From assembly GCA_029953675.1 (NCBI GenBank), contig JAMWBK010000011.1, positions 682,001 to 746,000 on the forward strand: 64,000 bases of DNA. The letters run 5' to 3'. The stretch comes from Rhodosorus marinus CCMP1338 (Eukaryota; Plantae; Rhodophyta). This document shows positions 1 to 64,000 of this stretch, piece by piece (within the stretch, counting starts at the first letter, position 1; each line of letters begins with the position of its first letter). A model generated the notes under the pieces. The model searched no databases. It had not been told where the DNA came from and worked only from the letters and a program-made list of their open reading frames with translations. The translations under genes and the position numbers were made by a program.

Positions 1-334
1 TCGAGAAAAGAGCCTTGAACTGCTGAACAGGTCAAGAAGCGGCCAAAACAGTAGTAACTAGTCGTATTTCCCACATTATTACCTCTTGAATGATTCCACA
101 AGTAGTAGAGCGAGCTGGCTGCAATAGTCTCTTCTCTATTTGCTTCTCGAGTTGAAGCCGTGAACACCGCAACACTCAAGCCCTTGGGCTAAGCTAGGGC
201 AGAGTCGGCAGTTCTAAAGCGAGCGGGTGTTACAGGACAGAACAAGACAAGTTATCTCCTCGGGTGGATCTGGGAGCTTCGAGTTCCAGAGGGACTTTTT
301 TTTACTGTTCACTTTCCGGGCATTAGCGGCCAGG

Positions 335-1471
335 TCAGTTGTCCAACCGTAGGAAGTTGATGATCGACTCGCAGTGCGCGTCGACCCAAATATCAACGCC
401 GCCGAGTCTGCATCCCCACTTCTCGATCATGATCCGGGAGCACACAGCCACGCCGGCCTCCGTGAAGTCCTTGACGAAGTGGCTCAGGTTTCCCCACCAG
501 CGGCTGGACGGGTCCATAACGTCGAAGAACGCTGGCAATGGAGTTGACGACGACACCGCCAGCCCTTCTGCGGAAGCGGCGAGGAGGTCTTCCAAGTAGG
601 CTTTAGCGGCCAAGACGTCCTGGTAAGTACCTACGTGAGTGAAGTGACCGCCGATGTACACCTCAATGTCCAGTGCTAGGATCCTCGAGTGAAGCTCGAT
701 GTACTCATGAATGTCCGTTACAATCGCCAAGTTGTACGGAGGAGCCCACCTCGGGAAGATGACGTCAACAAGGTAGGCGACTCCGACGCCTCCGGACGTT
801 TTGGGGATGTGGATGATCAGATCCGACGGTGTATGTCCTCCGCACTGGGGCTTGATGATCACTTTCAGGTTTCTCCTCAGCTTCAGGACCTTCTTCTTGT
901 CGAAAAGAACGGTGGGCAACGGAAAACCGGGGCGATCGCCGTTGATAAGAGGTTTAAGGATCGCCGAGTGGGCGAGGATCTTAATCTGGGCCTTCGGGTA
1001 GGCCGTCTCCAAGTAACTGTAGATGAACGGTACGGCTCCGATGTGATCGTAGTGCTGGTGGCTGTATATTATCTTGATCCTCTTGAACTTCGTGTCTCCA
1101 GCGATCTCCTTGATGGCGTCGGTCAGCGTGGTTCCGATCGGGACGCCATTTGCATCGCGGATGAGGAAGTTGCCCTCCGGACCGTCCACAACTATCAGCT
1201 GCGAGGACGTCTTGACTATCATCATGAAGTACTGCGACTCGCCAACGGAATACACGCCCTTCCTATACTCAGTGAGGTTGTACCCCTTGGCGTCGACCGT
1301 CACAGGGGGCAGTAGATTGTCCGGCAATGGCAGGCCCTGGCACTTCTTGCCCTTGTCGATCCTCTTTAGACATTTCGCGAGCTCGTCCTCACAAACAAAG
1401 CCAGCTGCAAGTGCAGCCAAGAGCAAACTCACAATGATCACCAATGAGCGTGTCATCTTGAACGCCGACAT
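335..1471 (-). CDS. Secreted metallo-beta-lactamase-fold hydrolase, single exon
   Basis: ORF with HQHYDH (HxHxDH) motif, later GGHT, VDVI and GGHF metal-ligand motifs. Hydrophobic signal peptide MTRSLVIIVSLLLAALAAG. ATG at 1471 or 1456 (ORF track start at 1525 is GTG). Confidence 0.85.
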   Translation of the reverse strand: MSAFKMTRSLVIIVSLLLAALAAGFVCEDELAKCLKRIDKGKKCQGLPLPDNLLPPVTVDAKGYNLTEYRKGVYSVGESQYFMMIVKTSSQLIVVDGPEGNFLIRDANGVPIGTTLTDAIKEIAGDTKFKRIKIIYSHQHYDHIGAVPFIYSYLETAYPKAQIKILAHSAILKPLINGDRPGFPLPTVLFDKKKVLKLRRNLKVIIKPQCGGHTPSDLIIHIPKTSGGVGVAYLVDVIFPRWAPPYNLAIVTDIHEYIELHSRILALDIEVYIGGHFTHVGTYQDVLAAKAYLEDLLAASAEGLAVSSSTPLPAFFDVMDPSSRWWGNLSHFVKDFTEAGVAVCSRIMIEKWGCRLGGVDIWVDAHCESIINFLRLDN

Positions 1472-3249
1472 AGAACTTTGACTCCCCCGCCGACTACCAG
1501 ATAATTGCTGAGGCTGATCGAGCACATTTTATAGACTGCCTCGGGAGCCTAAGCACAGAAACAAAGGTCAGCGTCGAGCTTCCCTCGGGCTCTTGGACAG
1601 CAATCTATCCCCACGCTCTTAGGTGACACTCGACCGAACCTTCGGTGCATAGACAAACCATGTGATAAAGATCCATCTGCTTCTACTTGGTTCAAGTCTA
1701 CAGTCAACTCAATCGACCGCCAACCCCCTCCGCTCTACCAGCTAACGAATTCAAGACGCGCTTAGTTCTTGGTATAGAAGGGTCTAACCATCGATTCAAA
1801 GACTGAGTGACATTCTCTCATCATCCCCAACCCCTATCGATCCGAATGTGAGTTAGCTTACCTCCAAATTCGTCAACTACTGTCCAACTTAGTTTATTGA
1901 AATTTAAAACTGATCTACTTAATAAAACTAAACTATTGTAAAATAAATTTCAATATATCTTTTTTTCTTAACCAATATTGTATCCAACAATCCTATCTAA
2001 ATATAAAATCAAAGCAATAGACTAATAATGTTTGTTTTTCACAATTATTTTGGGCTTTTGCCATCGCTGTCCAAGTTGGCGTTCACTATGCATTCTCTTC
2101 CCCCCCCTCGTCAGAATACCTACAGAGGAAATATGGAGATTTATGGTATAAATATCACCCATTGGATTAGTTTTTAACCCCCTCTTAAAAAAGTTTGGCA
2201 AAATGCTGGTCCGGAGAGCGGCGAGCCAAAATAGGAATAACGTAAATTATTAAATGTATATAAAAATAAAAGAATGTATTATCACAATATTTGAAGTGCT
2301 CGCTATAGTTCATTCAGAAACATAGATTGGATCGATCAAAAATGTATATGCAGAACAATATCCGCCTCATCATTTTTGTAGTTTTTAAAGGACACCTGTC
2401 ATAGACGAGAAAAAAAAGTTCGATCTACCCGTATCTCTTTATGCTTCGAAAGAGACATCTGTGTATTGGAAATAAATAGGGTGCAAACAGAGTTTATGAG
2501 GGTTTGAGTCCCCCCCTTGCGCAGCTTTCCATAATTTTCTGTAAGTATTGGTAGTTTGGCATTCTCCGGAGAGCGGGGTGGGGCGACTGAGCTTTGTAAG
2601 GAGAAGGATTGGAACCGGGGGAGAACAATCTTTTGTCCAGGAGAGGATCCGATAGAGACTTTCAGGGTGTGGTTTACATGCAAATTTCGATGTATGAGTA
2701 ATCACACCGGGTGGTAGCGTAGCTGCTTGCCATTATAAAACATGGGCGGGCGGGGACGAACGAGGATTGGTTTCTGCACTATTGCTGGGGTTATATGTTA
2801 GGCTGGGAATTTTGAGGGTTTCTGAGCCAGAATCAAGGAAATCCACATGCGCCAGGCCTTGATCTCCGGAATTCGAACCCTTCCTTTCCTTCTTTGCTTT
2901 TCATACCTCGAGATACTCGCTTGCAATCCACACGTTGTACGTCGCCAGGTTTTGGAAGGCTCAATCCCGTTCTCCGTAAGTTGAGCAGTAGAAGTACTAA
3001 TATTCCAAAACCGTGACTTGCTTCCAAGAGCTTCCCAAACCGTCCGAACATTCTCACTGGGCTATCCTACATGAGGGAAACATCTTGGATGATGGAAAGT
3101 TGAAGAAGAGCTTGCTTCCAGAGCGTTCTCTGGGTGCATTCAAGTGCAATCGTAGGCCTTGTAGAGACAACGCGAATAAAACCCAAAGCCGCGAGGCTCT
3201 GGAGTCTTCTATTTTCAATCCCCAAGCAACAGACTGGCGTAGATCATTC

Positions 3250-4137
3250 TGGGGTTGAAGAGAGAGGGTATGGGGTCTCGCCCAAATGCTAGCTCACGCC
3301 CAGCGAACATTTCCAGAAGCGACTGGGAGTCCTAAAGCTTTTCAAGAGACATTCTACATTGTCGACGATCCGTGAACCAGAGGATGAACGTTAAAGATAA
3401 TATAGTTCCAGTCGATTTCCCTTTATGGGTGCACAGCAAGTGTGGCAAGTCGCACTTCATATCTTAGTACACCGTCCACGGTCCGTACCGCGAGAACTGC
3501 ATTTTGGTATTGTACGGTTCAGGTGCGCGTTCGTCCGGCAGCATTCTTGGCGCGTGTCCGTGGTCCAAATAGAAAAAAACAGATTCGTCATATGAAAGGC
3601 TCGTCGTCCTGCTGTCAGAAGGACGGGTACTGGTCAGGAATCATTTCAAGCCTTGACTACTTTGAAGTGGCTCTCTCACCTGCTCTAATTTTTCCTTGAA
3701 GAGTGAAAAGTAAGGGTGCCACATTGAACGCGCTCAGCCACTAAAACCGTTCCAACAGTGCCTCGAATACTTAGCTTACTTTATCTTTCATAAGTATGTC
3801 CATTGGTAAGCGAGTTGGCTCCTTTACCCGCCTTTGCTTTCGGAAGAAACTTTCACCCGCTTAAGACCGAAACATGAACGCCCACATCCATTCGGTAATC
3901 TCCCCATACGGTCTTCTGTCGATGCTTAGCAAACGTTCTCGCTGTATCCGACCTGCAGTTGAAAGTGTCCTCAGCTAAGCTTTTCCTCTCAGATGTAGGC
4001 CTAAATCTGACCATCCTCGGTAGTACAGGACATCGTGGGTAGATCATTGGGTCCAGGAGGATCTCAATCTGGGATTCAACCAATCTCTCAAAGCTGTTGT
4101 GAGCAAGTGAGCCTCGCCGTCCACTTGTGAACCTCAC
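3250..4137 (-). pseudogene. Possible decayed copy of the zinc-finger-family N-terminal domain
   Basis: Stop- and frameshift-broken translation contains KSTGTILSLTF..DRRQCRM (3350-3420) resembling RKTGKVLEQSTFELQRTCSFC of the 34663 gene, and DGVLRYEV resembling AGGLRYAQV. By-eye match only. Confidence 0.3.
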
Positions 4138-4245
4138 GCCCGAGCTAGATAATACTCCTAATCGCGCTTATCATAAGCTATGCTCGGTATCCGAACCAGG
4201 TGGACCTGTACATTTCTAGGACGCGATATTTTGCCCGTTTCGAAT

Positions 4246-5318
4246 TCATCCAACGCTTTTAGACTTCCTCTTCACAGATTTTTTTGCTGTTTCAGGCTCA
4301 TCCACGAATTCCGACTTTCTCCGCTTCGTCCTCACCGCTTTCGCATCCGCGTCAGCCCTCAGTTCAGCCAATGGGTCGCCGAAACCTGCTGCGTTTGATG
4401 AAGAAAGGAGGGGATCGTCGTCGTCGTCCTTCCTTTTGCTCGGCCTAGATGCTCCGAGAAGAGAAGACTTGCGTTTCTTCCGGGCTGCTTTTTAGATGTA
4501 CGAATCAGACGTCGCCCAGTCTTAGAACTGTACAATCCAGATTGAGTTTTGAGTGTGGAATCAATACCTTGAGATACCTCCGGAACGTTAGCAGAACCCA
4601 GAATCTGACACTCCTTGCTGAGCAGGGACCCCTTAATCTGAAAGAGTCCGCTCTTGGTGTGGGCCATACCGAGGTTGATAAACCTGATCGCAGTCCCAAT
4701 AGTGATCGACGTGCCGGGTGGAATGTTCCACGGACTAGATATTTCACATGGTTCGATCGCCTTCCAGTATCCGCCCAAGCTCCCATCATCGGAATCGTTT
4801 CCATAGACGAACACCTGCGGCGCTTCCTTCCGAGAGATCACGGAGTAAAACGTGCTGTAGACCTTCAAACCTATGAATTCTTCACTCTGTAGGCAAGAAT
4901 AAATTTCGGAGAACTCTTAGAACCAGGAATACTTCCTCCCCGCACGCGCTAGGGGAGAATAAATTTCGGAGAACTCTTAGAACCAGGAATACTTCCTCCC
5001 CGCACGCGCTAGGGGAGACAGTGAGCGCTATCTTACCACGAACGTTACTACGCCAGTCAAGCCCTCCCCCTTGACGGGCGAGAACACGAGCAGGTCCGAC
5101 TTGGCCACAACATGTAGATACGGAGATATTCCATCCACAAAAGCATTCTCAGAGGCCAGCTCAACATTCCTATACGCCACCACCACCCCCCGCGCTGGTG
5201 CACAGTACCTTAACACCAGCCCGCTCAAGTAGGCCTCATCCAAATACGATCCAGCCCGCATCGTCTCCGTCGACGGAAGCGAAAATCGAACCTTGACCTT
5301 CACGTCCTTCCAAGACAT
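4246..5318 (-). CDS. RPA43: RNA polymerase I subunit A43 (Rpb7-like); exons 5318-5037, 4886-4568, 4484-4246
   Basis: LVLRYCAPARGVVVAYRNV and DLLVFSPVKGEGLTGVV, joined across a GT-AG intron to SEEFIGLKVYSTFYSVI. A second intron (4567-4485) restores frame to a Lys/Asp-rich tail (KRKDDDDD...KKSVKRKSKSVG). Confidence 0.8.
4896..5018. repeat. Perfect 60-bp tandem duplication inside RPA43 intron 1
   Basis: agaataaatttcggagaactcttagaaccaggaatacttcctccccgcacgcgctagggg at 4896-4955 and 4956-5015, plus 3 nt. Confidence 0.97.
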
Positions 5319-5515
5319 ATCTGTCGAGAACAAAAAAATTCTCTGTCCCACAACAGCATCCCCCCAAACACGCAAAACCCTTATTCGCTCACCCCCAAAT
5401 GATGCAAGGAGCTGGATAGCCAAACCAACTTTTCCCAAAGATCATCGCAGGACGCAGCGCCTGCATAAAGAGCTTGACATCGCACCGTTCCAAAGCCGAA
5501 AGAAAGCCAGAAGCT

Positions 5516-5544
5516 CTACAGAGGTCAGACTACAGAGGTCAGAC
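5516..5544. repeat. 14-bp tandem duplication upstream of RPA43
   Basis: ctacagaggtcaga twice. Confidence 0.9.
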
Positions 5545-6001
5545 CTCTTGCAATCCTACTTCGATCGGATTAGGACCGGTCACCGCGGGTCGGGCTCCAA
5601 ATATCCCTCTCGGCGGTTGAAGCCTTGTGACTGACCTCGGGTGACCCTCCAACGGTTTCTCGTTTTATCAAAGTCCGCCGCAGAGGAATAACACGTTTCT
5701 GTAGTTCTAAATCCTACCTAAACCCCCCACCTCTCCCCTATCCTCAAACATCGGCCGTCCTCGCTGCTCAGGGTTTCTTGCCACCGGCCCACTGCTCACA
5801 GACCATGCGCCTTTCTCCCGGCGGGGGGGGGGGGTAGGGGGGGTGAAGAAGCTGAACAATGCCAACCGTGGCCCGCTACAGTCAGCTCTAAGATCGTAGC
5901 TCATATATTCTGCTCAAGGTTTGTCTTGCCTCTGATTAACATCTCATTCACCTTCCGGCTTGACTGAACATCCGCTACTCCTCGATCTGACTGATCAACA
6001 T

Positions 6002-6092
6002 TGGGACAGTGCCCGTCCCCAAAAAAAATAAGAAGAAAAACTTAAAGACAGGCTGTCTCAAACTTTTCGAATGGGACTGTCCCATTTGTCCC
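6002..6092. repeat. GGGAC/GTCCC motif cluster containing a GACAGGCTGTC palindrome
   Basis: TGGGACAGTGCCCGTCCCC, AGACAGGCTGTCT (6046-6058), ATGGGAC-T-GTCCCAT (6071-6085). Confidence 0.55.
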
Positions 6093-6655
6093 ACTATGGA
6101 CTGATATATCTGCGTGGGTAGGTCGTCGAGTGGAGGAGGCGTTAATGTAACCCGGAGCTATTTACTAGAAATATTTCATAGTGGAGCCTACAAAGAGACA
6201 GTACGAAGTCTCTCGGTGGGTAAACCACCAGAAGTACGTACCCCGTATTGTTTGCTGTGTGCCAACTGGCAGACCAGCAGTGTTTGAGGGTGAAGGTCGG
6301 GCTAGCCAGCTACCGGGGTTCTCATGCTACGTGAGAAACGCATACAACGAAACAGGGACGACAGGATTTTTCAGCTGATTCACTGGCCGGAGCTCCTATC
6401 GCAAGTTTCTGCGTTCCCTTTTACCAATGTCCCCGTCCCACTCTGGACGTATCTGATCGCTTGAGTGGGAATGGGGTGGTGCGGACTCCTGTCGGATGGG
6501 GTGAGGATGAGGAAGGCAGACCCTAGTTTGGTTTTGGAGGAATCTCTTGGGACTGGCAAGCGCGTCTTTCTTCCTTTTCTTGTTTTCAGTGTTTCTGTTT
6601 AGAAGGCGGTTTGGCGTGATCATGGAGAGGATTTTTGTCGTTTGATGGGAGAACG

Positions 6656-9600
6656 ATGATGAAGACGTTCCTGAAGAAGGTTGGGGTGAGCTCGTCGCGG
6701 CCGAGGTACGTGGTGGAGGTTTCGGATGGGCTTTTGGTTGGCGTCTACCACGAGAAGCATTTCGAGGAGGATTTGAGACGGGCGTTGGATAAGAGAAAAA
6801 AGGATAAGGTCGAGCAGAAGGTTCTTCTGATTGATGCTGGCAGGAATCCGTGGATGATGGAGATGTTTGCTGGAGAGATTGAGTGTGTTCCGTGTCATCT
6901 TGGGCCATTTCACACGATGCCGTCACTTCACTCGCTTTTTGAGGTCGTCGGGGACATATACAATTGGTTTCATATGAGCACCACCGCCCACGACCGGCGA
7001 GTAGCAGTGATCGTCGCTTCCTCGTCCGGATCAAATCTCAAACCCCTCGTTCCAGTCGCGCTGCTGGCCGTCTGCTATCTGGACTACATGGACCTCTACG
7101 AGAGCCCTGCAAAGGCCATTGAACACTTTCGGAGGAAGATCTCTGACCACGACCTCATCAATAGGGACCAGCTGAAGAGCAAAATCGAGGTTACAAACGC
7201 GCTGTACTATATCAACGCGTTCCACGGCATCAGTGGATCCGGTACCATCACAAACGACATGCCCCTTCTTCTAGCAAAGATCTGCGTTGTGGGCGGAATC
7301 ACACTCCCCGGCCCGCAGCGATGGAACCCGATGCTAACTTTGTACACTTACTCCGTATCCGATGAAAACCCAGAAAAGTTTCATAGGTAAGGTCGAGCAG
7401 CCATTCGCCTCAGAATCGCCAAACTTACCCGTGTCCCTCATCAGGGTTATTCTCGGAGGTCCGGGCGACGAGGAGCACTCCACCGTTACGGAAACATTCT
7501 GCGTTTTCAACCTCAAAGAGATGATTTACGGAGATTTTCTGTTAAACTTTGAGCATTGGATCCCTCTCATCAACCAGACCCAGCCGCTGTTCTCCGTCGC
7601 AAGACATTCGGCGCTGCTGACTCCTCCCGAGCACGTCGTTGAGATCAGATCCCTCGAAATTGCTCCAGGCCAGGCCAAAGGACTGCAGTTTGATGGCAAC
7701 TTTAGAATCGAGCTGTACTTCGAGGAGATGAATATGGAAAGCGGTAAGGGGTTTCCTTCGTTGTTCACATGCCTTCTTGGATACGGCGACCCAAAGTCAT
7801 ATCAACCTTGTAACGCAATCGCGAAGTGGACTGACAGGTCGTTCTGACGCAATTGGAAAACGTAGAGGACGCAACCGATGACGAGCTGCTGGTTATGGAC
7901 CGGGTGGACTGTTACCTCGAGGCGATCGAGGAAATAGCCCCGCAAAGCAGACGCGCGGCACGGCGCCGAGTGGAGGAGGCGGCGCGGAGAAGAAATGCCA
8001 TACAAACCGCGCTGCCCACCGGCAACGAGAAAAGTATCGGGCTCGGTCTGCATCAGGGATACCCGGTCACGGAGCTGTCGGACGCGCTCGACGCTCTTCC
8101 GCCAGAGGAGATGGACAACTTTCTACACGCATTCAAAACTTTTCAAAAAACTACCGTGGTAAGGTCTCGAGAGTTCTGTGACACCGTAGATCCTTGTTCA
8201 TGTGCTAACGGGTGGACTGTGTGAGCTCCATTGCATCAGGGACGAGACAGAACCGACGACGTGGCTCAGCTGTTGGCCGAGTCTGGCTTCACAATCGACG
8301 AGAACAACGAGTTGATGATCGACACCGAGCTCGAGGAGGGTATGATGGTTAGCATGCATGATCTGGGATTCGATACTGGGAGCGAGGAGCCTGGCTCTGC
8401 AAAGAAGAAGTCGCGTTCCGGAAAGCGGGTGTCGTCGGCGGCTGGCGCTGACGGGAGTGGATTCGTAGAGGAGTCTGGAGAGAGTGAAGCGAGCGGAGGG
8501 GACGGTGATTCAGAATACGAATCCGACAGCGCGGATTCCAACTCTCCTAACGGAAACACTGGCCGCGACAGCGCAGTTGAGCAGGAGAGGTTGATAGAGG
8601 AATTCATTTCGGCCAAGCTAATGACAGTTCAAACGGAACGGAACATCAGCCTGTCTGATCCCTCCACATCGTGGCTGGATGTCGCCGATATTGTCCATAC
8701 AGAGCTGCTCGCTGATGTGAACAAGGCCATGGTTGAAATCTACTCGACGCAGTACCGCAAACCCGTCGCGCTGTCAAGAAAGCTTCGCGAGCTGCACAAG
8801 CAGATGCTGGCCGAAGAAGCCATGGCAAACCCGGCCACCGAGCTGGATGTTGCGGACCTGGATCTTCCAGGGGCTCCTGCCCCAAGCATCCCGGACGCGC
8901 CATCAGTGTTGGTAGACGAATGGAGCCTCGATTTGCCAGAGATAGCACCGATAAAGCGTCGCGTGTCAAACAAAAAATCTCGTTCGAAGGCGAAGGCGTC
9001 CGGCTCCACACAGTTTCAATTGCGTCGGAGCATTCACGGGAGCAAAGCACAGAAGAAGGAACTTCGGCCGCTCCACTGGAACAAGATTTCGGACAAGGTC
9101 GTGGACAAGACGGCGTTTGCAATGGCAGCCCCGCAGGTGGACCTCTTTGAGCAGCTCATGGAGGGAACAGATGAGATCGACAACCTGTTCGCGAGCAGTG
9201 CGCGGCCAACCTCCGACCCGATGATCCACAAGGTCAGGTCTGCGGGAGTGCTGGAAACCAAGAGGCAGATGAACTTTGAGATCATGCTCAGCATGTTCCC
9301 GGACGAGCTACAGAGCATCTTCGATGCGATCGAAAATCTCGATCCGTTCAAGAAGGTATGCACAACTGGAAACAACCTCCCCTAGGTGAGCTGCGACCCT
9401 GGCGTTGGTTTTCTGCCCTCTCAAACTGCTCTTGCCGTTTGCCATTTGGTCACGACTTTCGACAGAGACTGTCCGACGATCAGGTCCAAATTCTGGACAA
9501 CCAGCCCCTGTCAAACGAGGAAACGAAGCTCGCCTTCCAGTATTCCGGAGGAGACGAGGAGTTTAAGGAGCTGTCGCATGGAGAACAGTTTGCGATTCTC

Positions 9601-10456
9601 GTAGCGAGGAACTCGGGTTTCCCCATGATGGTCAAGGCGACAGCAGTGCTGAGGTCGTACAGGGAAACAGTTAAGGAGTTGGAGGAGGATGCTCGGGTTC
9701 TGAGGAGGGCAGTCAGGGAAGTCAAATCTAGCGAAAGCTTTAGGTCTTTTATCGCAGGTAAGCGGAGTGCAATTTACGATGCATTGGCCTTTAGTCTTGT
9801 GCTAACTGAGAGTGGAACGCCCATGATGTTCTTTCCTCTGCGCTGCAGTGGTGTTATCTGTGGGCAATTTTCTAAACGAAGGCACGCGTAAAGGCGATGC
9901 GCAAGGGTTTCGGCTGGAAGCCCTACCGAAGCTGGCTGATGTCCGGTCCAAAGACAAGAACTTGTCCCTGTTGCACTACGTCATCCAAGTTGCAAAGCAG
10001 AAGGACGCCGTTGCGATCGATTTCGTCCGGGAGTTTGTCAACCTGAAGCCGGCGATGAGGAAGTCGAAAGATGACCTTGGTGGGGCAGCCAATATCCTTG
10101 AAAAGGACATAGAAACGACTCGTAAGGTTGTTGTACAGATACTGTCGCATGCTGGTCAAAGCTTGGACTCACTTGAGGCTCGAGCTCCGACAACAAAAGA
10201 CCCAGAACCAACCGCGACTGGGCTCCTATTTATAAATGCCGAGTCGACGTCGGCAAAAGCCTCGGGCGCGGTGAAGGATGCTATCGCTGACTTTGAGGAC
10301 CTCGCCGGTTTCCTGGGGGAGAACTCGAAGCGTACCAAGGTCGAGGACATGTTCGGTGTGCTTCTGTCCTTCTGCAAGCTCGTGGAGAGGTGCAACGGTG
10401 AGCTGGAAGAGCGAAGCGCGGCGTCGAGTTCGAAGAAGAAAAAATCTCGTTCGTAG
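6656..10456 (+). CDS. Formin with N-terminal PTEN-like/C2 region and C-terminal FH2; exons 6656-7386, 7445-7743, 7866-8158, 8240-9355, 9466-9757, 9849-10456
   Basis: FH2 motifs LRPLHWNKI, VLETKRQMNFEIML, VLSVGNFLNEGTRKGDAQGFRLEALPKLADVRS and LSLLHY. N-terminus resembles PTEN/tensin phosphatase plus C2 (IYGDFLLNF). Five GT-AG introns keep the frame. Confidence 0.85.
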
Positions 10457-11732
10457 GTCTATATTTAATGAAAACAGTAACTATTTTGTCCGTTCAATCT
10501 TTGAAGGGAAACGAGCATTGGATTCCTTCCCCGCCTTGGTTATGGCTTGGTATCTGTAACTGGCCCGTGGTCCATGTTGACATCAGACTGGCGATCGCTT
10601 TCGATTTGGCAGGACTCGGAGCTAGCCCCCCAGTGGACCGGTTTCGCCGTAGATGTGCGGTGCTGAGGGAAGTCTTGTAGCTGGTGGTCGCGGATCATGA
10701 GCTTGCTCTTCATCAGTAGCGATCACGTTGATGAATGTAGGAACTCACCAACGTAAAACATCAAGACTAGTAGTCCGTACCTTCCTTCCCGGCAACGTGA
10801 GCGCTACATCGACTGATGGAGAGCAAGCTCCTGAGTCCCAACCACCAGCTAGCATAGCTTACGCTGGATGAATGCTGTCGAGAGCACAACGGTCTCAAGT
10901 TGCAGGTATCAGAAATGCTCCTCATCACATGATCTGAGCACTTGTCCGTCCGGGCGTACGGCGGGTGGAATCATAGTAGACCTCCTACATAACCGATGTT
11001 CCGTAAATTTTCAGCGAGGCAAATCCCATGTGAGTTTCTAATACGCTGTGGAGTGACCATCCTCAAATCGAGCTCCCGCTTGGAGAGCATCCCAGAAACA
11101 GCTCAATCCCTCCGCACCTATCAATGAACAGGGTTGCGGGGGGTGAGCGTTTCCTCTGACACTTCAGCAAAAATGACTGCACTGGACAATGGACTCTGGG
11201 TGTATCCTCTGGCGCACAGCTAAGCCTGGTGTGCCACTACCACAAGAAAGCTGCCAAGGACGCAAGCCCAGTCTCGGTGCTAATCTGGCAGGTACCTTCC
11301 GAAAACACAAACCAACAAATCGAAGCCATGGCGAGTAATTAGTATCTAATAGTACAACACCGCAAATGTACTAACACACACTCCACATCAGAACAATCAT
11401 TTTTACACCTTAATGACTGAGACGCGTTTCTCCCAGGCTTCAAATTCTATGCAATATTTGACCAGAGCGGTTCTGATCCTGCAAATTTTGCTCTAAATCG
11501 ACAACTAAAACCAAAACTGTTCTACCTTCCACCAGGTGCTGCATGACGAACCCAAACGGAGGTGATGGATAGTCTTGTGCGGCCCCAATCCTTCTGGCAA
11601 AGAAGACCTTGGCGAAGTTCGGTCAACACCTTCGATCCTTGGCGCTGTAGGTGCCACTCGCACTGTCCAAGATATTCAGGCTATCCATCCGGTCTCCGTT
11701 TTCTGCTCTTCGATATCAGTGTAGCAAGGCCC

Positions 11733-12735
11733 CTACGATGATGCCCTTCTACAACGCACTGCTGCTAGGCCGGGCGTCGCCGCTAACGCCGCTGGTCTTT
11801 GGAAGATCCGTAAGTATGACGGAGTCCTCCGGCGCTCGAGCAGGTTTTTCCCGATCGCGCTGGAAGCGTATGGACGGCTGAGCGAGACCACGATGGCCGT
11901 TGTCTGATTCCTCACCCAGCATTTGGATATCAGTTTTTCCCCTATTTCAACAATGGCGTCCCGAACCTGAATCTTAGAAATACAATGAACAAAGTTTTGC
12001 TTTACTTCTTGCACTACAAGCCTCCAATCGGGTAGGCTGATTCCCAGAAAAACTCAAAAGCCAACAGCGATCAACAGAGCCTTTCCACTCACAACTCTCT
12101 CAAGTCCCAAGAGTTCTATTTGTTTACGTTTTTGTAAAGACCATTTTCCCAAAAGTCCTCTTTGCTCTGTTTTTTTGAATATGAGTCAATACCATTTATT
12201 GATGAATTCGATGCCACACTTAAGAGGACAGCCTGTTAGCGGCCATCCACTTGAAACGAAGCAAGTGAAGCTGTCTCCCCGAAAGCTGTGCAAGAGCAAC
12301 TCGTTGTTTGGGATTGGTCTTCCTCCCAGTGACTGTCTTGGCCCGGTGAGGCTCCTGGTCATTCAGTGGCCCTGCACAAAGCGCGCTAAAGGCGAGCTAA
12401 GTGCCGGGCTTTGAGCTGACCTCCACGACATTGGAGACATCAGGATCTGGACGTGCTGTGAAGTTCCAAGACAGCATCCAGACGAGCCGGTTGGAATCGG
12501 CGATGTGGCCTGTACTGTGGGCCAATTGGGCATCAAAACCGTTGAAATCTGCGCTACCAAATACGGCATGCCCCAGGCCAGCTAGCCATATCACCGATTC
12601 CAACCGGCACGTCCAGCTCCTGATACCCCAACCCCAATTACTGATGCTGGGGGTTTGGTTGCACAAGGAGGTGAGGAGCTTGTGGCAGGGCCTCGTGAAA
12701 AAAAAAGCTTTTCCATCTTCATAAACGAATTTCAC
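11733..12735 (-). pseudogene. Possible decayed copy of the zinc-finger-family N-terminal domain
   Basis: QVRDA...ISKCWVRNQTTAIVVSLSR...LLERRRT resembles VVRDA...VVCSWTVVNESLVEIEIGR...GERRT of the 49925 gene. Broken by stops. Confidence 0.3.
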
Positions 12736-12751
12736 CCCAATAATTCATTTC

Positions 12752-13006
12752 CAATGGGACATTCAATTGATTTTCATCACACGAATTTCAATATATTGCA
12801 TTTTAGTAGTACTAAAGCATATAATCATGGGACAACAATTAAATGAATATACCAAACAAGTCTACAATGGGGCCAGTCCCATTGCTCAAGTGTACCATGC
12901 TGTGTCCCAAAATCGAGGGTGACCTAACATCAACATTTTTATCATTATCGAATTGGAATATGCCTTTCCATAGGGGCATCGCCAATTGTCCCATATTCCC
13001 GTCCCC
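12752..13006. repeat. GGGAC/GTCCC-rich element with short inverted ends
   Basis: Left ATGGGACA (12754), right TGTCCCAT (12987), internal GGGAC/GTCCC copies. 12752-12777 matches the reverse complement of 61267-61292. Confidence 0.5.
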
Positions 13007-13124
13007 GCTCACCTTAGATATGACCATCCCACGTCGCGAAAGCCCCGCGGCCTGCTAGACATATCACCATACCAACCGTCACACGTCCACAGATCCTGAT
13101 GGTTGTCATCTCCGTGCGAAAACA

Positions 13125-13690
13125 AAAAAAATTGTCCGTTTGCATCCCCGATAAATATCAGACCGTCCGATAAAACGTATAACGGACCTGCATTTCGAAA
13201 TAAAATTGTTTACATCTTAGAAGCTCCCGTTCGCTATAAGTTTTTCAAACCTGAATAAAAAATAAATAAACTTCATCATCCGATACCGACCGATTACCGT
13301 CCGATATCTTCTGACCACATGGCGGAATGTGGGTCATACTTCAAGTCCTTGCCAACCTCAATCCAAAGTTATGACAGCCTGTCTATTTAATTCATTGCAT
13401 GGTAGCGACAGCTTCGCAGGACAAAAAGGAATTATATAATTCATGATATGAGAGGAGAGCTTCGCGTACAAACAAAGAAGTAATCCTGATTCAACAGCTG
13501 GAGATGATTGATTATCACGCTAACGTTGATTGAATATCGGACGATTTATCGGACGGGAGATCGGATCTGTTTATTTAAAGCATTTCAATGAGGCACGAGA
13601 TAAGTTTCTACTGCTTTCTAATATTCTATCGACTTGAAAATATATCTGACGCGTCCGATAAATGTTATCGGACAGACTATGACAGCCCCA
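13125..13690 (-). mobile_element. Non-coding dispersed element (MITE/Helentron-like), copy 1
   Basis: Several TCCGATA/TATCGGA motifs and hairpin GTCCGATAA-ATG-TTATCGGAC (13653-13673). Reverse-complement homology to 48505-49125 (13499-13515 vs 48670-48686 17/17; 13525-13542 vs 48644-48661 17/18). Confidence 0.6.
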
Positions 13691-14806
13691 AGCGAAAAGT
13701 AATATGAATTATATAGTAGATTTTTTTCTCAGGTTTTGGTAAGATTTGGTGGGGGGTGTTCTTGTCGGAAACAAAAACGAGAGAGAGAGAGGGGTTCTTC
13801 TTCTTTCTGCTTTGGGAGGTGTTTGCGGACCACAAAAAAATGAATGTTTAGACGGAAAAGGAAGGGGAAAACGAGATCCATTGAATTAATGTAATTTATT
13901 TGTAAAAAATAGGTACGGACTTTTGGTCCCAAAATAAGAAAAAGTTTATGGAAGGTGAGAAAAAAATTATATATATATATATCTTCGAATATTTATATAA
14001 GGGTGGGTGGGATAACTCGTCCACCTCTTTTCCTTGATTCTGAGGAAGGGGGGTAATCGAACTCACGACATGAGCTGAATTCTCGTTCCGAGTGGAAGGT
14101 GAAAATAAAGGGGATTGTAATAAAAACAAAATGAGAAATATATTTTTAAAGCATAAGTTCACCCCTTATTAAATCAACCAAAACTTAAAAAGAAGTATTT
14201 TTAGTAGGGGGATGTAGTCTAGTCTACCTTGTCTATGTGTTTGTTTGTGCCGGCGCTGATAGGAGAGGGGGGTGATGAATCAAATTAGGAAAAAAGGGCT
14301 GCGCCTCGGTGAACCGAAAAAAACTAATGTGCTCTTGGGAGGGGGTGGTGTTGTTGGGCTTTTGGTAGAAGCGAGAAAATCCGTTTTCGGAAAGAGGTAG
14401 TTTCTTTGCATTGAGCTTTCGCTTGTGAGGAAAGGAGAAGGCTTGTGGGGGGAGACAGAGGGGGGGTGAACCGGTTGGCAGGGCGTGTGTCAAAAGATTT
14501 TGGTTTGTGTGCTATGGAAGGAGAACAGGACGAGTTTAGTTTCTGAAGAGCTGTGGCAGGTTGGTTTGGGGCTGTTATGACTTTTTAGCGTTTAGCGAAT
14601 TTTGGTAGGCCTTGCTGGTAGAGCGGTTGAAGTGTATTTTTTTGTTTTGGGGGCTGTGTGGGGGAAAAGGTGAAGTGAGATATTATAGCTGGGCGGGGTT
14701 TGAGTGGTTGCGGGGGGGAAGGTGTGTAGAGGGGGCGGGTGGGTGTAGGTAAGGTGTAGGTGGAGGGGAAGATGAAGGTATTGGGTTTGCGGTGGGGATT
14801 GCAAGG

Positions 14807-15286
14807 ATGAACAAGATTGAGATGTGCTTTGAGAACGTTGCCTGGGACAAATCGACGGGGTTTGTGGAGCATGGTGTGGTCGGGTCGATGAAGCCGCGGG
14901 CGCCGGAGGCGTTTGAGGAGAGAGGGATGTCGGTTGTCTCTCACGAGCAGATTGAGAACAATGCGATGCTGGAGGAGGCGGAGTTTTGGGGGGAGAGGGA
15001 GATCAGGGCACATGTGGCTTCTCTAGAAGCGGACAAGGAGAAGAGAACTGGGCGGAAGAGGTTGAGGACGACGGCCGAGCTCCATGACGACGTACGTCTT
15101 GTGCTCAAGCTGAGCAGGGCAGCGGATTTGATGGTCCGTAGGACCGTGGAGAGGAAAGCCGTGTTGGCTAGAAAAGCAGAGATCGCGGAATTCCACCAGG
15201 AAACAAAGCTCTTCTCGAGTCCAGTGCTGCATGCTACTGATAACCACCAAGACCCTGCCGATTCAATCGTAGGATTCCCCTTCTAA
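14807..15286 (+). CDS. Hypothetical charged, probably helical protein (159 aa)
   Basis: ATG-initiated ORF with coding-like composition, preceded by a G/T-rich leader like those upstream of confirmed genes here. No recognisable motif. Confidence 0.5.
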   Translation: MNKIEMCFENVAWDKSTGFVEHGVVGSMKPRAPEAFEERGMSVVSHEQIENNAMLEEAEFWGEREIRAHVASLEADKEKRTGRKRLRTTAELHDDVRLVLKLSRAADLMVRRTVERKAVLARKAEIAEFHQETKLFSSPVLHATDNHQDPADSIVGFPF

Positions 15287-18200
15287 CTGTTTAACGTGCG
15301 GACGCGCGGTGGGAAAAACAAGGGGGTTGTTTTGGGGGGTGGGGAAGTTGACATAAGCTCATGGCCTTCCTACTCTGCCACCAAGCGGAGAGAGAATTCC
15401 AGCCAAGCACGATTTTTTTCTTAAGTAAAGACTAATATCTCAACTGCAAGAGCCGTAGCGTGAGTCCAAGGCTACTATCAAAAAGCGGGTACCCACACAC
15501 CTATCGGCAGCTGGCGCGTCCTTACTTTTTCTGAAGGTGGAACAGTTGGCTAAGGAGGTTGATCGTTTACGCAAACATCTATGCCCATCTGTACGACGAT
15601 CCTGAAGAACCCCTGCAGCGTGGAATTCAGGAGCGATTTTCCCTTCCCAAGCTCCGCAGGTACGCTTTACAGACCGCTTTGGAAGCAGAAATCCATAAAT
15701 GGAAGTATTGACCTTCCAAAAGCGCGAGTTAGGCGAACACGCTTTCACTTGCTCTCTCGGAATGGAAGGAGAAGCCCGATGCAGCTCAAAGCTGGTGAAT
15801 ATAATGTTGCCATGTCGCTGACGCGAACGGAAAGAGCGATGAACTTAATGCGTCGAAAGGATTATTTTTTTGCAAGACTTTAAGAGGTGGATAACTATAA
15901 ACAGAAAGTCGCTAGAGTAATCCCAAACGTAGCAAAGAGACTGTCCCATCTAGTCCGTACTGTGTCCTTACTGTGGACTTGAGAGGCTTTACGAAGTGGA
16001 TTTTCGTCTAGTAAAGCACCCTTAGTTCATCATTCATCGAGAACCGACAACCAAAAAAGGTCGTCAAAATCATTGCTCACCGAGCATTGGCATAACAATG
16101 TGTCAGAACTATCTCGAAGAGAGCGTCGGTTGGAATTTATGCACCAGGGGTACGGGCATCGACTGGGATCTGTCTACTCTGCGAAGCAAATTTTGTCTCT
16201 GAATGATCCATTTCATTCTTTCACAGGCTGCTTCTGCGAGAACTAGACGTACCCATGGGTAGAGTCGTTGCAGGATGATTAACTGGTGCCTATGGATAGC
16301 CTCGAGTCACGCGGTTTACTTGGGAGACAATATCAAAACCTTCCAAACTTTTCAGTCAACGGCAACAAGAACTTTCGGAATAAAAACTCATCATCAATCA
16401 AGTTTCGGGAGTTGAAGAGGTGTACGAGGTGTACGAAAGATATTTGTACCTTCTTGGCTCGGTATTGTCCCAAAGCGTACATAAGATTGATACCGTTTTG
16501 CCGGGTCTTGACAACAAGCATTCAAGGTACTGATATCTCGTCAGGAGTCCACATAAGTCCAACATTTTCTGTATTGATTTGAAGATGCGTTGAGTATAGG
16601 TTGGGACTAGTCCTCAAAGTTGAGCACCAACGCTTGTAAACAGTTGCATCGTTTGCGGATGGAGCGAGCCACACCTGCCTGTGATCGGAGCAGAACTCCA
16701 GCGGGCGAGATGCCAACTATTCGGTCGTCACCTCCAGACAACCCGACTAGTCAACCGGGAAATCCTCGACGTCGCGGTCACGCGCGACTGAGTATATTTT
16801 TATTCCATCCCTATCGACACAAGAAGCTACGTGCAAAACCACACCCGGAGGCTACAACGGGAGCACACGAGGCTAGTACGAAATCACACGCCTACCGACG
16901 CCTGAGATGCAGGCTAAACTGTGTCTGTTCCGTTATTGCGTAAAATTGCGCCTCGATTGCCTCTCCGCACCCTGGCACTGCCATACGGTGCAACTCTAGC
17001 AGCAGAAGCAGACCGCGTCTCGCTGCTAGAGCTCGACAAACTTTGCGGCTCGCTCCTGGAAGTTCAAGGACTCTCGTAAGCCGAAAAAAACGCGCTCTAG
17101 GCGCAGACCCAACCCCCTGCCGATGGGTGGAGCAGGCCTGGCAATGCGCGCTGGCGATTCAACTTCTTCCCCTTTTCAGTAGCTGGCGACAGACACTAGA
17201 GCATAACTGGACGGAATCTAGCTATCTAGAGGAGCTACTCAATTCCTACACGACAACAAACCTGAACCAGCCAAAAGGTTCGTCATCGGAGAGTTCACAC
17301 GAGTCCCGGGTTGACGTGGACGACCGATGCACATCAGAGACAACCCTGATTCAAGCTCAGCACAGACAAGGACTACACGCTTGAGGTCACATCATAAGCC
17401 TCGGAGTTGGCCTTCATCAATTACGTTGAGTACCTTCACGATTTTGGTAACCCCGCCAACCTACTGGACAGCTTCCTCCAACGCTAGTGCAACACTATCC
17501 CCACCCAAAATCTCCTACTCAGACCAAAGCCCATCGAAGCCTCCCGAGAAGAAGAAAAACAGAACGTTTTCTCAATCCAATTCAACAAACAATCAACAAA
17601 ACGTAATTATTTATTTATTATTACGAATACATCTCCAAATTATACAATTTATGCATATATATTCAGTCAATACATAGTAATAATCTTGAATAAATTCGAT
17701 CATCAGTCAAGAACGTTCCTGACGGATGTCAGCTGAAGCGTATCTGTCAAAAGTCCTCTGTCAACACCAAGAGGATGAATTACGATAAAATACGGACACT
17801 TTGGGGAGGCCCTACTAGTTCGTGTTTTCGTTTAGAATGAATTTTTTGACAAGCACAAGCGTGAGACGCTACGTACATCGATGGGAGCGTGTTTTAGAAC
17901 AGAAGCTCTTTTTTGTAAATTTAGAGTAGCTTTCTTATCCGCTTTTTTTTGGTGGAGAAATCCTAAATACTGTCGATATTTTATTAATAATCGAAGTGGG
18001 GGGTTTCTTTTTGATCCACGTATGACGAGATTTTGTCCTTGTTGGGGCATATCGCTGGGAGTACTTGCAAAGGTTGGGTTGCTAAGGGGCGGCAAACGGC
18101 TGCGAATCTATGGAATGTGGTCAAGAAGCTTTATCAGCTCATCTTTTGTTGCTGACATGTGCTGAGTCCAACCCCCCATATTCAGAGGGCGACAAGAAAA

Positions 18201-19834
18201 AGTATCGACCACAATTGCCCGACACGAATTGTCCGCTAAAAGTACGTGTACAGAAAAAAAAAACATAGCATTCAAAGCCGAGCATGTTTTCGTCGAAAAA
18301 AAGGATGTTATAGAACACATTTCTCTTTAATATAGCAAAGCAGCTTATTTTACCCCTGAAAATAGAAATACTATTGCCACAAGTTCTAGAATGGTTCTTA
18401 ATCACGGTGACGCACAAAACCGCCGTTCTTTCCATTTTGCCCAGATTTTTTGTCGACAAAGTTTTTTTCACGGAGAAGAACAACGGAGCTATCAATTTCT
18501 GGCCCTGAGCAGGCGCGTGCCGCCATGACGTTAGATGCCTCGCCCCCCCTCCCGTAGCAAGCCTCTCGCCCGCTTGACCTCGCCCTGTCCGTCGGCCGTT
18601 CTGATAACTGCGGTTGGAGGACGCTCGCTTGACTCAAAACATTAGAACAAAAGGAATGGGTGAAACAGAACACTACCACACCCCACGCTCTCTTTCCCCT
18701 CCTTGGATCTCCACTCACATACAAGCCAAAAGAAAGACGAGTCCCCACACACAAAAAACACCAATCACTCACAAAGTCAAAAAAATTTCCACTGAGCAGG
18801 AAACAATTGTGCCTAGACAACCAAATCCTACATATTTAAAGTAATAAACAATATCTCTTGTTTACCGTACTCAGAATATCTTCAACTCCAAAAACATCCA
18901 AAAATACTCATAGGCACCATAAAATGTACATAGTCCAACCCTCTCCTCCCTCCATCACAATACGAAACAAAAATTTACGTTGAGACACGAAATGCTAAAA
19001 GATTACACCTACAAATCAACCATCAAGAACTGACACAAAACACGCCCCACTGACTAACCAGCTCTCTTCCCCTCTCTTTCTTCCCCTTCGCCCTTTTTTA
19101 AATCATTTTTTGGTGTATTTGTCATCCACACAACAAAAAGGCTGTTCAGCGTCTCCTTTCATGATGTGCGACATTGCAGAAGAAAGTAACAAAACGTTTA
19201 ACCCCCCTTATACACGACAGAAACGGATTCTAAATGTGACTGTTGTCCAGGGGTTGAGATATAAAAATATCCTTTTTGATAAACAAAAATGAGGTTCGAT
19301 GTGTTTTCTTTGAACTGATTTGTATTTATCAGGGGGTAATGTGAAATTCATTTGGCTGGAGTCAGGGAGGGGGGGGAGAAGAAACTAATTAATTGGGGTT
19401 GATAGGTGCCGGCCCTTTTTTTCTTGTGAGGAGAAATTTTAATTTTAAGGCTTTTTGGAAATCAGATTTCTCTCCGGTTGTTAAGGTTTGGAGACAAATG
19501 AGATTGGTCGGGGAGGAAGGAGGGAGTAGCGTTGTTATATAGGGACGGAATTCAAGGTGGCGAAAGTTGGGAAAGGGGGAAAGGAGTAAGGTGTGTGATT
19601 GAGGAGGAGTGTACGGAGCTTTCTTTATTTAAAATTGAAGTGCTTGTTGGGAAGTAGGGTTGGATGTTTGGGTCGGGTGGGGATCGTTTTTATACGGCGG
19701 TTGGGGTTTGGAGGTTTGGAGAGTGCATGGGGCCGCATGGTCGTTATTGGTGAGGGGCTTTGCGAGGGAGTTTGGAGATTGTTACTTTTGTTTTAGTTGG
19801 TGTTTTTGGGAGGTTGTTGGATTTTGAACGAGCG

Positions 19835-20074
19835 ATGTTTGAGTCGCCACTGCCCGCGGTGTTCGCGCGCCGGTCTGAGGAGTCGGGGACGGAGAGTCCG
19901 TCGCTTTTTCACATGTTGTCCTGGACTAACTTAACTCCCTCGGTGGCGGAGCCGGAGGTTGACTTCTACTACGTGTCTTCCATCTCTATTAAGATGGAAG
20001 GGGACAAGAAGAGCAAAGGGCCGAAGAAGCTTTTGAAGAACCTGACGAAAGCTAGAAAGTCAAAGGCACTTTAA
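19835..20074 (+). CDS. Hypothetical small protein (79 aa) with a basic C-terminus
   Basis: MFESPLPAVF...EGDKKSKGPKKLLKNLTKARKSKAL, preceded by a long G/T-rich leader. Confidence 0.4.
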   Translation: MFESPLPAVFARRSEESGTESPSLFHMLSWTNLTPSVAEPEVDFYYVSSISIKMEGDKKSKGPKKLLKNLTKARKSKAL

Positions 20075-20295
20075 GAATATGTGCTTAAGCTTGTTCAACC
20101 GCTTAAGCGGCATGGAAATCTACATTTGTACTGTCCTAGACTACTACATGTGTTCGCCGCTTGTTCATATTGTCTTTAACTCTACGAAAGGTGACTCTCG
20201 CTTTCGGAGGGCACCAAAATTTATTTACGAGAATCATTCAAACTTATAAAAACAAATTAGTCAATGAAGCACAGTAGCCCTTTCTTCGTAAGACA

Positions 20296-21100
20296 CTAGC
20301 CGCGCCTTCTCAGCAACTTCACATATGAAGTCGTTGGGAGCCGTCCGAGGTGCTCATCTAAAGTTGCTATGCACATAAAGCCCGTAGTCGCGTCCTCTTG
20401 TTCGCTCACTCGAACGCGCGTGGGTCCCAAAGGATTGCGAGGGCTCTGATCCGCGTGAGGAGCGTGGGGTGTTTGTATCCGTGCAAAGCCTGTCATCAAA
20501 GTAGCGCAGAGTTGCACGGCAGATCCTCTGCGACAAACACAGCCACTGGTACCGAGCCTTCAACAACGAAAGAGCTCTACCTTGGCTTTCAAACTGCATG
20601 TATCCTTGGCTCGGTCGCGTTTTGTTTGACCTAGTAAGCAAATACCATTCTTCGAAGCTCTGGCATCCCGTAAGAGGAAATCCGAGAAAACAGCACACTT
20701 GTTTACTTTCCTCGAGATTTGCAACCATGAACATCTGGTCATTTCTCGCGACTAGACACCTAAATGGAGAGCTTCATTTTCCAGAAACGGCTTTTGAGAG
20801 CTCGCTCGACGGCGTTCCCATCCAATTCCGAAGGTCCTAGGATAGTCGCACGTGCGGCTCTTCTCTCGAGGCATGCTCAGCTCCGAGTGCCCCCAACAAC
20901 AAGTTTGTGCCGAGATCAAGGCCGAACAGCACTGTCGCCGTTGGAAGACTTTGATAGTTTGAATCTAACAGTATGATCCCTCTGCGAATTGAAAACAGGC
21001 TCAGAACAGGGAGAGAGTCCCATGAGAGTATCTTGGCCGACACTTGAACTATGCGATCACTAAACGGACAAGGCACTTGAGGGGAGTATTTGGAAAGAGG
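20296..21100 (-). pseudogene. Possible decayed finger-less copy of the zinc-finger-family domain
   Basis: 20742-20296 is one frame with a single TGA: KVELFRC*RLGTSGCVC, resembling TFELQRTCSFCSLRTSCCKC. The upstream frame has NLLLGALGAEH, resembling YLVMGSWGDEH. Confidence 0.33.
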
Positions 21101-21204
21101 AGTGCATCTTGCTACGGACGAGCGAACCTCTGCGAATGGATGATCCGCGTTAAGAGGCCAACCAAGCAGCTGCTTTCTTCCTCGAGGGATAAGTTCAAAG
21201 AGCA

Positions 21205-21819
21205 ATGTTGTACAGATGCGGACTCCTCAGCACGTTTCGAAGATCCTTTCCGCGGAGAGGTTTGCATGATGAAAGCCAACCCCCCTTTATCGCCGAAGGT
21301 AGCTGGGGTGACCAGACACCTGAGGGAGTCAACAAGGATGAAGGCGAGAGCGCTGGACAACGGCGTCCTAAGCCAAGTAACTGGGAAGGACTGAACATCT
21401 TCAAGGAAGGCAAGGCACCGGTGGAGAAGCCAGATGACGAGTATCCAGATTGGATTTGGGCTTTGGCGCGTCCGCAGCGGACGCGGACTGAGCTAATGAA
21501 AGAAGCGGAACTTGCGTTTCGACACGGTGGTGAGTATCCAAAGACCAGGGAATCTCAGCGCGTAGAAATAGTTCTTCGCCTCCTGCGGGCCCCGATTTTT
21601 GACGAAGTCTATTCTGACAAGCGAGCCCAAACTTTGCCCGAATCGCTCAACACAGGTGAGGAAGAAGTTAAGAAGAGGCTCACAGAAGCAGAGAGAAGCC
21701 GCTTGTTTAAGATTGCGATCAAGCAAAGGGCACTTCGGCAGCAGCTAACCGCCGGAGAGCCTTCCAAAGGGAACGGAGAAGACGAGACTTCCGTATCGCC
21801 AACTGAAGGATCAAAGTAG
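21205..21819 (+). CDS. MRPL54: Mitochondrial ribosomal protein mL54 (MRPL37/L54 family); probable intron 21530-21655
   Basis: GLNIFKEGKAPVEKPDDEYPDWIWAL signature and an Arg/Ser-rich mitochondrial presequence. GTGAGT donor, CTGAC branch point, CAG acceptor. Confidence 0.8.
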   Translation: MLYRCGLLSTFRRSFPRRGLHDESQPPFIAEGSWGDQTPEGVNKDEGESAGQRRPKPSNWEGLNIFKEGKAPVEKPDDEYPDWIWALARPQRTRTELMKEAELAFRHGGEYPKTRESQRVEIVLRLLRAPIFDEVYSDKRAQTLPESLNTGEEEVKKRLTEAERSRLFKIAIKQRALRQQLTAGEPSKGNGEDETSVSPTEGSK

Positions 21820-22030
21820 CCAATCATCATATGTAAATCGTTATTTAAACCAATTACACACACTAACCCACACTAAGTAAATCCATTGGTGTAATAGATC
21901 ACATAGCAAAGATTTTAACCAATCAAATCTGACAAGATAGTATCTTAAGAAAGGTATTCTCCAATAAACAATCGAGAAAATAGAACAATATAAGAGTCAC
22001 ATCCTATCTAGTCAATATCAATCCAATACC
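21818..22030 (+). promoter_or_regulatory. CCAAT-box array / dispersed AT-rich repeat, copy A
   Basis: AGCCAATCA at 21818 followed by CCAAT at 21850, about 21919, 21961 and 22022. Similar opening to 55714 and to the reverse complement of 25880-25927. Confidence 0.4.
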
Positions 22031-22250
22031 CTCAATGCACTACTTGAAACAAAGATAAGCAATCAATAGAACATATAGATTGAATATCGAATTATGACAC
22101 TTACAGTTAAAATAAAAATACATTTTAAGAGTCATCCCTAAAATAGTCAACTTAAGCTCTCCATATCCTAATTTCCTCCTGAAAACAAATATTAGCAGTC
22201 AATATTATAAATATAGATTGACTCGTACATATGACACTTAAATAGTCAGT
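21985..22250. repeat. Degenerate tandem duplication, period about 138 bp
   Basis: taagagtca, atatagattga and atgacactta each recur 137-138 bp apart. Confidence 0.6.
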
Positions 22251-22576
22251 TTCAGAAGCGAACTGTTCGTTCTAGCCCCTTATTCGGTTATTTGGCATCT
22301 GGCTTCGGCTTTGTAGTTGGATGAAGGATTTGGTTCCTCTCGCATTGGAGTAGATCGGGCGACGTATCCTATGCTCTTTCTGAGAGATGGATCTGTGTCT
22401 GTCGGAAAGCTTTTGCAAGGAAACTAGGCCGCGTTGAACTGGTTTAAGCCTTCTTTCACTTCATCTTTGCACTGCTGTTTCTGTGGTGCTCTGTGTTGTC
22501 TTAAGAGTTTTTCCTTTCCTGGATTGCTTGGGGTGGTTTTCGTTGGTGTGTCTCTCTGGAGGAGAGTAGAGGAAAC

Positions 22577-24939
22577 ATGGCATCGATGAAACCTGCACTG
22601 GTTTCTGAAGGCGTGACTGAAGGTGAAAAAGGGGATGTGGCGGCCAAGGGGTCTGAGTGCTCTTCCTCGACGGGTGAAGGGGATGTTGTGAGCGGTGAGG
22701 ACGATCAGGTTCCGTCTGGGTACCAGGCCTACGGGACGACCTTTGATGGGAGGCGGTTCCTGGTTCCCGAGACGATCGATATGTTCGAGCTGCTGTTCAC
22801 GCCGAAGAACTGGGGCCTGGGCGAGATTTTTGTGGTGCTGGTGAACACGTTTAACACCTTGACGATGGTCTTGAGCGGATATATTCCTACTTGGTACTTT
22901 GTTGTGACGTTTCTGTTCTGGAGAGTTTGCTATAACGTCGGAATCGGGTATATCCTGCGCCAGCAGAGTCGAGACTTTGGATTTGATCGTTTTCTGGACG
23001 GCTTGAGGCCGGAATGGAACGCTCTGCTGCGTAAAATCGCGACCACAAGCATCTCCCGAAAGCTCGAGAAAACTGGTCAAAAGGGTGCGAAATTTGACCG
23101 GGAGTTTGAGTCCTGGATGGTTTTTAGGCTGATCTCGACGATGATACTCTCCAACGACGGACAGACATACTGCATCCTTGCGTGGAAGTTGCTGCAGATG
23201 CCCGCCGTGGAGGACATCACGATCTGGCACATTTTCTGTTTCGTGTTTGGAACTATGGTCTGCGTCCTCTCCGTGTTTGCGAAAAGGGACGCTCACGATT
23301 GCGTCGGAGACTACGCATGGTACTGGGGAGACTTTTGGTTCCGACTCGAGACCAGTCTCACCTTCGATGGCGTCTTTGAGCTGTTCCCCCACCCCATGTA
23401 CACCGTCGGGTACCTCACCTACTACGGCCTGAGCCTGATCACAAGATCCCATACGCTCCTCGTCGTATCCCTAGTCGCGCACTCGCTACAGATCTTCTTC
23501 CTGGCGTTCATCGAGGAGCCTCATATGCAAAAAATCTACGGTTCGGAAGAGGAAAAGGCGAAGAAGGTAGGCAAAAAAAGATCCAAACGTGGACACAGGA
23601 TGCCCCGGTCTTGCTCCTTGATCTTCTCAAACCCCATGGCCTTCCTCTCTGCCCATTGACGACACCGAAAAGCAGGTTAAGACAGGACGCGATGAGCTTT
23701 TTGGCCTCGCAAACTTCTTCCCTTACCGATACGCAGATATCTCCACAGCCGTGCTGCTTGGCCAGATGGTAATGACGGCCCTGTTCCTCAACTTTGGAAG
23801 CAACTTCTACACCCTACAGCTGTTTATCTGGCGGACCGCGCACTGGATGGGGCTCGGCACGATCATGTACTTGCAGTCAACCGGACAGTTCTGGACGAAC
23901 AAGTTTGCCAGTCGAGGCTATACCCGCGACGAGGCGTTTGGGGAGTGGAGGAAGCTCTTCAACACGTCCACAATCATGAACAACGCGGCGTTCTGTGCTT
24001 TTGCGTTTAGAGTCGTGGGGCTGCCGTATCAGGACCTGCTCCACGCGCTGCTCCCGGAAAACCTCGCCTGTATCGTGGGCGGCATGCTCCTCATCGCCAG
24101 CTCGCTCTTCGTGGTCACCTCGGTCAGCGAATCGCTTGGACCCGATTCTTGGTACTATGGGGACCTCTTCCTCGAGCTGAAGACCCACGAGCCCAACTAT
24201 GACGGGCTCTACCGATACATGGACAACCCGGGATCCGCGTTTGGATACTTGGGTGACTACGGGCTGGCGCTGCTGTTCAAGTCGTGGCCGCTGTTCTGGA
24301 TCTCCTTCTGCTCGCAAGTTTTGAGCTTTGCGTTTGTGTTCATCGTGGAAGTTCCGCATATGAGAAGGTACTACAAAGACGTGAGGGAATCGGCGGGGGT
24401 GCAAAAGCTCGTCAATGAGCAGATTTCGAAGATCTATGAAGTGCCTACGATCAAGAAGCTCACGGATGGGGTAACGGTAGGCGTTGCCGGAGCAGCTTTG
24501 ACACTTTTTCAGTCACTCGTCTTCGTGAGAATGCTAACAAGCCACTGTTGTTTTGTTGATTACGCAATGCGCGTTCTAGATGAGAACTGTGAAGAGCTGG
24601 TCAAAACTTCGCGAAGCCGTCGAGAGCCAGAATGAGACGTTTGCCGTGTCCGCAAGAGAAGCAAAGGCGAAGCTCCTGAATAAAAGGGCAGACGTGATCA
24701 CGGAAATTAGAGCGGTTGCCGAATACCTAAAGAACCACCAGGTTGCCGTCCACGCTAGTAATTTGTCGGACCGAGCGCAGCAGCAGCTGAGGTATCTCGA
24801 TCAGGAGATTTTGGAGCTGGCGAAGAGGGCAGGACTGCTCGCAGAGCACATTGAAGTTGCTCAACAGGGACATGAGAACGGTTTTGGTTCTTCCACGGAG
24901 GGAGTTGTGCCTGATGAGTCGGAGAAGAAAACTCAGTAG
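22577..24939 (+). CDS. CHO2: Phosphatidylethanolamine N-methyltransferase, Cho2/Pem1 type; exons 22577-23566, 23676-24470, 24580-24939
   Basis: YNVGIGYIL, EFESWMVFR, GDYAWYWGDFWF, FDGVFELFPHPMYTVGY, FIEEPHMQKIYG, and a second repeat WYYGDLF...GLYRYMDNP...VEVPHMRRYY. GT-AG introns in phase. Confidence 0.9.
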
Positions 24940-24984
24940 ACCTTTCGGATGGGGTTCTCAGCCCAGTTTGAAAATGATCGGAAA

Positions 24985-25181
24985 CCGGAGCACTGCCTTG
25001 TATACTATACTGTGCTGTATCTGTTGTATTGAGGTGCCGATCGGAGGCTCTCCGAAAACAGAATCTGTGGACCTGTTAAGGTGTGCGACGGGCACCTTTC
25101 GTCCCTCAATTATGCACACTAGGGAGTATTCAGACGATCAAAAATCAACCGCGAAAAAGCTGAATTTTGTCGACCCCAGAC
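24985..25181. repeat. Diverged ~200-bp direct repeat, copy 1 (downstream of tRNA-Tyr)
   Basis: Anchors ccggagcactgccttgt (24985), tctccgaaaa (25049) and tcaattatgcacactagggagtattca (25106) match 26264, 26323 and 26379 at offsets 1273-1279. Confidence 0.75.
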
Positions 25182-25469
25182 GCGCGGGCAAACCCCCGAA
25201 AGAGGGCTTGCTACCGAGAAAGGCTTAGATATTGCGTACCTTTCGAACGAGACCCGTCTGGTGTGGACGGCCAGAATCGCGTGCGCTTCGGAAACGGATA
25301 ATGGCACGTTCCAACAGAGCGAGATATTTGCTCAGCTATCCACCAGGCATGAGAATTAAACTTGCAAAACATTCAGCAGTGTTCGAAAACAATTGAATAG
25401 ACCTCCAAGTATCTTCGAGTGAGCCAGTTAGTTTCGGGGGAAAAACGGACATGAGCAAAAGAGATTCAC

Positions 25470-25552
25470 TCTCATCTGCCGGAATCGAACCAGCGACCCT
25501 AGGATATCTGCACAACTACAGTCCCATGCTCTGCCAACTGAGCTAAGATGAG
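25470..25552 (-). tRNA. tRNA-Tyr(GUA) with a 10-nt canonical intron (25506-25515)
   Basis: Cloverleaf: CTCATCT/AGATGAG acceptor stem, GCTC-AGTTGGCA-GAGC D arm, TGGGA-CTGTAG[TTGTGCAGAT]A-TCCTA anticodon arm, GCTGG-TTCGATT-CCGGC T arm. Confidence 0.95.
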
Positions 25553-25719
25553 TGGCATGTTGCAGATATGCCCTCTGCCATAACATACCGCGCATAGCAT
25601 GCAAATTTGTCTCGATTCAGAACAGGTTTTGCTTCTCACGTCCTGAAAAGCTTTAAGCTCTTTGCCATTGGTTCACTCCCCCGGAATAAGATCATTAATC
25701 CAGAAATTTAGAAATATAA

Positions 25720-25927
25720 TTGGTAAATAAATACCGGTTGTTCGTAATTACGATACTTAATTGGGTAATATACAAGTATTTTGAATCTTTAGCGGGTTCC
25801 AGCCGATTAAAGAATATTATTGGTAAGGATCATAAAGAGATATTCTTAGAAACCTTGGTATTGTCTATTAGAGTATTTAATTGGATGTTTAAGCTTATGT
25901 TCGTTAACAGCTCTTTCTATTGGCTGG
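25720..25927 (-). promoter_or_regulatory. CCAAT-box array / dispersed AT-rich repeat, copy B
   Basis: Minus strand reads CAGCCAAT...GCTTAAACATCCAATTAAAT, aligning with 55713 CAGCCAAT...GCTTAAAGACCAATTAAAT. About five CCAAT boxes. Confidence 0.45.
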
Positions 25928-26263
25928 AGCTATGTCCAAAAACGGGTATTCAATGAACTTGCTCAGCGACTAGCTATGAGGAAGGACCAAAACGCTCCTT
26001 CTTGGCAACTGGAAAGCCACATTGAAGGCTTTCTCAATTCCCAACAGACAGCAGACTGTCTCTTGAGCAGGTGCAGAGGGCCAGATTGCTCGCGGAGCAT
26101 ATGAAAGTTGCTTGCTGGAGACATAGGATGGGCTTTGATTGGAGTCCGCGCTTCTGGGAGGCCCCTAGACTCCGGTTCCGGGCGTTTTCGGAGAAGAAAA
26201 CCCTGTAGCTCTGACTCGCCAGGTAATGAGTCCCGTATGAGTCCGGTCTGAGGAGGTGGAGGA

Positions 26264-26454
26264 CCGGAGCTCTGCCTTGTGTACAGTAGTACTTTAGTGA
26301 TCATGGGGCTTCGATTGCTGGGTCTCCGAAAATAGGCTCTACGGACCCTTACCGTGCTCGACGTTCACTTATAGTCCTTCAATTATGCACATTAGGGAAT
26401 ATTCACCAAATCAAAAAGCTCAGAAAAGGTTGAAAACGCGTTGTCGTCTCTAAA
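26264..26454. repeat. Diverged ~200-bp direct repeat, copy 2 (upstream of tRNA-Tyr)
   Basis: See copy 1; central 27-mer is 25/27 identical. Confidence 0.75.
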
Positions 26455-26757
26455 GACTCTCGACAAGAAAAGATCGGCTCCCATTGCCTCCAATTCAAAC
26501 CGCCCTGGTCGATGTCGAGGCTAGATTTCGATAATACCCAAGCCGCATCGGATCAATTTCAGTCAGCTTCACGATGGTATCCTCAGCCTCAGCCTCCCTA
26601 CCCAGCCTCCGCAGGAGGTAGACCTAAAGTTCACAAAAGAAAGCCCAAACATCAGCAACAAGACTACCCACTCCTCTGGCTCCTTCAATCAAAGCGAAAC
26701 TGAACTGATGAAAAGCAATTCTGAAAATAATCAGCTGACTACCACGACCCAATCACT

Positions 26758-28096
26758 CTACTGACCCAGCAGTACCCGCGTAAGCCCACACACAACAACC
26801 GGCGAATGCCAACCGAAACCGGACACCGCTTCAGAACCCTCCAAGGGGGTGCAGCGTGTTCGCCGAATCCGTAGTTGCTCTAGCCAGGGGTTCCCTCGCA
26901 AAGCAACCTCAACGGAAGCTGATTCGCAAGCCCGATTCACCCAGACAGCCGCCACCCTTCCGTGTGCCAAACACAGTTGGCCATTGTCCCAGATTTCTTA
27001 TGACAGCTGTCCTTTCCGTCTAATAAATATTTCATATGGGACACTACGAGGCAACTGTCCCAAATCGGTTTTGGTTGGCGATGAGAGTTGGGTTTACCTT
27101 GGTTAGAAGTGCCCACTTTGAAAAAGGCTCGAGGTCGATGAGCTCCTGGCAAGCCTTGAGTTCGTTTTTTAGAAACTCGTCTTTGATGTTGAAAAGGGCT
27201 GAGGTTTTCCCCTCCGAGTAGTAAGGGGCACCGTTGAGGAGCCATCGGTAGTAGAACCATGCGCTCTGGGAGTCGGGGTCCGTGTAGAAGGCCTGGCGGA
27301 GGCGGTCGACCTCCTCGTCCAGGAGCTGGTCGAGCGCAGTCTTGTCTTGGATGGGAATGCCTTCGGCGAGGTTGACGCTTCGGTAGTGCCACGCACTGTA
27401 GTTGGAGAAGTCTGCGTTGATCTGCTGTTCAGTGTACTCTACCACTCTAGCCGGTTCGTGCTTGCCTGAACGTAGTTTCGACGAGAAGAAACGGTTAAAT
27501 CAGCGCTCTTCCTTCCTGCAAATTCGGATGTTGCCGATTTATTTCTTACCAGCAATCTTAGAGACTCTCTCCCAATGCGCCCAGGCGTGGAAGTTCCGCG
27601 CATCCATTTTGAGCATCTTCGAGCACAGTGCAAGCTCTTTCTCGAACAAACCCGTTCTCGTGGCAAGATCGATCTCCATGTCCTTGGCCTCCGCTAAAAG
27701 CCAAACACGGTGCTGCCATGTCGCGTACGCCTTGGGGTGCCGCAGGAGCGCTTTCTCTGTCAACCTAAGCTCATCGTTCCACACCTTCACCAGTCGATCG
27801 TGCGCCTCTCCTTTCAAGCTTAGAAGCCATTCCCTCCTGTAGTTCCAGAGCGTGTAGTCGTCAGGATTCGATTCCACTACTTTTCTCACCAGCGCCTCCG
27901 CCTAAAAAGAACCGAAGAACATACAGAAAACAATGAGCTAAAAATTTTCCCCACAGGAAACAACTCAAGTTCTCACCTCGTCAGAAAGATCCGCTTCAAC
28001 TTTGCACTCGAGTGCACGACGCCCAAGTTCAGACAACGATGACAATCGAGAGAGCTCCTCCGACGACGTCTCAGTCCCGTACATAATCCCATGCAT
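26758..28096 (-). CDS. RABGGTA: Rab geranylgeranyltransferase alpha subunit; exons 28096-27977, 27901-27550, 27465-27098; last exon(s) uncertain
   Basis: MHG start and prenyltransferase alpha repeats: NPDDYTLWNYRR, HPKAYATWQHR, DARNFHAWAH, DFSNYSAWHYR, DPDSQSAWFYYRWLL, EPFSKWALLT. The 3' end could not be resolved. Confidence 0.85.
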
Positions 28097-28664
28097 CGAG
28101 ATAATCCAATCCAAAACAATACCACGGCAACAGAAAGCCTACTGCCATCCCCCAACCCCTCAACTCGCCCCAAGCACCAGCACCTCTTCTAGCTCTCACC
28201 CAGTTCGGTTGCGTGCTGCCCATCGCGTCCCCATCGGGCAGCACACCGGCCCGTCTTCTCGAAGAAGATAGACCAGGTCTGTTTCAGACTTCTCTACCTT
28301 CTTCACGTAACAAGACGACAGTAGCTTAGCAAAGTCGATCATCTTCAAGCAAAAAAAACAGGCTAAGTTGTTTCGCTGCCCTTTGGGCAGCAGTTGTTGA
28401 GTCTTCTGAACGAGAATGAGATAAGGGAGCTGTTTTTGCTTTGTGGCCGCCTTCTTGGCAGCCGTGTAGAAGGTCTTCTTCACCAGGGGTAGTTCAGGAT
28501 GAAGATACCCCGCGATAAAAGTGGTAAGGCATTTTGCACCGGGGTGGGGAGAGTGAGTATTCTGCGCTGCCCTGCGGGCGATTGATGGCTGTGGCTTTTG
28601 TCTTGAGGGAGTGGGCAACTCGGGTTGATGTTTTCTGACCGAGAGTTGGGCGTCTTTGGAAGCG

Positions 28665-30298
28665 ATGGGAGGTCGAGATCGTGTTCGTGTAAAGCGTGTG
28701 TCCGAGCTGGTGTCTTCGTTGGAGGCAGTGGCGTTGACAGAAGCGAAATGGGAGCGAGATCGGGTCGGTGCTTTGAGAGATCTAGTGAGGGCGGAGGAGG
28801 AACTTATGAGAGCACAGGGTGGGGTTGGGATGGGGGTTAGTGGGAGCTTTGGGGATCGCTGGGAGGTGTTTGAGGAGTGGGTGAACAAGTTCGGGGTGGA
28901 TACAACAGCATTCCGGGCTGAGGTGTGCGGGGGCCAGGGTGTTGGGCTTGTCGCAGAACGGGATATCCGAGAGGGAGAGAAGCTGATCTATGTTCCGAGG
29001 CAGTTGATGATAACAGCGGACATTGCTCTGAAGAACGCGGACATGGCGCACCTCTTCCAGACGGACATCCTGCTGAGGAGGATCGAAAGCCTCGCACTGT
29101 CCATGTGCGTGCTTCGGGAGCGTCTGCTCGGTTCCCAATCTAAATTCGCGCCGTACCTTGACATCATTCCGCAGGAGTTTTCCACCCCCTTATGGTTCTC
29201 GCCAGATGAAGTCGTAGCTCTGAAGGGCTCTCCCGTCCTTGACAAGGTCACCAACAGAGTCAGGGGTCACGCAAGGCAGTACTGCCACTTGTACAATGTT
29301 GTAAAGTCCGGTGCCGTCGTAAGAACTTCCCAAACCTTCTTCCCCGTTTCAACCCAAGGCGAGGGTCGCTTAGAATTATCCCTTGTCATCCTATTCTCGC
29401 TCTCCGCAGCCGAGCATTCCACCAACCCAGTTCACGTTTGAGCTATTCCGCTGGGCCGTGAGCGTAGTCATGACCCGACAGAACATGGTCCCGACTTCCA
29501 CTGGAGGGGAAAGCCTAGCACTAATCCCACTCTGGGACATGATCAACCACAGCCAGGGCGAGTACACCACGCAGTACGACCTGGCGCGGGATCAAGTGGA
29601 GTTCTTCGCGATGACCAACACGCCGAGGGACAAGCAGATTCTCATGTTCTACGGGCCCAGACCAAACTCGGAGCTTCTCCTCCACGCCGGTTTTGTACAC
29701 AGAGAGAATCTGCATGATGCGCTGGAGGTAAAACAAGGCCAATCTACAAACCGGAAGCCCCATCGTCGCTGATGGGGCGCGAGAGAAGGCCAAGCGCGGC
29801 CTGAGGAGCTCGTCTCAAAAGCAGTTCCAACGTGACATTCCCTCACAGGTTAGAATAGAAGTCGATACGAAGGAGCCATTGGCTCGAGTGAAGCTCCTTC
29901 TTCTGGAGAAGCAAGGCGTAGCGCTGGTGAAATCCTACGGAGAAAACGGACCTGTTCAAGTCGTCGGAAGCGTAGATGTGAATGGACAGCTGTCCAAGGA
30001 GCTCGTGGCATTAGGTCGCGTGGTTTCGATGGACAAGGCGGATGTCGAGGCTGCGCTTCGAGACGGATCGAGTCTGTTTGAGAAGGAGAGGCCAGGGTGT
30101 CTGAGGGAGGAAGTGGAGGCCGAGTCTCGCGTGTGGCTCAAGGAGGTCCTGGAGCAGAGGCTGGCCGAGTACGAGGGCGCCGTTAGTGGTGAGGAGGAGA
30201 ATGATGCGGGGCAGACTCAGTTTTATGCGATGGCGAGGTCGTTGTGTCGGCTTGAGGTTGTGATGATAAGAAAAGCTATCGACGACCTGTCGAGTTAG
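28665..30298 (+). CDS. SETD3: SETD3-like SET-domain methyltransferase with LSMT substrate-binding domain; exons 28665-29318, 29410-29727, 29849-30298
   Basis: FRWAVSVVMTRQN, LALIPLWDMINH, FYGPRPNSELLLHAGF and ARQYCHLY closely follow SETD3 motifs. Two phase-0 GT-AG introns. Confidence 0.85.
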
Positions 30299-30499
30299 AA
30301 CGTCCGAGCTTTTTTGGTCTGTCCTCTGTGAACGCTGTTCTCAGCCAAGGCTTTAAAGCGAGTATGAGCAAACGGTGTGGGTAATTCAGGCTGCAATGGT
30401 ACGTGCGTGACTGTAAACTATGAAACTCCATCGGATAGTCCTTTCATCGCGACAATGCCGTTTTGTTTTGGATGGGAATGCCTTCAACCGGTATATCCC

Positions 30500-31054
30500 G
30501 TACTCTCGGAGTGCGTTGGTCAGGTCTGCACATAGCTGCCGGATTGAAAGTGTAAGGAGAAGAGTTTAATCAACATTTGCGAAGAATGTAGTGCCCCCAA
30601 CTTCCACTAACTCTCTTCACGTGCTTGCGAGATCTAGTGGCTGACACCGAGGTGTTGTCACAAGATATTCACTGCGCTGTGAAACGGAGGGCGTTGTATT
30701 ATTTAACATCTGCTGGCAGTACTACAGCATTGAGCATCTGCGAACAAAAACAAACTGATTCCTTGCACTTTCAAGCAAGGATCCACAGGGCAAGTTGACC
30801 CGGGAAATTCCCACAGCACAACTACGTTGAGCCTCCGTAAACAAAACGATCCTTACTATTTGTCCAGCGGCTGCGAACCGGTATGCCACCGGGTGGAAGC
30901 AGAAACATGTAAGCACCCAAATGCGCGGACGGGAGGGGAGGCATTCGAGCGAAGCCCTCACCTGAATATACCGATGACAAAGTATTCCAGATCCCGGAAA
31001 TGCCACTGTGTGGTACGCATCATTCCTTCGAATGCAACCGGGTGATGGCAGCAC
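30500..31054 (-). pseudogene. Decayed finger-less copy of the zinc-finger-family domain
   Basis: SCAVGISRVNLPCGSLLES..FVRRCSM[1-nt shift]CSTASRC aligns to LACVSVRVERKTGKVLEQ..LQRTCSFCSLRTSC, and the downstream SGSWGHYIL aligns to DGVWNAFIL. Confidence 0.45.
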
Positions 31055-34000
31055 TCAGATAACCTCTGATGGCTGAGACGAAGATACTAGCCCCTTTTCT
31101 GGCTGTGAAGGTTGCACATCCAGTTTAAACGCACCTAAATATCGCTCGTTACTTGAGCCCAGAGCCCTCGTGGTAACTACCCTGGCCCTCACTCACTTTA
31201 CGACCAACGATGCCATCAGCCTGACACATCAACACACCCGAAACAACAGAATCTAAGAAGTAAATACCCTTTAATAGGAACCATGCACCTAGATAAATCA
31301 ATTGAAAAATATTTACGTCAAATTGAGCTCTAAATTAACACTTCGATGAGTCCAAAGAAGAACAGCCCTCGACCGTGGTTGATGCGTTGACATCCCCTCG
31401 CCCTAAAGCCAGGACGAATGTAGAAAATCAAATACAATTCGGTCATTTCGTTTTGGAGATACGTGAGTGATTATTACAGTAAAAAAACGCCTTACCGATA
31501 TCATTAATTTGATATTTGTTAATATTATTAGAGGTCAGTGGTTTTAGCGTATTTTTTATAGCGTAATTTTCGGGTATGTGAGGGTGTGTAGTTTTTAGAA
31601 GAAAATTGGTTGATATTTTGGAGCATGGCGGGCGTTCCATCTCTCCGTCTTGAGCTCTATTTGAGGTCATCAAAGGGTTTTGCTACCCTTGGTGAAGGAC
31701 TAGATCCGGTTGACGCCGATGAACAGCACCCGTGTAAGACAAATTTTGATGTTAACAACTACACACACACAAACAAGATTTACCTTTGGTGGAATAGAGG
31801 TGATCCCTAGATGGTGTGAGCGGCATATGCAAGTTAGGTAGGGTTTGGTCTGTAATCTTTCCCCCAGCACAACTCCTTCGAATGCCAGGGTCTGAACTTG
31901 TCTCTGTTAAAAGGCTTCGTGGTTTTTGGTCCCAGGACGGAAGGTGAGCTCTTTCCTTAGGCACTTGGAAAGGATCCTCTTGCACTGAAATGGGTTATCT
32001 TATTTCAGCTCTCGCGAGTATTCTTGCAAACATTAAGGGAACTGCAATTTTAACGCAACGGTTGCGCTTGGTGTGACGATATACGGCACGAAATTATTGT
32101 TTATAGAACTTTGCGTTTACAGCAGAAGCGCTGAAAAGGGGAAGAAACCAGAACCAGCGGACAGAGAAGAGTTCCGTTGGAGCAGCATTCTTAGAAGAGA
32201 AGGACCCAATCGCATGCATTGTTTTCCTCTTGTTTTCTTTTGCTCATGGTCGTGCAACATGTCAACTTCCAATCAACAGACTTGCCCTTTGAGCCTGAAA
32301 GCACCCGAGAGGATTGTCCGCAAGGCTCAAAAGTTCAGTTCTTACGAACAATTTGCAGTGAACAGAACCGCAGACTTCGTGCAAAGTTTTCAAAACACAC
32401 CGCACAAATCCCTAGGGCGCGTCCCAATCCTGGATGCGCAAAATAGAATGATGTACGGCCATCCACGCTGGGATCCTTGTGGGGTTCGAGTGAACGAGGC
32501 CAGTGCAAAATTCTTGCCTCACTAATCTTTGTGGAGGGGGCGTAGGCAGCTTCAAAAAAAGGGCTACATGTTCAAAGATTCATCGTACAAACAAGATAAT
32601 CTACGAGGAGAGTGAAGGCCACGTTACCCCCTAACCGCTCCATTTTGTGTTTTGCCAAACTGCAGCCATCTCCACCACCGGTAAACCTTTTGTCTCAACG
32701 ACCACCTTCCCAATACGTCAGCTTCTCAACTACCCGAAGAACCGGAAAAAAAGAGGCGAGGATCCAAAAGCTCGAGATTTGACAGAAAATCCTCGAAACA
32801 TTTTAATTAAACATTCCCACAAAACTCTCATAGGAATTCCCAGGTCAGAATCATCGAGAAAACCATCACAACTTTCGTAGGGCGAGGGAGTTCCAGTCTA
32901 GACCTCCCTCATCCCGCACATCTCCATAAATATTTGAATTGCTCTTGAATAATCACCCTACGCGATCCAATAAGGGTAATAATTATCCAAAACAAGCTAA
33001 ATAGAAACATATCATCCTACTCTAGGATTTATTTTTCTTTGAATAAGATCGTAGTCCATTTCCAGCATCCCTCGCCCTTTCCAAACAGTAGATTAATATT
33101 GAATATTTCAAGATCCAGGGGACCTGCGTAAGCGCAGTATCTAAATGTAGAGTATGCAAACAGGAAGAACTTCTCTGCGGTTGATCAACCAATTGGGATG
33201 ATGTTGTTTGAGTATATGTCAAAACTAACAAAAACTCGAAAATCCCTCGCCAGTGCTTCGTTTTCCATCACGCAGCTTCTCGGAAACAGCACTTTACTGA
33301 AAGCCCTTTTCGAATCCGCTAGAAACTCTCCCAAAATCTGACTATTTTCTTTCGAAAAAAAAAGAGGAAGAAGAAAACGATGAATTCCCCAAACAGCTGG
33401 CACGCTTCCATGACGTTAGAAACCCACCTCTGCCATCGGTACCATTTTTGTAGGGTCGGCTTACTTTCAATATTATTTTTTTTCCAGAAATATATTGGAA
33501 GAGACGGTCTCAGTTCACACGCAGTTGCGATGGGCGAGGATGGGACTTTGGAACGGTTGTCGGAAAAATGATTCTACATTATTAATATAGAGTCTAGAAT
33601 ATGATTTAAATAGGTTTTAAGGAAATAAAATTATCGACTATAGTCTATTTATAAGAAATAGGCTCTAATAAATGATAGGGCCTGATAGCTTCCGTATTCT
33701 TTCAAATGAGGAGGTTCAGATTTAGAGGAAACGGCATCATAATATTCTTATTCAAGAATACAAGCTTGTAAAATATCTTATATTTAAAATTATAGATGCT
33801 AAATATGAATGTATTGTCATGTTTTAGATTCTTCTGTTGGCATTGTCCAGGTGTTCCCCTTACACAAGGACGAGGGGCGAGGGAACGGGGTAGCCAATTT
33901 TTCAACTGCTAAAAAAGAAAGTCTTCTTCTTCTTTCATCTAGTTTTCTTTAATTCGCTCCTCCACCCAACCCCGCCCAAAACAATCCTTTTTCTAAAACG

Positions 34001-34662
34001 TTCCATTCACCGCTTCAGTGGCTTTTGATAATATTCTTTTTCGAAAATAAATTAATATGATTCATCTGCAGGACGAGGGTTTGTGCACAGGATGCGTTTG
34101 TTTGAAGTTTTTTTTTTCGCTATCTCGGACGCTAATCGAAATGTTCTAATAGTTTTCACCATTCTCGATACTGCAAGTTGTTCTCGCGAAGACCTAAATC
34201 GTGTTTTTCCGAACATTTTATAAAGGACTGAGACTGGTCTAAACAGGTGAGGAAAAACGACGATATTGTATTTTGGTTATTTGTTAAAGGAAACTTCCTT
34301 TTTGGGAGGACGATGACGGCTTTTTCGGGGGTTTCGATGGAGGACCTAGTTGCACCGAAGCGAGGGCTATGGACCATATTGCACAGACAGACATTTTACA
34401 GTTCCCTTACGGCGACAAAACTTTTGATCTTTGGGGAGTGTCTCATCGCCAGAATCAGTTGGATCCGTCTTCTGTATCATCCAGCTGCGATGTTATATAT
34501 ATAGAGTTTACTGTGGGAGGTTGGAAGGGTCTGCGTTGGACTACCCACAGAGTCGTGGGTGGCGAGCAAAGATTTGGGGGAAGGAAAAGTTAGTTAGGTA
34601 CAGGGGATCTACTGAGGTGGGAGTGGACGGTGCTCTATGCTAGGTAGGGGTTGACTTTGGGT

Positions 34663-36099
34663 ATGAATTACATTGGGGATATTTTGGATTGGTGTCGGCC
34701 GTCGACAATCGCGTGGCTGCTACAGGTTGAGAACGATGGCAGTGCAGTATCAGAAATGGCAAACGAGCGTGGGCTGTTCGTTCTGGACTTCACTTCGAAC
34801 CTTCCGGTCACCGGAACGTTCCTTAATGACTTTTCGAAACCGACTTTGTACTTGGTCAAGGAGATGTCCGCGGACCTCGTCCAAGGATATGGATGGATTA
34901 TGACTCAAAACAGCACCGAGGGCTATAGTGGACCCTTGGATAGCGTGGAAAGGACTCGGTTTGTGAAGTCTTCCACTATTGCCGGGGGATTGCGATATGC
35001 ACAGGTTTCACAGACTTCTGGGGATTTCTTGTCAGTGATCTACTGTGAGGAGTCCGCAAACGATTTAGCATGCGTGAGTGTGAGAGTGGAGCGGAAAACC
35101 GGTAAAGTGCTTGAGCAGAGCACGTTCGAGCTGCAGAGGACCTGCTCTTTCTGCTCTTTGAGGACGTCCTGTTGCAAATGTCCCTCGACGCTGAAGAACG
35201 GGGAACGTGACCTCCTGCACGAGATCACCTTTGATCAACTGCATGAAGAGGGTCTCAAGTCTTCCGAAAACGGAGATTATCTGGACGGCGTTTGGAACGC
35301 CTTCATCCTGTTCTGGAACACGTATATGGAGGGACGCTGGGTGTACGAGTCCGGAATTGGTCTGGATTTTGTCTTCGAATACAAGCTGATATCAAGTCCA
35401 ATGAAGGTTGGGCAGCACATCGCCGCCATCGATGAATACTCTCAGAGGAAGGCTCACGAGACGCTTGCGCGGTCTGAGATGAAATATGAGAACCAAGTTA
35501 ACGCCGCTTTTGAGGAGATCGCAGCTGAGATCCTCGTATCCACCTCCGAGGCGGATACACTTGCACCGCTTGGCCAACGATCAACAATCCCACTCCACTC
35601 AGAACGGATATTGCACGCGACTGCCTCCGAGCGATCGTTGAAGACCATGAGCGATGGGAACGTACCTTCGTCTTCCAACTCCCTGCCCGGTTTCCATGAT
35701 TGCAGCCAATGTGGAAAGCATTTTGCTCGAAACTATGACCTCCGACGCCACTATGATGCGGTCCACCTGCAGCTGAGACAGCACAAGTGCAAGGACTGCG
35801 GAAAGGGTTTCAACCAAGCGTCCCATCTTCGCGACCATTGGAGTCAGATCCACGGCGAAAAGCACATCCGTTGCACGTTTCCGGGCTGCAACAAGACGTT
35901 TGCCGTTAGACATCGCTACGACCGACACGTCAAGGGCTCGCACCACGGTCGATCCTTCGGATGCGACAAGTGCAATCGATCATACAGAGAACGAAGTCAC
36001 ATGCTCAAGCATAGGCGCACTTGCAACGGGACGCCTTCTCCGAGGAGGCAGAATAACAACAACGGAAGCGTAGCTTTCGCTTTATTTTCGCAGTTCTAG
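34663..36099 (+). CDS. ZF1: intronless protein, unassigned N-terminal domain with a CxxC-x5-CCxC cluster plus four C-terminal C2H2/C2HC fingers
   Basis: Fingers CSQC..HYDAVH, CKDC..HWSQIH, CTFPGC..HVKGSH, CDKC..HRRTC. Central RTCSFCSLRTSCCKCP. Confidence 0.85.
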   Translation: MNYIGDILDWCRPSTIAWLLQVENDGSAVSEMANERGLFVLDFTSNLPVTGTFLNDFSKPTLYLVKEMSADLVQGYGWIMTQNSTEGYSGPLDSVERTRFVKSSTIAGGLRYAQVSQTSGDFLSVIYCEESANDLACVSVRVERKTGKVLEQSTFELQRTCSFCSLRTSCCKCPSTLKNGERDLLHEITFDQLHEEGLKSSENGDYLDGVWNAFILFWNTYMEGRWVYESGIGLDFVFEYKLISSPMKVGQHIAAIDEYSQRKAHETLARSEMKYENQVNAAFEEIAAEILVSTSEADTLAPLGQRSTIPLHSERILHATASERSLKTMSDGNVPSSSNSLPGFHDCSQCGKHFARNYDLRRHYDAVHLQLRQHKCKDCGKGFNQASHLRDHWSQIHGEKHIRCTFPGCNKTFAVRHRYDRHVKGSHHGRSFGCDKCNRSYRERSHMLKHRRTCNGTPSPRRQNNNNGSVAFALFSQF

Positions 36100-36459
36100 A
36101 TCTCTCCGCGGAAACCGAACAGACTCCGGCGAGGCCGGCAACGAGCTTTGGAAAACTTAAGAGCTCGAAGTTCTCTCCTCACTTTCATTTATATATATCT
36201 AATTCTCTTAGGAGCGTCCTTCTCTCAACAAGCGCTCGTCTCTTAGAGGGCCGTTGACGGACATTGTATATAAGGAACGATGATAAAATACCTCCAACAA
36301 ACTAGTTCATGCTGCGTTGACATGCCAAGCGGTATTTCTCACGGTAGATTCTCAGAAGTTGGGACTCTCAATGACCGAAAAAACTGTTCTTAATTATATT
36401 TTTCGTTAGGACTCCGTAGAGCCATTATTCCTAGTTTGGCTATTTACAAAAGGGGTGGA

Positions 36460-37125
36460 TCATGATGCTCGGGAAAACTCAATTTCCTCCCAGGGCGTGC
36501 TTCCGTCGATCTCGTATTCATCGTTATTGCAGTCAAATGACTGACTTGGTACTTCAAAGAAGGGAAAATTCTTGTGCTGCTGAGGTACTTCTAGTGAATT
36601 GTCTTCCCAATCCTTGGTATCCCATGCGCCTAAGTCGTTGTCGACCCGTTCAGTAGTCTGATTCTGGTGGTTAAAACCGTCAGGGTATATCGGAAACTCT
36701 GTGCCTTGAATCCAATACCCTCCTTCTTCCGTTCCTGAGGTCGGCTGACGAATATCTTGAGCAACAAAACGATCATCTGCATAGTTCTCCTGAGATTGGG
36801 GTCCTGCACCAGGCTGCGCCAAGGAGGGCAAAGTCCGAGCGGAGGCTTCCGGCTCTGGTGCGGTGCTCATGAGTTCCAGACTTTCGTAGTCGGCAGCCAT
36901 GTGCTCACGCCTTGTGTGCAGATTCAATTGAGCCTTCCAGTCGAAGTTCATATTGCAGGTTATGCAGGCATACTTCTTAATACCCAAGTGCACCACGGCC
37001 ACATGGTGATCTCGGTTCCAGCTTCTTGTAAAGCTCTTCCGACAAAATTCAAAAGTACAAGGAAAGATCTTCCTTTGCCTCTTCCTTGGACTGGACTTCC
37101 TCTTGAAGCTCTCGTTTCGCAACAT
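36460..37125 (-). CDS. ZF2: two-finger C2H2 protein with acidic C-terminus, convergent on ZF1
   Basis: CTFEFCRKSFTRSWNRDHHVAVVH and CITCNMNFDWKAQLNLHTRREH. First ATG at 37125 (ORF open to 37209); start uncertain. Confidence 0.75.
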   Translation of the reverse strand: MLRNESFKRKSSPRKRQRKIFPCTFEFCRKSFTRSWNRDHHVAVVHLGIKKYACITCNMNFDWKAQLNLHTRREHMAADYESLELMSTAPEPEASARTLPSLAQPGAGPQSQENYADDRFVAQDIRQPTSGTEEGGYWIQGTEFPIYPDGFNHQNQTTERVDNDLGAWDTKDWEDNSLEVPQQHKNFPFFEVPSQSFDCNNDEYEIDGSTPWEEIEFSRAS

Positions 37126-38658
37126 ACTTTCCAATCTGGACGTCTTCCTCAAGCCTATCACCGGCTCCAAACTGTCCACGCGTTGCCAAGCACCCTCCCA
37201 AGAGTTCACCCTCCCCCCCCTCTTTATAACAGTTCAACAAGACGGATTCTCATCCCACCAGGTGGGCACAGCGCGCTAGGGATGCAACTAGGTGCAGCTC
37301 AATGCACTGACAAAATCAGCATCTTTAACGCTTCATTTCCTGAGAAAAATTTCAATCGCTATCGCGTCAAGCAAGGCGCGCACCTGCCAAAAGCTCGAAA
37401 GCAGAACGCCGAACATCAGGGTGCTGTCATTCGCCCTCCGGCTTCTTCTTGCGGCTCATCTCAACCCATCCGTACTCAATCGAAATTTACCAGAATTCCA
37501 CTAGTTCCTCAACATCAGGGTCCTCATCAGGGTCCCAACCCCCCAACCCTCTCATTATCGCAACTGCTCAATAGCTATTAAAAGGAAGCTAACATCAACC
37601 GCTGCCGTCAACGGGCCAATAAAAAAGATCCCAAGCAAAAACTTTTGCACTAAACTATATTCTTGAACTCAAAATGGCGTGAAAAACAAAAGGAAAAACG
37701 TCCTCCATAGATTTCTCGTGCTTCATTGGTTATCCAACTTCATGACGACGAAATAAAAGTCACTCCATTGGTTAAAGATGAGAACTGTAGATTTTCCGAG
37801 AAAGCAACATTTCTTCTCAATACACAAAAATAGATTGTTTTCGGACAGGTGTCCTCGTTTTAGAGGTCAAATGGCAGTGTCGCGAACGTGTGATAATTTG
37901 GTGGGGAGGGGGGGGGGGTCCTTCCTTTTTGTTGGTTTGATGGAATGGGGTTGGTGGGGACTCGAGTTATCGTCCTCCTAGCTCTGCTAATGAACTCGTG
38001 TGTTCCCGCCCCCCAAAAATGTACGTTTCTTGGATTTTTGGATATAAAATGAAGGATTAAGGAGTTTTCTGCAGTACGCAAAAGGGCGTCTTTCAACCTA
38101 AGGATGCGATCTATTTTGATCCGAAAGACCAGGTATTGATAGATGCGCATAAAACATTGACGATACGACTATATTTATCAGATTCGAAGAGAGTATTTTT
38201 GATTCTGCGCTGCTGCAATTTTGAAGACTTTACTAGGAGCGCAGGTGGCGATGGGATGGAGTTGGGCGGGATTGGACGAAGAAGTTGTGTGATGTTGATA
38301 GAAAGTAGAGCGTGTCTCTCTGGACTTTAACCAGAGGCTGGGTGAATCAAGGATTGGAAATTTAAATTTCGTTTTACTGGGGTCCCGATAGGGGCCTCTA
38401 TTCCGTGCCGAAGGGAACGCTCGGCGTGGGAAAGATTGCCCTACAGGTGTTGTTGAGTACCCCCCGCTCAATTCACGACGTGTACGACAACAGCGCAGAC
38501 CCCGGGTCCCTGTAATCAAGAGGGGAGTCGGGTGAGGAAAAGATTGTGTTGAAGGGAGCCTAGAAAGAGGACGAGACCACGAGGAAGCAAGGACTTGTAC
38601 ATAGAGTATTCGCACGCGAGAGCCAGCAAGCGGAAGACCCTATCATACTTGTAGGGTT

Positions 38659-39357
38659 TTAAGGTCCTCGTGCGGTTGAATCCACCAATACGTCTCGAGC
38701 ATACACCACGCCTCCCCCAGATAAATCCGAAGCTCGAAAGATCACGGCATATTCACAGCATAGTGATCTCAGCAGATGACAAAGATTCCATTCCGATTGT
38801 ATTCCCAACATCGACCACTTCTGAGGAGACCCTGGAACGCAATCTGAAACAATTTTATTTCCATAATTCAAGAACCTGGCTCCTGTGCTCAACATTTTTC
38901 CTATAAATTTTAGTCAGTAAACGCAGCTACATGAATAACAACTGATTTGGTTGGAACCTTTTTTGTCAGTGTAGGTACTCGAAATTTGTTCCAATGAATA
39001 CGCAAAACGTTCAGACTCCTTCAGCGCTAGACGACAGGGTGACGTTTTCGCCAAATTGATGAAGCGCTCCACGTTTTCAGATGAAATCAGCGTTCGGCTA
39101 CCTTGGGAAGAAAAGCTGTGACGAGAGAGCTGGCTTCCGATAGTAGATGGCGTTTGCAGGTTTGCGGTCTGGGAAACAGTCCTGAAGTCAAGCCGCGGCA
39201 AGCATTCGACGAATCCAAAGATGAAAGGCGCAATAAATCCCCGAGGGGACGCAGCCGACTGGAGGATGGTCACATTCACAAAGGCATCCCAGCAGAGAAC
39301 CTGCCCGTCGTCGAGTATGAGCACTACGCTCCCACGTTGAGGGCAAGGGAGGGCTAA
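38659..39357 (-). pseudogene. Finger-less family member interrupted by one in-frame TGA (38914-38916)
   Basis: ORFs 38914-39324 and 38659-38895 share a frame. ISSENVERFI resembles LDSVERTRFV, and SNQISCYS..FIGKML resembles ANDLACVS..KTGKVL. Confidence 0.38.
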
Positions 39358-39811
39358 CTATCTAACCGCTCAACCTATTCGGACAAAGATCGTGCCTGAA
39401 GACTGCATTCTAGGAACGAATCTGCACCGACAGAATGCGGTCGGTCCTCTCTTCATTCGACGGTTTTGTACGTAAGCTGATGCTTACAACTTGGCAAAGG
39501 AAAACGGCGTTTCTCTCCGTATCGCAGCGTGCATGTGATGGCTGTTATAGCTCAAGTTCCGATTTGCCAGATCTCATAAACGATATTGTGACACTTTATT
39601 TGAATTCCGGATAGTAGTAAAACGGTATAGATCATGAAAATAAAAACAAATAGAGAAGTACAGAGCGCGTTCATTCCAAAAAGAACTGTAAACGAGATCC
39701 TTAAACTAGAGGATACCGTCCCTTATTTAAGCCCGATCATGTCTTAACACAATAACAGCTGTCCATATATATTTGTAAAACACTACTAATTTTGTGCCCC
39801 ACTAGTTTTCT

Positions 39812-39822
39812 GACAGCCTGTC
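39812..39822. promoter_or_regulatory. GACAG-N-CTGTC palindrome
   Basis: GACAGCCTGTC; the same motif occurs at 6047, 13373, 48757 and 63614. Confidence 0.5.
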
Positions 39823-40758
39823 GGCACCGGGGTAGAAATTATTTTCGTATTGTATATTGTTGTGGTTGGTTTAGATCTTGTTAGAATGAATGGATTCAAA
39901 CTTTTGACTTGAAGAGTCTAAATTTGGATAGGCGGTTGTGGATATTTCTCCAATTTGGTGGGGACAGGGTTCAGCCTTTGGCGAATGGAAAATATCGGAA
40001 ATGGCTTTTGGAAGGGGAAGCGACGAACCGGTTGGATCTGGGATGCGGACTCACGACCACCGAGGGTAGTTTTCCGAGATTGTTTCTTGGACGGTTGCTA
40101 GCTGCGTCAAGTAGAAGCAGTATCACGACCATTTCATTGGGGAGCGCTTGCTGTTTCAACAGCAGGGTCTGTTGCTTTGTCGGCATCATGCGCTTTCGAA
40201 AACCCTAGGGGAGCGATCCATGGAGTTCCAGTCCTGTAGAGCCCCCGTATTCTGGTAGACTTGCCGCTGATATGTTTCCTTGAGGTATCCTCATAGTATT
40301 AGAGCTGGAATCCGCGAAAGCGGAAGTCGTGCATGTCCATGAGATGCCATCGTCGGGTTCACACAATATAGTGCACGTAACAACGTCCGGCAACTGTGGC
40401 CAGCCGGGCTCGCTCCTCTGCACGGGGGTGGAAGCGCCGATCGAATGGATCTTAGTAGCAAGAGTTTTGAGGAATGAAGACGGTGGTAGTGTCCCGTTGA
40501 AACTTGCTAAGGAATAAGGACACCGCGGTCAAGGGCGGGGAGATCGCGGATGGCATTCGTCTCAAGTGGGTGCGTCAGGTAACTCACAGGAACTTGGGAT
40601 TTCATCCTTGCTTTCAGAGGATCGGAGGTATTCCTTTTGATCACTTTGAGGGCACGATCTTTCAGCTATTTTGTTTGTCCTCTGCGGCAGCTGTGGCTTT
40701 GGATTTCTTCGGGCTTGTACATTTCTTTTGTTCGGAGACGGAGCGGCAACCGAAAAGG

Positions 40759-42098
40759 ATGTGGTCGATCATAGATTCTACTCTTCGGGAAGGGGAGCAA
40801 TTTATCAACGCTAACTTCTCTCTACCGCAGAAGAAGGAAATCGCGCTCATGTTAGATAACTTTGGGGTGGACTACATCGAACTCAGCAACCCGGCATCTT
40901 CAGAGCAGAGCAGAATAGACTGTACGGCCATCGCCAACCTCGGACTCGGCTGTAAAACTCTAACCCATACGCGATGTAACTTGGAAGACGTTAGACTCGC
41001 CATAGACACAGGAGTCGATGGCGTTGATCTTCTTTTCGGAACCTCCAAATACCTCCGCGACTACGCCCATGGCAAAAGCATCGACTACATAATCGGTAAG
41101 GAAAAATAGCCGCTGCGACCTGATGCACAGCTCATGCAGCGAAGCTGCGCTGGATACCTTGGGGTGCGCCTCCCGTGGCTCGTCCTCTTTGCGTTCTTGC
41201 TGACCCACGTTCTTTCCCATTCTTCTCAACGCCGTGCTTAACAGCAAAAGCCAAAGAGGTGATCAGCATGGCGAAAAATGCGGGCTGCGAGGTTCGGTTC
41301 TCATGTGAAGACAGCTTCAGAAGTGACGCAGAGGATCTGGTTCGAGTCTACCGAGCCGTGGATCGAGTTGGCGTGGACCGTATCGGTATAGCGGATACCG
41401 TAGGGATTGCTCACCCGCAGCAGGTTTCTGAGCTTGTGAGCTCGCTTCGTACTGTTGTCGACTGTGATATTGAGGTGCACTTCCACAACGATACCGGCTG
41501 TGCCGTAGCGAACGCGCATTCGGCTGTACAGGCCGGGGCCACGCACGTCGATACTTGCGTTCTGGGGATCGGAGAGCGGAATGGGATTACTCCTCTGGGT
41601 GGATTTATCTCACGAATGTATGCGGACGATCCTGAGGCTGTGAAAATGAAGTACAACCTGCCCATGATTCCGCACATGGACCACTACGTAGCCAACGCTG
41701 TAGATGTACAGGTACCGTTTAACAACTACTTGAGTGGGTACAGCGCGTTCTCTCACAAGGCGGGAATGCACCTGAAGGCTATGCTTCAGAATTCTTCCAC
41801 GTACGAGGCGTTGAATCCTGACGATTTTGGAGTCTCCAGGGTGGTCAACGTCGCTCACAGACTAACTGGATGGAACGCGGTAAAGAGCCGGGCGGAGCAG
41901 CTGGGATTGTCGCTGCCTGACCAAACGATAAGAGAGGCTACAAAGAGCATCAAAGCGGCCGCCGACGTTCGTCATATAACACTAGACGAGGTGGATCTGA
42001 TTCTACGTGACTTTGATACTCGCCAGATGAACAAGAGGACTGACGAGGGAAGGCTTCATGGCTCGAAGAGCGATCTTCCCACTGCCACGGAATGCTGA
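40759..42098 (+). CDS. LYS20: Homocitrate synthase (396 aa); exons 40759-41095 and 41245-42098
   Basis: [104 protein letters not shown]. No IPMS-type regulatory domain. One phase-1 GT-AG intron. Confidence 0.92.
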
Positions 42099-44588
42099 TC
42101 TTTGCTTCTGAGAGATATCCTTTCTGACCCATGGAAGTGCTAACTGATAAAGCGAGGTTGCTTCCTCGCATGCCATGTCTGTGTCCGTTTTTGGGGGGCT
42201 CTTTGTTGTATTGCGGTTCGTGTTGTACTAATATCTTGGCTTCTGCAAATTTTTTTTGTTATGTTCTGGTCTGCTAAGAAGGGGGGTATCATAGCTTCAT
42301 TGAATTAGAGATGCTTACTACTGAGGCCTCAGCGGATAAATTGGTAGAGCACCCTGCACCCAGGAAAGAACGAGGCACTCGCTTCCGAAGCTCTGCTAAA
42401 TTTGTTTCTCGCTTCGGGGCGGTGTTGGGTTTTAAAAAAACATTTCGCCTGTGCGCGGGAAAACGACTTGAACTTGTAATGCAACCGCAAGCTGTCAATT
42501 CAGTGCGTACTTCGGAGCATCCAGGGGCCCAATAACTAGCCACAAGCGAAACCGGTCTTTACCCCCTCCCGGGGTCCGTCGGAGCAGACGTGAAGGCTAG
42601 AAATCTAGAATCCACCGGCAGCTCATTCCATGGATTTTATACGATCAAGACCCCTACAAAGGAAAATTTGACGTTTCCATCCTTTTCGGCGTTGTTCGTC
42701 ATCCTTATTGACCATCCAAACATAGCCGGGAGTAATCGATTCGATACGGTGTGGCTCTACTGCGGCGAGCAGGATTTACAACCGAACATTTTGTTCAGAA
42801 AAAACTGTGGATTTGGGCTTCATCCCCTTGAATAATGCCTAATTTCCCAAGCGCCTGGCTTTCAACCAGTCCTTGGCGTGGAAAGGCCATCGCGGCTCCT
42901 ACAGCTCGTGCTTCTCCGAACTCACTCTCCCTGCCTCCCTCTGCATAATCGATGAGCTCCGTCCCTATCGCCAGACTTTCAAATGATTTGGTTCTTTTAA
43001 AGACCATCGCTTTGAGCCAGCAGTTCCTCTTCAGTGGGGAGCTTCGCCATCTTCTTCGGTTTTGAAGCCGAAAGAAAGCTCGAGTCGCGTGCCCAACCAC
43101 GCCTCCTAGGCGGGGCATGCCACGGCAAACAGCAGCTTTGGTTCGTCATCAGCGCCATCTCACCAACCATCGCATTGGCTGAAATTTCTTGATTATCACA
43201 AATGAAAACGACGAACAACTTGTTTTCCCCCACATTATTGGCTGTATTGCACTGTAAGATTCACAACCCGAGCTTGTTTTTGTTTTAAACATGGTCCAGA
43301 TATATGTTATTTTGATTCTTTTAGAAATCTATTATTTTTATTTTGTTTTACATTAACTGGTTTCGAAAAAACGGCCAATGCTCTGCTACGAATATATATT
43401 TTCGTTACTTTCTTTAGGTACAGCGATCCTCCATCATTTCGGTTTCGTTTTATGAGATGTTTAGTATAGACCCTCCAAAATTATTCTATTGCAAGATTAA
43501 TATAGTCCTTTAATTGGATAGCTGACGGAATAATGGCTTTTCCTTGATATGTTTTGCTTTTTGTTTAGGAATATCGGTCTAAATATTTACGTTTTCATGG
43601 AATATTCGAACAAGTCATGTCTCACTAGCTCCTCTTTTTACGATATTTTTATATTGCACGACGTATCCTATGTATTTTATTCAACTAGATGAATAGTTGG
43701 GTGATGAATTTGTCTAATATTAATATGTTGGTCGCAGCTTTTTTGGTTCGCCAGGGAACCTTTTGTTGGTATGGGAATGGCGATGGATTTTTTGAGAGAA
43801 GTCGAAATTTTATTTTGTTTTCATAGGTAGGACGATGTCAGCAAAGGAGATTGGGTACCAGTGTAGCTGAACTTGACTACCATGGTAAAACGATGGGTGT
43901 TGGGGTGAAAAAACCTGGCGAAGCTTACGAAAAAAACGTAGATAGAAGTGTTGAAACGCTGTGCGTCGATCGATGAGTGCAATAGTGCCATAGCTCTGAG
44001 TCGAGAAGGGTGGGGTGATGAACGCTGCGCTGGACTGCTTTGTGTGTATACTTTCTAAGAGTTGTTGGACGACTCAGCTTCGGAATATCCATCTTCAATC
44101 GGATTCGCACAGTGACGGAGCTCCACCTATCATACTGAACTGTGATGCTCCTTTGTATTACGTAGGATTTAAGCAATCTTTGAATCGGAGACTCAAAACA
44201 CAGGAGGAAAATAATTACTGAATGTGCCCCTCCCGAGGGAGTCATCTTATGGGCTAATAACAGACCATGGGGGTCAATCCTTCGTGGAGGTCGCACCTTA
44301 ACTTGATCCGGTCTAAAACCGAATGGTTTCGATTCCTCTGGTTCGTGCAGAACGTCGATTACTTAGTTCCCCGTTCGGTGACTGCGGGTGGCGATACAGT
44401 TTCATCCTTTTGTTTGTTGTTGTATCTATGCGAAGTCGAGATCCATCTTACTATGGGGAAAATTTTGTATCTTGAAATATGACCTTTTGATTGTTTTCCT
44501 CTAAAACAAAGAAAAATGGGAAGTTGGTTAGATGAATTAATTGGTCGCTGTGTGTTGGTCGATGTCTGGGTGAGTTTAGTTAAGAATA

Positions 44589-44752
44589 GTCTGGGTGACA
44601 AGGGCTGGCTAAGCCGTCGTTTCCATGGGGCGAGAAGGGCGGGGGGTTGCAGGGTTTTGAAGATCTACATCGTCTGGGTGACAAGGGCTGGCTAAGCTGT
44701 CGTTTCCCTGGGGCGAGAAGGGCGGGGGGTTGCAGGGTTTTGAAGATCTACA
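44589..44752. repeat. 83-bp tandem duplication (2 mismatches)
   Basis: gtctgggtgacaagggctggctaagc...gaagatctaca at 44589 and 44672. Confidence 0.95.
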
Positions 44753-45284
44753 CTTTGCTGATCACCTCAGGGGATTGTTGAGAGGTAGAAATATGGAAGC
44801 ATTTCAGTTTTTGAAGTTAAGCGCTCTCGACGGGTGGGTTTTTCAGTTAGCTAGGGGTTTGCTTTGGTGGGGAGGGTAGCAGGTGCGTACGCGGTGCTCT
44901 GTGGTGGCATCAGGGAAAGCTCTTGGCGAGCGTTTCCTTCGAAGGGGTGACGCACACCGCCCTTATCTGAATCGTGGCGGAAGTGCTCCCATTATTTTTC
45001 CTTCAGCTTCTTTTCGCGTAGATCGAGTCCGCTTTTGTGGAATTAGGATACCGAAAGTGCTTATATGACTGAGCGGTGGATGTCCACCTTGGCGGTCGAG
45101 GCTGACGGTTGGTAAGGTTGGAAAATATATGGTTGATAGGGCCTGAGCCGTCTACGGACAGCCCACCAGGTTGCCGGTGGTAGTTTAGTGGTTGCTTCAA
45201 GTTGCTGATGGCAGCCAACAATAGCATTCACGTAATTTCTTTTTAGACTCTGAACTTGTTCGAGAGACCGTTGAGCTGGAAACA

Positions 45285-46505
45285 ATGGAAGCTTTTAGGT
45301 TTTTGTCGGAGAAAACAACATCGTGGATAGCGTCTCCAAGTGAAACCGACAAACACATCTTGACGGACTCGAGCATACCGGGAGAGACCAGTGTGCTAAC
45401 CCTTTCACGCGTGAGCGGATTACTTCCAGGAGCATTGGTTGATCAGATACTATGTTCATATCTCGTTTGGACAACCAATATAGAGGGGCACGTGCTCGGA
45501 ATGGGCCTCGCGCGGTCTGAGGACGGAGGATCCACGAGGCCAGTTCGATTTGTTTTTGTTCGGCACGCAGGAAATGTGAGGATAGGAATATTTTCAGTCC
45601 GAAACACAGATGGTTCGGCGGTTGTTTGGTCATGGACAGAAACCAGCAGGTCTCTTGCGCAAGTTCAGATCGCTAGAGTAGATCGAACAGGAGCCATTGA
45701 CGGAGAACAGATGAAACTTTCACTAGAGCAGACAGTGGCTGGTGAGGAGGTTAAAGCCCTACCCGGTGGCGTAGTCAGCACGGATAGTATGATGGCAGGG
45801 ACAGTTTCCACGGTTGGAGCGAGATACATGGACAACAACCTTGGCAGGCTCTCTTATTTTCTCCACGGGGTTTGGCTCTTTCGCGATGATCACGTTTCGG
45901 ACTCGGACTGCTTGATTAAGGTAACCTTCTCGTCTGACCGTGATGTAGTGGAGAAATTGAGTTCGCAAATTGAACGCAGCAAATGCCTGCTGGACGCGAT
46001 GAACCAGATCGATCTCCTACTGTCAGAATCCGCGTCCCTTTCGGGCGTCGAAGGGTCGCTGAAAACAGACAGCAGCTTTTCCGCTTCTATTGCCGACCCA
46101 TCGGAGCAAGGAGAAATCACTAGTCCTTTGGCAGGACGGTCGAGATTGCAGAGGAGGGTCACGTTCGACTCTTGCGAAATGCCTTTCAGTTCAACGTACC
46201 AGCTAGGTCAGCATATGAGATCTGCTCACAACCAAAAAAGAGAGTTCTCATGCAGGCATTGCAAAAGGACATTTACCCAATCGGGCCATAGGAACGAGCA
46301 TGAGCGCCGAGAGCACTTGGGAGAAGGGCTTGCTTGCGAGCTTTGCGGGAAAAAGTTTGGGGTCAAGTCCAGGATGGAGAGACACGTGAGATCTGTGCAT
46401 GAGAACATTCGAAGCCATGAATGCGGGGTTTGCGGAAGCAAATTCAAGCAAAAATCGCACTTACAAAAGCATGAAAGATCCCATCAGTTTGCAAAGGACA
46501 AGTAG
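45285..46505 (+). CDS. ZF3: family N-terminal domain plus one degenerate and three intact C2H2 fingers, intronless
   Basis: 406-aa ORF with CRHC..QSGHRNEH, CELC..VKSRMERH and CGVC..QKSHLQKH. The first finger (TFDSCEMPF) lacks its first Cys. Confidence 0.85.
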   Translation: MEAFRFLSEKTTSWIASPSETDKHILTDSSIPGETSVLTLSRVSGLLPGALVDQILCSYLVWTTNIEGHVLGMGLARSEDGGSTRPVRFVFVRHAGNVRIGIFSVRNTDGSAVVWSWTETSRSLAQVQIARVDRTGAIDGEQMKLSLEQTVAGEEVKALPGGVVSTDSMMAGTVSTVGARYMDNNLGRLSYFLHGVWLFRDDHVSDSDCLIKVTFSSDRDVVEKLSSQIERSKCLLDAMNQIDLLLSESASLSGVEGSLKTDSSFSASIADPSEQGEITSPLAGRSRLQRRVTFDSCEMPFSSTYQLGQHMRSAHNQKREFSCRHCKRTFTQSGHRNEHERREHLGEGLACELCGKKFGVKSRMERHVRSVHENIRSHECGVCGSKFKQKSHLQKHERSHQFAKDK

Positions 46506-46950
46506 AAGGTATTGCGCGTGTACAAGACCTCTTTGTTCCTTCTTCGGGCCGTGACACGGATCGGAGCCAAGCCCTCGGAACTCGACCGAGACCCTGTCCT
46601 AAGAGGATCCACATGATCCGCCAACCGGGGCAGCAGAACCATGCAGCCTCTACATGTAGCGCCAGCAGGTGTGTTCCCACCACTGATGCTCCCGCCGCGA
46701 ATCGAAAAGGTTTCAGACGCCATCTCAACTGAACAGAGAATCCAAATAGATCTGAACCCTTGCTCAAGGCGGACCGATGATATTATGCTGCCGTTCGACG
46801 TCCAATGTTCCAGCGCTATTAAGTTCGGCCCACATTCTTTAAACAATTAACAAACTTCCTGATTTTGAACTATCCATGACGCTTCTGCATCGCGAATATC
46901 CACCAAAACTATGTTCGCTTCCGACAAAACCACAAAAAATCCACTCAAGA
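46484..46950 (-). pseudogene. Decayed finger-less family copy convergent on ZF3
   Basis: FCGFVGSEHSFGGY (46897-46946) resembles VMGSWGDEHEFGVG, and ISSVRLEQG resembles CVSVRVERK. Confidence 0.4.
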
Positions 46951-48504
46951 CGAGAATCTGGACAAGCATGCGCGGAGATAGGTCAGCACAGCTCGCAAAT
47001 AATGGACATCAGCTTCTTCGAGTATCCGCAGCGTTACATGCACACACCGAGCACGCGCCTGCTGTTATAACGACGGAAGCCCTGCCAGCCTGATTCCAAG
47101 ACCATCGAAACGAATGAATATATTCATAGCACGAGATGCGCGCTCAGCATGAGTTCCAATAGTGGATACTATTGACACGTGATGGTACGCAGCACAAATA
47201 GGAAAGCACCATTGATCTCTCGGAATTGTCTTCATGGTCTTTGCTAGTATTTACCTTGGGATGTGGTGGAGCAACTGAGCGACACGAATCCGTAAGCTAC
47301 TGTTTCCGTCGTTTCAGGAACACAGGCGCGAGAGCACAATGAGGGGAATTCTGAAGTGTGCGCCAGCCTGTTGGTGTTTTTTGTGTTTGGACGAGGCTGT
47401 CCTCTTGGTTCTTTTGAGAATTCCATCACATTTCCCAAGATCTCTTGCCATGGGCGACAGTCCTAGACCCAACCCGGTTCAGCTTGACTATGAAGATCTT
47501 TTTTCGTTTAGTTCTTCTCTAACCCCATACACCTCTTCGTTTGAGCGCATATAGAAGAAGAAGGATTTTGCCCCAGGTCCCGCTTCTTGGCGTGAAGAGG
47601 CAACTTGACGCGGGGCCGGGTGCAAACTTTTTCAAAGGTGTTTCCTCAAATTGTGCATTGCGGGGAAAAACCAAATTGCTCCTCGCTCCGTATCCAATTT
47701 CACCCTCGACAGTTCGAAGTCAAGTCGCTACCCAGCTGAGTAACCCAGCAGTACTAAACCCCCCAGATACGACGAGTCCCCCAACTCCTCACCCAGAATT
47801 CAGCCATACCAGAAAAAAAGAGCTCGACAAAATCTTCATCATTTCTCCATAAAAGCCATTTTTTTGCCTTTGTTTTTCCACGCAAAAACGGGGAACATAT
47901 CGAACACGGGTCAAAATACCTCCAAAAATAACCATAAAACATTTATATAACGCGAAACACTTAACCTGCTTGAACGTCCATTTTATTTGTGCTGCACACT
48001 CAACAGTGTATTTATTAACATTTCACTTCTTTCATCACGGAACTTAGTTTTTGAAATATTCCTCCAAGCTGAGCACAGTCGGCCGCCGGATTGCAAATTT
48101 TACTTCCGTTATATTAAATCCTCCAAACACAGACTATTTTGTCTTGCATTCATTCTACAACGACAGCAATTAATTGATTATGATTGGCTAACACAGACTC
48201 TTTCGAGATGATTTGTTTTTGCCATTTAATCTCCCACGAAAAGAAATTGAGTAGTTTTATAAGCCCGGAAGACGTTCGCCACGTTTTTACCGTAAAAAAC
48301 AATTAGAAAATGGTGCCGTTTGTTGTATTTTCAATAACTTTTCGAATGAAAACGAAAAAAAAAGAGCCCATGCCCAGTCTCGTATTATCAACTGTTTAGA
48401 ATTCCATGGATGACCAGAAATCCGGTACTTTTGCTTTTTTCCGTTTGAGAACTCCTTTTCCTTTTGTCTTCGAGGAAGGAAGCCAAGCGCGGGTGAAAAC
48501 CAGT

Positions 48505-49125
48505 CTTGTCATAACCTGTCCGATAAACGTTTTATCGGACGCGTCGGATAATTTTTTTTGCTGGTAGATTATTGAATAAATGTAGAAAACAAGACGGTAA
48601 CCGGTCGAAACTCTTCAAAAAAAAGATAACAGGTCCCATATATGTCCAATATTCAATCAACATTAATCTATAATCAATCATCTCCATTCCATATATTAAA
48701 TCATGATTACTTTTTGTACTGACCAGCGGTATTGCATTTAGATTACTTTTGAGATGGACAGACTGTCGAAGAGAATTGTTAGAACTGTTCAGGGAGGTTC
48801 TTACAAGAATCTAATGGTTTTCCAGAATACTCAAATTGGAAGGGAATGATTATGGATTAATTTGGCATCCACGCAGTTTTCGCGTCAATTTCCGGAGGAA
48901 GAAGATTGAATTTCAATCAATATTTACCGTAGATTGAAATCAATCGGACACCAAGCTGTCGCTTATTGAAGGATACCCTCTATTTTCTTTTTTAAACAGG
49001 TGAAATAGATTTGTATCGGATAGAGGCCAAGAGACTCCAAATCCACTCATGATTATTTAATTAGAGGACGAATAAGACATTATCGGACATTATCGGACTT
49101 TTTTTCAGACGAAAAGGACAACCGA
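48505..49125 (+). mobile_element. Non-coding dispersed element (MITE/Helentron-like), copy 2
   Basis: Hairpin GTCCGATAAA-CGT-TTTATCGGAC (48518-48540), GACAGACTGTC (48757), TTATCGGAC repeats at about 49080-49098. Homologous to 13125-13690 reversed. Confidence 0.6.
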
Positions 49126-49924
49126 GTCAAGAATATAGGATGCTAAAGTCTGGATTGCGTAGTGGGAGATCTCTTCGCGTTTGCTAAAAAGAGCTGGGAG
49201 GCGGGTGCTAATTTACATATCTGTTTTATTATTAATATTATTCAGTTTTTGTTTCGGATGAATCAAATTTGCTTTGGTTTTAGTTGCTCTGGTTGGACGG
49301 GGGTGGTGGCTGGGTGCTTGCTGGCATGCGCTCGATATCGGGGCTCTCAGGGAGCAGGGGGTTTGAAGTGCGTTTTGCTTCCTTTTTTCTGTGTTTTTGT
49401 CGGCTCGATCCCTTCCGGAGCAAAGGTGGGCCGGTTAATCATCAGCGGGCAGGGCGAGTATAGTATCGCCTGTCAGTTGTTGGAAGCGACTGGTGTTATT
49501 GTGTCTTAGAAGTTGGGGTACGTAAAAATTTGTGTCCTGTAAAAAATTACCGGAACTGAAACTGATGATCTTTGAGTGGACAACTGCATCTTGGGTATAG
49601 AAGCTTTGCCGTGTGGAGAGCCGTTTTGTGTATTGTGTGTGTATGTGTTTGGGCGAGGTGTGGAGTGGATAAGAACAAGAACAAAGAGCAACATGGGTTG
49701 AATTGTGAGGCGGACTACCACGTAGGATGTGACATTGTAAGGATAGCGTTGCGTCAGCTCAGATCGACTAGAGATCAAAGGGTGCTGGGGCGTGGGAAGG
49801 CAACGGCAGGTCTTGCGAGACTTTGGGTTTTCTCAGGGCTTATGCTGTTGTGGAGATCTCGGAAGTCAAGCTGTCAAGGATGTCCAGGTCGAGGCTGCGC
49901 CAGTGATATGATAGGTTCTGGAGA

Positions 49925-51160
49925 ATGGAAAAAGGTGAGCTTCAGTTGGACTTCGTCTTGAGGCACACAGTGGAAGATGACGGTGGAATATGCAGTATGG
50001 GAGTGCTCTCGGCATTGTCGGAGGGGGAGAAGTCGTGGATTCTATTTAAAGACAACAAACTCTTGTCCACGACCAGTCCTGCGCGAGGGAGAAAGGTTCT
50101 TAGTTTCTCGCGTTTGAATGGTTCACCTGAGTCGGGTTTGCTCGAAAAGTTGCTCTGTTCATACCTCGTTATGGGATCGTGGGGAGATGAACATGAATTT
50201 GGGGTGGGTGGTGCGTTGTATGAGGACGGTGTTGCCGCGATGCCGATGCGATATGTGGTGGTTCGTGATGCTAGCCAGGTGATGTCCACGATAATTTCCA
50301 TACGAGAAGTAGACGGTTCGTTCGTAGTTTGCTCGTGGACGGTAGTGAATGAGTCTTTGGTGGAGATTGAGATTGGCCGAGTGGATAGCGAAGGAGAAAG
50401 TTGTGCAGAGCAAGTGAAGACCGTTGGGGAACGGAGGACGAGTGGCGCGGAAGCCTCGGGATTCCCGGTATGCGTACTCGAAGAGCGGGTTGTATCGAAC
50501 GGAGTTGGTTCGAGGTTTAAAGAGAGCGGCAGGCATCGGGAGATCGGGGCGTTCTCACCCTCGGTGAACGGCGTGTGGTTTCTACCTGACGAGCCCTTCA
50601 ACATCTCAGATTTTCTGATGAAGGCCACCTTCTCCTCGACAACTGAGGTTGTTGAGAAAGTGTGCTCTCAGTTTGAACAACTCCGGAGGTCCTCATCCAG
50701 GCAGATGGATGCGCCCCCTCCAGCGGAGGCAGAACTCATGGAACCAACGGAACGAGAAGTTTCATTGCCCACAATAACAACCTCTTCCGCCGCAGTAAAA
50801 CCCTCTGATCCGAACAAGCCCTTCAAGTGCGAATCTTGTCATATGTCGTTCAAATCAAATTATGAACAGATTCGACACAGAAGGAACGTCCATGAGGGGA
50901 GCAGGGCGTATCCTTGTCGCCATTGCAGGAGAAGTTTTTCTCAGTCGGGACATAGGAACGGACACGAGCGAAAGGAGCACCTTGGTCAGGGAGAAGTGTG
51001 CGGCTTATGCGGCAAGAAGTTCGGCGTGAAATCCAAGTTGGAGAGGCATGTGAGAACAGTTCACGAAAACATTCGAAACTACGAGTGCCCTAGATGTGGA
51101 CTGAGATTCAAGCAGGCGAACCACCTTCAGAAGCATCAAACCACCCGCCATAGGCCTTAG
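49925..51160 (+). CDS. ZF4: family N-terminal domain plus four C2H2 fingers, intronless
   Basis: 411-aa ORF with CESC..SNYEQIRH, CRHC..QSGHRNGH, CGLC..VKSKLERH and CPRC..QANHLQKH. N-domain collinear with ZF3 and ZF5. Confidence 0.88.
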   Translation: MEKGELQLDFVLRHTVEDDGGICSMGVLSALSEGEKSWILFKDNKLLSTTSPARGRKVLSFSRLNGSPESGLLEKLLCSYLVMGSWGDEHEFGVGGALYEDGVAAMPMRYVVVRDASQVMSTIISIREVDGSFVVCSWTVVNESLVEIEIGRVDSEGESCAEQVKTVGERRTSGAEASGFPVCVLEERVVSNGVGSRFKESGRHREIGAFSPSVNGVWFLPDEPFNISDFLMKATFSSTTEVVEKVCSQFEQLRRSSSRQMDAPPPAEAELMEPTEREVSLPTITTSSAAVKPSDPNKPFKCESCHMSFKSNYEQIRHRRNVHEGSRAYPCRHCRRSFSQSGHRNGHERKEHLGQGEVCGLCGKKFGVKSKLERHVRTVHENIRNYECPRCGLRFKQANHLQKHQTTRHRP

Positions 51161-51499
51161 TTCTCACAACGCACATCAGTCCTCCCATGCGCTGGGGCCT
51201 GCTTGAACTCAAGTGCTCAAACATGGCTGATGTACCGTCGCCAATCGGTGCAATCCAGACTCCATACAGAGTCATGAATAGCGCTGATTCTTTGAAAGAG
51301 GTGCTGGAGAGAAGGCTGTACAGATGCCCAATCCATCACCAACACACCCAGTGGCCTAACTACATCAGAGAGTTATGTGAGAGAGTTGGAGGAAGGTCGA
51401 ACGAACTAACTCTTCGTTCAATTGTAGAGTAAATCAATCAACACGTCGAGCTTCACGGACCGTATTGTAAAAGTTGTGAGACTGCTTATTCACATGAAT

Positions 51500-53000
51500 G
51501 GTCTAAAGGTGGTGCTTTGATACAACTTTTACTTCAATCCAAGTTAGCAGATGTGCAACCTACGTACAGAAAGGTTGGATTCCTTAAGCAATTCTCTGGA
51601 GAAGGAGGGTTCGACACGAACAATCCCGTTTCCGTGAAATTCCTTCCCGCATTTAAGAAACATCTTGAGCGTAGAGGGGAGGCACTGGGTTCGGTCAGGG
51701 CCGGACTTAATTGGAAGCTGTGGCTCAGGAATGCCAAGTTGGCGGTTGACGCAATAGCAATCGATTTCTCCACGCCCAGCGTCCTCCTTCGAAGGCTAGT
51801 CTACTAGTCCGGTGTGCGGTTTCCTTTTCTTAGCGCCACCGTGGTGGTTGCTAGTACAGTATCCACTTTCATGGATTCGGTTGGTTCCCGTCAGCTTCAC
51901 AAAATGTTCCATGTGCGCCCAGATCGGCTCTACCTCGCAGTTTAGCCGTTTGAGTTTTCCGTTGTGGCTATGAATGCTCCGTGTACACTGAAGCGACCGA
52001 CTTACGCGCTTACCATAGTCCCGTTTTTCTCTTGTCGGTCCGCTATGTTGTCTCCGAATATGCACATATTTTCCAACGAAGGAACAGCGCCTTGTTGCCG
52101 AACTCGTTGTCACCTGTGAAGATAGCCGTTGCACGATTTACGGAGATCTTGCTGTTCCGAATCCACAAGCTATCCGTGTTTTGCTGATGGCAGGGCAACG
52201 CCGTGGAGCTGCTGCTGCCACCATCGCCGTCGAAAAGCGGTTAAGTACGCATGTGCGTTGTCTACCTCGGGAATTCGCAATCCGGCTTTGGCTAATACAA
52301 GCTCATCGCCTGGTACCTCTGGTAATTGAGTTTTTAGGCTTCCTGGAGCCAGAATTCCAAAACCTTACGAAGATGCCGACCACAAATTATCTATACCATT
52401 TCGCATGGCATTGTTTGTGACCTAAGCAATAGTACAAATTCAATACAACGTTCGATTTTTTCCCCGACGGGCACACGTGATGTCATCCTCATCACGGTCT
52501 TCTGTAATACGGTCCGAATCGGCTGATTCCTCATTTCCCCGAGGGACTTGTTAGAGAAAGGACCGTAGGGCACGCTTTTGTCATTTTCACGCGTATTACC
52601 AAGGTCCTGACTACCTTGAGGAGCGTAAAGGGAAACGCTGATTACACACGTCCAACACTTGTTTGCTGTATACTTTCGTCAACAACCTAGACGTAAGTCC
52701 CGAATAGTGATTTATAAAATGCCGGAATCGGACTTCATGTTTTCAGAGCGGATCAACGGGCACAAGATCTGTTCTGCTTGCAACATCCAAAAAGTGATAT
52801 CTGAACACATAAAGGTTGAAGCATAGGTTGTCGTCGTAGCACACTTCGACAAGAGCAAAACATTGCCATTGCTCAAAGTACACAAATGTGGCAACTAGTT
52901 TCGACTCCACGGAACCAAGAACTACGAAGTATTCCCATCCAAACCGTACATAACACCCAGCCAAGATCTCCTTCTCGCACAATTAAATATGCTCCGCATC
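51500..53000 (-). pseudogene. Possible heavily decayed family copy convergent on ZF4
   Basis: Scattered fragments RIAC..TSSATRRCSF and TQCLPSTLK resemble DLAC..FELQRTCSF and CKCPSTLK. Weak. Confidence 0.22.
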
Positions 53001-54135
53001 CCATTTCCAATTCGTTTGACCCAATTTCTTTTCTCTGCTTTTTAGCGAACGGGGTGCTTACAGCCTTCCTTGAGAGTTCCGGGGGGTCCTCACTCCTCAA
53101 GAGATATTCTTCTTATCCCCTACCTTTCTCTCTACTGGAGCGACAATATCGGCCTTCCCCAAAATCACTAAGGTTCCGGTCGTTGATGATGGCTCCCTTT
53201 CTCCAGTGGACGATTATACGTTTCATAATCAAGACACAAATACGGACAAATATAACTACATCAACCCAAATAATTACTGATAGAGATATTTTATTTTCAA
53301 ATAATAATATTATCTTCCAACTTCAAGGACCTTCCAATCATGAATTAGACTTCCCGGCGGTCGGACTGACTAAAGAATGGACAGTTTTCTTAGTATTTCC
53401 TTTTCTTTTTTTGATGGTATTTGCAATGGAAATTTTTGTATTTTGTTATTTTGTTAACGGCAGGTCTGGCGATCAGATTGAATTGCCAGGGCGAGGGCGA
53501 GAGTAAGTAGAAATATCGATGAAATTTACATATTTTTCCGGATGATTAGTTTCTCCATGTAGTTAAAAGGTGATACCGGTGTCAGCTATGGAGATAAGAA
53601 ATTGGAAAACTTTTAGTAGGAAAGGATGCCATGTCGAGCATTCATGAAATGGAATGAAATTTAAGTGGAAGCGTAGAAACTACGACGTCTGGGTATTGTA
53701 AGAATGAAAGTTGAGGTTTTCTTACTGGAAGTAATTGGGAACTCTAATTTTATTTTTTTTTGGTATTGATCGCCTGTGGAACTGCTGTTGAAGTTGGGAG
53801 TAAAATGTTGTCAAGTTGTATTGAGGGTGGCGCTTGGCAGAAGGAATCGGTGGGGGAGAAGGCTATCACTAGAATGAGAATTCGACGTCGAATGGAGAGG
53901 GTGCTTTTATTTTTTGGTAAGGGAAACGTAATGTGCGGGCAGTGTGGAAGTAATATTGAGGGGTTGTTGAAATAGGCGAGTGCGGCTGCACAAAAGTGGT
54001 TGACGCGTTCCTGCTAATGGGGAGCGGTTGTTCGTTTAGTCCGCTGTAGGCGCAAGGTTGAGAGTTCTTATCTGCTTCTCGGACCTGATTGGTGTGATAT
54101 GGAACCGCGCTCTTGAGATGGATCCCGTTGAGTCC

Positions 54136-54374
54136 TTTTTGTTACTTAAGGTGGGCTTCAATGTGTGGCCCACCGATAGCGTGGTACCTATGCCATCTGG
54201 GATATGGTTCTGTCAGGATTGGAGGAAGTTAGTTGCAGATTGGGTGCTATATGATTTTTGTTACTTAAGGTGGGCTTCAATGTGTGGCCCACCGATAGCG
54301 TGGTACCTATGCCATCTGGGATATGGTTCTGTCAGGATTGGAGGAAGTTAGTTGCAGATTGGGTGCTATATGAT
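54136..54374. repeat. Perfect 119-bp tandem duplication ending at the ZF5 start codon
   Basis: tttttgttacttaaggtgggc...gggtgctatatga at 54136 and 54255. Confidence 0.97.
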
Positions 54375-55616
54375 GGAGAGTTGCCAACTGCTCATGGATT
54401 CTAGTATTCCCCTTGACATTTCTTTCTTCGAGGATGGGATCCTCGGCTATCATCATAGAATGGGTACCTTTGAAGTGCTATGTACCATCTCGGGTGCGAC
54501 CAAGTCATGGCTTCTATTTGAGAACGAAACAGGTTTAGAATGGTCTGCTAGACCATACGAGCAGAGATCGCAGGTGCTCAGTTTTTCGCGACTACAGGGC
54601 TCGCCGGGACCGGAACTGCTTGAAAAGCTGCTCTGTTTGTATCTGGTGAGGATTTCTGCGGACGAGCAGAACCTGATTGGAAGCGGCTACGCACTCTCTG
54701 AGGACGGAGTTGCGGCTTTTCCGATGCGTCATGTGGTGCCGGGCAGGTGATGACTATATTTTCTATACTCGACGCGGATGGAAACGTATCCGTTTGCTCG
54801 TGGAAGGAGTTGAGCGAGTGCCTCGTAGAGATTCAGATCAGTAGGGTTAACGGCGAGGGCTATTTCATCAGAGAGCGGATCAAGTACTGGGGAGAGAGGA
54901 GTACGAGTACTGGTGCGTCTTCAGGGTCGCTTTGGGGCTTTTGGGAGGAGAGTTGAGCAGTACCCCAAGTTGGCCCGAGATTTGACCTTGAAGCCGCGGA
55001 TCAAAGGCTAGGCATCTTCTCAGGCTCGATGAACGGGTTATGGCTTCTTCGAGATGAGCTTTCTTCGGACTTGGACGTGATGCTTAAAGCAACTTTCACC
55101 TCTGAAACCGAAGCAATTGAGAGAGTGAACTCTCAAATTGAAGCGTGCAAACTCAGAAAAGAGTTTCTGCAAGAGCTCGATCTTCTTTTGTCCGAACCGA
55201 ACTCTACTTCTGGAACGGAAGAGTCGTTGAGATCTCACAAGAAGCACAAGTGTCAATGCGGAATCTCATTCAGAACGTTTTACCAGCTAACGCGGCATAA
55301 GAAATGGGTTCACGAGGGGAGGAAGGAATATTCTTGTGGGCACTGCTCCCGGCGCTTTTCCCAATCCGGACACAGGAACGAGCACGAGCGCCAGGTGCAT
55401 TTGCGCGATGCGTTAGTGTGTGAATACTGCGGCAAAATGTTCGGTATTAAGTCCAGAATGGACAGACATATCAGAGCCGTGCACGAAAACGTTCGAGATC
55501 ACGAGTGCACGCTGTGTGGAAAGATGTTCAAGGAGAGAAACCACCTACAGAAGCACCTGCGTTGTACACACTCGCATGAATCACAGGTACATCAAGATGC
55601 TGGGGCAAGTTTTTGA
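54370..55616 (+). pseudogene. ZF5: paralogue of ZF4 with a frameshift (about 54740) and an in-frame TGA (54954-54956); finger ORF 55029-55616 intact
   Basis: Three collinear segments align to ZF4 (VLSFSRLQGSP, AAFPMRHVV, VSVCSW..VEIQISRV, MNGLWLL). Four intact fingers. Confidence 0.8.
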
Positions 55617-55712
55617 TCAAGTTTCACCGTATTCGGATGCTCATGGCCAGCAAAGCCCTGAACGACACACCGAAGACATTTTTGAAGCCACAGAGGCTTC
55701 TTATCCTTAATA

Positions 55713-55845
55713 CAGCCAATCACAAAAGTGAATGGCCATGTTAGAGGCTTAAAGACCAATTAAATTAACTATTACGCAGATTATGAATCTTAAAAACATC
55801 TATTGGTCTAATGCGCATATTATCCTACGGTTCTATCCAATCGTC
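55713..55845 (+). promoter_or_regulatory. CCAAT-box array / dispersed AT-rich repeat, copy C
   Basis: AGCCAATCA (55714), CCAAT (55756), ATTGG (about 55802), CCAAT (about 55836). Confidence 0.45.
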
Positions 55846-55989
55846 CAGTAAATCCTCTCACTAAAGCCTAACAAAACAAATAAAATACGCTAGTATCCGA
55901 TTTTCTTCCATATTCAAAGAATTTGGATAACGTATTTCCTTAATGTTCGGTCTTAGCTTCAAGCTTAGAGAACTGAAAATAGGTATTCA

Positions 55990-56600
55990 AAGACGATGAG
56001 TATCGTTGATTCCAGAACCTTATCCAGTCGCTGGAATACAGCGTGAAAGACACCGAACTGGCCGCATGTGGGTGACTGCGACATCTGAGAGTTCCTCGCA
56101 GACGCTGATACTACTCTCAGGTGGTGGATAAATTGTTCTTGTCAGTCTGTTCTTGCTGACTTTTGGATTTTAGTCCCGAGTGGGATTTCTGGCCGACCGC
56201 TCCTCGCGAGCACAAATACGCACCGGGCTCATCAACTCACTGATCGAGGACGTTTGAATCAGAGGATATGGAATGGCTAGCAGAATCCAGCTGGATTCCT
56301 TCACGAGTTTTCGTAATTGCCAGAGGATTCGCAGGGATGGAAGCTGTCGTCCGAAGGCGGAATTCTTTGTGAAGAGGAAAACTGACACGACGAGTCTGAG
56401 GGAGTCTGCCTGACAGTTTTATACCCGTTGTCCTCGTTCCAGAGTGACTAGAATATTCAATAAACAATGGATAACCGTGCTCATGCTCCCGTGAGAGCAC
56501 ATCTTGAAAGGAACTTTGAAATACGTTGGCTGAACGAATTGCAACGTTTCCTATGGAGTCTGAACCACTACACGGCTGTCCATCCCAATTCCTGGTTCTG
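55990..56600 (-). pseudogene. Decayed finger-less family copy convergent on ZF5
   Basis: REHEHGY, SNVLDQ (cf. GKVLEQ), VRICAR (56206-56223; cf. QRTCSF) and RFWNQRY (56000-56017; cf. LFWNTY) occur in family order. Confidence 0.35.
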
Positions 56601-58504
56601 TTCTGCTTTCGAGTACAAAGTGGCTAGATGTACCGAAGATTTTCATAAAATCGGGCTAGAAGCAAGCTTTTCATTCCGACTAATAATAACTAGACTTTCC
56701 TCTCGTACAACTCACAATCCTACAGCGAGGATATTCGCGGATCTTTTGATACCCGTCGTAAACCTCTCTCAGAGACTTGCACAGTTATCGCCTCACCAGT
56801 GGCATTCTTCATCCTGATGCGATGCTCCAGGGAACAGGACCGGGCGAATAATTTTCTGCCTGCGAACTTTTGTTTGAGCATATAAGTCGGGGCTTAGAAA
56901 AAGACCAGTAAAAAGAAAATCTGCGAGACTCCTCACCGTATCTGCTTCGACCTATGATCACCATTACACAAACCTCAGTAGAAAACACTCTTACACCTTC
57001 CCCACGCTACTTCCCTTCATCAAACTCATCACTCATTGCAGCATTCCTACGGAGAAGGTCGAGGGCCCCAGCGTGGGCCGTCAGAACCTTCCAATGGTTT
57101 TCTCCCCTCTGCTCAACACTCTTGAAAAACAATACAAAAAAGCTTTTATCAATCATTTTAGTTTAATTAATTACAAAAAGACAAATGATAAAAATAAGAT
57201 TAGTAGTATAAAAAATTGATTCAATCTATACGATTTTGCTGCCCATGTGCATGAAGAAAAAGACTCGGGAAGGTTTTCTTCTCATGTACGCTTTTGAGCC
57301 CTTGGCGACCTTCACTTCACCGTTGTATCTTGAACGGGTGCAATTTTCGCCTTATAAAAACTAAATAGTGTGTTTCTGAAATATTCGGACCACACGCCGA
57401 TCTAGTTGTCTGAGGTCGGAGGGGGGTTCGCTTTTGAGACAAGTTTCAACCTGCATACATCCCAAAACGGGGTTTACCAGAGGGTCCAACAAGGATTATA
57501 CACAAAAATATTTTTATTTCTTGTAGTCGGGGAGGTGGATGAATATTCGGTTATTTTCACAGCAGTGGCGTTACCGCTTAAGCCTCCATATTTAAAGTAG
57601 GTACTGACTTTAATTAAAGACATCATCCTATATAGTTTTCGTACCAACCCTTTGAAGAGTTATTCTGTTTTCCCTATTCTAAATTTGGAGAAGATAGATA
57701 TCAAAAATAGCTTCTCGTTAACTGCGATAAGCCAGATCCCAGAGCGTCGTATTGATTGGTTGCCCTAGGACCATCACTGTTTTCCTACCATATTTATACC
57801 TAATACAAAATTAAAGTAATAGTTTATTACAATAATTTGATCTACGCGTGCTGGTATCTGTAATTTATTTAGATAATCTCATTATCTTGACATGTGTTTC
57901 CAAATAATTTCATCTACGCGTTCTTTCCTTCCTGAGGAACATCAGCATTATGGTAAAACGTTAAGGAAAAATATTGCTTTTTGGGGGCCTCATGTAGGAC
58001 ATTCAGTTTCATTTATCGTGAAGTGTTTTATGGGATTTGGGGCTGCTCAGCTGATTTCTGCCATGTAACCGGATTTTGGACAGTTTTGGCTTTTCCTAAT
58101 ATTTTTCGTTGGCCAAAAATTTTTGCTTAAGAAACATGGGCCCCGGTTGTTTTTTTTTCTCCAGGTTTCAATGAAAGTGGTGCTTGGAGCTGCTGGTGTT
58201 GATGAGTTTAGCCGGACGAGGGCATGTTGTAAGGCGACAGGAGTTGTGTCCGATGTCAGTCCATGTGAAGTTTTCGGATGGGCATTGTCATGCAATGGGA
58301 GCCAAACTTCGACATGTATATATAGTTTCGAAGTTGACCGTAGAGACGATTTCTCACCCGTTCCCTTTCACTCAAAACAAGAGGCTTTCGTGGTTGCAGT
58401 GTTTACGCACAGGAGACGTATTTGAAACAACTGAATGAGAAAGAGTCGTTTGCAGATTAGAGGTCCGAGTTTAATGGTAACTGGTGATTTAATCGGAGGA
58501 GCTA

Positions 58505-59200
58505 ATGCAAATCGGCGGGACGATGGAGTTGTTCGACGAGGTGCTGGACCAGCACGTGAAGGGGATGTTTTTCGAGAATACGGCCATTCCATTGTGTCTG
58601 AGCTTGAGTGACGAGTTCCTGTTCCCGGAGTTTGATGCGGATGGGGATTGCCCTGTTGTTAGAGAAACGCGTATAACCCCCATCGCTATCCCGGAGCCGA
58701 GTACAACGGAGATGCAAAGCATTTTTGACGACATCTTCGAGATTTCGGATGTGAGCTCGCCTTCATCTCCCGTGTCTGTTCAGCCTCGGGAAATGGAGCT
58801 CATTCCCAGTTCACATCTGGTATCGGCGGTTTCAACTGTTTCCAAGGACACCGTATCCTCCACGAGTCAGGGCAAGGGAAGCGAATCCTGCGAAATCACA
58901 GAGTCGAAGAAGCCCAAGCCTTTCACGTGCAGGTACTGTGAACGAAGGTTCTATCAGTCTGGACATAGAAATGAGCACGAGAGGACTATTCACTTTGGAA
59001 ATGGTTACAAATGCAAACCATGTGGGATCCTCTTCGGAAACAAGTCGAAACTTGACAGACACGTCCGATCCGTGCACAATAATGTTCGCAGATTCGAGTG
59101 TGAAGAATGCGGCTTCAAGTTCAAGGAGAAGTGCCACCTGGTGAAGCACGCTAAAGCGCACGAGAGAAAGCGCGTACTTCAAGCAAATATTACCAGATGA
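58505..59200 (+). CDS. ZF6: three-finger C2H2 ORF; broken N-domain sequence upstream (about 58180-58500)
   Basis: CRYC..QSGHRNEH, CKPC..NKSKLDRH, CEEC..EKCHLVKH. Upstream SDGHCHAMGAKLRHVYIV and ERVVCRLEVRV are broken by stops. Confidence 0.8.
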   Translation: MQIGGTMELFDEVLDQHVKGMFFENTAIPLCLSLSDEFLFPEFDADGDCPVVRETRITPIAIPEPSTTEMQSIFDDIFEISDVSSPSSPVSVQPREMELIPSSHLVSAVSTVSKDTVSSTSQGKGSESCEITESKKPKPFTCRYCERRFYQSGHRNEHERTIHFGNGYKCKPCGILFGNKSKLDRHVRSVHNNVRRFECEECGFKFKEKCHLVKHAKAHERKRVLQANITR

Positions 59201-59499
59201 ATTATTAACTTATGTAATGGACAAACTAAAAGAAAAACTACAACACTTTCCGTACAAATTCTTCCCAAGTTATTGCCCAAGAACGTTTTTCAGGCTTGTA
59301 AAAACTCGGACACCGAACTCCGACACGCCAAACCCCCAGTCTTGTTGAAAAAAAACTACGCCAAGGGAAGCTATGGCGACGGGTCCCCTCGCTTGTGACC
59401 CAATTAGCAAGCACGAACAGAAACGAACGTCAGCGTCTGTATGTGGCTGACAAATTATGAAGGAGACGTCGTGCTTGCTAGTTGCTCCCAAGTCGCTCA

Positions 59500-59953
59500 A
59501 GTCTGTGAAGACTGTTCTCCGGGCCCGTACTGCCAGTTGCTTCCGTAGCTACCAATCGAGTCATCCCGGAATCCTGCTGAGTTCTTCGCCGAGGTTTCCT
59601 AAGTGCTCCAGGTGGCTCGCAGACAGTCTCTTGTACTGGTAATTTCTTCACACTTCCTCAAGTGACCCTAGCCTTCTAGGACAGGAGCAAGACCCCTGGC
59701 CACGGTCTGAAGCAACAGAATACAACTCCATTCCCCTCAAGAAAGAACGCAAATTATTAAACGTGCCGCCCGGCAAGTTGATATATATAGGATCACCACT
59801 CTCTAAAATTATGAAACTTGATGGGAAGGTCCAGTACACAGAACACCGTGAAAGTCCCAAATTCAAGTTCCGTCTCAGAATGAGTTCAAATTTAGCTCCG
59901 CACGTGTCTTTCTGAAGTGCAAGTGAGAGAAACTGCTCCAGATTTCCGTACAA
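59500..59953 (-). pseudogene. Possible decayed family copy convergent on ZF6
   Basis: YSVASDRGQGSCSCPRRL resembles CSFCSLRTSCCKCPSTL, and the later GSNWQYGPG resembles EGRWVYESG. Confidence 0.28.
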
Positions 59954-60100
59954 TAGAGTTGTGTTTGTTCAGATTTAGGTCACGTTGGCAAAGGGGAGGG
60001 TGTGAGCTTTGAAAATTAACACGTACATTTTACGCGTCTCCCCTAATTTTTAGTGATGGATTCTGGCAATCAATTTCACCCCAGACTAAGCTTAGGGGGT

Positions 60101-60476
60101 GTTGATGAGCCAGCCCTCCCGAGCACTTCAACTAGTGAGGCTATGTGTTGCTAGCGAGTGCAGACAAAAGAACTCTCGCTGGATTCGGGCGATCGCTGCT
60201 TGCTGTTATTCGAGTGTGCGCAACTCGACAACAGCTCAAATCATTGTGCAGCAAGAAAAAAAGGAGTTCGCTGGTAGAGTGGTAAGAGTGGTTGATGAGC
60301 CAGCCCTCCCGAGCACTTCAACTAGTGAGGCTATGTGTTGCTAGCGAGTGCAGACAAAAGAACTCTCGCTGGATTCGGGCGATCGCTGCTTGCTGTTATT
60401 CGAGTGTGCGCAACTCGACAACAGCTCAAATCATTGTGCAGCAAGAAAAAAAAGAGTTCGCTGGTAGAGTGGTAAG
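60101..60476. repeat. 186-bp duplication at 190-bp period (1 mismatch)
   Basis: gttgatgagccagccctccc...gagtggtaag at 60101-60286 and 60291-60476. Confidence 0.97.
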
Positions 60477-60489
60477 CAGTTCGGACTCC

Positions 60490-60923
60490 AAGCTATCTTT
60501 TTAAGATTTGCCCACAATTTACCGTAAACAATCTCTCGAGGAAGTGTGCTTTGATGATTGTTCTTCCATAGCAACAGTGTATGCACAATTCTCGTTCGAT
60601 ACATGCGCATAACCAATCAAGTAGAATGCCAAACTGGGATCCGGCGAAGTGTTTTTTCACAGCATAGAGATCACGATACATCGTCACGCCCCAAGCGCTG
60701 TGAGCACACCTCGCTGAACATCGCAGCAAAGCAGATAGCGCTTGAATTCCATATGAAGCGACAACTCATCCCCTCGCATTCGCGATGGTACAAAAGGAGC
60801 CAATCCCAGAACTCCCCATACGCGCAGAGCACAACCTAGGTAAATTCCATCTTGTACAAACCGCCTCTTTTCACTTGAGTCCAGTGTAAGCCCGCCTTTG
60901 CTCTCCATGCTCGTGTCCACCAC
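60490..60923 (-). pseudogene. Decayed copy of the ZF1-type N-terminal domain
   Basis: TLDSSEKRRFVQ versus PLDSVERTRFVK in ZF1, and DELSLHMEFKR versus NDLACVSVRVER. Confidence 0.42.
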
Positions 60924-61169
60924 AACATAATCCTATGCATCAACCTCGGGAAACACACTTAGCTCCAGGAACAAAAAGCTACCCATTTACCGGTCTCGCC
61001 ATGGGTCCCCTTGACTTTCCTTATCCGATTGTCCAAAAAGAATTTCCTGTCGTAGGCTTACGCTTTCAGCTCCCTCTCGAATTCAGCTTCCGATCCAGCA
61101 ACCACACAAGGCAAGGATGCTGTGCGGTCTCAAACAACATCCACGAAAGCATAAGGTACACAGGAAAAA

Positions 61170-61292
61170 AATAAAAGAAGGACAGCCTGTTCCACAGAAT
61201 CTTTTTCTTATAAAAATCTAAGGGACAGTCTGGCCGTCGAGAACTTGGTTTTATCTAAAAATATTAATGATATCAATTGCATGTCCCAATTG
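61170..61292. repeat. GGGAC/GTCCC-family element with a near-palindrome GACAGCCTGTTC
   Basis: 61267-61292 is the reverse complement of 12752-12777 (core TGGGACATNCAATTGAT); GACAGCCTGT at 61181. Confidence 0.5.
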
Positions 61293-61825
61293 AATCTTCG
61301 TTCGGAGTGGAAGCCTTATTTGGATACAGCGCGCTAAGCGCCGATCATCAAAAATCTAAAAATAGTTGTTTTTGTTTCTTTAGAGCTTATGATTGGTGGT
61401 TTGCACAGTAAGCAAACGGTTGGGGAGATCTTGTGGGACGATGCTACGAGTTATTTTTGGAAACCACCGTCCGTGGAGAAGTTGTTTTTCGTTTAATTTA
61501 AGCAGTACTTGAAAGGGGTTTTTGCGGTGGTGGATCGCAACCGGCCTCACGACGTGGGTGATCGACTCGGTTTCCATCGGTCCCTAAGCAGCGTGAGGCG
61601 TGAGCGTAGCTTACTTGGATTCAAATTATGATCACTCCTTTATCTCATTGCCGGAGCTTACAGCGGATTGCACGACCTGAATTCGGCTGGAGAGCCTGGG
61701 TTGTAACGATAGTGCCACAATGGATATAAAACTCTTGAGCCGGTCTCGCATCCTTTCTTCTTTGGCTGGGGACTGTAGGAGCTCGGAAGGTACTGTTAGA
61801 GTGGGGTTCTTGACGGTATATCTAC

Positions 61826-62371
61826 GTGCGACTAGTCTTCATCCTGGAGAAGCAAAGCGACATACTGGCCCTGGCTTTCTGGGAGTCAGGACTGTTTGGG
61901 CAAAGAGGTGGATATGAGCCGAACGGCTTACTGGAACAGGAGTTGTTGATGGGAGAATTTGTTCCGGAAGAGAACTCTGAGTCCTGTCTTTCGCCGAGTA
62001 CAGAAGGCACACTCTCGGCTAGAGATTTGCTGAATGACATCGCTACTGCATCCCAGTGGCCGAGCATAAGCGAGCTCGATGAGAAAGGTTCTCAAGGAGC
62101 AAGGCAGAAAATGAAGAAAGCCCACAAGTGTCGGTTCTGTGAGAGCGAGTTCACGCAGAGCGGCCATCGGAATGAACACGAGGGCAGATTCCACTTAAAC
62201 TTGGGGCACAAGTGTGATATCTGTCAGCAGACATTTGGGATGAGATCAAAGCTGCACAGACATCTTCGAAACGTTCATATTCAGGAGAAGAGGTTTGAGT
62301 GCCACTGCGGAAAGCGATTTAACGAGAAGTATCACCTGAACCGGCACATGAAGATACACAAAGATACATGA
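61826..62371 (+). CDS. ZF7: three-finger C2H2 ORF with truncated, decayed N-domain (first ATG 61949)
   Basis: CRFC..QSGHRNEH, CDIC..MRSKLHRH, CHC..EKYHLNRH. The ORF opens at GTG with VRLVFIL, resembling MRYVVV. Confidence 0.75.
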   Translation: MRLVFILEKQSDILALAFWESGLFGQRGGYEPNGLLEQELLMGEFVPEENSESCLSPSTEGTLSARDLLNDIATASQWPSISELDEKGSQGARQKMKKAHKCRFCESEFTQSGHRNEHEGRFHLNLGHKCDICQQTFGMRSKLHRHLRNVHIQEKRFECHCGKRFNEKYHLNRHMKIHKDT

Positions 62372-62599
62372 CTTTGCGCCATTCCGCAGGTGCTTTTTTG
62401 AGGATCAATATTTAATATCAATAAACTTAGCTTAATCATCGTATCACCAGTTAAGTTTCAATGTTGCCGCGTGTATCCGAGCAACCGGTAAACTTTGCCG
62501 TTTGTAGTCAGGTAGTCCCGTCCTTTCTATGTCGTTGTAATTCTTCTAAAGGGTGGTGGTTTACTAACATAGCCTTAAGTGCTACGCACTGCGGAAAGG

Positions 62600-63440
62600 G
62601 AACTACGCGCTAGGGCCAAAAGCATGCAAGCCCTGTCGGCCAAAAGAAAGGAGCAATCGCGTCCAGTGACCATTTGTAAAATCAATCATGCCTTCAGAAT
62701 AGCCGTGAACAGATGCCCGACAAAGCACCAACACACGTTCGTGAAGCGACGAAGGAGGTTTCCTTTTGCAAGAGTGCTTTATCATCATCACAAGGCAACG
62801 ATACAGCCTTTTCTACGAGGTTGAGAGCTCTCACTGTCATGCTATTCAAAGAAGTTTTCTGTTTTCGACTACTGTCCTTCATCCGAGGTCGGTAATAAAA
62901 TTGACTCGCTCCGGATCCTGTTGGGCCCCACTGGAAGTCGAGAAATGGAGAAATGGTGACGTCGCGGCATATATCCACTCATTTTTCCTGTTAAAATTTA
63001 AAGCTCGACAAAAATCAGTGTCAGGGAAGAATGGCAATGATATGTTCTTTGAGACGGAAAATTTCAAATACTTTACAAAGCGGTAGGAATCGGTTGTATT
63101 TTCTGAGGAAGTCCGAAATGCACCCTATGGCGTTTGGTTCAGGTTGAGATTTGGAGTCCTCAAGTTTAGTAGAGCTGCTCATGTCAAACGATAGCAGCAC
63201 GCTCTGACATTGAGGTTCCGGAGGTTCCGGATCCAACAACGCATGTGAAGAAAGGCCGATGGATGATGTGATCTTCCAACTTTCATAGAGGGGGCGGTGG
63301 GGGGAGGAAGGGGAGTTTCTCACTACAGGTTTCAACTGAGACAAACGACTTGGAGTCATTTCAGAAGCAATCAACCTTCTTCCCACCAGCGCAGAAGCGA
63401 AATATTTTGTTGACAAGACCCACTTCAGTGAGCGATTCAA
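62600..63440 (-). pseudogene. Decayed finger-less family copy convergent on ZF7
   Basis: LLQKETSFVASRTC resembles VLEQSTFELQRTC, DFTNGHWTRLLLSF (62663-62686 region) resembles DYLDGVWNAFILFW, and SW..HALLDPEP..SVLLSF resembles the ZF3 N-terminus. Confidence 0.42.
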
Positions 63441-63613
63441 TTACAAGGCGATAGTATAAAATGCAGATAGGAACCCGTCGAAATGTGCTTCGTTTAAAGG
63501 ACCCATATAAGTGAGAGTGACAGACAATTCGATCGTGGACAAGCAGATGGGAACCCGTAGACCTGCTTTTACATTTGATTGATTACTCGCCAGAAAAAAG
63601 CTGGAATTTTATG

Positions 63614-63624
63614 GACAGGCTGTC
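63614..63624. promoter_or_regulatory. GACAG-N-CTGTC palindrome
   Basis: GACAGGCTGTC about 170 bp upstream of the 63440 relic. Confidence 0.5.
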
Positions 63625-64000
63625 AGATTTAATTTTTTTGGTGGAAATATTTTGAAAGGTTACATCATCGTTTTCGACCGCTGAAACGGAAAAGTCAAAC
63701 AATATGAGAACTAGGCTGAGATTCAAGGTTTTTATTGGTCGGATGTAGAATGGGCGATCCTAGGAACCTTGGGGGAGCGATTCTCAAAAGCCTGTTTTTG
63801 TTGAGCAATCCGTGTGTCTCGCCTGCGTGGCACTAGTACTGGATGGGTTGAATATACCCGTAACTTCAGTTTCAACTACACCCTGCACAGGGACATTCTC
63901 CACAGGCGGAGGTTGGCGTAGAAACTGTTGAGTTTGACGCTCTACACAACACCCACACCAGCTCCAAAAAAAATAAACACCTTGCCACCACCAACAGTTC

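What the first reader, a model, noticed from the sequence alone, without database searches (positions are those of the whole stretch)
34663..63440. Expanding and decaying family: unassigned N-terminal domain plus C2H2 array
Seen: six finger genes (34663, 45285, 49925, 54370, 58505, 61826) with finger-by-finger homologous arrays. The intact ones share a ~250-aa beta-rich N-domain (VLxF, YLV, G-x-EH-x-FG, RY/FV, CSW, EIxRV, NGVW). All are intronless among intron-bearing neighbours, and about 10 broken copies are apparent across 64 kb. Knowledge: KRAB-, ZAD- and SCAN-ZNF clusters show this birth-and-death pattern and often target transposons. Inference: a lineage-specific effector-domain/ZNF system, possibly spread by retroposition or as transposon cargo. 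I recognise no Pfam domain but could not search.
Basis: partly seen in the sequence, partly recalled or inferred. Interest (0 to 1): 0.82.

Follow-up and report, generated by a model that had tools for sequence, protein, structure and literature searches.

The report
Red-alga tandem zinc-finger gene cluster
This is an old tandem cluster of intronless C2H2 zinc-finger (probable transcription-factor) genes in the red alga Rhodosorus marinus; three carry an N-terminal domain seen only in this genus, and the cluster is neither a large expanding family nor transposon-borne.

Summary
The window is Rhodosorus marinus CCMP1338 nuclear contig JAMWBK010000011.1. The six + strand C2H2 genes are real and their fingers align one to one. 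A seventh two-finger gene lies on the - strand, and at least three more C2H2 genes follow beyond the right edge.

The ~290-aa N-domain is shared only by ZF2, ZF3 and ZF4 (about 40% identity). ZF1 has a different 345-aa N-region with no detectable similarity. ZF5 and ZF6 have short acidic N-termini. Six-frame HMM scans find none of the "~10 broken copies". Decay is inside the members instead: ZF4 has a frameshift and an in-frame TGA, and finger 1 is degenerate or lost in ZF2, ZF4, ZF5 and ZF6.

The N-domain has no Pfam or PDB match. An exhaustive search of 1.84 billion representative proteins finds it convincingly only in Rhodosorus. AlphaFold2 models are unusable (pLDDT 35 and 33).

DNA-contact residues are conserved (68% against 40% at other positions). 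The finger tree follows map order, and no transposon or retrogene hallmarks are present. This argues against a KRAB-like arms race and against retroposition.

ZF1 is under purifying selection (dN/dS 0.33; fingers 0.12). The ZF3 orthologue in another strain carries a nonsense codon and a broken finger (dN/dS 0.66).

The parts
34663..36099 (+). ZF1: intact 478-aa gene. Its own 345-aa acidic N-region includes a Cys-rich motif (RTCSFCSLRTSCCKC). Four fingers at about 35701-36030, the last of C2HC type.
   Evidence: Pfam zf-C2H2 E 3.5e-07. An intact orthologue, P0009/L003, is 82% identical. dN/dS is 0.33 overall and 0.12 in the fingers. The N-region is not similar to that of ZF2-4.
36460..37125 (-). 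ZFm: annotated 221-aa gene convergent with ZF1 (the longer ORF runs to 37209). It has two C2H2 fingers and is only generically similar to the others.
   Evidence: Regex fingers at 37059 and 36966. Finger-array HMM E 5.5e-09. Called as a gene in the assembly's annotation.
45285..46505 (+). ZF2: intact 406-aa ORF. N-domain at 45285-46154. Finger 1 is degenerate (first Cys lost). Fingers 2-4 at 46251-46484.
   Evidence: N-domain HMM E 2.5e-138. The assembly's annotation starts at an internal Met, window 45501 (334 aa), but homology to ZF3 extends back to 45285.
49925..51160 (+). ZF3: intact 411-aa gene. N-domain at 49925-50815. Four intact fingers at 50828-51151.
   Evidence: The orthologous transcript L002 is colinear (about 80% nucleotide identity in the CDS, 72% in the flanks) but carries an in-frame TGA at codon 169 and a His-to-Pro change in finger 2.
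54370..55616 (+). ZF4: disrupted copy. The N-domain is broken by a frameshift at about 54736-54741 and an in-frame TGA at 54954-54956. The downstream ORF 55029-55616 (195 aa) still encodes a degenerate finger 1 (C-x-C) and fingers 2-4.
   Evidence: It is annotated as two separate genes of 125 and 195 aa.
58505..59200 (+). ZF5: 231-aa gene with an acidic, Ser-rich N-terminus (pI 4.1) and no N-domain. It keeps a finger-1 relic ('SESCEI') and fingers 2-4 at 58928-59161.
61949..62371 (+). ZF6: annotated 140-aa gene (the ORF extends up to a GTG at 61826). Short acidic N-terminus. Fingers 2 and 3 at 62129-62278. Finger 4 has C-x-C spacing, as in ZF7 and ZF8 beyond the window.

Best explanation
This is an old, locally duplicated head-to-tail array of intronless C2H2 zinc-finger genes in the nuclear genome of the red alga Rhodosorus marinus. 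At least nine lie on the + strand, six of them in the window.

ZF2-ZF8 keep a homologous three-finger core. Its signature helices are F-x-QSGHRNEHE in finger 2, FG-x-KS-xx-x-RH-x-R-x-VH in finger 3, and F-K/N-x-K-x-HL-x-K/R-H in finger 4. The DNA-contact residues are conserved, so these paralogues most likely bind related DNA motifs as sequence-specific transcription factors (inferred). ZF1's four fingers align one to one with them at about 33% identity but carry different helices.

The genes differ in what is attached at the N-terminus:
- ZF1 has its own conserved 345-aa region.
- ZF2, ZF3 and ZF4 share a ~290-aa acidic domain that looks beta-rich and is known only from Rhodosorus. It is most likely a protein-interaction or regulatory module (inferred).
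- ZF5-ZF8 have short acidic tails that resemble activation regions (inferred).

The family evolves by tandem duplication followed by piecemeal loss:
- Finger 1 is degenerate or lost in every copy examined except ZF1 and ZF3.
- ZF4 is disrupted.
- The ZF3 lineage is under relaxed constraint, and its orthologue in another strain is already damaged.
- ZF1 is under clear purifying selection.
For: - Identity of the locus.
- Fingers.
- N-domain confined to ZF2, ZF3 and ZF4.
- N-domain confined to Rhodosorus: one search gives six hits at E <= 0.001 among 1.84 billion representatives. Five are Rhodosorus. The sixth is a Calx-beta protein with five near-identical repeat matches and only 9% hhalign probability.
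- Conserved contact residues, 68% against 40%.
- Tree follows map order, ((ZF2,ZF3),ZF4), ZF5, (ZF6,(ZF7,ZF8)).
- Paralogues reach only about 70% nucleotide identity, in the finger region alone, and intergenic DNA is unique.
- Decay.
- Selection (bootstrap 95% intervals): ZF1 0.33 (0.24-0.47), ZF1 fingers 0.12 (0.02-0.34), ZF3 N-domain 0.46 (0.29-0.72), ZF3 fingers 0.73 (0.38-1.47).
- Transcription: related-strain transcripts L002 and L003 for ZF3 and ZF1.
- Acidic N-termini.
- Background: C2H2 is the most abundant transcription-factor family in non-cyanidiophyte red algae (PMC12567131).
Against: - No functional data of any kind. DNA binding and transcription-factor activity are inferred from the fold class alone.
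- The N-domain could not be modelled (pLDDT 35), so its status as a folded domain rests on 40% identity between paralogues and a dN/dS of 0.46.
- Finger 2 has Arg where the hydrophobic core Leu normally sits, and finger 4 of ZF6-8 has C-x-C spacing. Some fingers may therefore not fold canonically.
- The ZF4 lesions could in principle be assembly errors.
- dN/dS comes from single pairwise comparisons.
- The far end of the cluster and the rest of the genome could not be surveyed for the finger family.
Confidence: 0.72

Rival explanations
1. A KRAB-, ZAD- or SCAN-like system: a lineage-specific repressor domain fused to rapidly diversifying finger arrays that track transposons in an arms race.
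For: The architecture is similar: an N-terminal accessory domain, a C-terminal C2H2 array, a tandem cluster, and some broken members.
Against: - Contact residues are conserved rather than diversified.
- Arrays have only 3-4 fingers and lack TGEKP linkers.
- Only three loci carry the N-domain.
- No KRAB, ZAD, SCAN or BTB hit in Pfam.
- Duplications are old, at about 70% nucleotide identity in the finger region only.
- No transposon domains in nine sampled intergenic ORFs.
Confidence: 0.05
2. The copies were spread by retroposition or carried as transposon cargo.
For: All members are intronless in a genome that averages about 3 introns per gene. A founder retrogene cannot be excluded.
Against: - Copies are head to tail at about 3.3-4.6 kb spacing, and the phylogeny mirrors map order. 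This is the signature of unequal crossing-over.
- No poly(A) relics.
- No direct or inverted terminal repeats around the units.
- No reverse transcriptase or transposase in the sampled intergenic ORFs.
- The only dispersed repeat seen is one 215-nt MITE-like element between ZF2 and ZF3.
Confidence: 0.06
3. The 'N-domain' is not a functional folded domain. ZF2, ZF3 and ZF4 would then be a young, fast-evolving and largely dispensable subfamily, possibly with an N-region born de novo from upstream sequence of a finger-only gene, that is on its way to loss.
For: - No homologue outside the genus.
- pLDDT of 35.
- One of the three genomic copies is broken, and the one known orthologue has a nonsense codon.
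- dN/dS is about 0.95 in the segment between the beta-rich part and the fingers, and 0.73 in the fingers.
- Finger-only relatives ZF5-8 exist next door.
Against: - The first 175 residues have dN/dS 0.46, with a bootstrap upper bound of 0.72.
- ZF2 and ZF3 keep 40% amino-acid identity across the N-domain although their N-domain DNA is no longer alignable by blastn. That implies long-term protein-level constraint.
- The ZF3 orthologue is transcribed.
Confidence: 0.2
4. ZF1's N-region is a very diverged homologue of the ZF2-4 N-domain, so a single ancestral N-domain-plus-four-finger gene founded the whole cluster.
For: - The finger arrays of ZF1 and ZF2-4 align one to one.
- Several short motifs occur in the same order: VLxF, YLV, GxG, RxV, RV(D/E), GVW.
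- One semi-global test against ZF2 gave z = 3.4.
- Both low-confidence models put a beta meander in the middle and a long helix before the linker.
Against: hhalign E 0.72 and 0.38. Local Smith-Waterman z of -0.4 and 1.3. The N-domain HMM gives ZF1 no score at all, whereas 633 of 1000 shuffles do score.
Confidence: 0.2

Closest known systems
Lineage-specific C2H2-ZNF tandem clusters with an N-terminal accessory domain (KRAB-ZNF in tetrapods, ZAD-ZNF in insects, SCAN-ZNF in vertebrates)
   Same: An N-terminal non-DNA-binding region followed by C-terminal C2H2 fingers. Tandem genomic clustering. The accessory domain is restricted to one lineage. Intact and decayed members coexist.
   Different: - No sequence relation to KRAB, ZAD or SCAN.
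- Only 3-4 fingers with non-canonical linkers.
- DNA-contact residues are conserved among paralogues.
- The subfamily is tiny, with three loci.
- Duplications are old.
- No link to transposons.
Ordinary small C2H2 transcription factors with 3-4 fingers and an acidic activation region (Sp/KLF/EGR-like in animals; Msn2-, Mig1- or Crz1-like in fungi); C2H2 is the dominant transcription-factor family of non-cyanidiophyte red algae (PMC12567131)
   Same: A three-finger DNA-binding core at the C-terminus, acidic N-terminal regions, and purifying selection on the fingers of ZF1.
   Different: - No orthology to any named family was found. The only non-Rhodosorus hits were generic animal ZNFs matched through the fingers.
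- H-x4-H spacing in most fingers.
- Arg at the core Leu position of finger 2.
- C-x-C variant of finger 4 in ZF6-8.
Calx-beta domain (PF03160)
   Same: A 39-residue stretch of the N-domain (PMRYVVVRDASQVMSTIISIREVDGSFVVCSWT) resembles the Calx-beta strand pattern. A Calx-beta repeat protein was the only non-Rhodosorus hit in the exhaustive search.
   Different: The E-value of 3.5e-07 sums matches to five near-identical repeats. hhalign probability is 9%. Pfam Calx-beta does not hit ZF2 or ZF3 at E <= 1. This is a lead only.

Membership tests
C2H2 zinc finger (Pfam PF00096 / PF13894) | C-x2-4-C-x12-H-x3-5-H units scoring above the Pfam gathering threshold | tested here: met
   All six + strand genes score 28-55 bits against a cut-off of 25.2. 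The regex scan finds 20 canonical fingers, all inside the seven loci.
C2H2 zinc finger (Pfam PF00096 / PF13894) | Sequence-specific nucleic-acid binding | not testable with these tools
   Needs DAP-seq, a protein-binding microarray or EMSA.
KRAB-ZNF / ZAD-ZNF / SCAN-ZNF / BTB-ZNF | A recognisable KRAB (PF01352), ZAD (PF07776), SCAN (PF02023) or BTB domain N-terminal to the fingers | tested here: not met
   Pfam scan at E <= 1 gives only finger-type families and noise in the N-regions.
KRAB-ZNF / ZAD-ZNF / SCAN-ZNF / BTB-ZNF | Paralogues diversify at DNA-contact positions -1, 2, 3 and 6 | tested here: not met
   Contact positions are 68% identical among ZF2-6, against 40% for other non-structural positions.
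KRAB-ZNF / ZAD-ZNF / SCAN-ZNF / BTB-ZNF | A large, recently expanding family with many copies and relics | tested here: not met
   Three N-domain loci in the window and in 1.84 billion representative proteins. No extra relics. Paralogues are about 70% identical at the nucleotide level, in the finger region only.
Processed retrogenes / transposon cargo | Intronless copies of an intron-bearing parent | tested here: inconclusive
   All copies are intronless, but no intron-bearing parent was found, and one could not be searched for genome-wide.
Processed retrogenes / transposon cargo | Dispersed insertion with a poly(A) tract, target-site duplications, or flanking LTR/TIR and transposon genes | tested here: not met
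   Tandem head-to-tail order with a tree that follows the map. No poly(A) relics. No flanking repeats. No Pfam hit in nine sampled intergenic ORFs.
   hhalign E 0.72 and 0.38. Smith-Waterman z of -0.4 and 1.3. No HMM score. Fold-level similarity could not be tested because both models have pLDDT 33-35.

The most novel reading that the evidence does not exclude
The ~290-aa N-terminal region of ZF2, ZF3 and ZF4 is a true folded effector or interaction domain that arose within the Rhodosorus lineage, possibly de novo from sequence upstream of a finger-only gene like ZF5-8. It would then be caught here at several stages at once: under selection in ZF2 and ZF3, broken in ZF4, and carrying a nonsense codon in another strain. 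That would make it a compact natural example of the birth and death of a transcription-factor accessory domain.
Probability: 0.15. Interest if true: 0.55.

Novelty: new variant of a known kind. Interest (0 to 1): 0.28.

Why it matters
C2H2 proteins are the largest transcription-factor class in most red algae, yet almost none has been characterised. This cluster gives a compact set of paralogues that share one DNA-binding core but carry three different N-terminal modules, one of them an orphan domain restricted to a single genus. If the domain proves functional, it adds a new accessory domain to the C2H2 repertoire outside animals and gives a tractable case of domain gain and loss. If not, the locus is simply an ordinary, partly decaying tandem gene family. 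The present evidence leans towards the ordinary reading, and nothing here bears on a long-standing open question.

Tried and rejected
- **Fold assignment of the N-domains.** AlphaFold2 gave pLDDT 35 for ZF3 (six-sequence alignment) and 33 for ZF1 (two sequences). Foldseek against PDB with the ZF3 model returned only generic beta-meander or beta-barrel matches at E >= 0.03. This is uninformative.
- **PDB sequence search.** Searches with both N-domain profiles found nothing below E = 0.16.
- **Calx-beta lead.** It came from the exhaustive search and was rejected as unsupported: hhalign probability is 9% and there is no Pfam hit.
- **Relic copies.** Six-frame HMM scans, tblastn and a regex scan found none beyond the seven loci.
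- **Transposon or retrogene hallmarks.** Self-blastn, the repeat finder, a poly(A) scan and Pfam on nine intergenic ORFs found none.
- **Scans of metagenome contigs for further transcripts.** Both came back empty. The second should have recovered the known transcript L002 and did not, so that collection evidently lacks the record. These negatives say nothing.
- **Word-indexed protein searches.** They failed to return some of the window's own proteins. Their failure to find orthologues of ZF2 and ZF4-8 is therefore not evidence of absence.
- **Walking further right.** This was not possible, because look-ups are limited to proteins encoded in the window.


Full report
**Where the window comes from.** ZF3 (49925-51160) is identical to a gene on NCBI assembly GCA_029953675.1, contig JAMWBK010000011.1 (1.44 Mb), at record positions 731925-733160. 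That accession is the nuclear genome of the red alga Rhodosorus marinus CCMP1338. It is 31.2 Mb with 8392 genes and 24,821 introns, assembled from Nanopore and PacBio HiFi reads (PMC10250338). Window position 1 corresponds to about record position 682001.

**Checking the observation: fingers.**
- Pfam confirms C2H2 fingers in all six + strand ORFs at the stated starts.
- A regex scan of all six reading frames finds 20 canonical fingers, all in seven loci: the six reported, plus a two-finger gene at 36460-37125 on the - strand.
- The arrays align finger by finger.
- ZF2-ZF6 share a three-finger core. Its nearly invariant helices are F-x-QSGHRNEHE (finger 2), FG-x-KS-xx-x-RH-x-R-x-VH (finger 3) and F-K/N-x-K-x-HL-x-K/R-H (finger 4).
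- ZF1 has four fingers that align one to one with these at about 33% identity.
- Finger 1 is intact only in ZF1 and ZF3. In ZF2 it has lost its first Cys. In ZF4 it has C-x-C spacing. In ZF5 only the relic 'SESCEI' remains. In ZF6 it is absent.

**Checking the observation: the N-domain.**
- The shared N-terminal domain exists in three loci only.
- ZF2 and ZF3 are about 40% identical over roughly 290 residues (tblastn E about 1e-84; Smith-Waterman z = 52).
- ZF4 carries the same domain in pieces.
- ZF4 is not intact. Its reading frame shifts at about 54736-54741, and an in-frame TGA lies at 54954-54956. The assembly's annotation splits it into genes of 125 and 195 aa.
- ZF1's 345-residue N-region shows no significant similarity to this domain. 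hhalign gives E 0.72 and 0.38. Local alignment gives z of -0.4 and 1.3. The N-domain HMM gives it no score, although most shuffled controls do score.
- ZF5 and ZF6 have only short acidic N-termini.

**Checking the observation: broken copies and introns.**
- The 'about 10 broken copies' are not there. Six-frame HMM scans with the N-domain profile and the finger-array profile give nothing better than E = 2.9 outside the seven loci.
- The intronless claim holds. Related-strain transcripts align colinearly with ZF3 and ZF1.
- The annotated neighbours (PEMT, PPTA, SET, HMGL-like) all have gene spans longer than their products.

**Extent of the cluster.** The cluster does not end at the window edge. 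Fetching 10 kb beyond ZF6 shows ZF7 (152 aa) and ZF8 (169 aa). Both are of the ZF5/ZF6 type. A further 378-aa C2H2 gene starts at record position 754333. I could not walk further.

**How the family arose.**
- Paralogues are alignable at the DNA level only in the finger region, at about 70% identity. Intergenic DNA is unique.
- A neighbour-joining tree of fingers 2-4 reproduces the gene order: ((ZF2,ZF3),ZF4), ZF5, (ZF6,(ZF7,ZF8)).
- No terminal direct or inverted repeats surround the units. There are no poly(A) relics downstream, and none of nine sampled intergenic ORFs has a Pfam hit.
- This is the pattern of old, local tandem duplication, not of retroposition or transposon carriage.
- Nine adjacent intronless genes in a genome with about 3 introns per gene is still notable. 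An intronless founder, for example a retrogene, cannot be excluded.

**What the N-domain is.**
- It has no Pfam match at E <= 1 and no PDB sequence match below E = 0.16.
- An exhaustive HMMER search with the profile against 1.84 billion representative proteins returned six hits.
- Three are the window's own products: P0003 from ZF2, and P0004 and P0005 from the two halves of ZF4.
- Two are MMETSP ORFs from one transcript (P0002, P0007). This is the ZF3 orthologue from another Rhodosorus strain.
- The sixth is a protein with five Calx-beta domains (P0006). Its E-value of 3.5e-07 is the sum of matches to five near-identical repeat units. hhalign gives only 9% probability, so I treat it as a lead and no more.
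- AlphaFold2 predicts a beta meander at residues 77-169 and a helix at 239-261, but at pLDDT 35. Foldseek finds nothing significant.
- The domain is therefore an orphan, known only from Rhodosorus, with an undetermined fold.

**Selection and decay.**
- The ZF3 orthologous transcript (L002) aligns through both flanks (about 72% identity) and the CDS (about 80%), which supports orthology.
- It carries an in-frame TGA at codon 169 and replaces the first zinc-binding His of finger 2 with Pro.
- Pairwise dN/dS is 0.66 overall.
- For the first 175 residues of the N-domain it is 0.46 (bootstrap 95% interval 0.29-0.72).
- For the segment before the fingers it is about 0.95.
- For the fingers it is 0.73 (0.38-1.47).
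- ZF1, in contrast, has an intact orthologue that is 82% identical (P0009, UniRef A0A7S3A323, Rhodosorus marinus). Its dN/dS is 0.33 overall and 0.12 in the fingers.
- ZF1 therefore behaves as a conserved gene. The ZF2-4 subfamily is only weakly constrained and is partly decaying.

**Likely function.** What is shown is fold class, conservation and transcription. The rest is inferred.
- DNA-contact positions -1, 2, 3 and 6 of fingers 2-4 are 68% identical among ZF2-6, against 40% for other non-structural positions. The paralogues should therefore recognise related DNA motifs.
- All N-terminal regions are acidic, with pI between 4.1 and 5.1.
- The most economical model is a set of sequence-specific transcription factors. 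They share one DNA-binding core and differ in their regulatory or interaction modules.
- The conserved contact residues and the small copy number argue against a KRAB-like arms race with transposons.

**Comparison with known systems.**
- The architecture resembles the KRAB, ZAD and SCAN zinc-finger clusters: an accessory N-domain, C2H2 fingers, and tandem clustering.
- None of the defining domains is present, and the evolutionary mode differs.
- It is closer to ordinary small C2H2 factors, the dominant transcription-factor class in non-cyanidiophyte red algae (PMC12567131).
- I rate it a new variant of a known kind: a C2H2 family with an uncharacterised, genus-restricted accessory domain.

**Limits of this analysis.**
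- The word-indexed protein searches missed some of the window's own proteins.
- The metagenome-contig collection evidently lacks the MMETSP records. Absence of orthologues for ZF2 and ZF4-8 therefore cannot be concluded.
- The rest of the R. marinus genome was surveyed only through its predicted proteins in the exhaustive N-domain search.

**Verdict.** The locus is a real but modest, old and partly decaying tandem family. Interest 0.28.

Noticed in passing
L004:13095-13553, L004:15178-15687, L004:20385-20423 (record JAMWBK010000011.1 positions 747043-754371, beyond the window's right edge): The cluster continues past position 64000. There are two more short three-finger genes (ZF7, ZF8) and the start of a 378-aa C2H2 gene. 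The full extent of the array is unknown.
   Followed up: partly
window 54136-54373: A perfect 2 x 119-bp tandem duplication ends exactly at the ZF4 start codon region. Similar young two-copy tandem duplications lie at 44586-44751 (83 bp, upstream of ZF2), 60101-60476 (190 bp, upstream of ZF6) and 4896-5018 (60 bp). They could be recent duplications or assembly artefacts.
   Followed up: no
window 13472-13684 (+) and 48507-48717 (-): A dispersed repeat of about 215 nt (about 68% identity by blastn). It contains internal inverted ATCGGAC / GTCCGAT motifs and looks MITE-like. One copy lies between ZF2 and ZF3.
   Followed up: partly
window 25470-25552 (-): An 83-nt tRNA (Rfam 53.8 bits) for which ARAGORN cannot assign the anticodon. 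It probably contains an intron. It is flanked by a direct repeat of about 160 nt at 71% identity (24984-25144 and 26263-26417).
   Followed up: no
window 62297-62359; L004 ZF7 and ZF8 finger 4: Finger 4 of ZF6, ZF7 and ZF8 has C-x-C spacing in place of C-x2-C, conserved in all three paralogues. Finger 2 of ZF2-ZF8 has Arg at the position of the canonical hydrophobic Leu. Both are unusual C2H2 variants.
   Followed up: no
window 35140-35185 (ZF1 residues about 160-175): The ZF1 N-region contains a Cys-rich motif, RTCSFCSLRTSCCKCPS. It is largely conserved in the orthologue (one Cys becomes Ser) and might be an additional metal-binding knuckle.
   Followed up: no
L002 (JGI 3300016967, MMETSP Transcript_12907) codon 169; window 54954-54956: Two independent in-frame TGA codons fall in the poorly conserved middle segment of the protein, one in the ZF3 orthologue and one in ZF4. 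In both cases an N-terminal ORF and a finger-bearing C-terminal ORF remain open. Truncated finger-only products resembling ZF5-8 might still be made.
   Followed up: partly
window 40759-42098 (+): An intron-bearing HMGL-like/homocitrate-synthase-like gene (396 aa; Pfam HMGL-like and HCS_D2) sits inside the cluster between ZF1/ZFm and ZF2.
   Followed up: no
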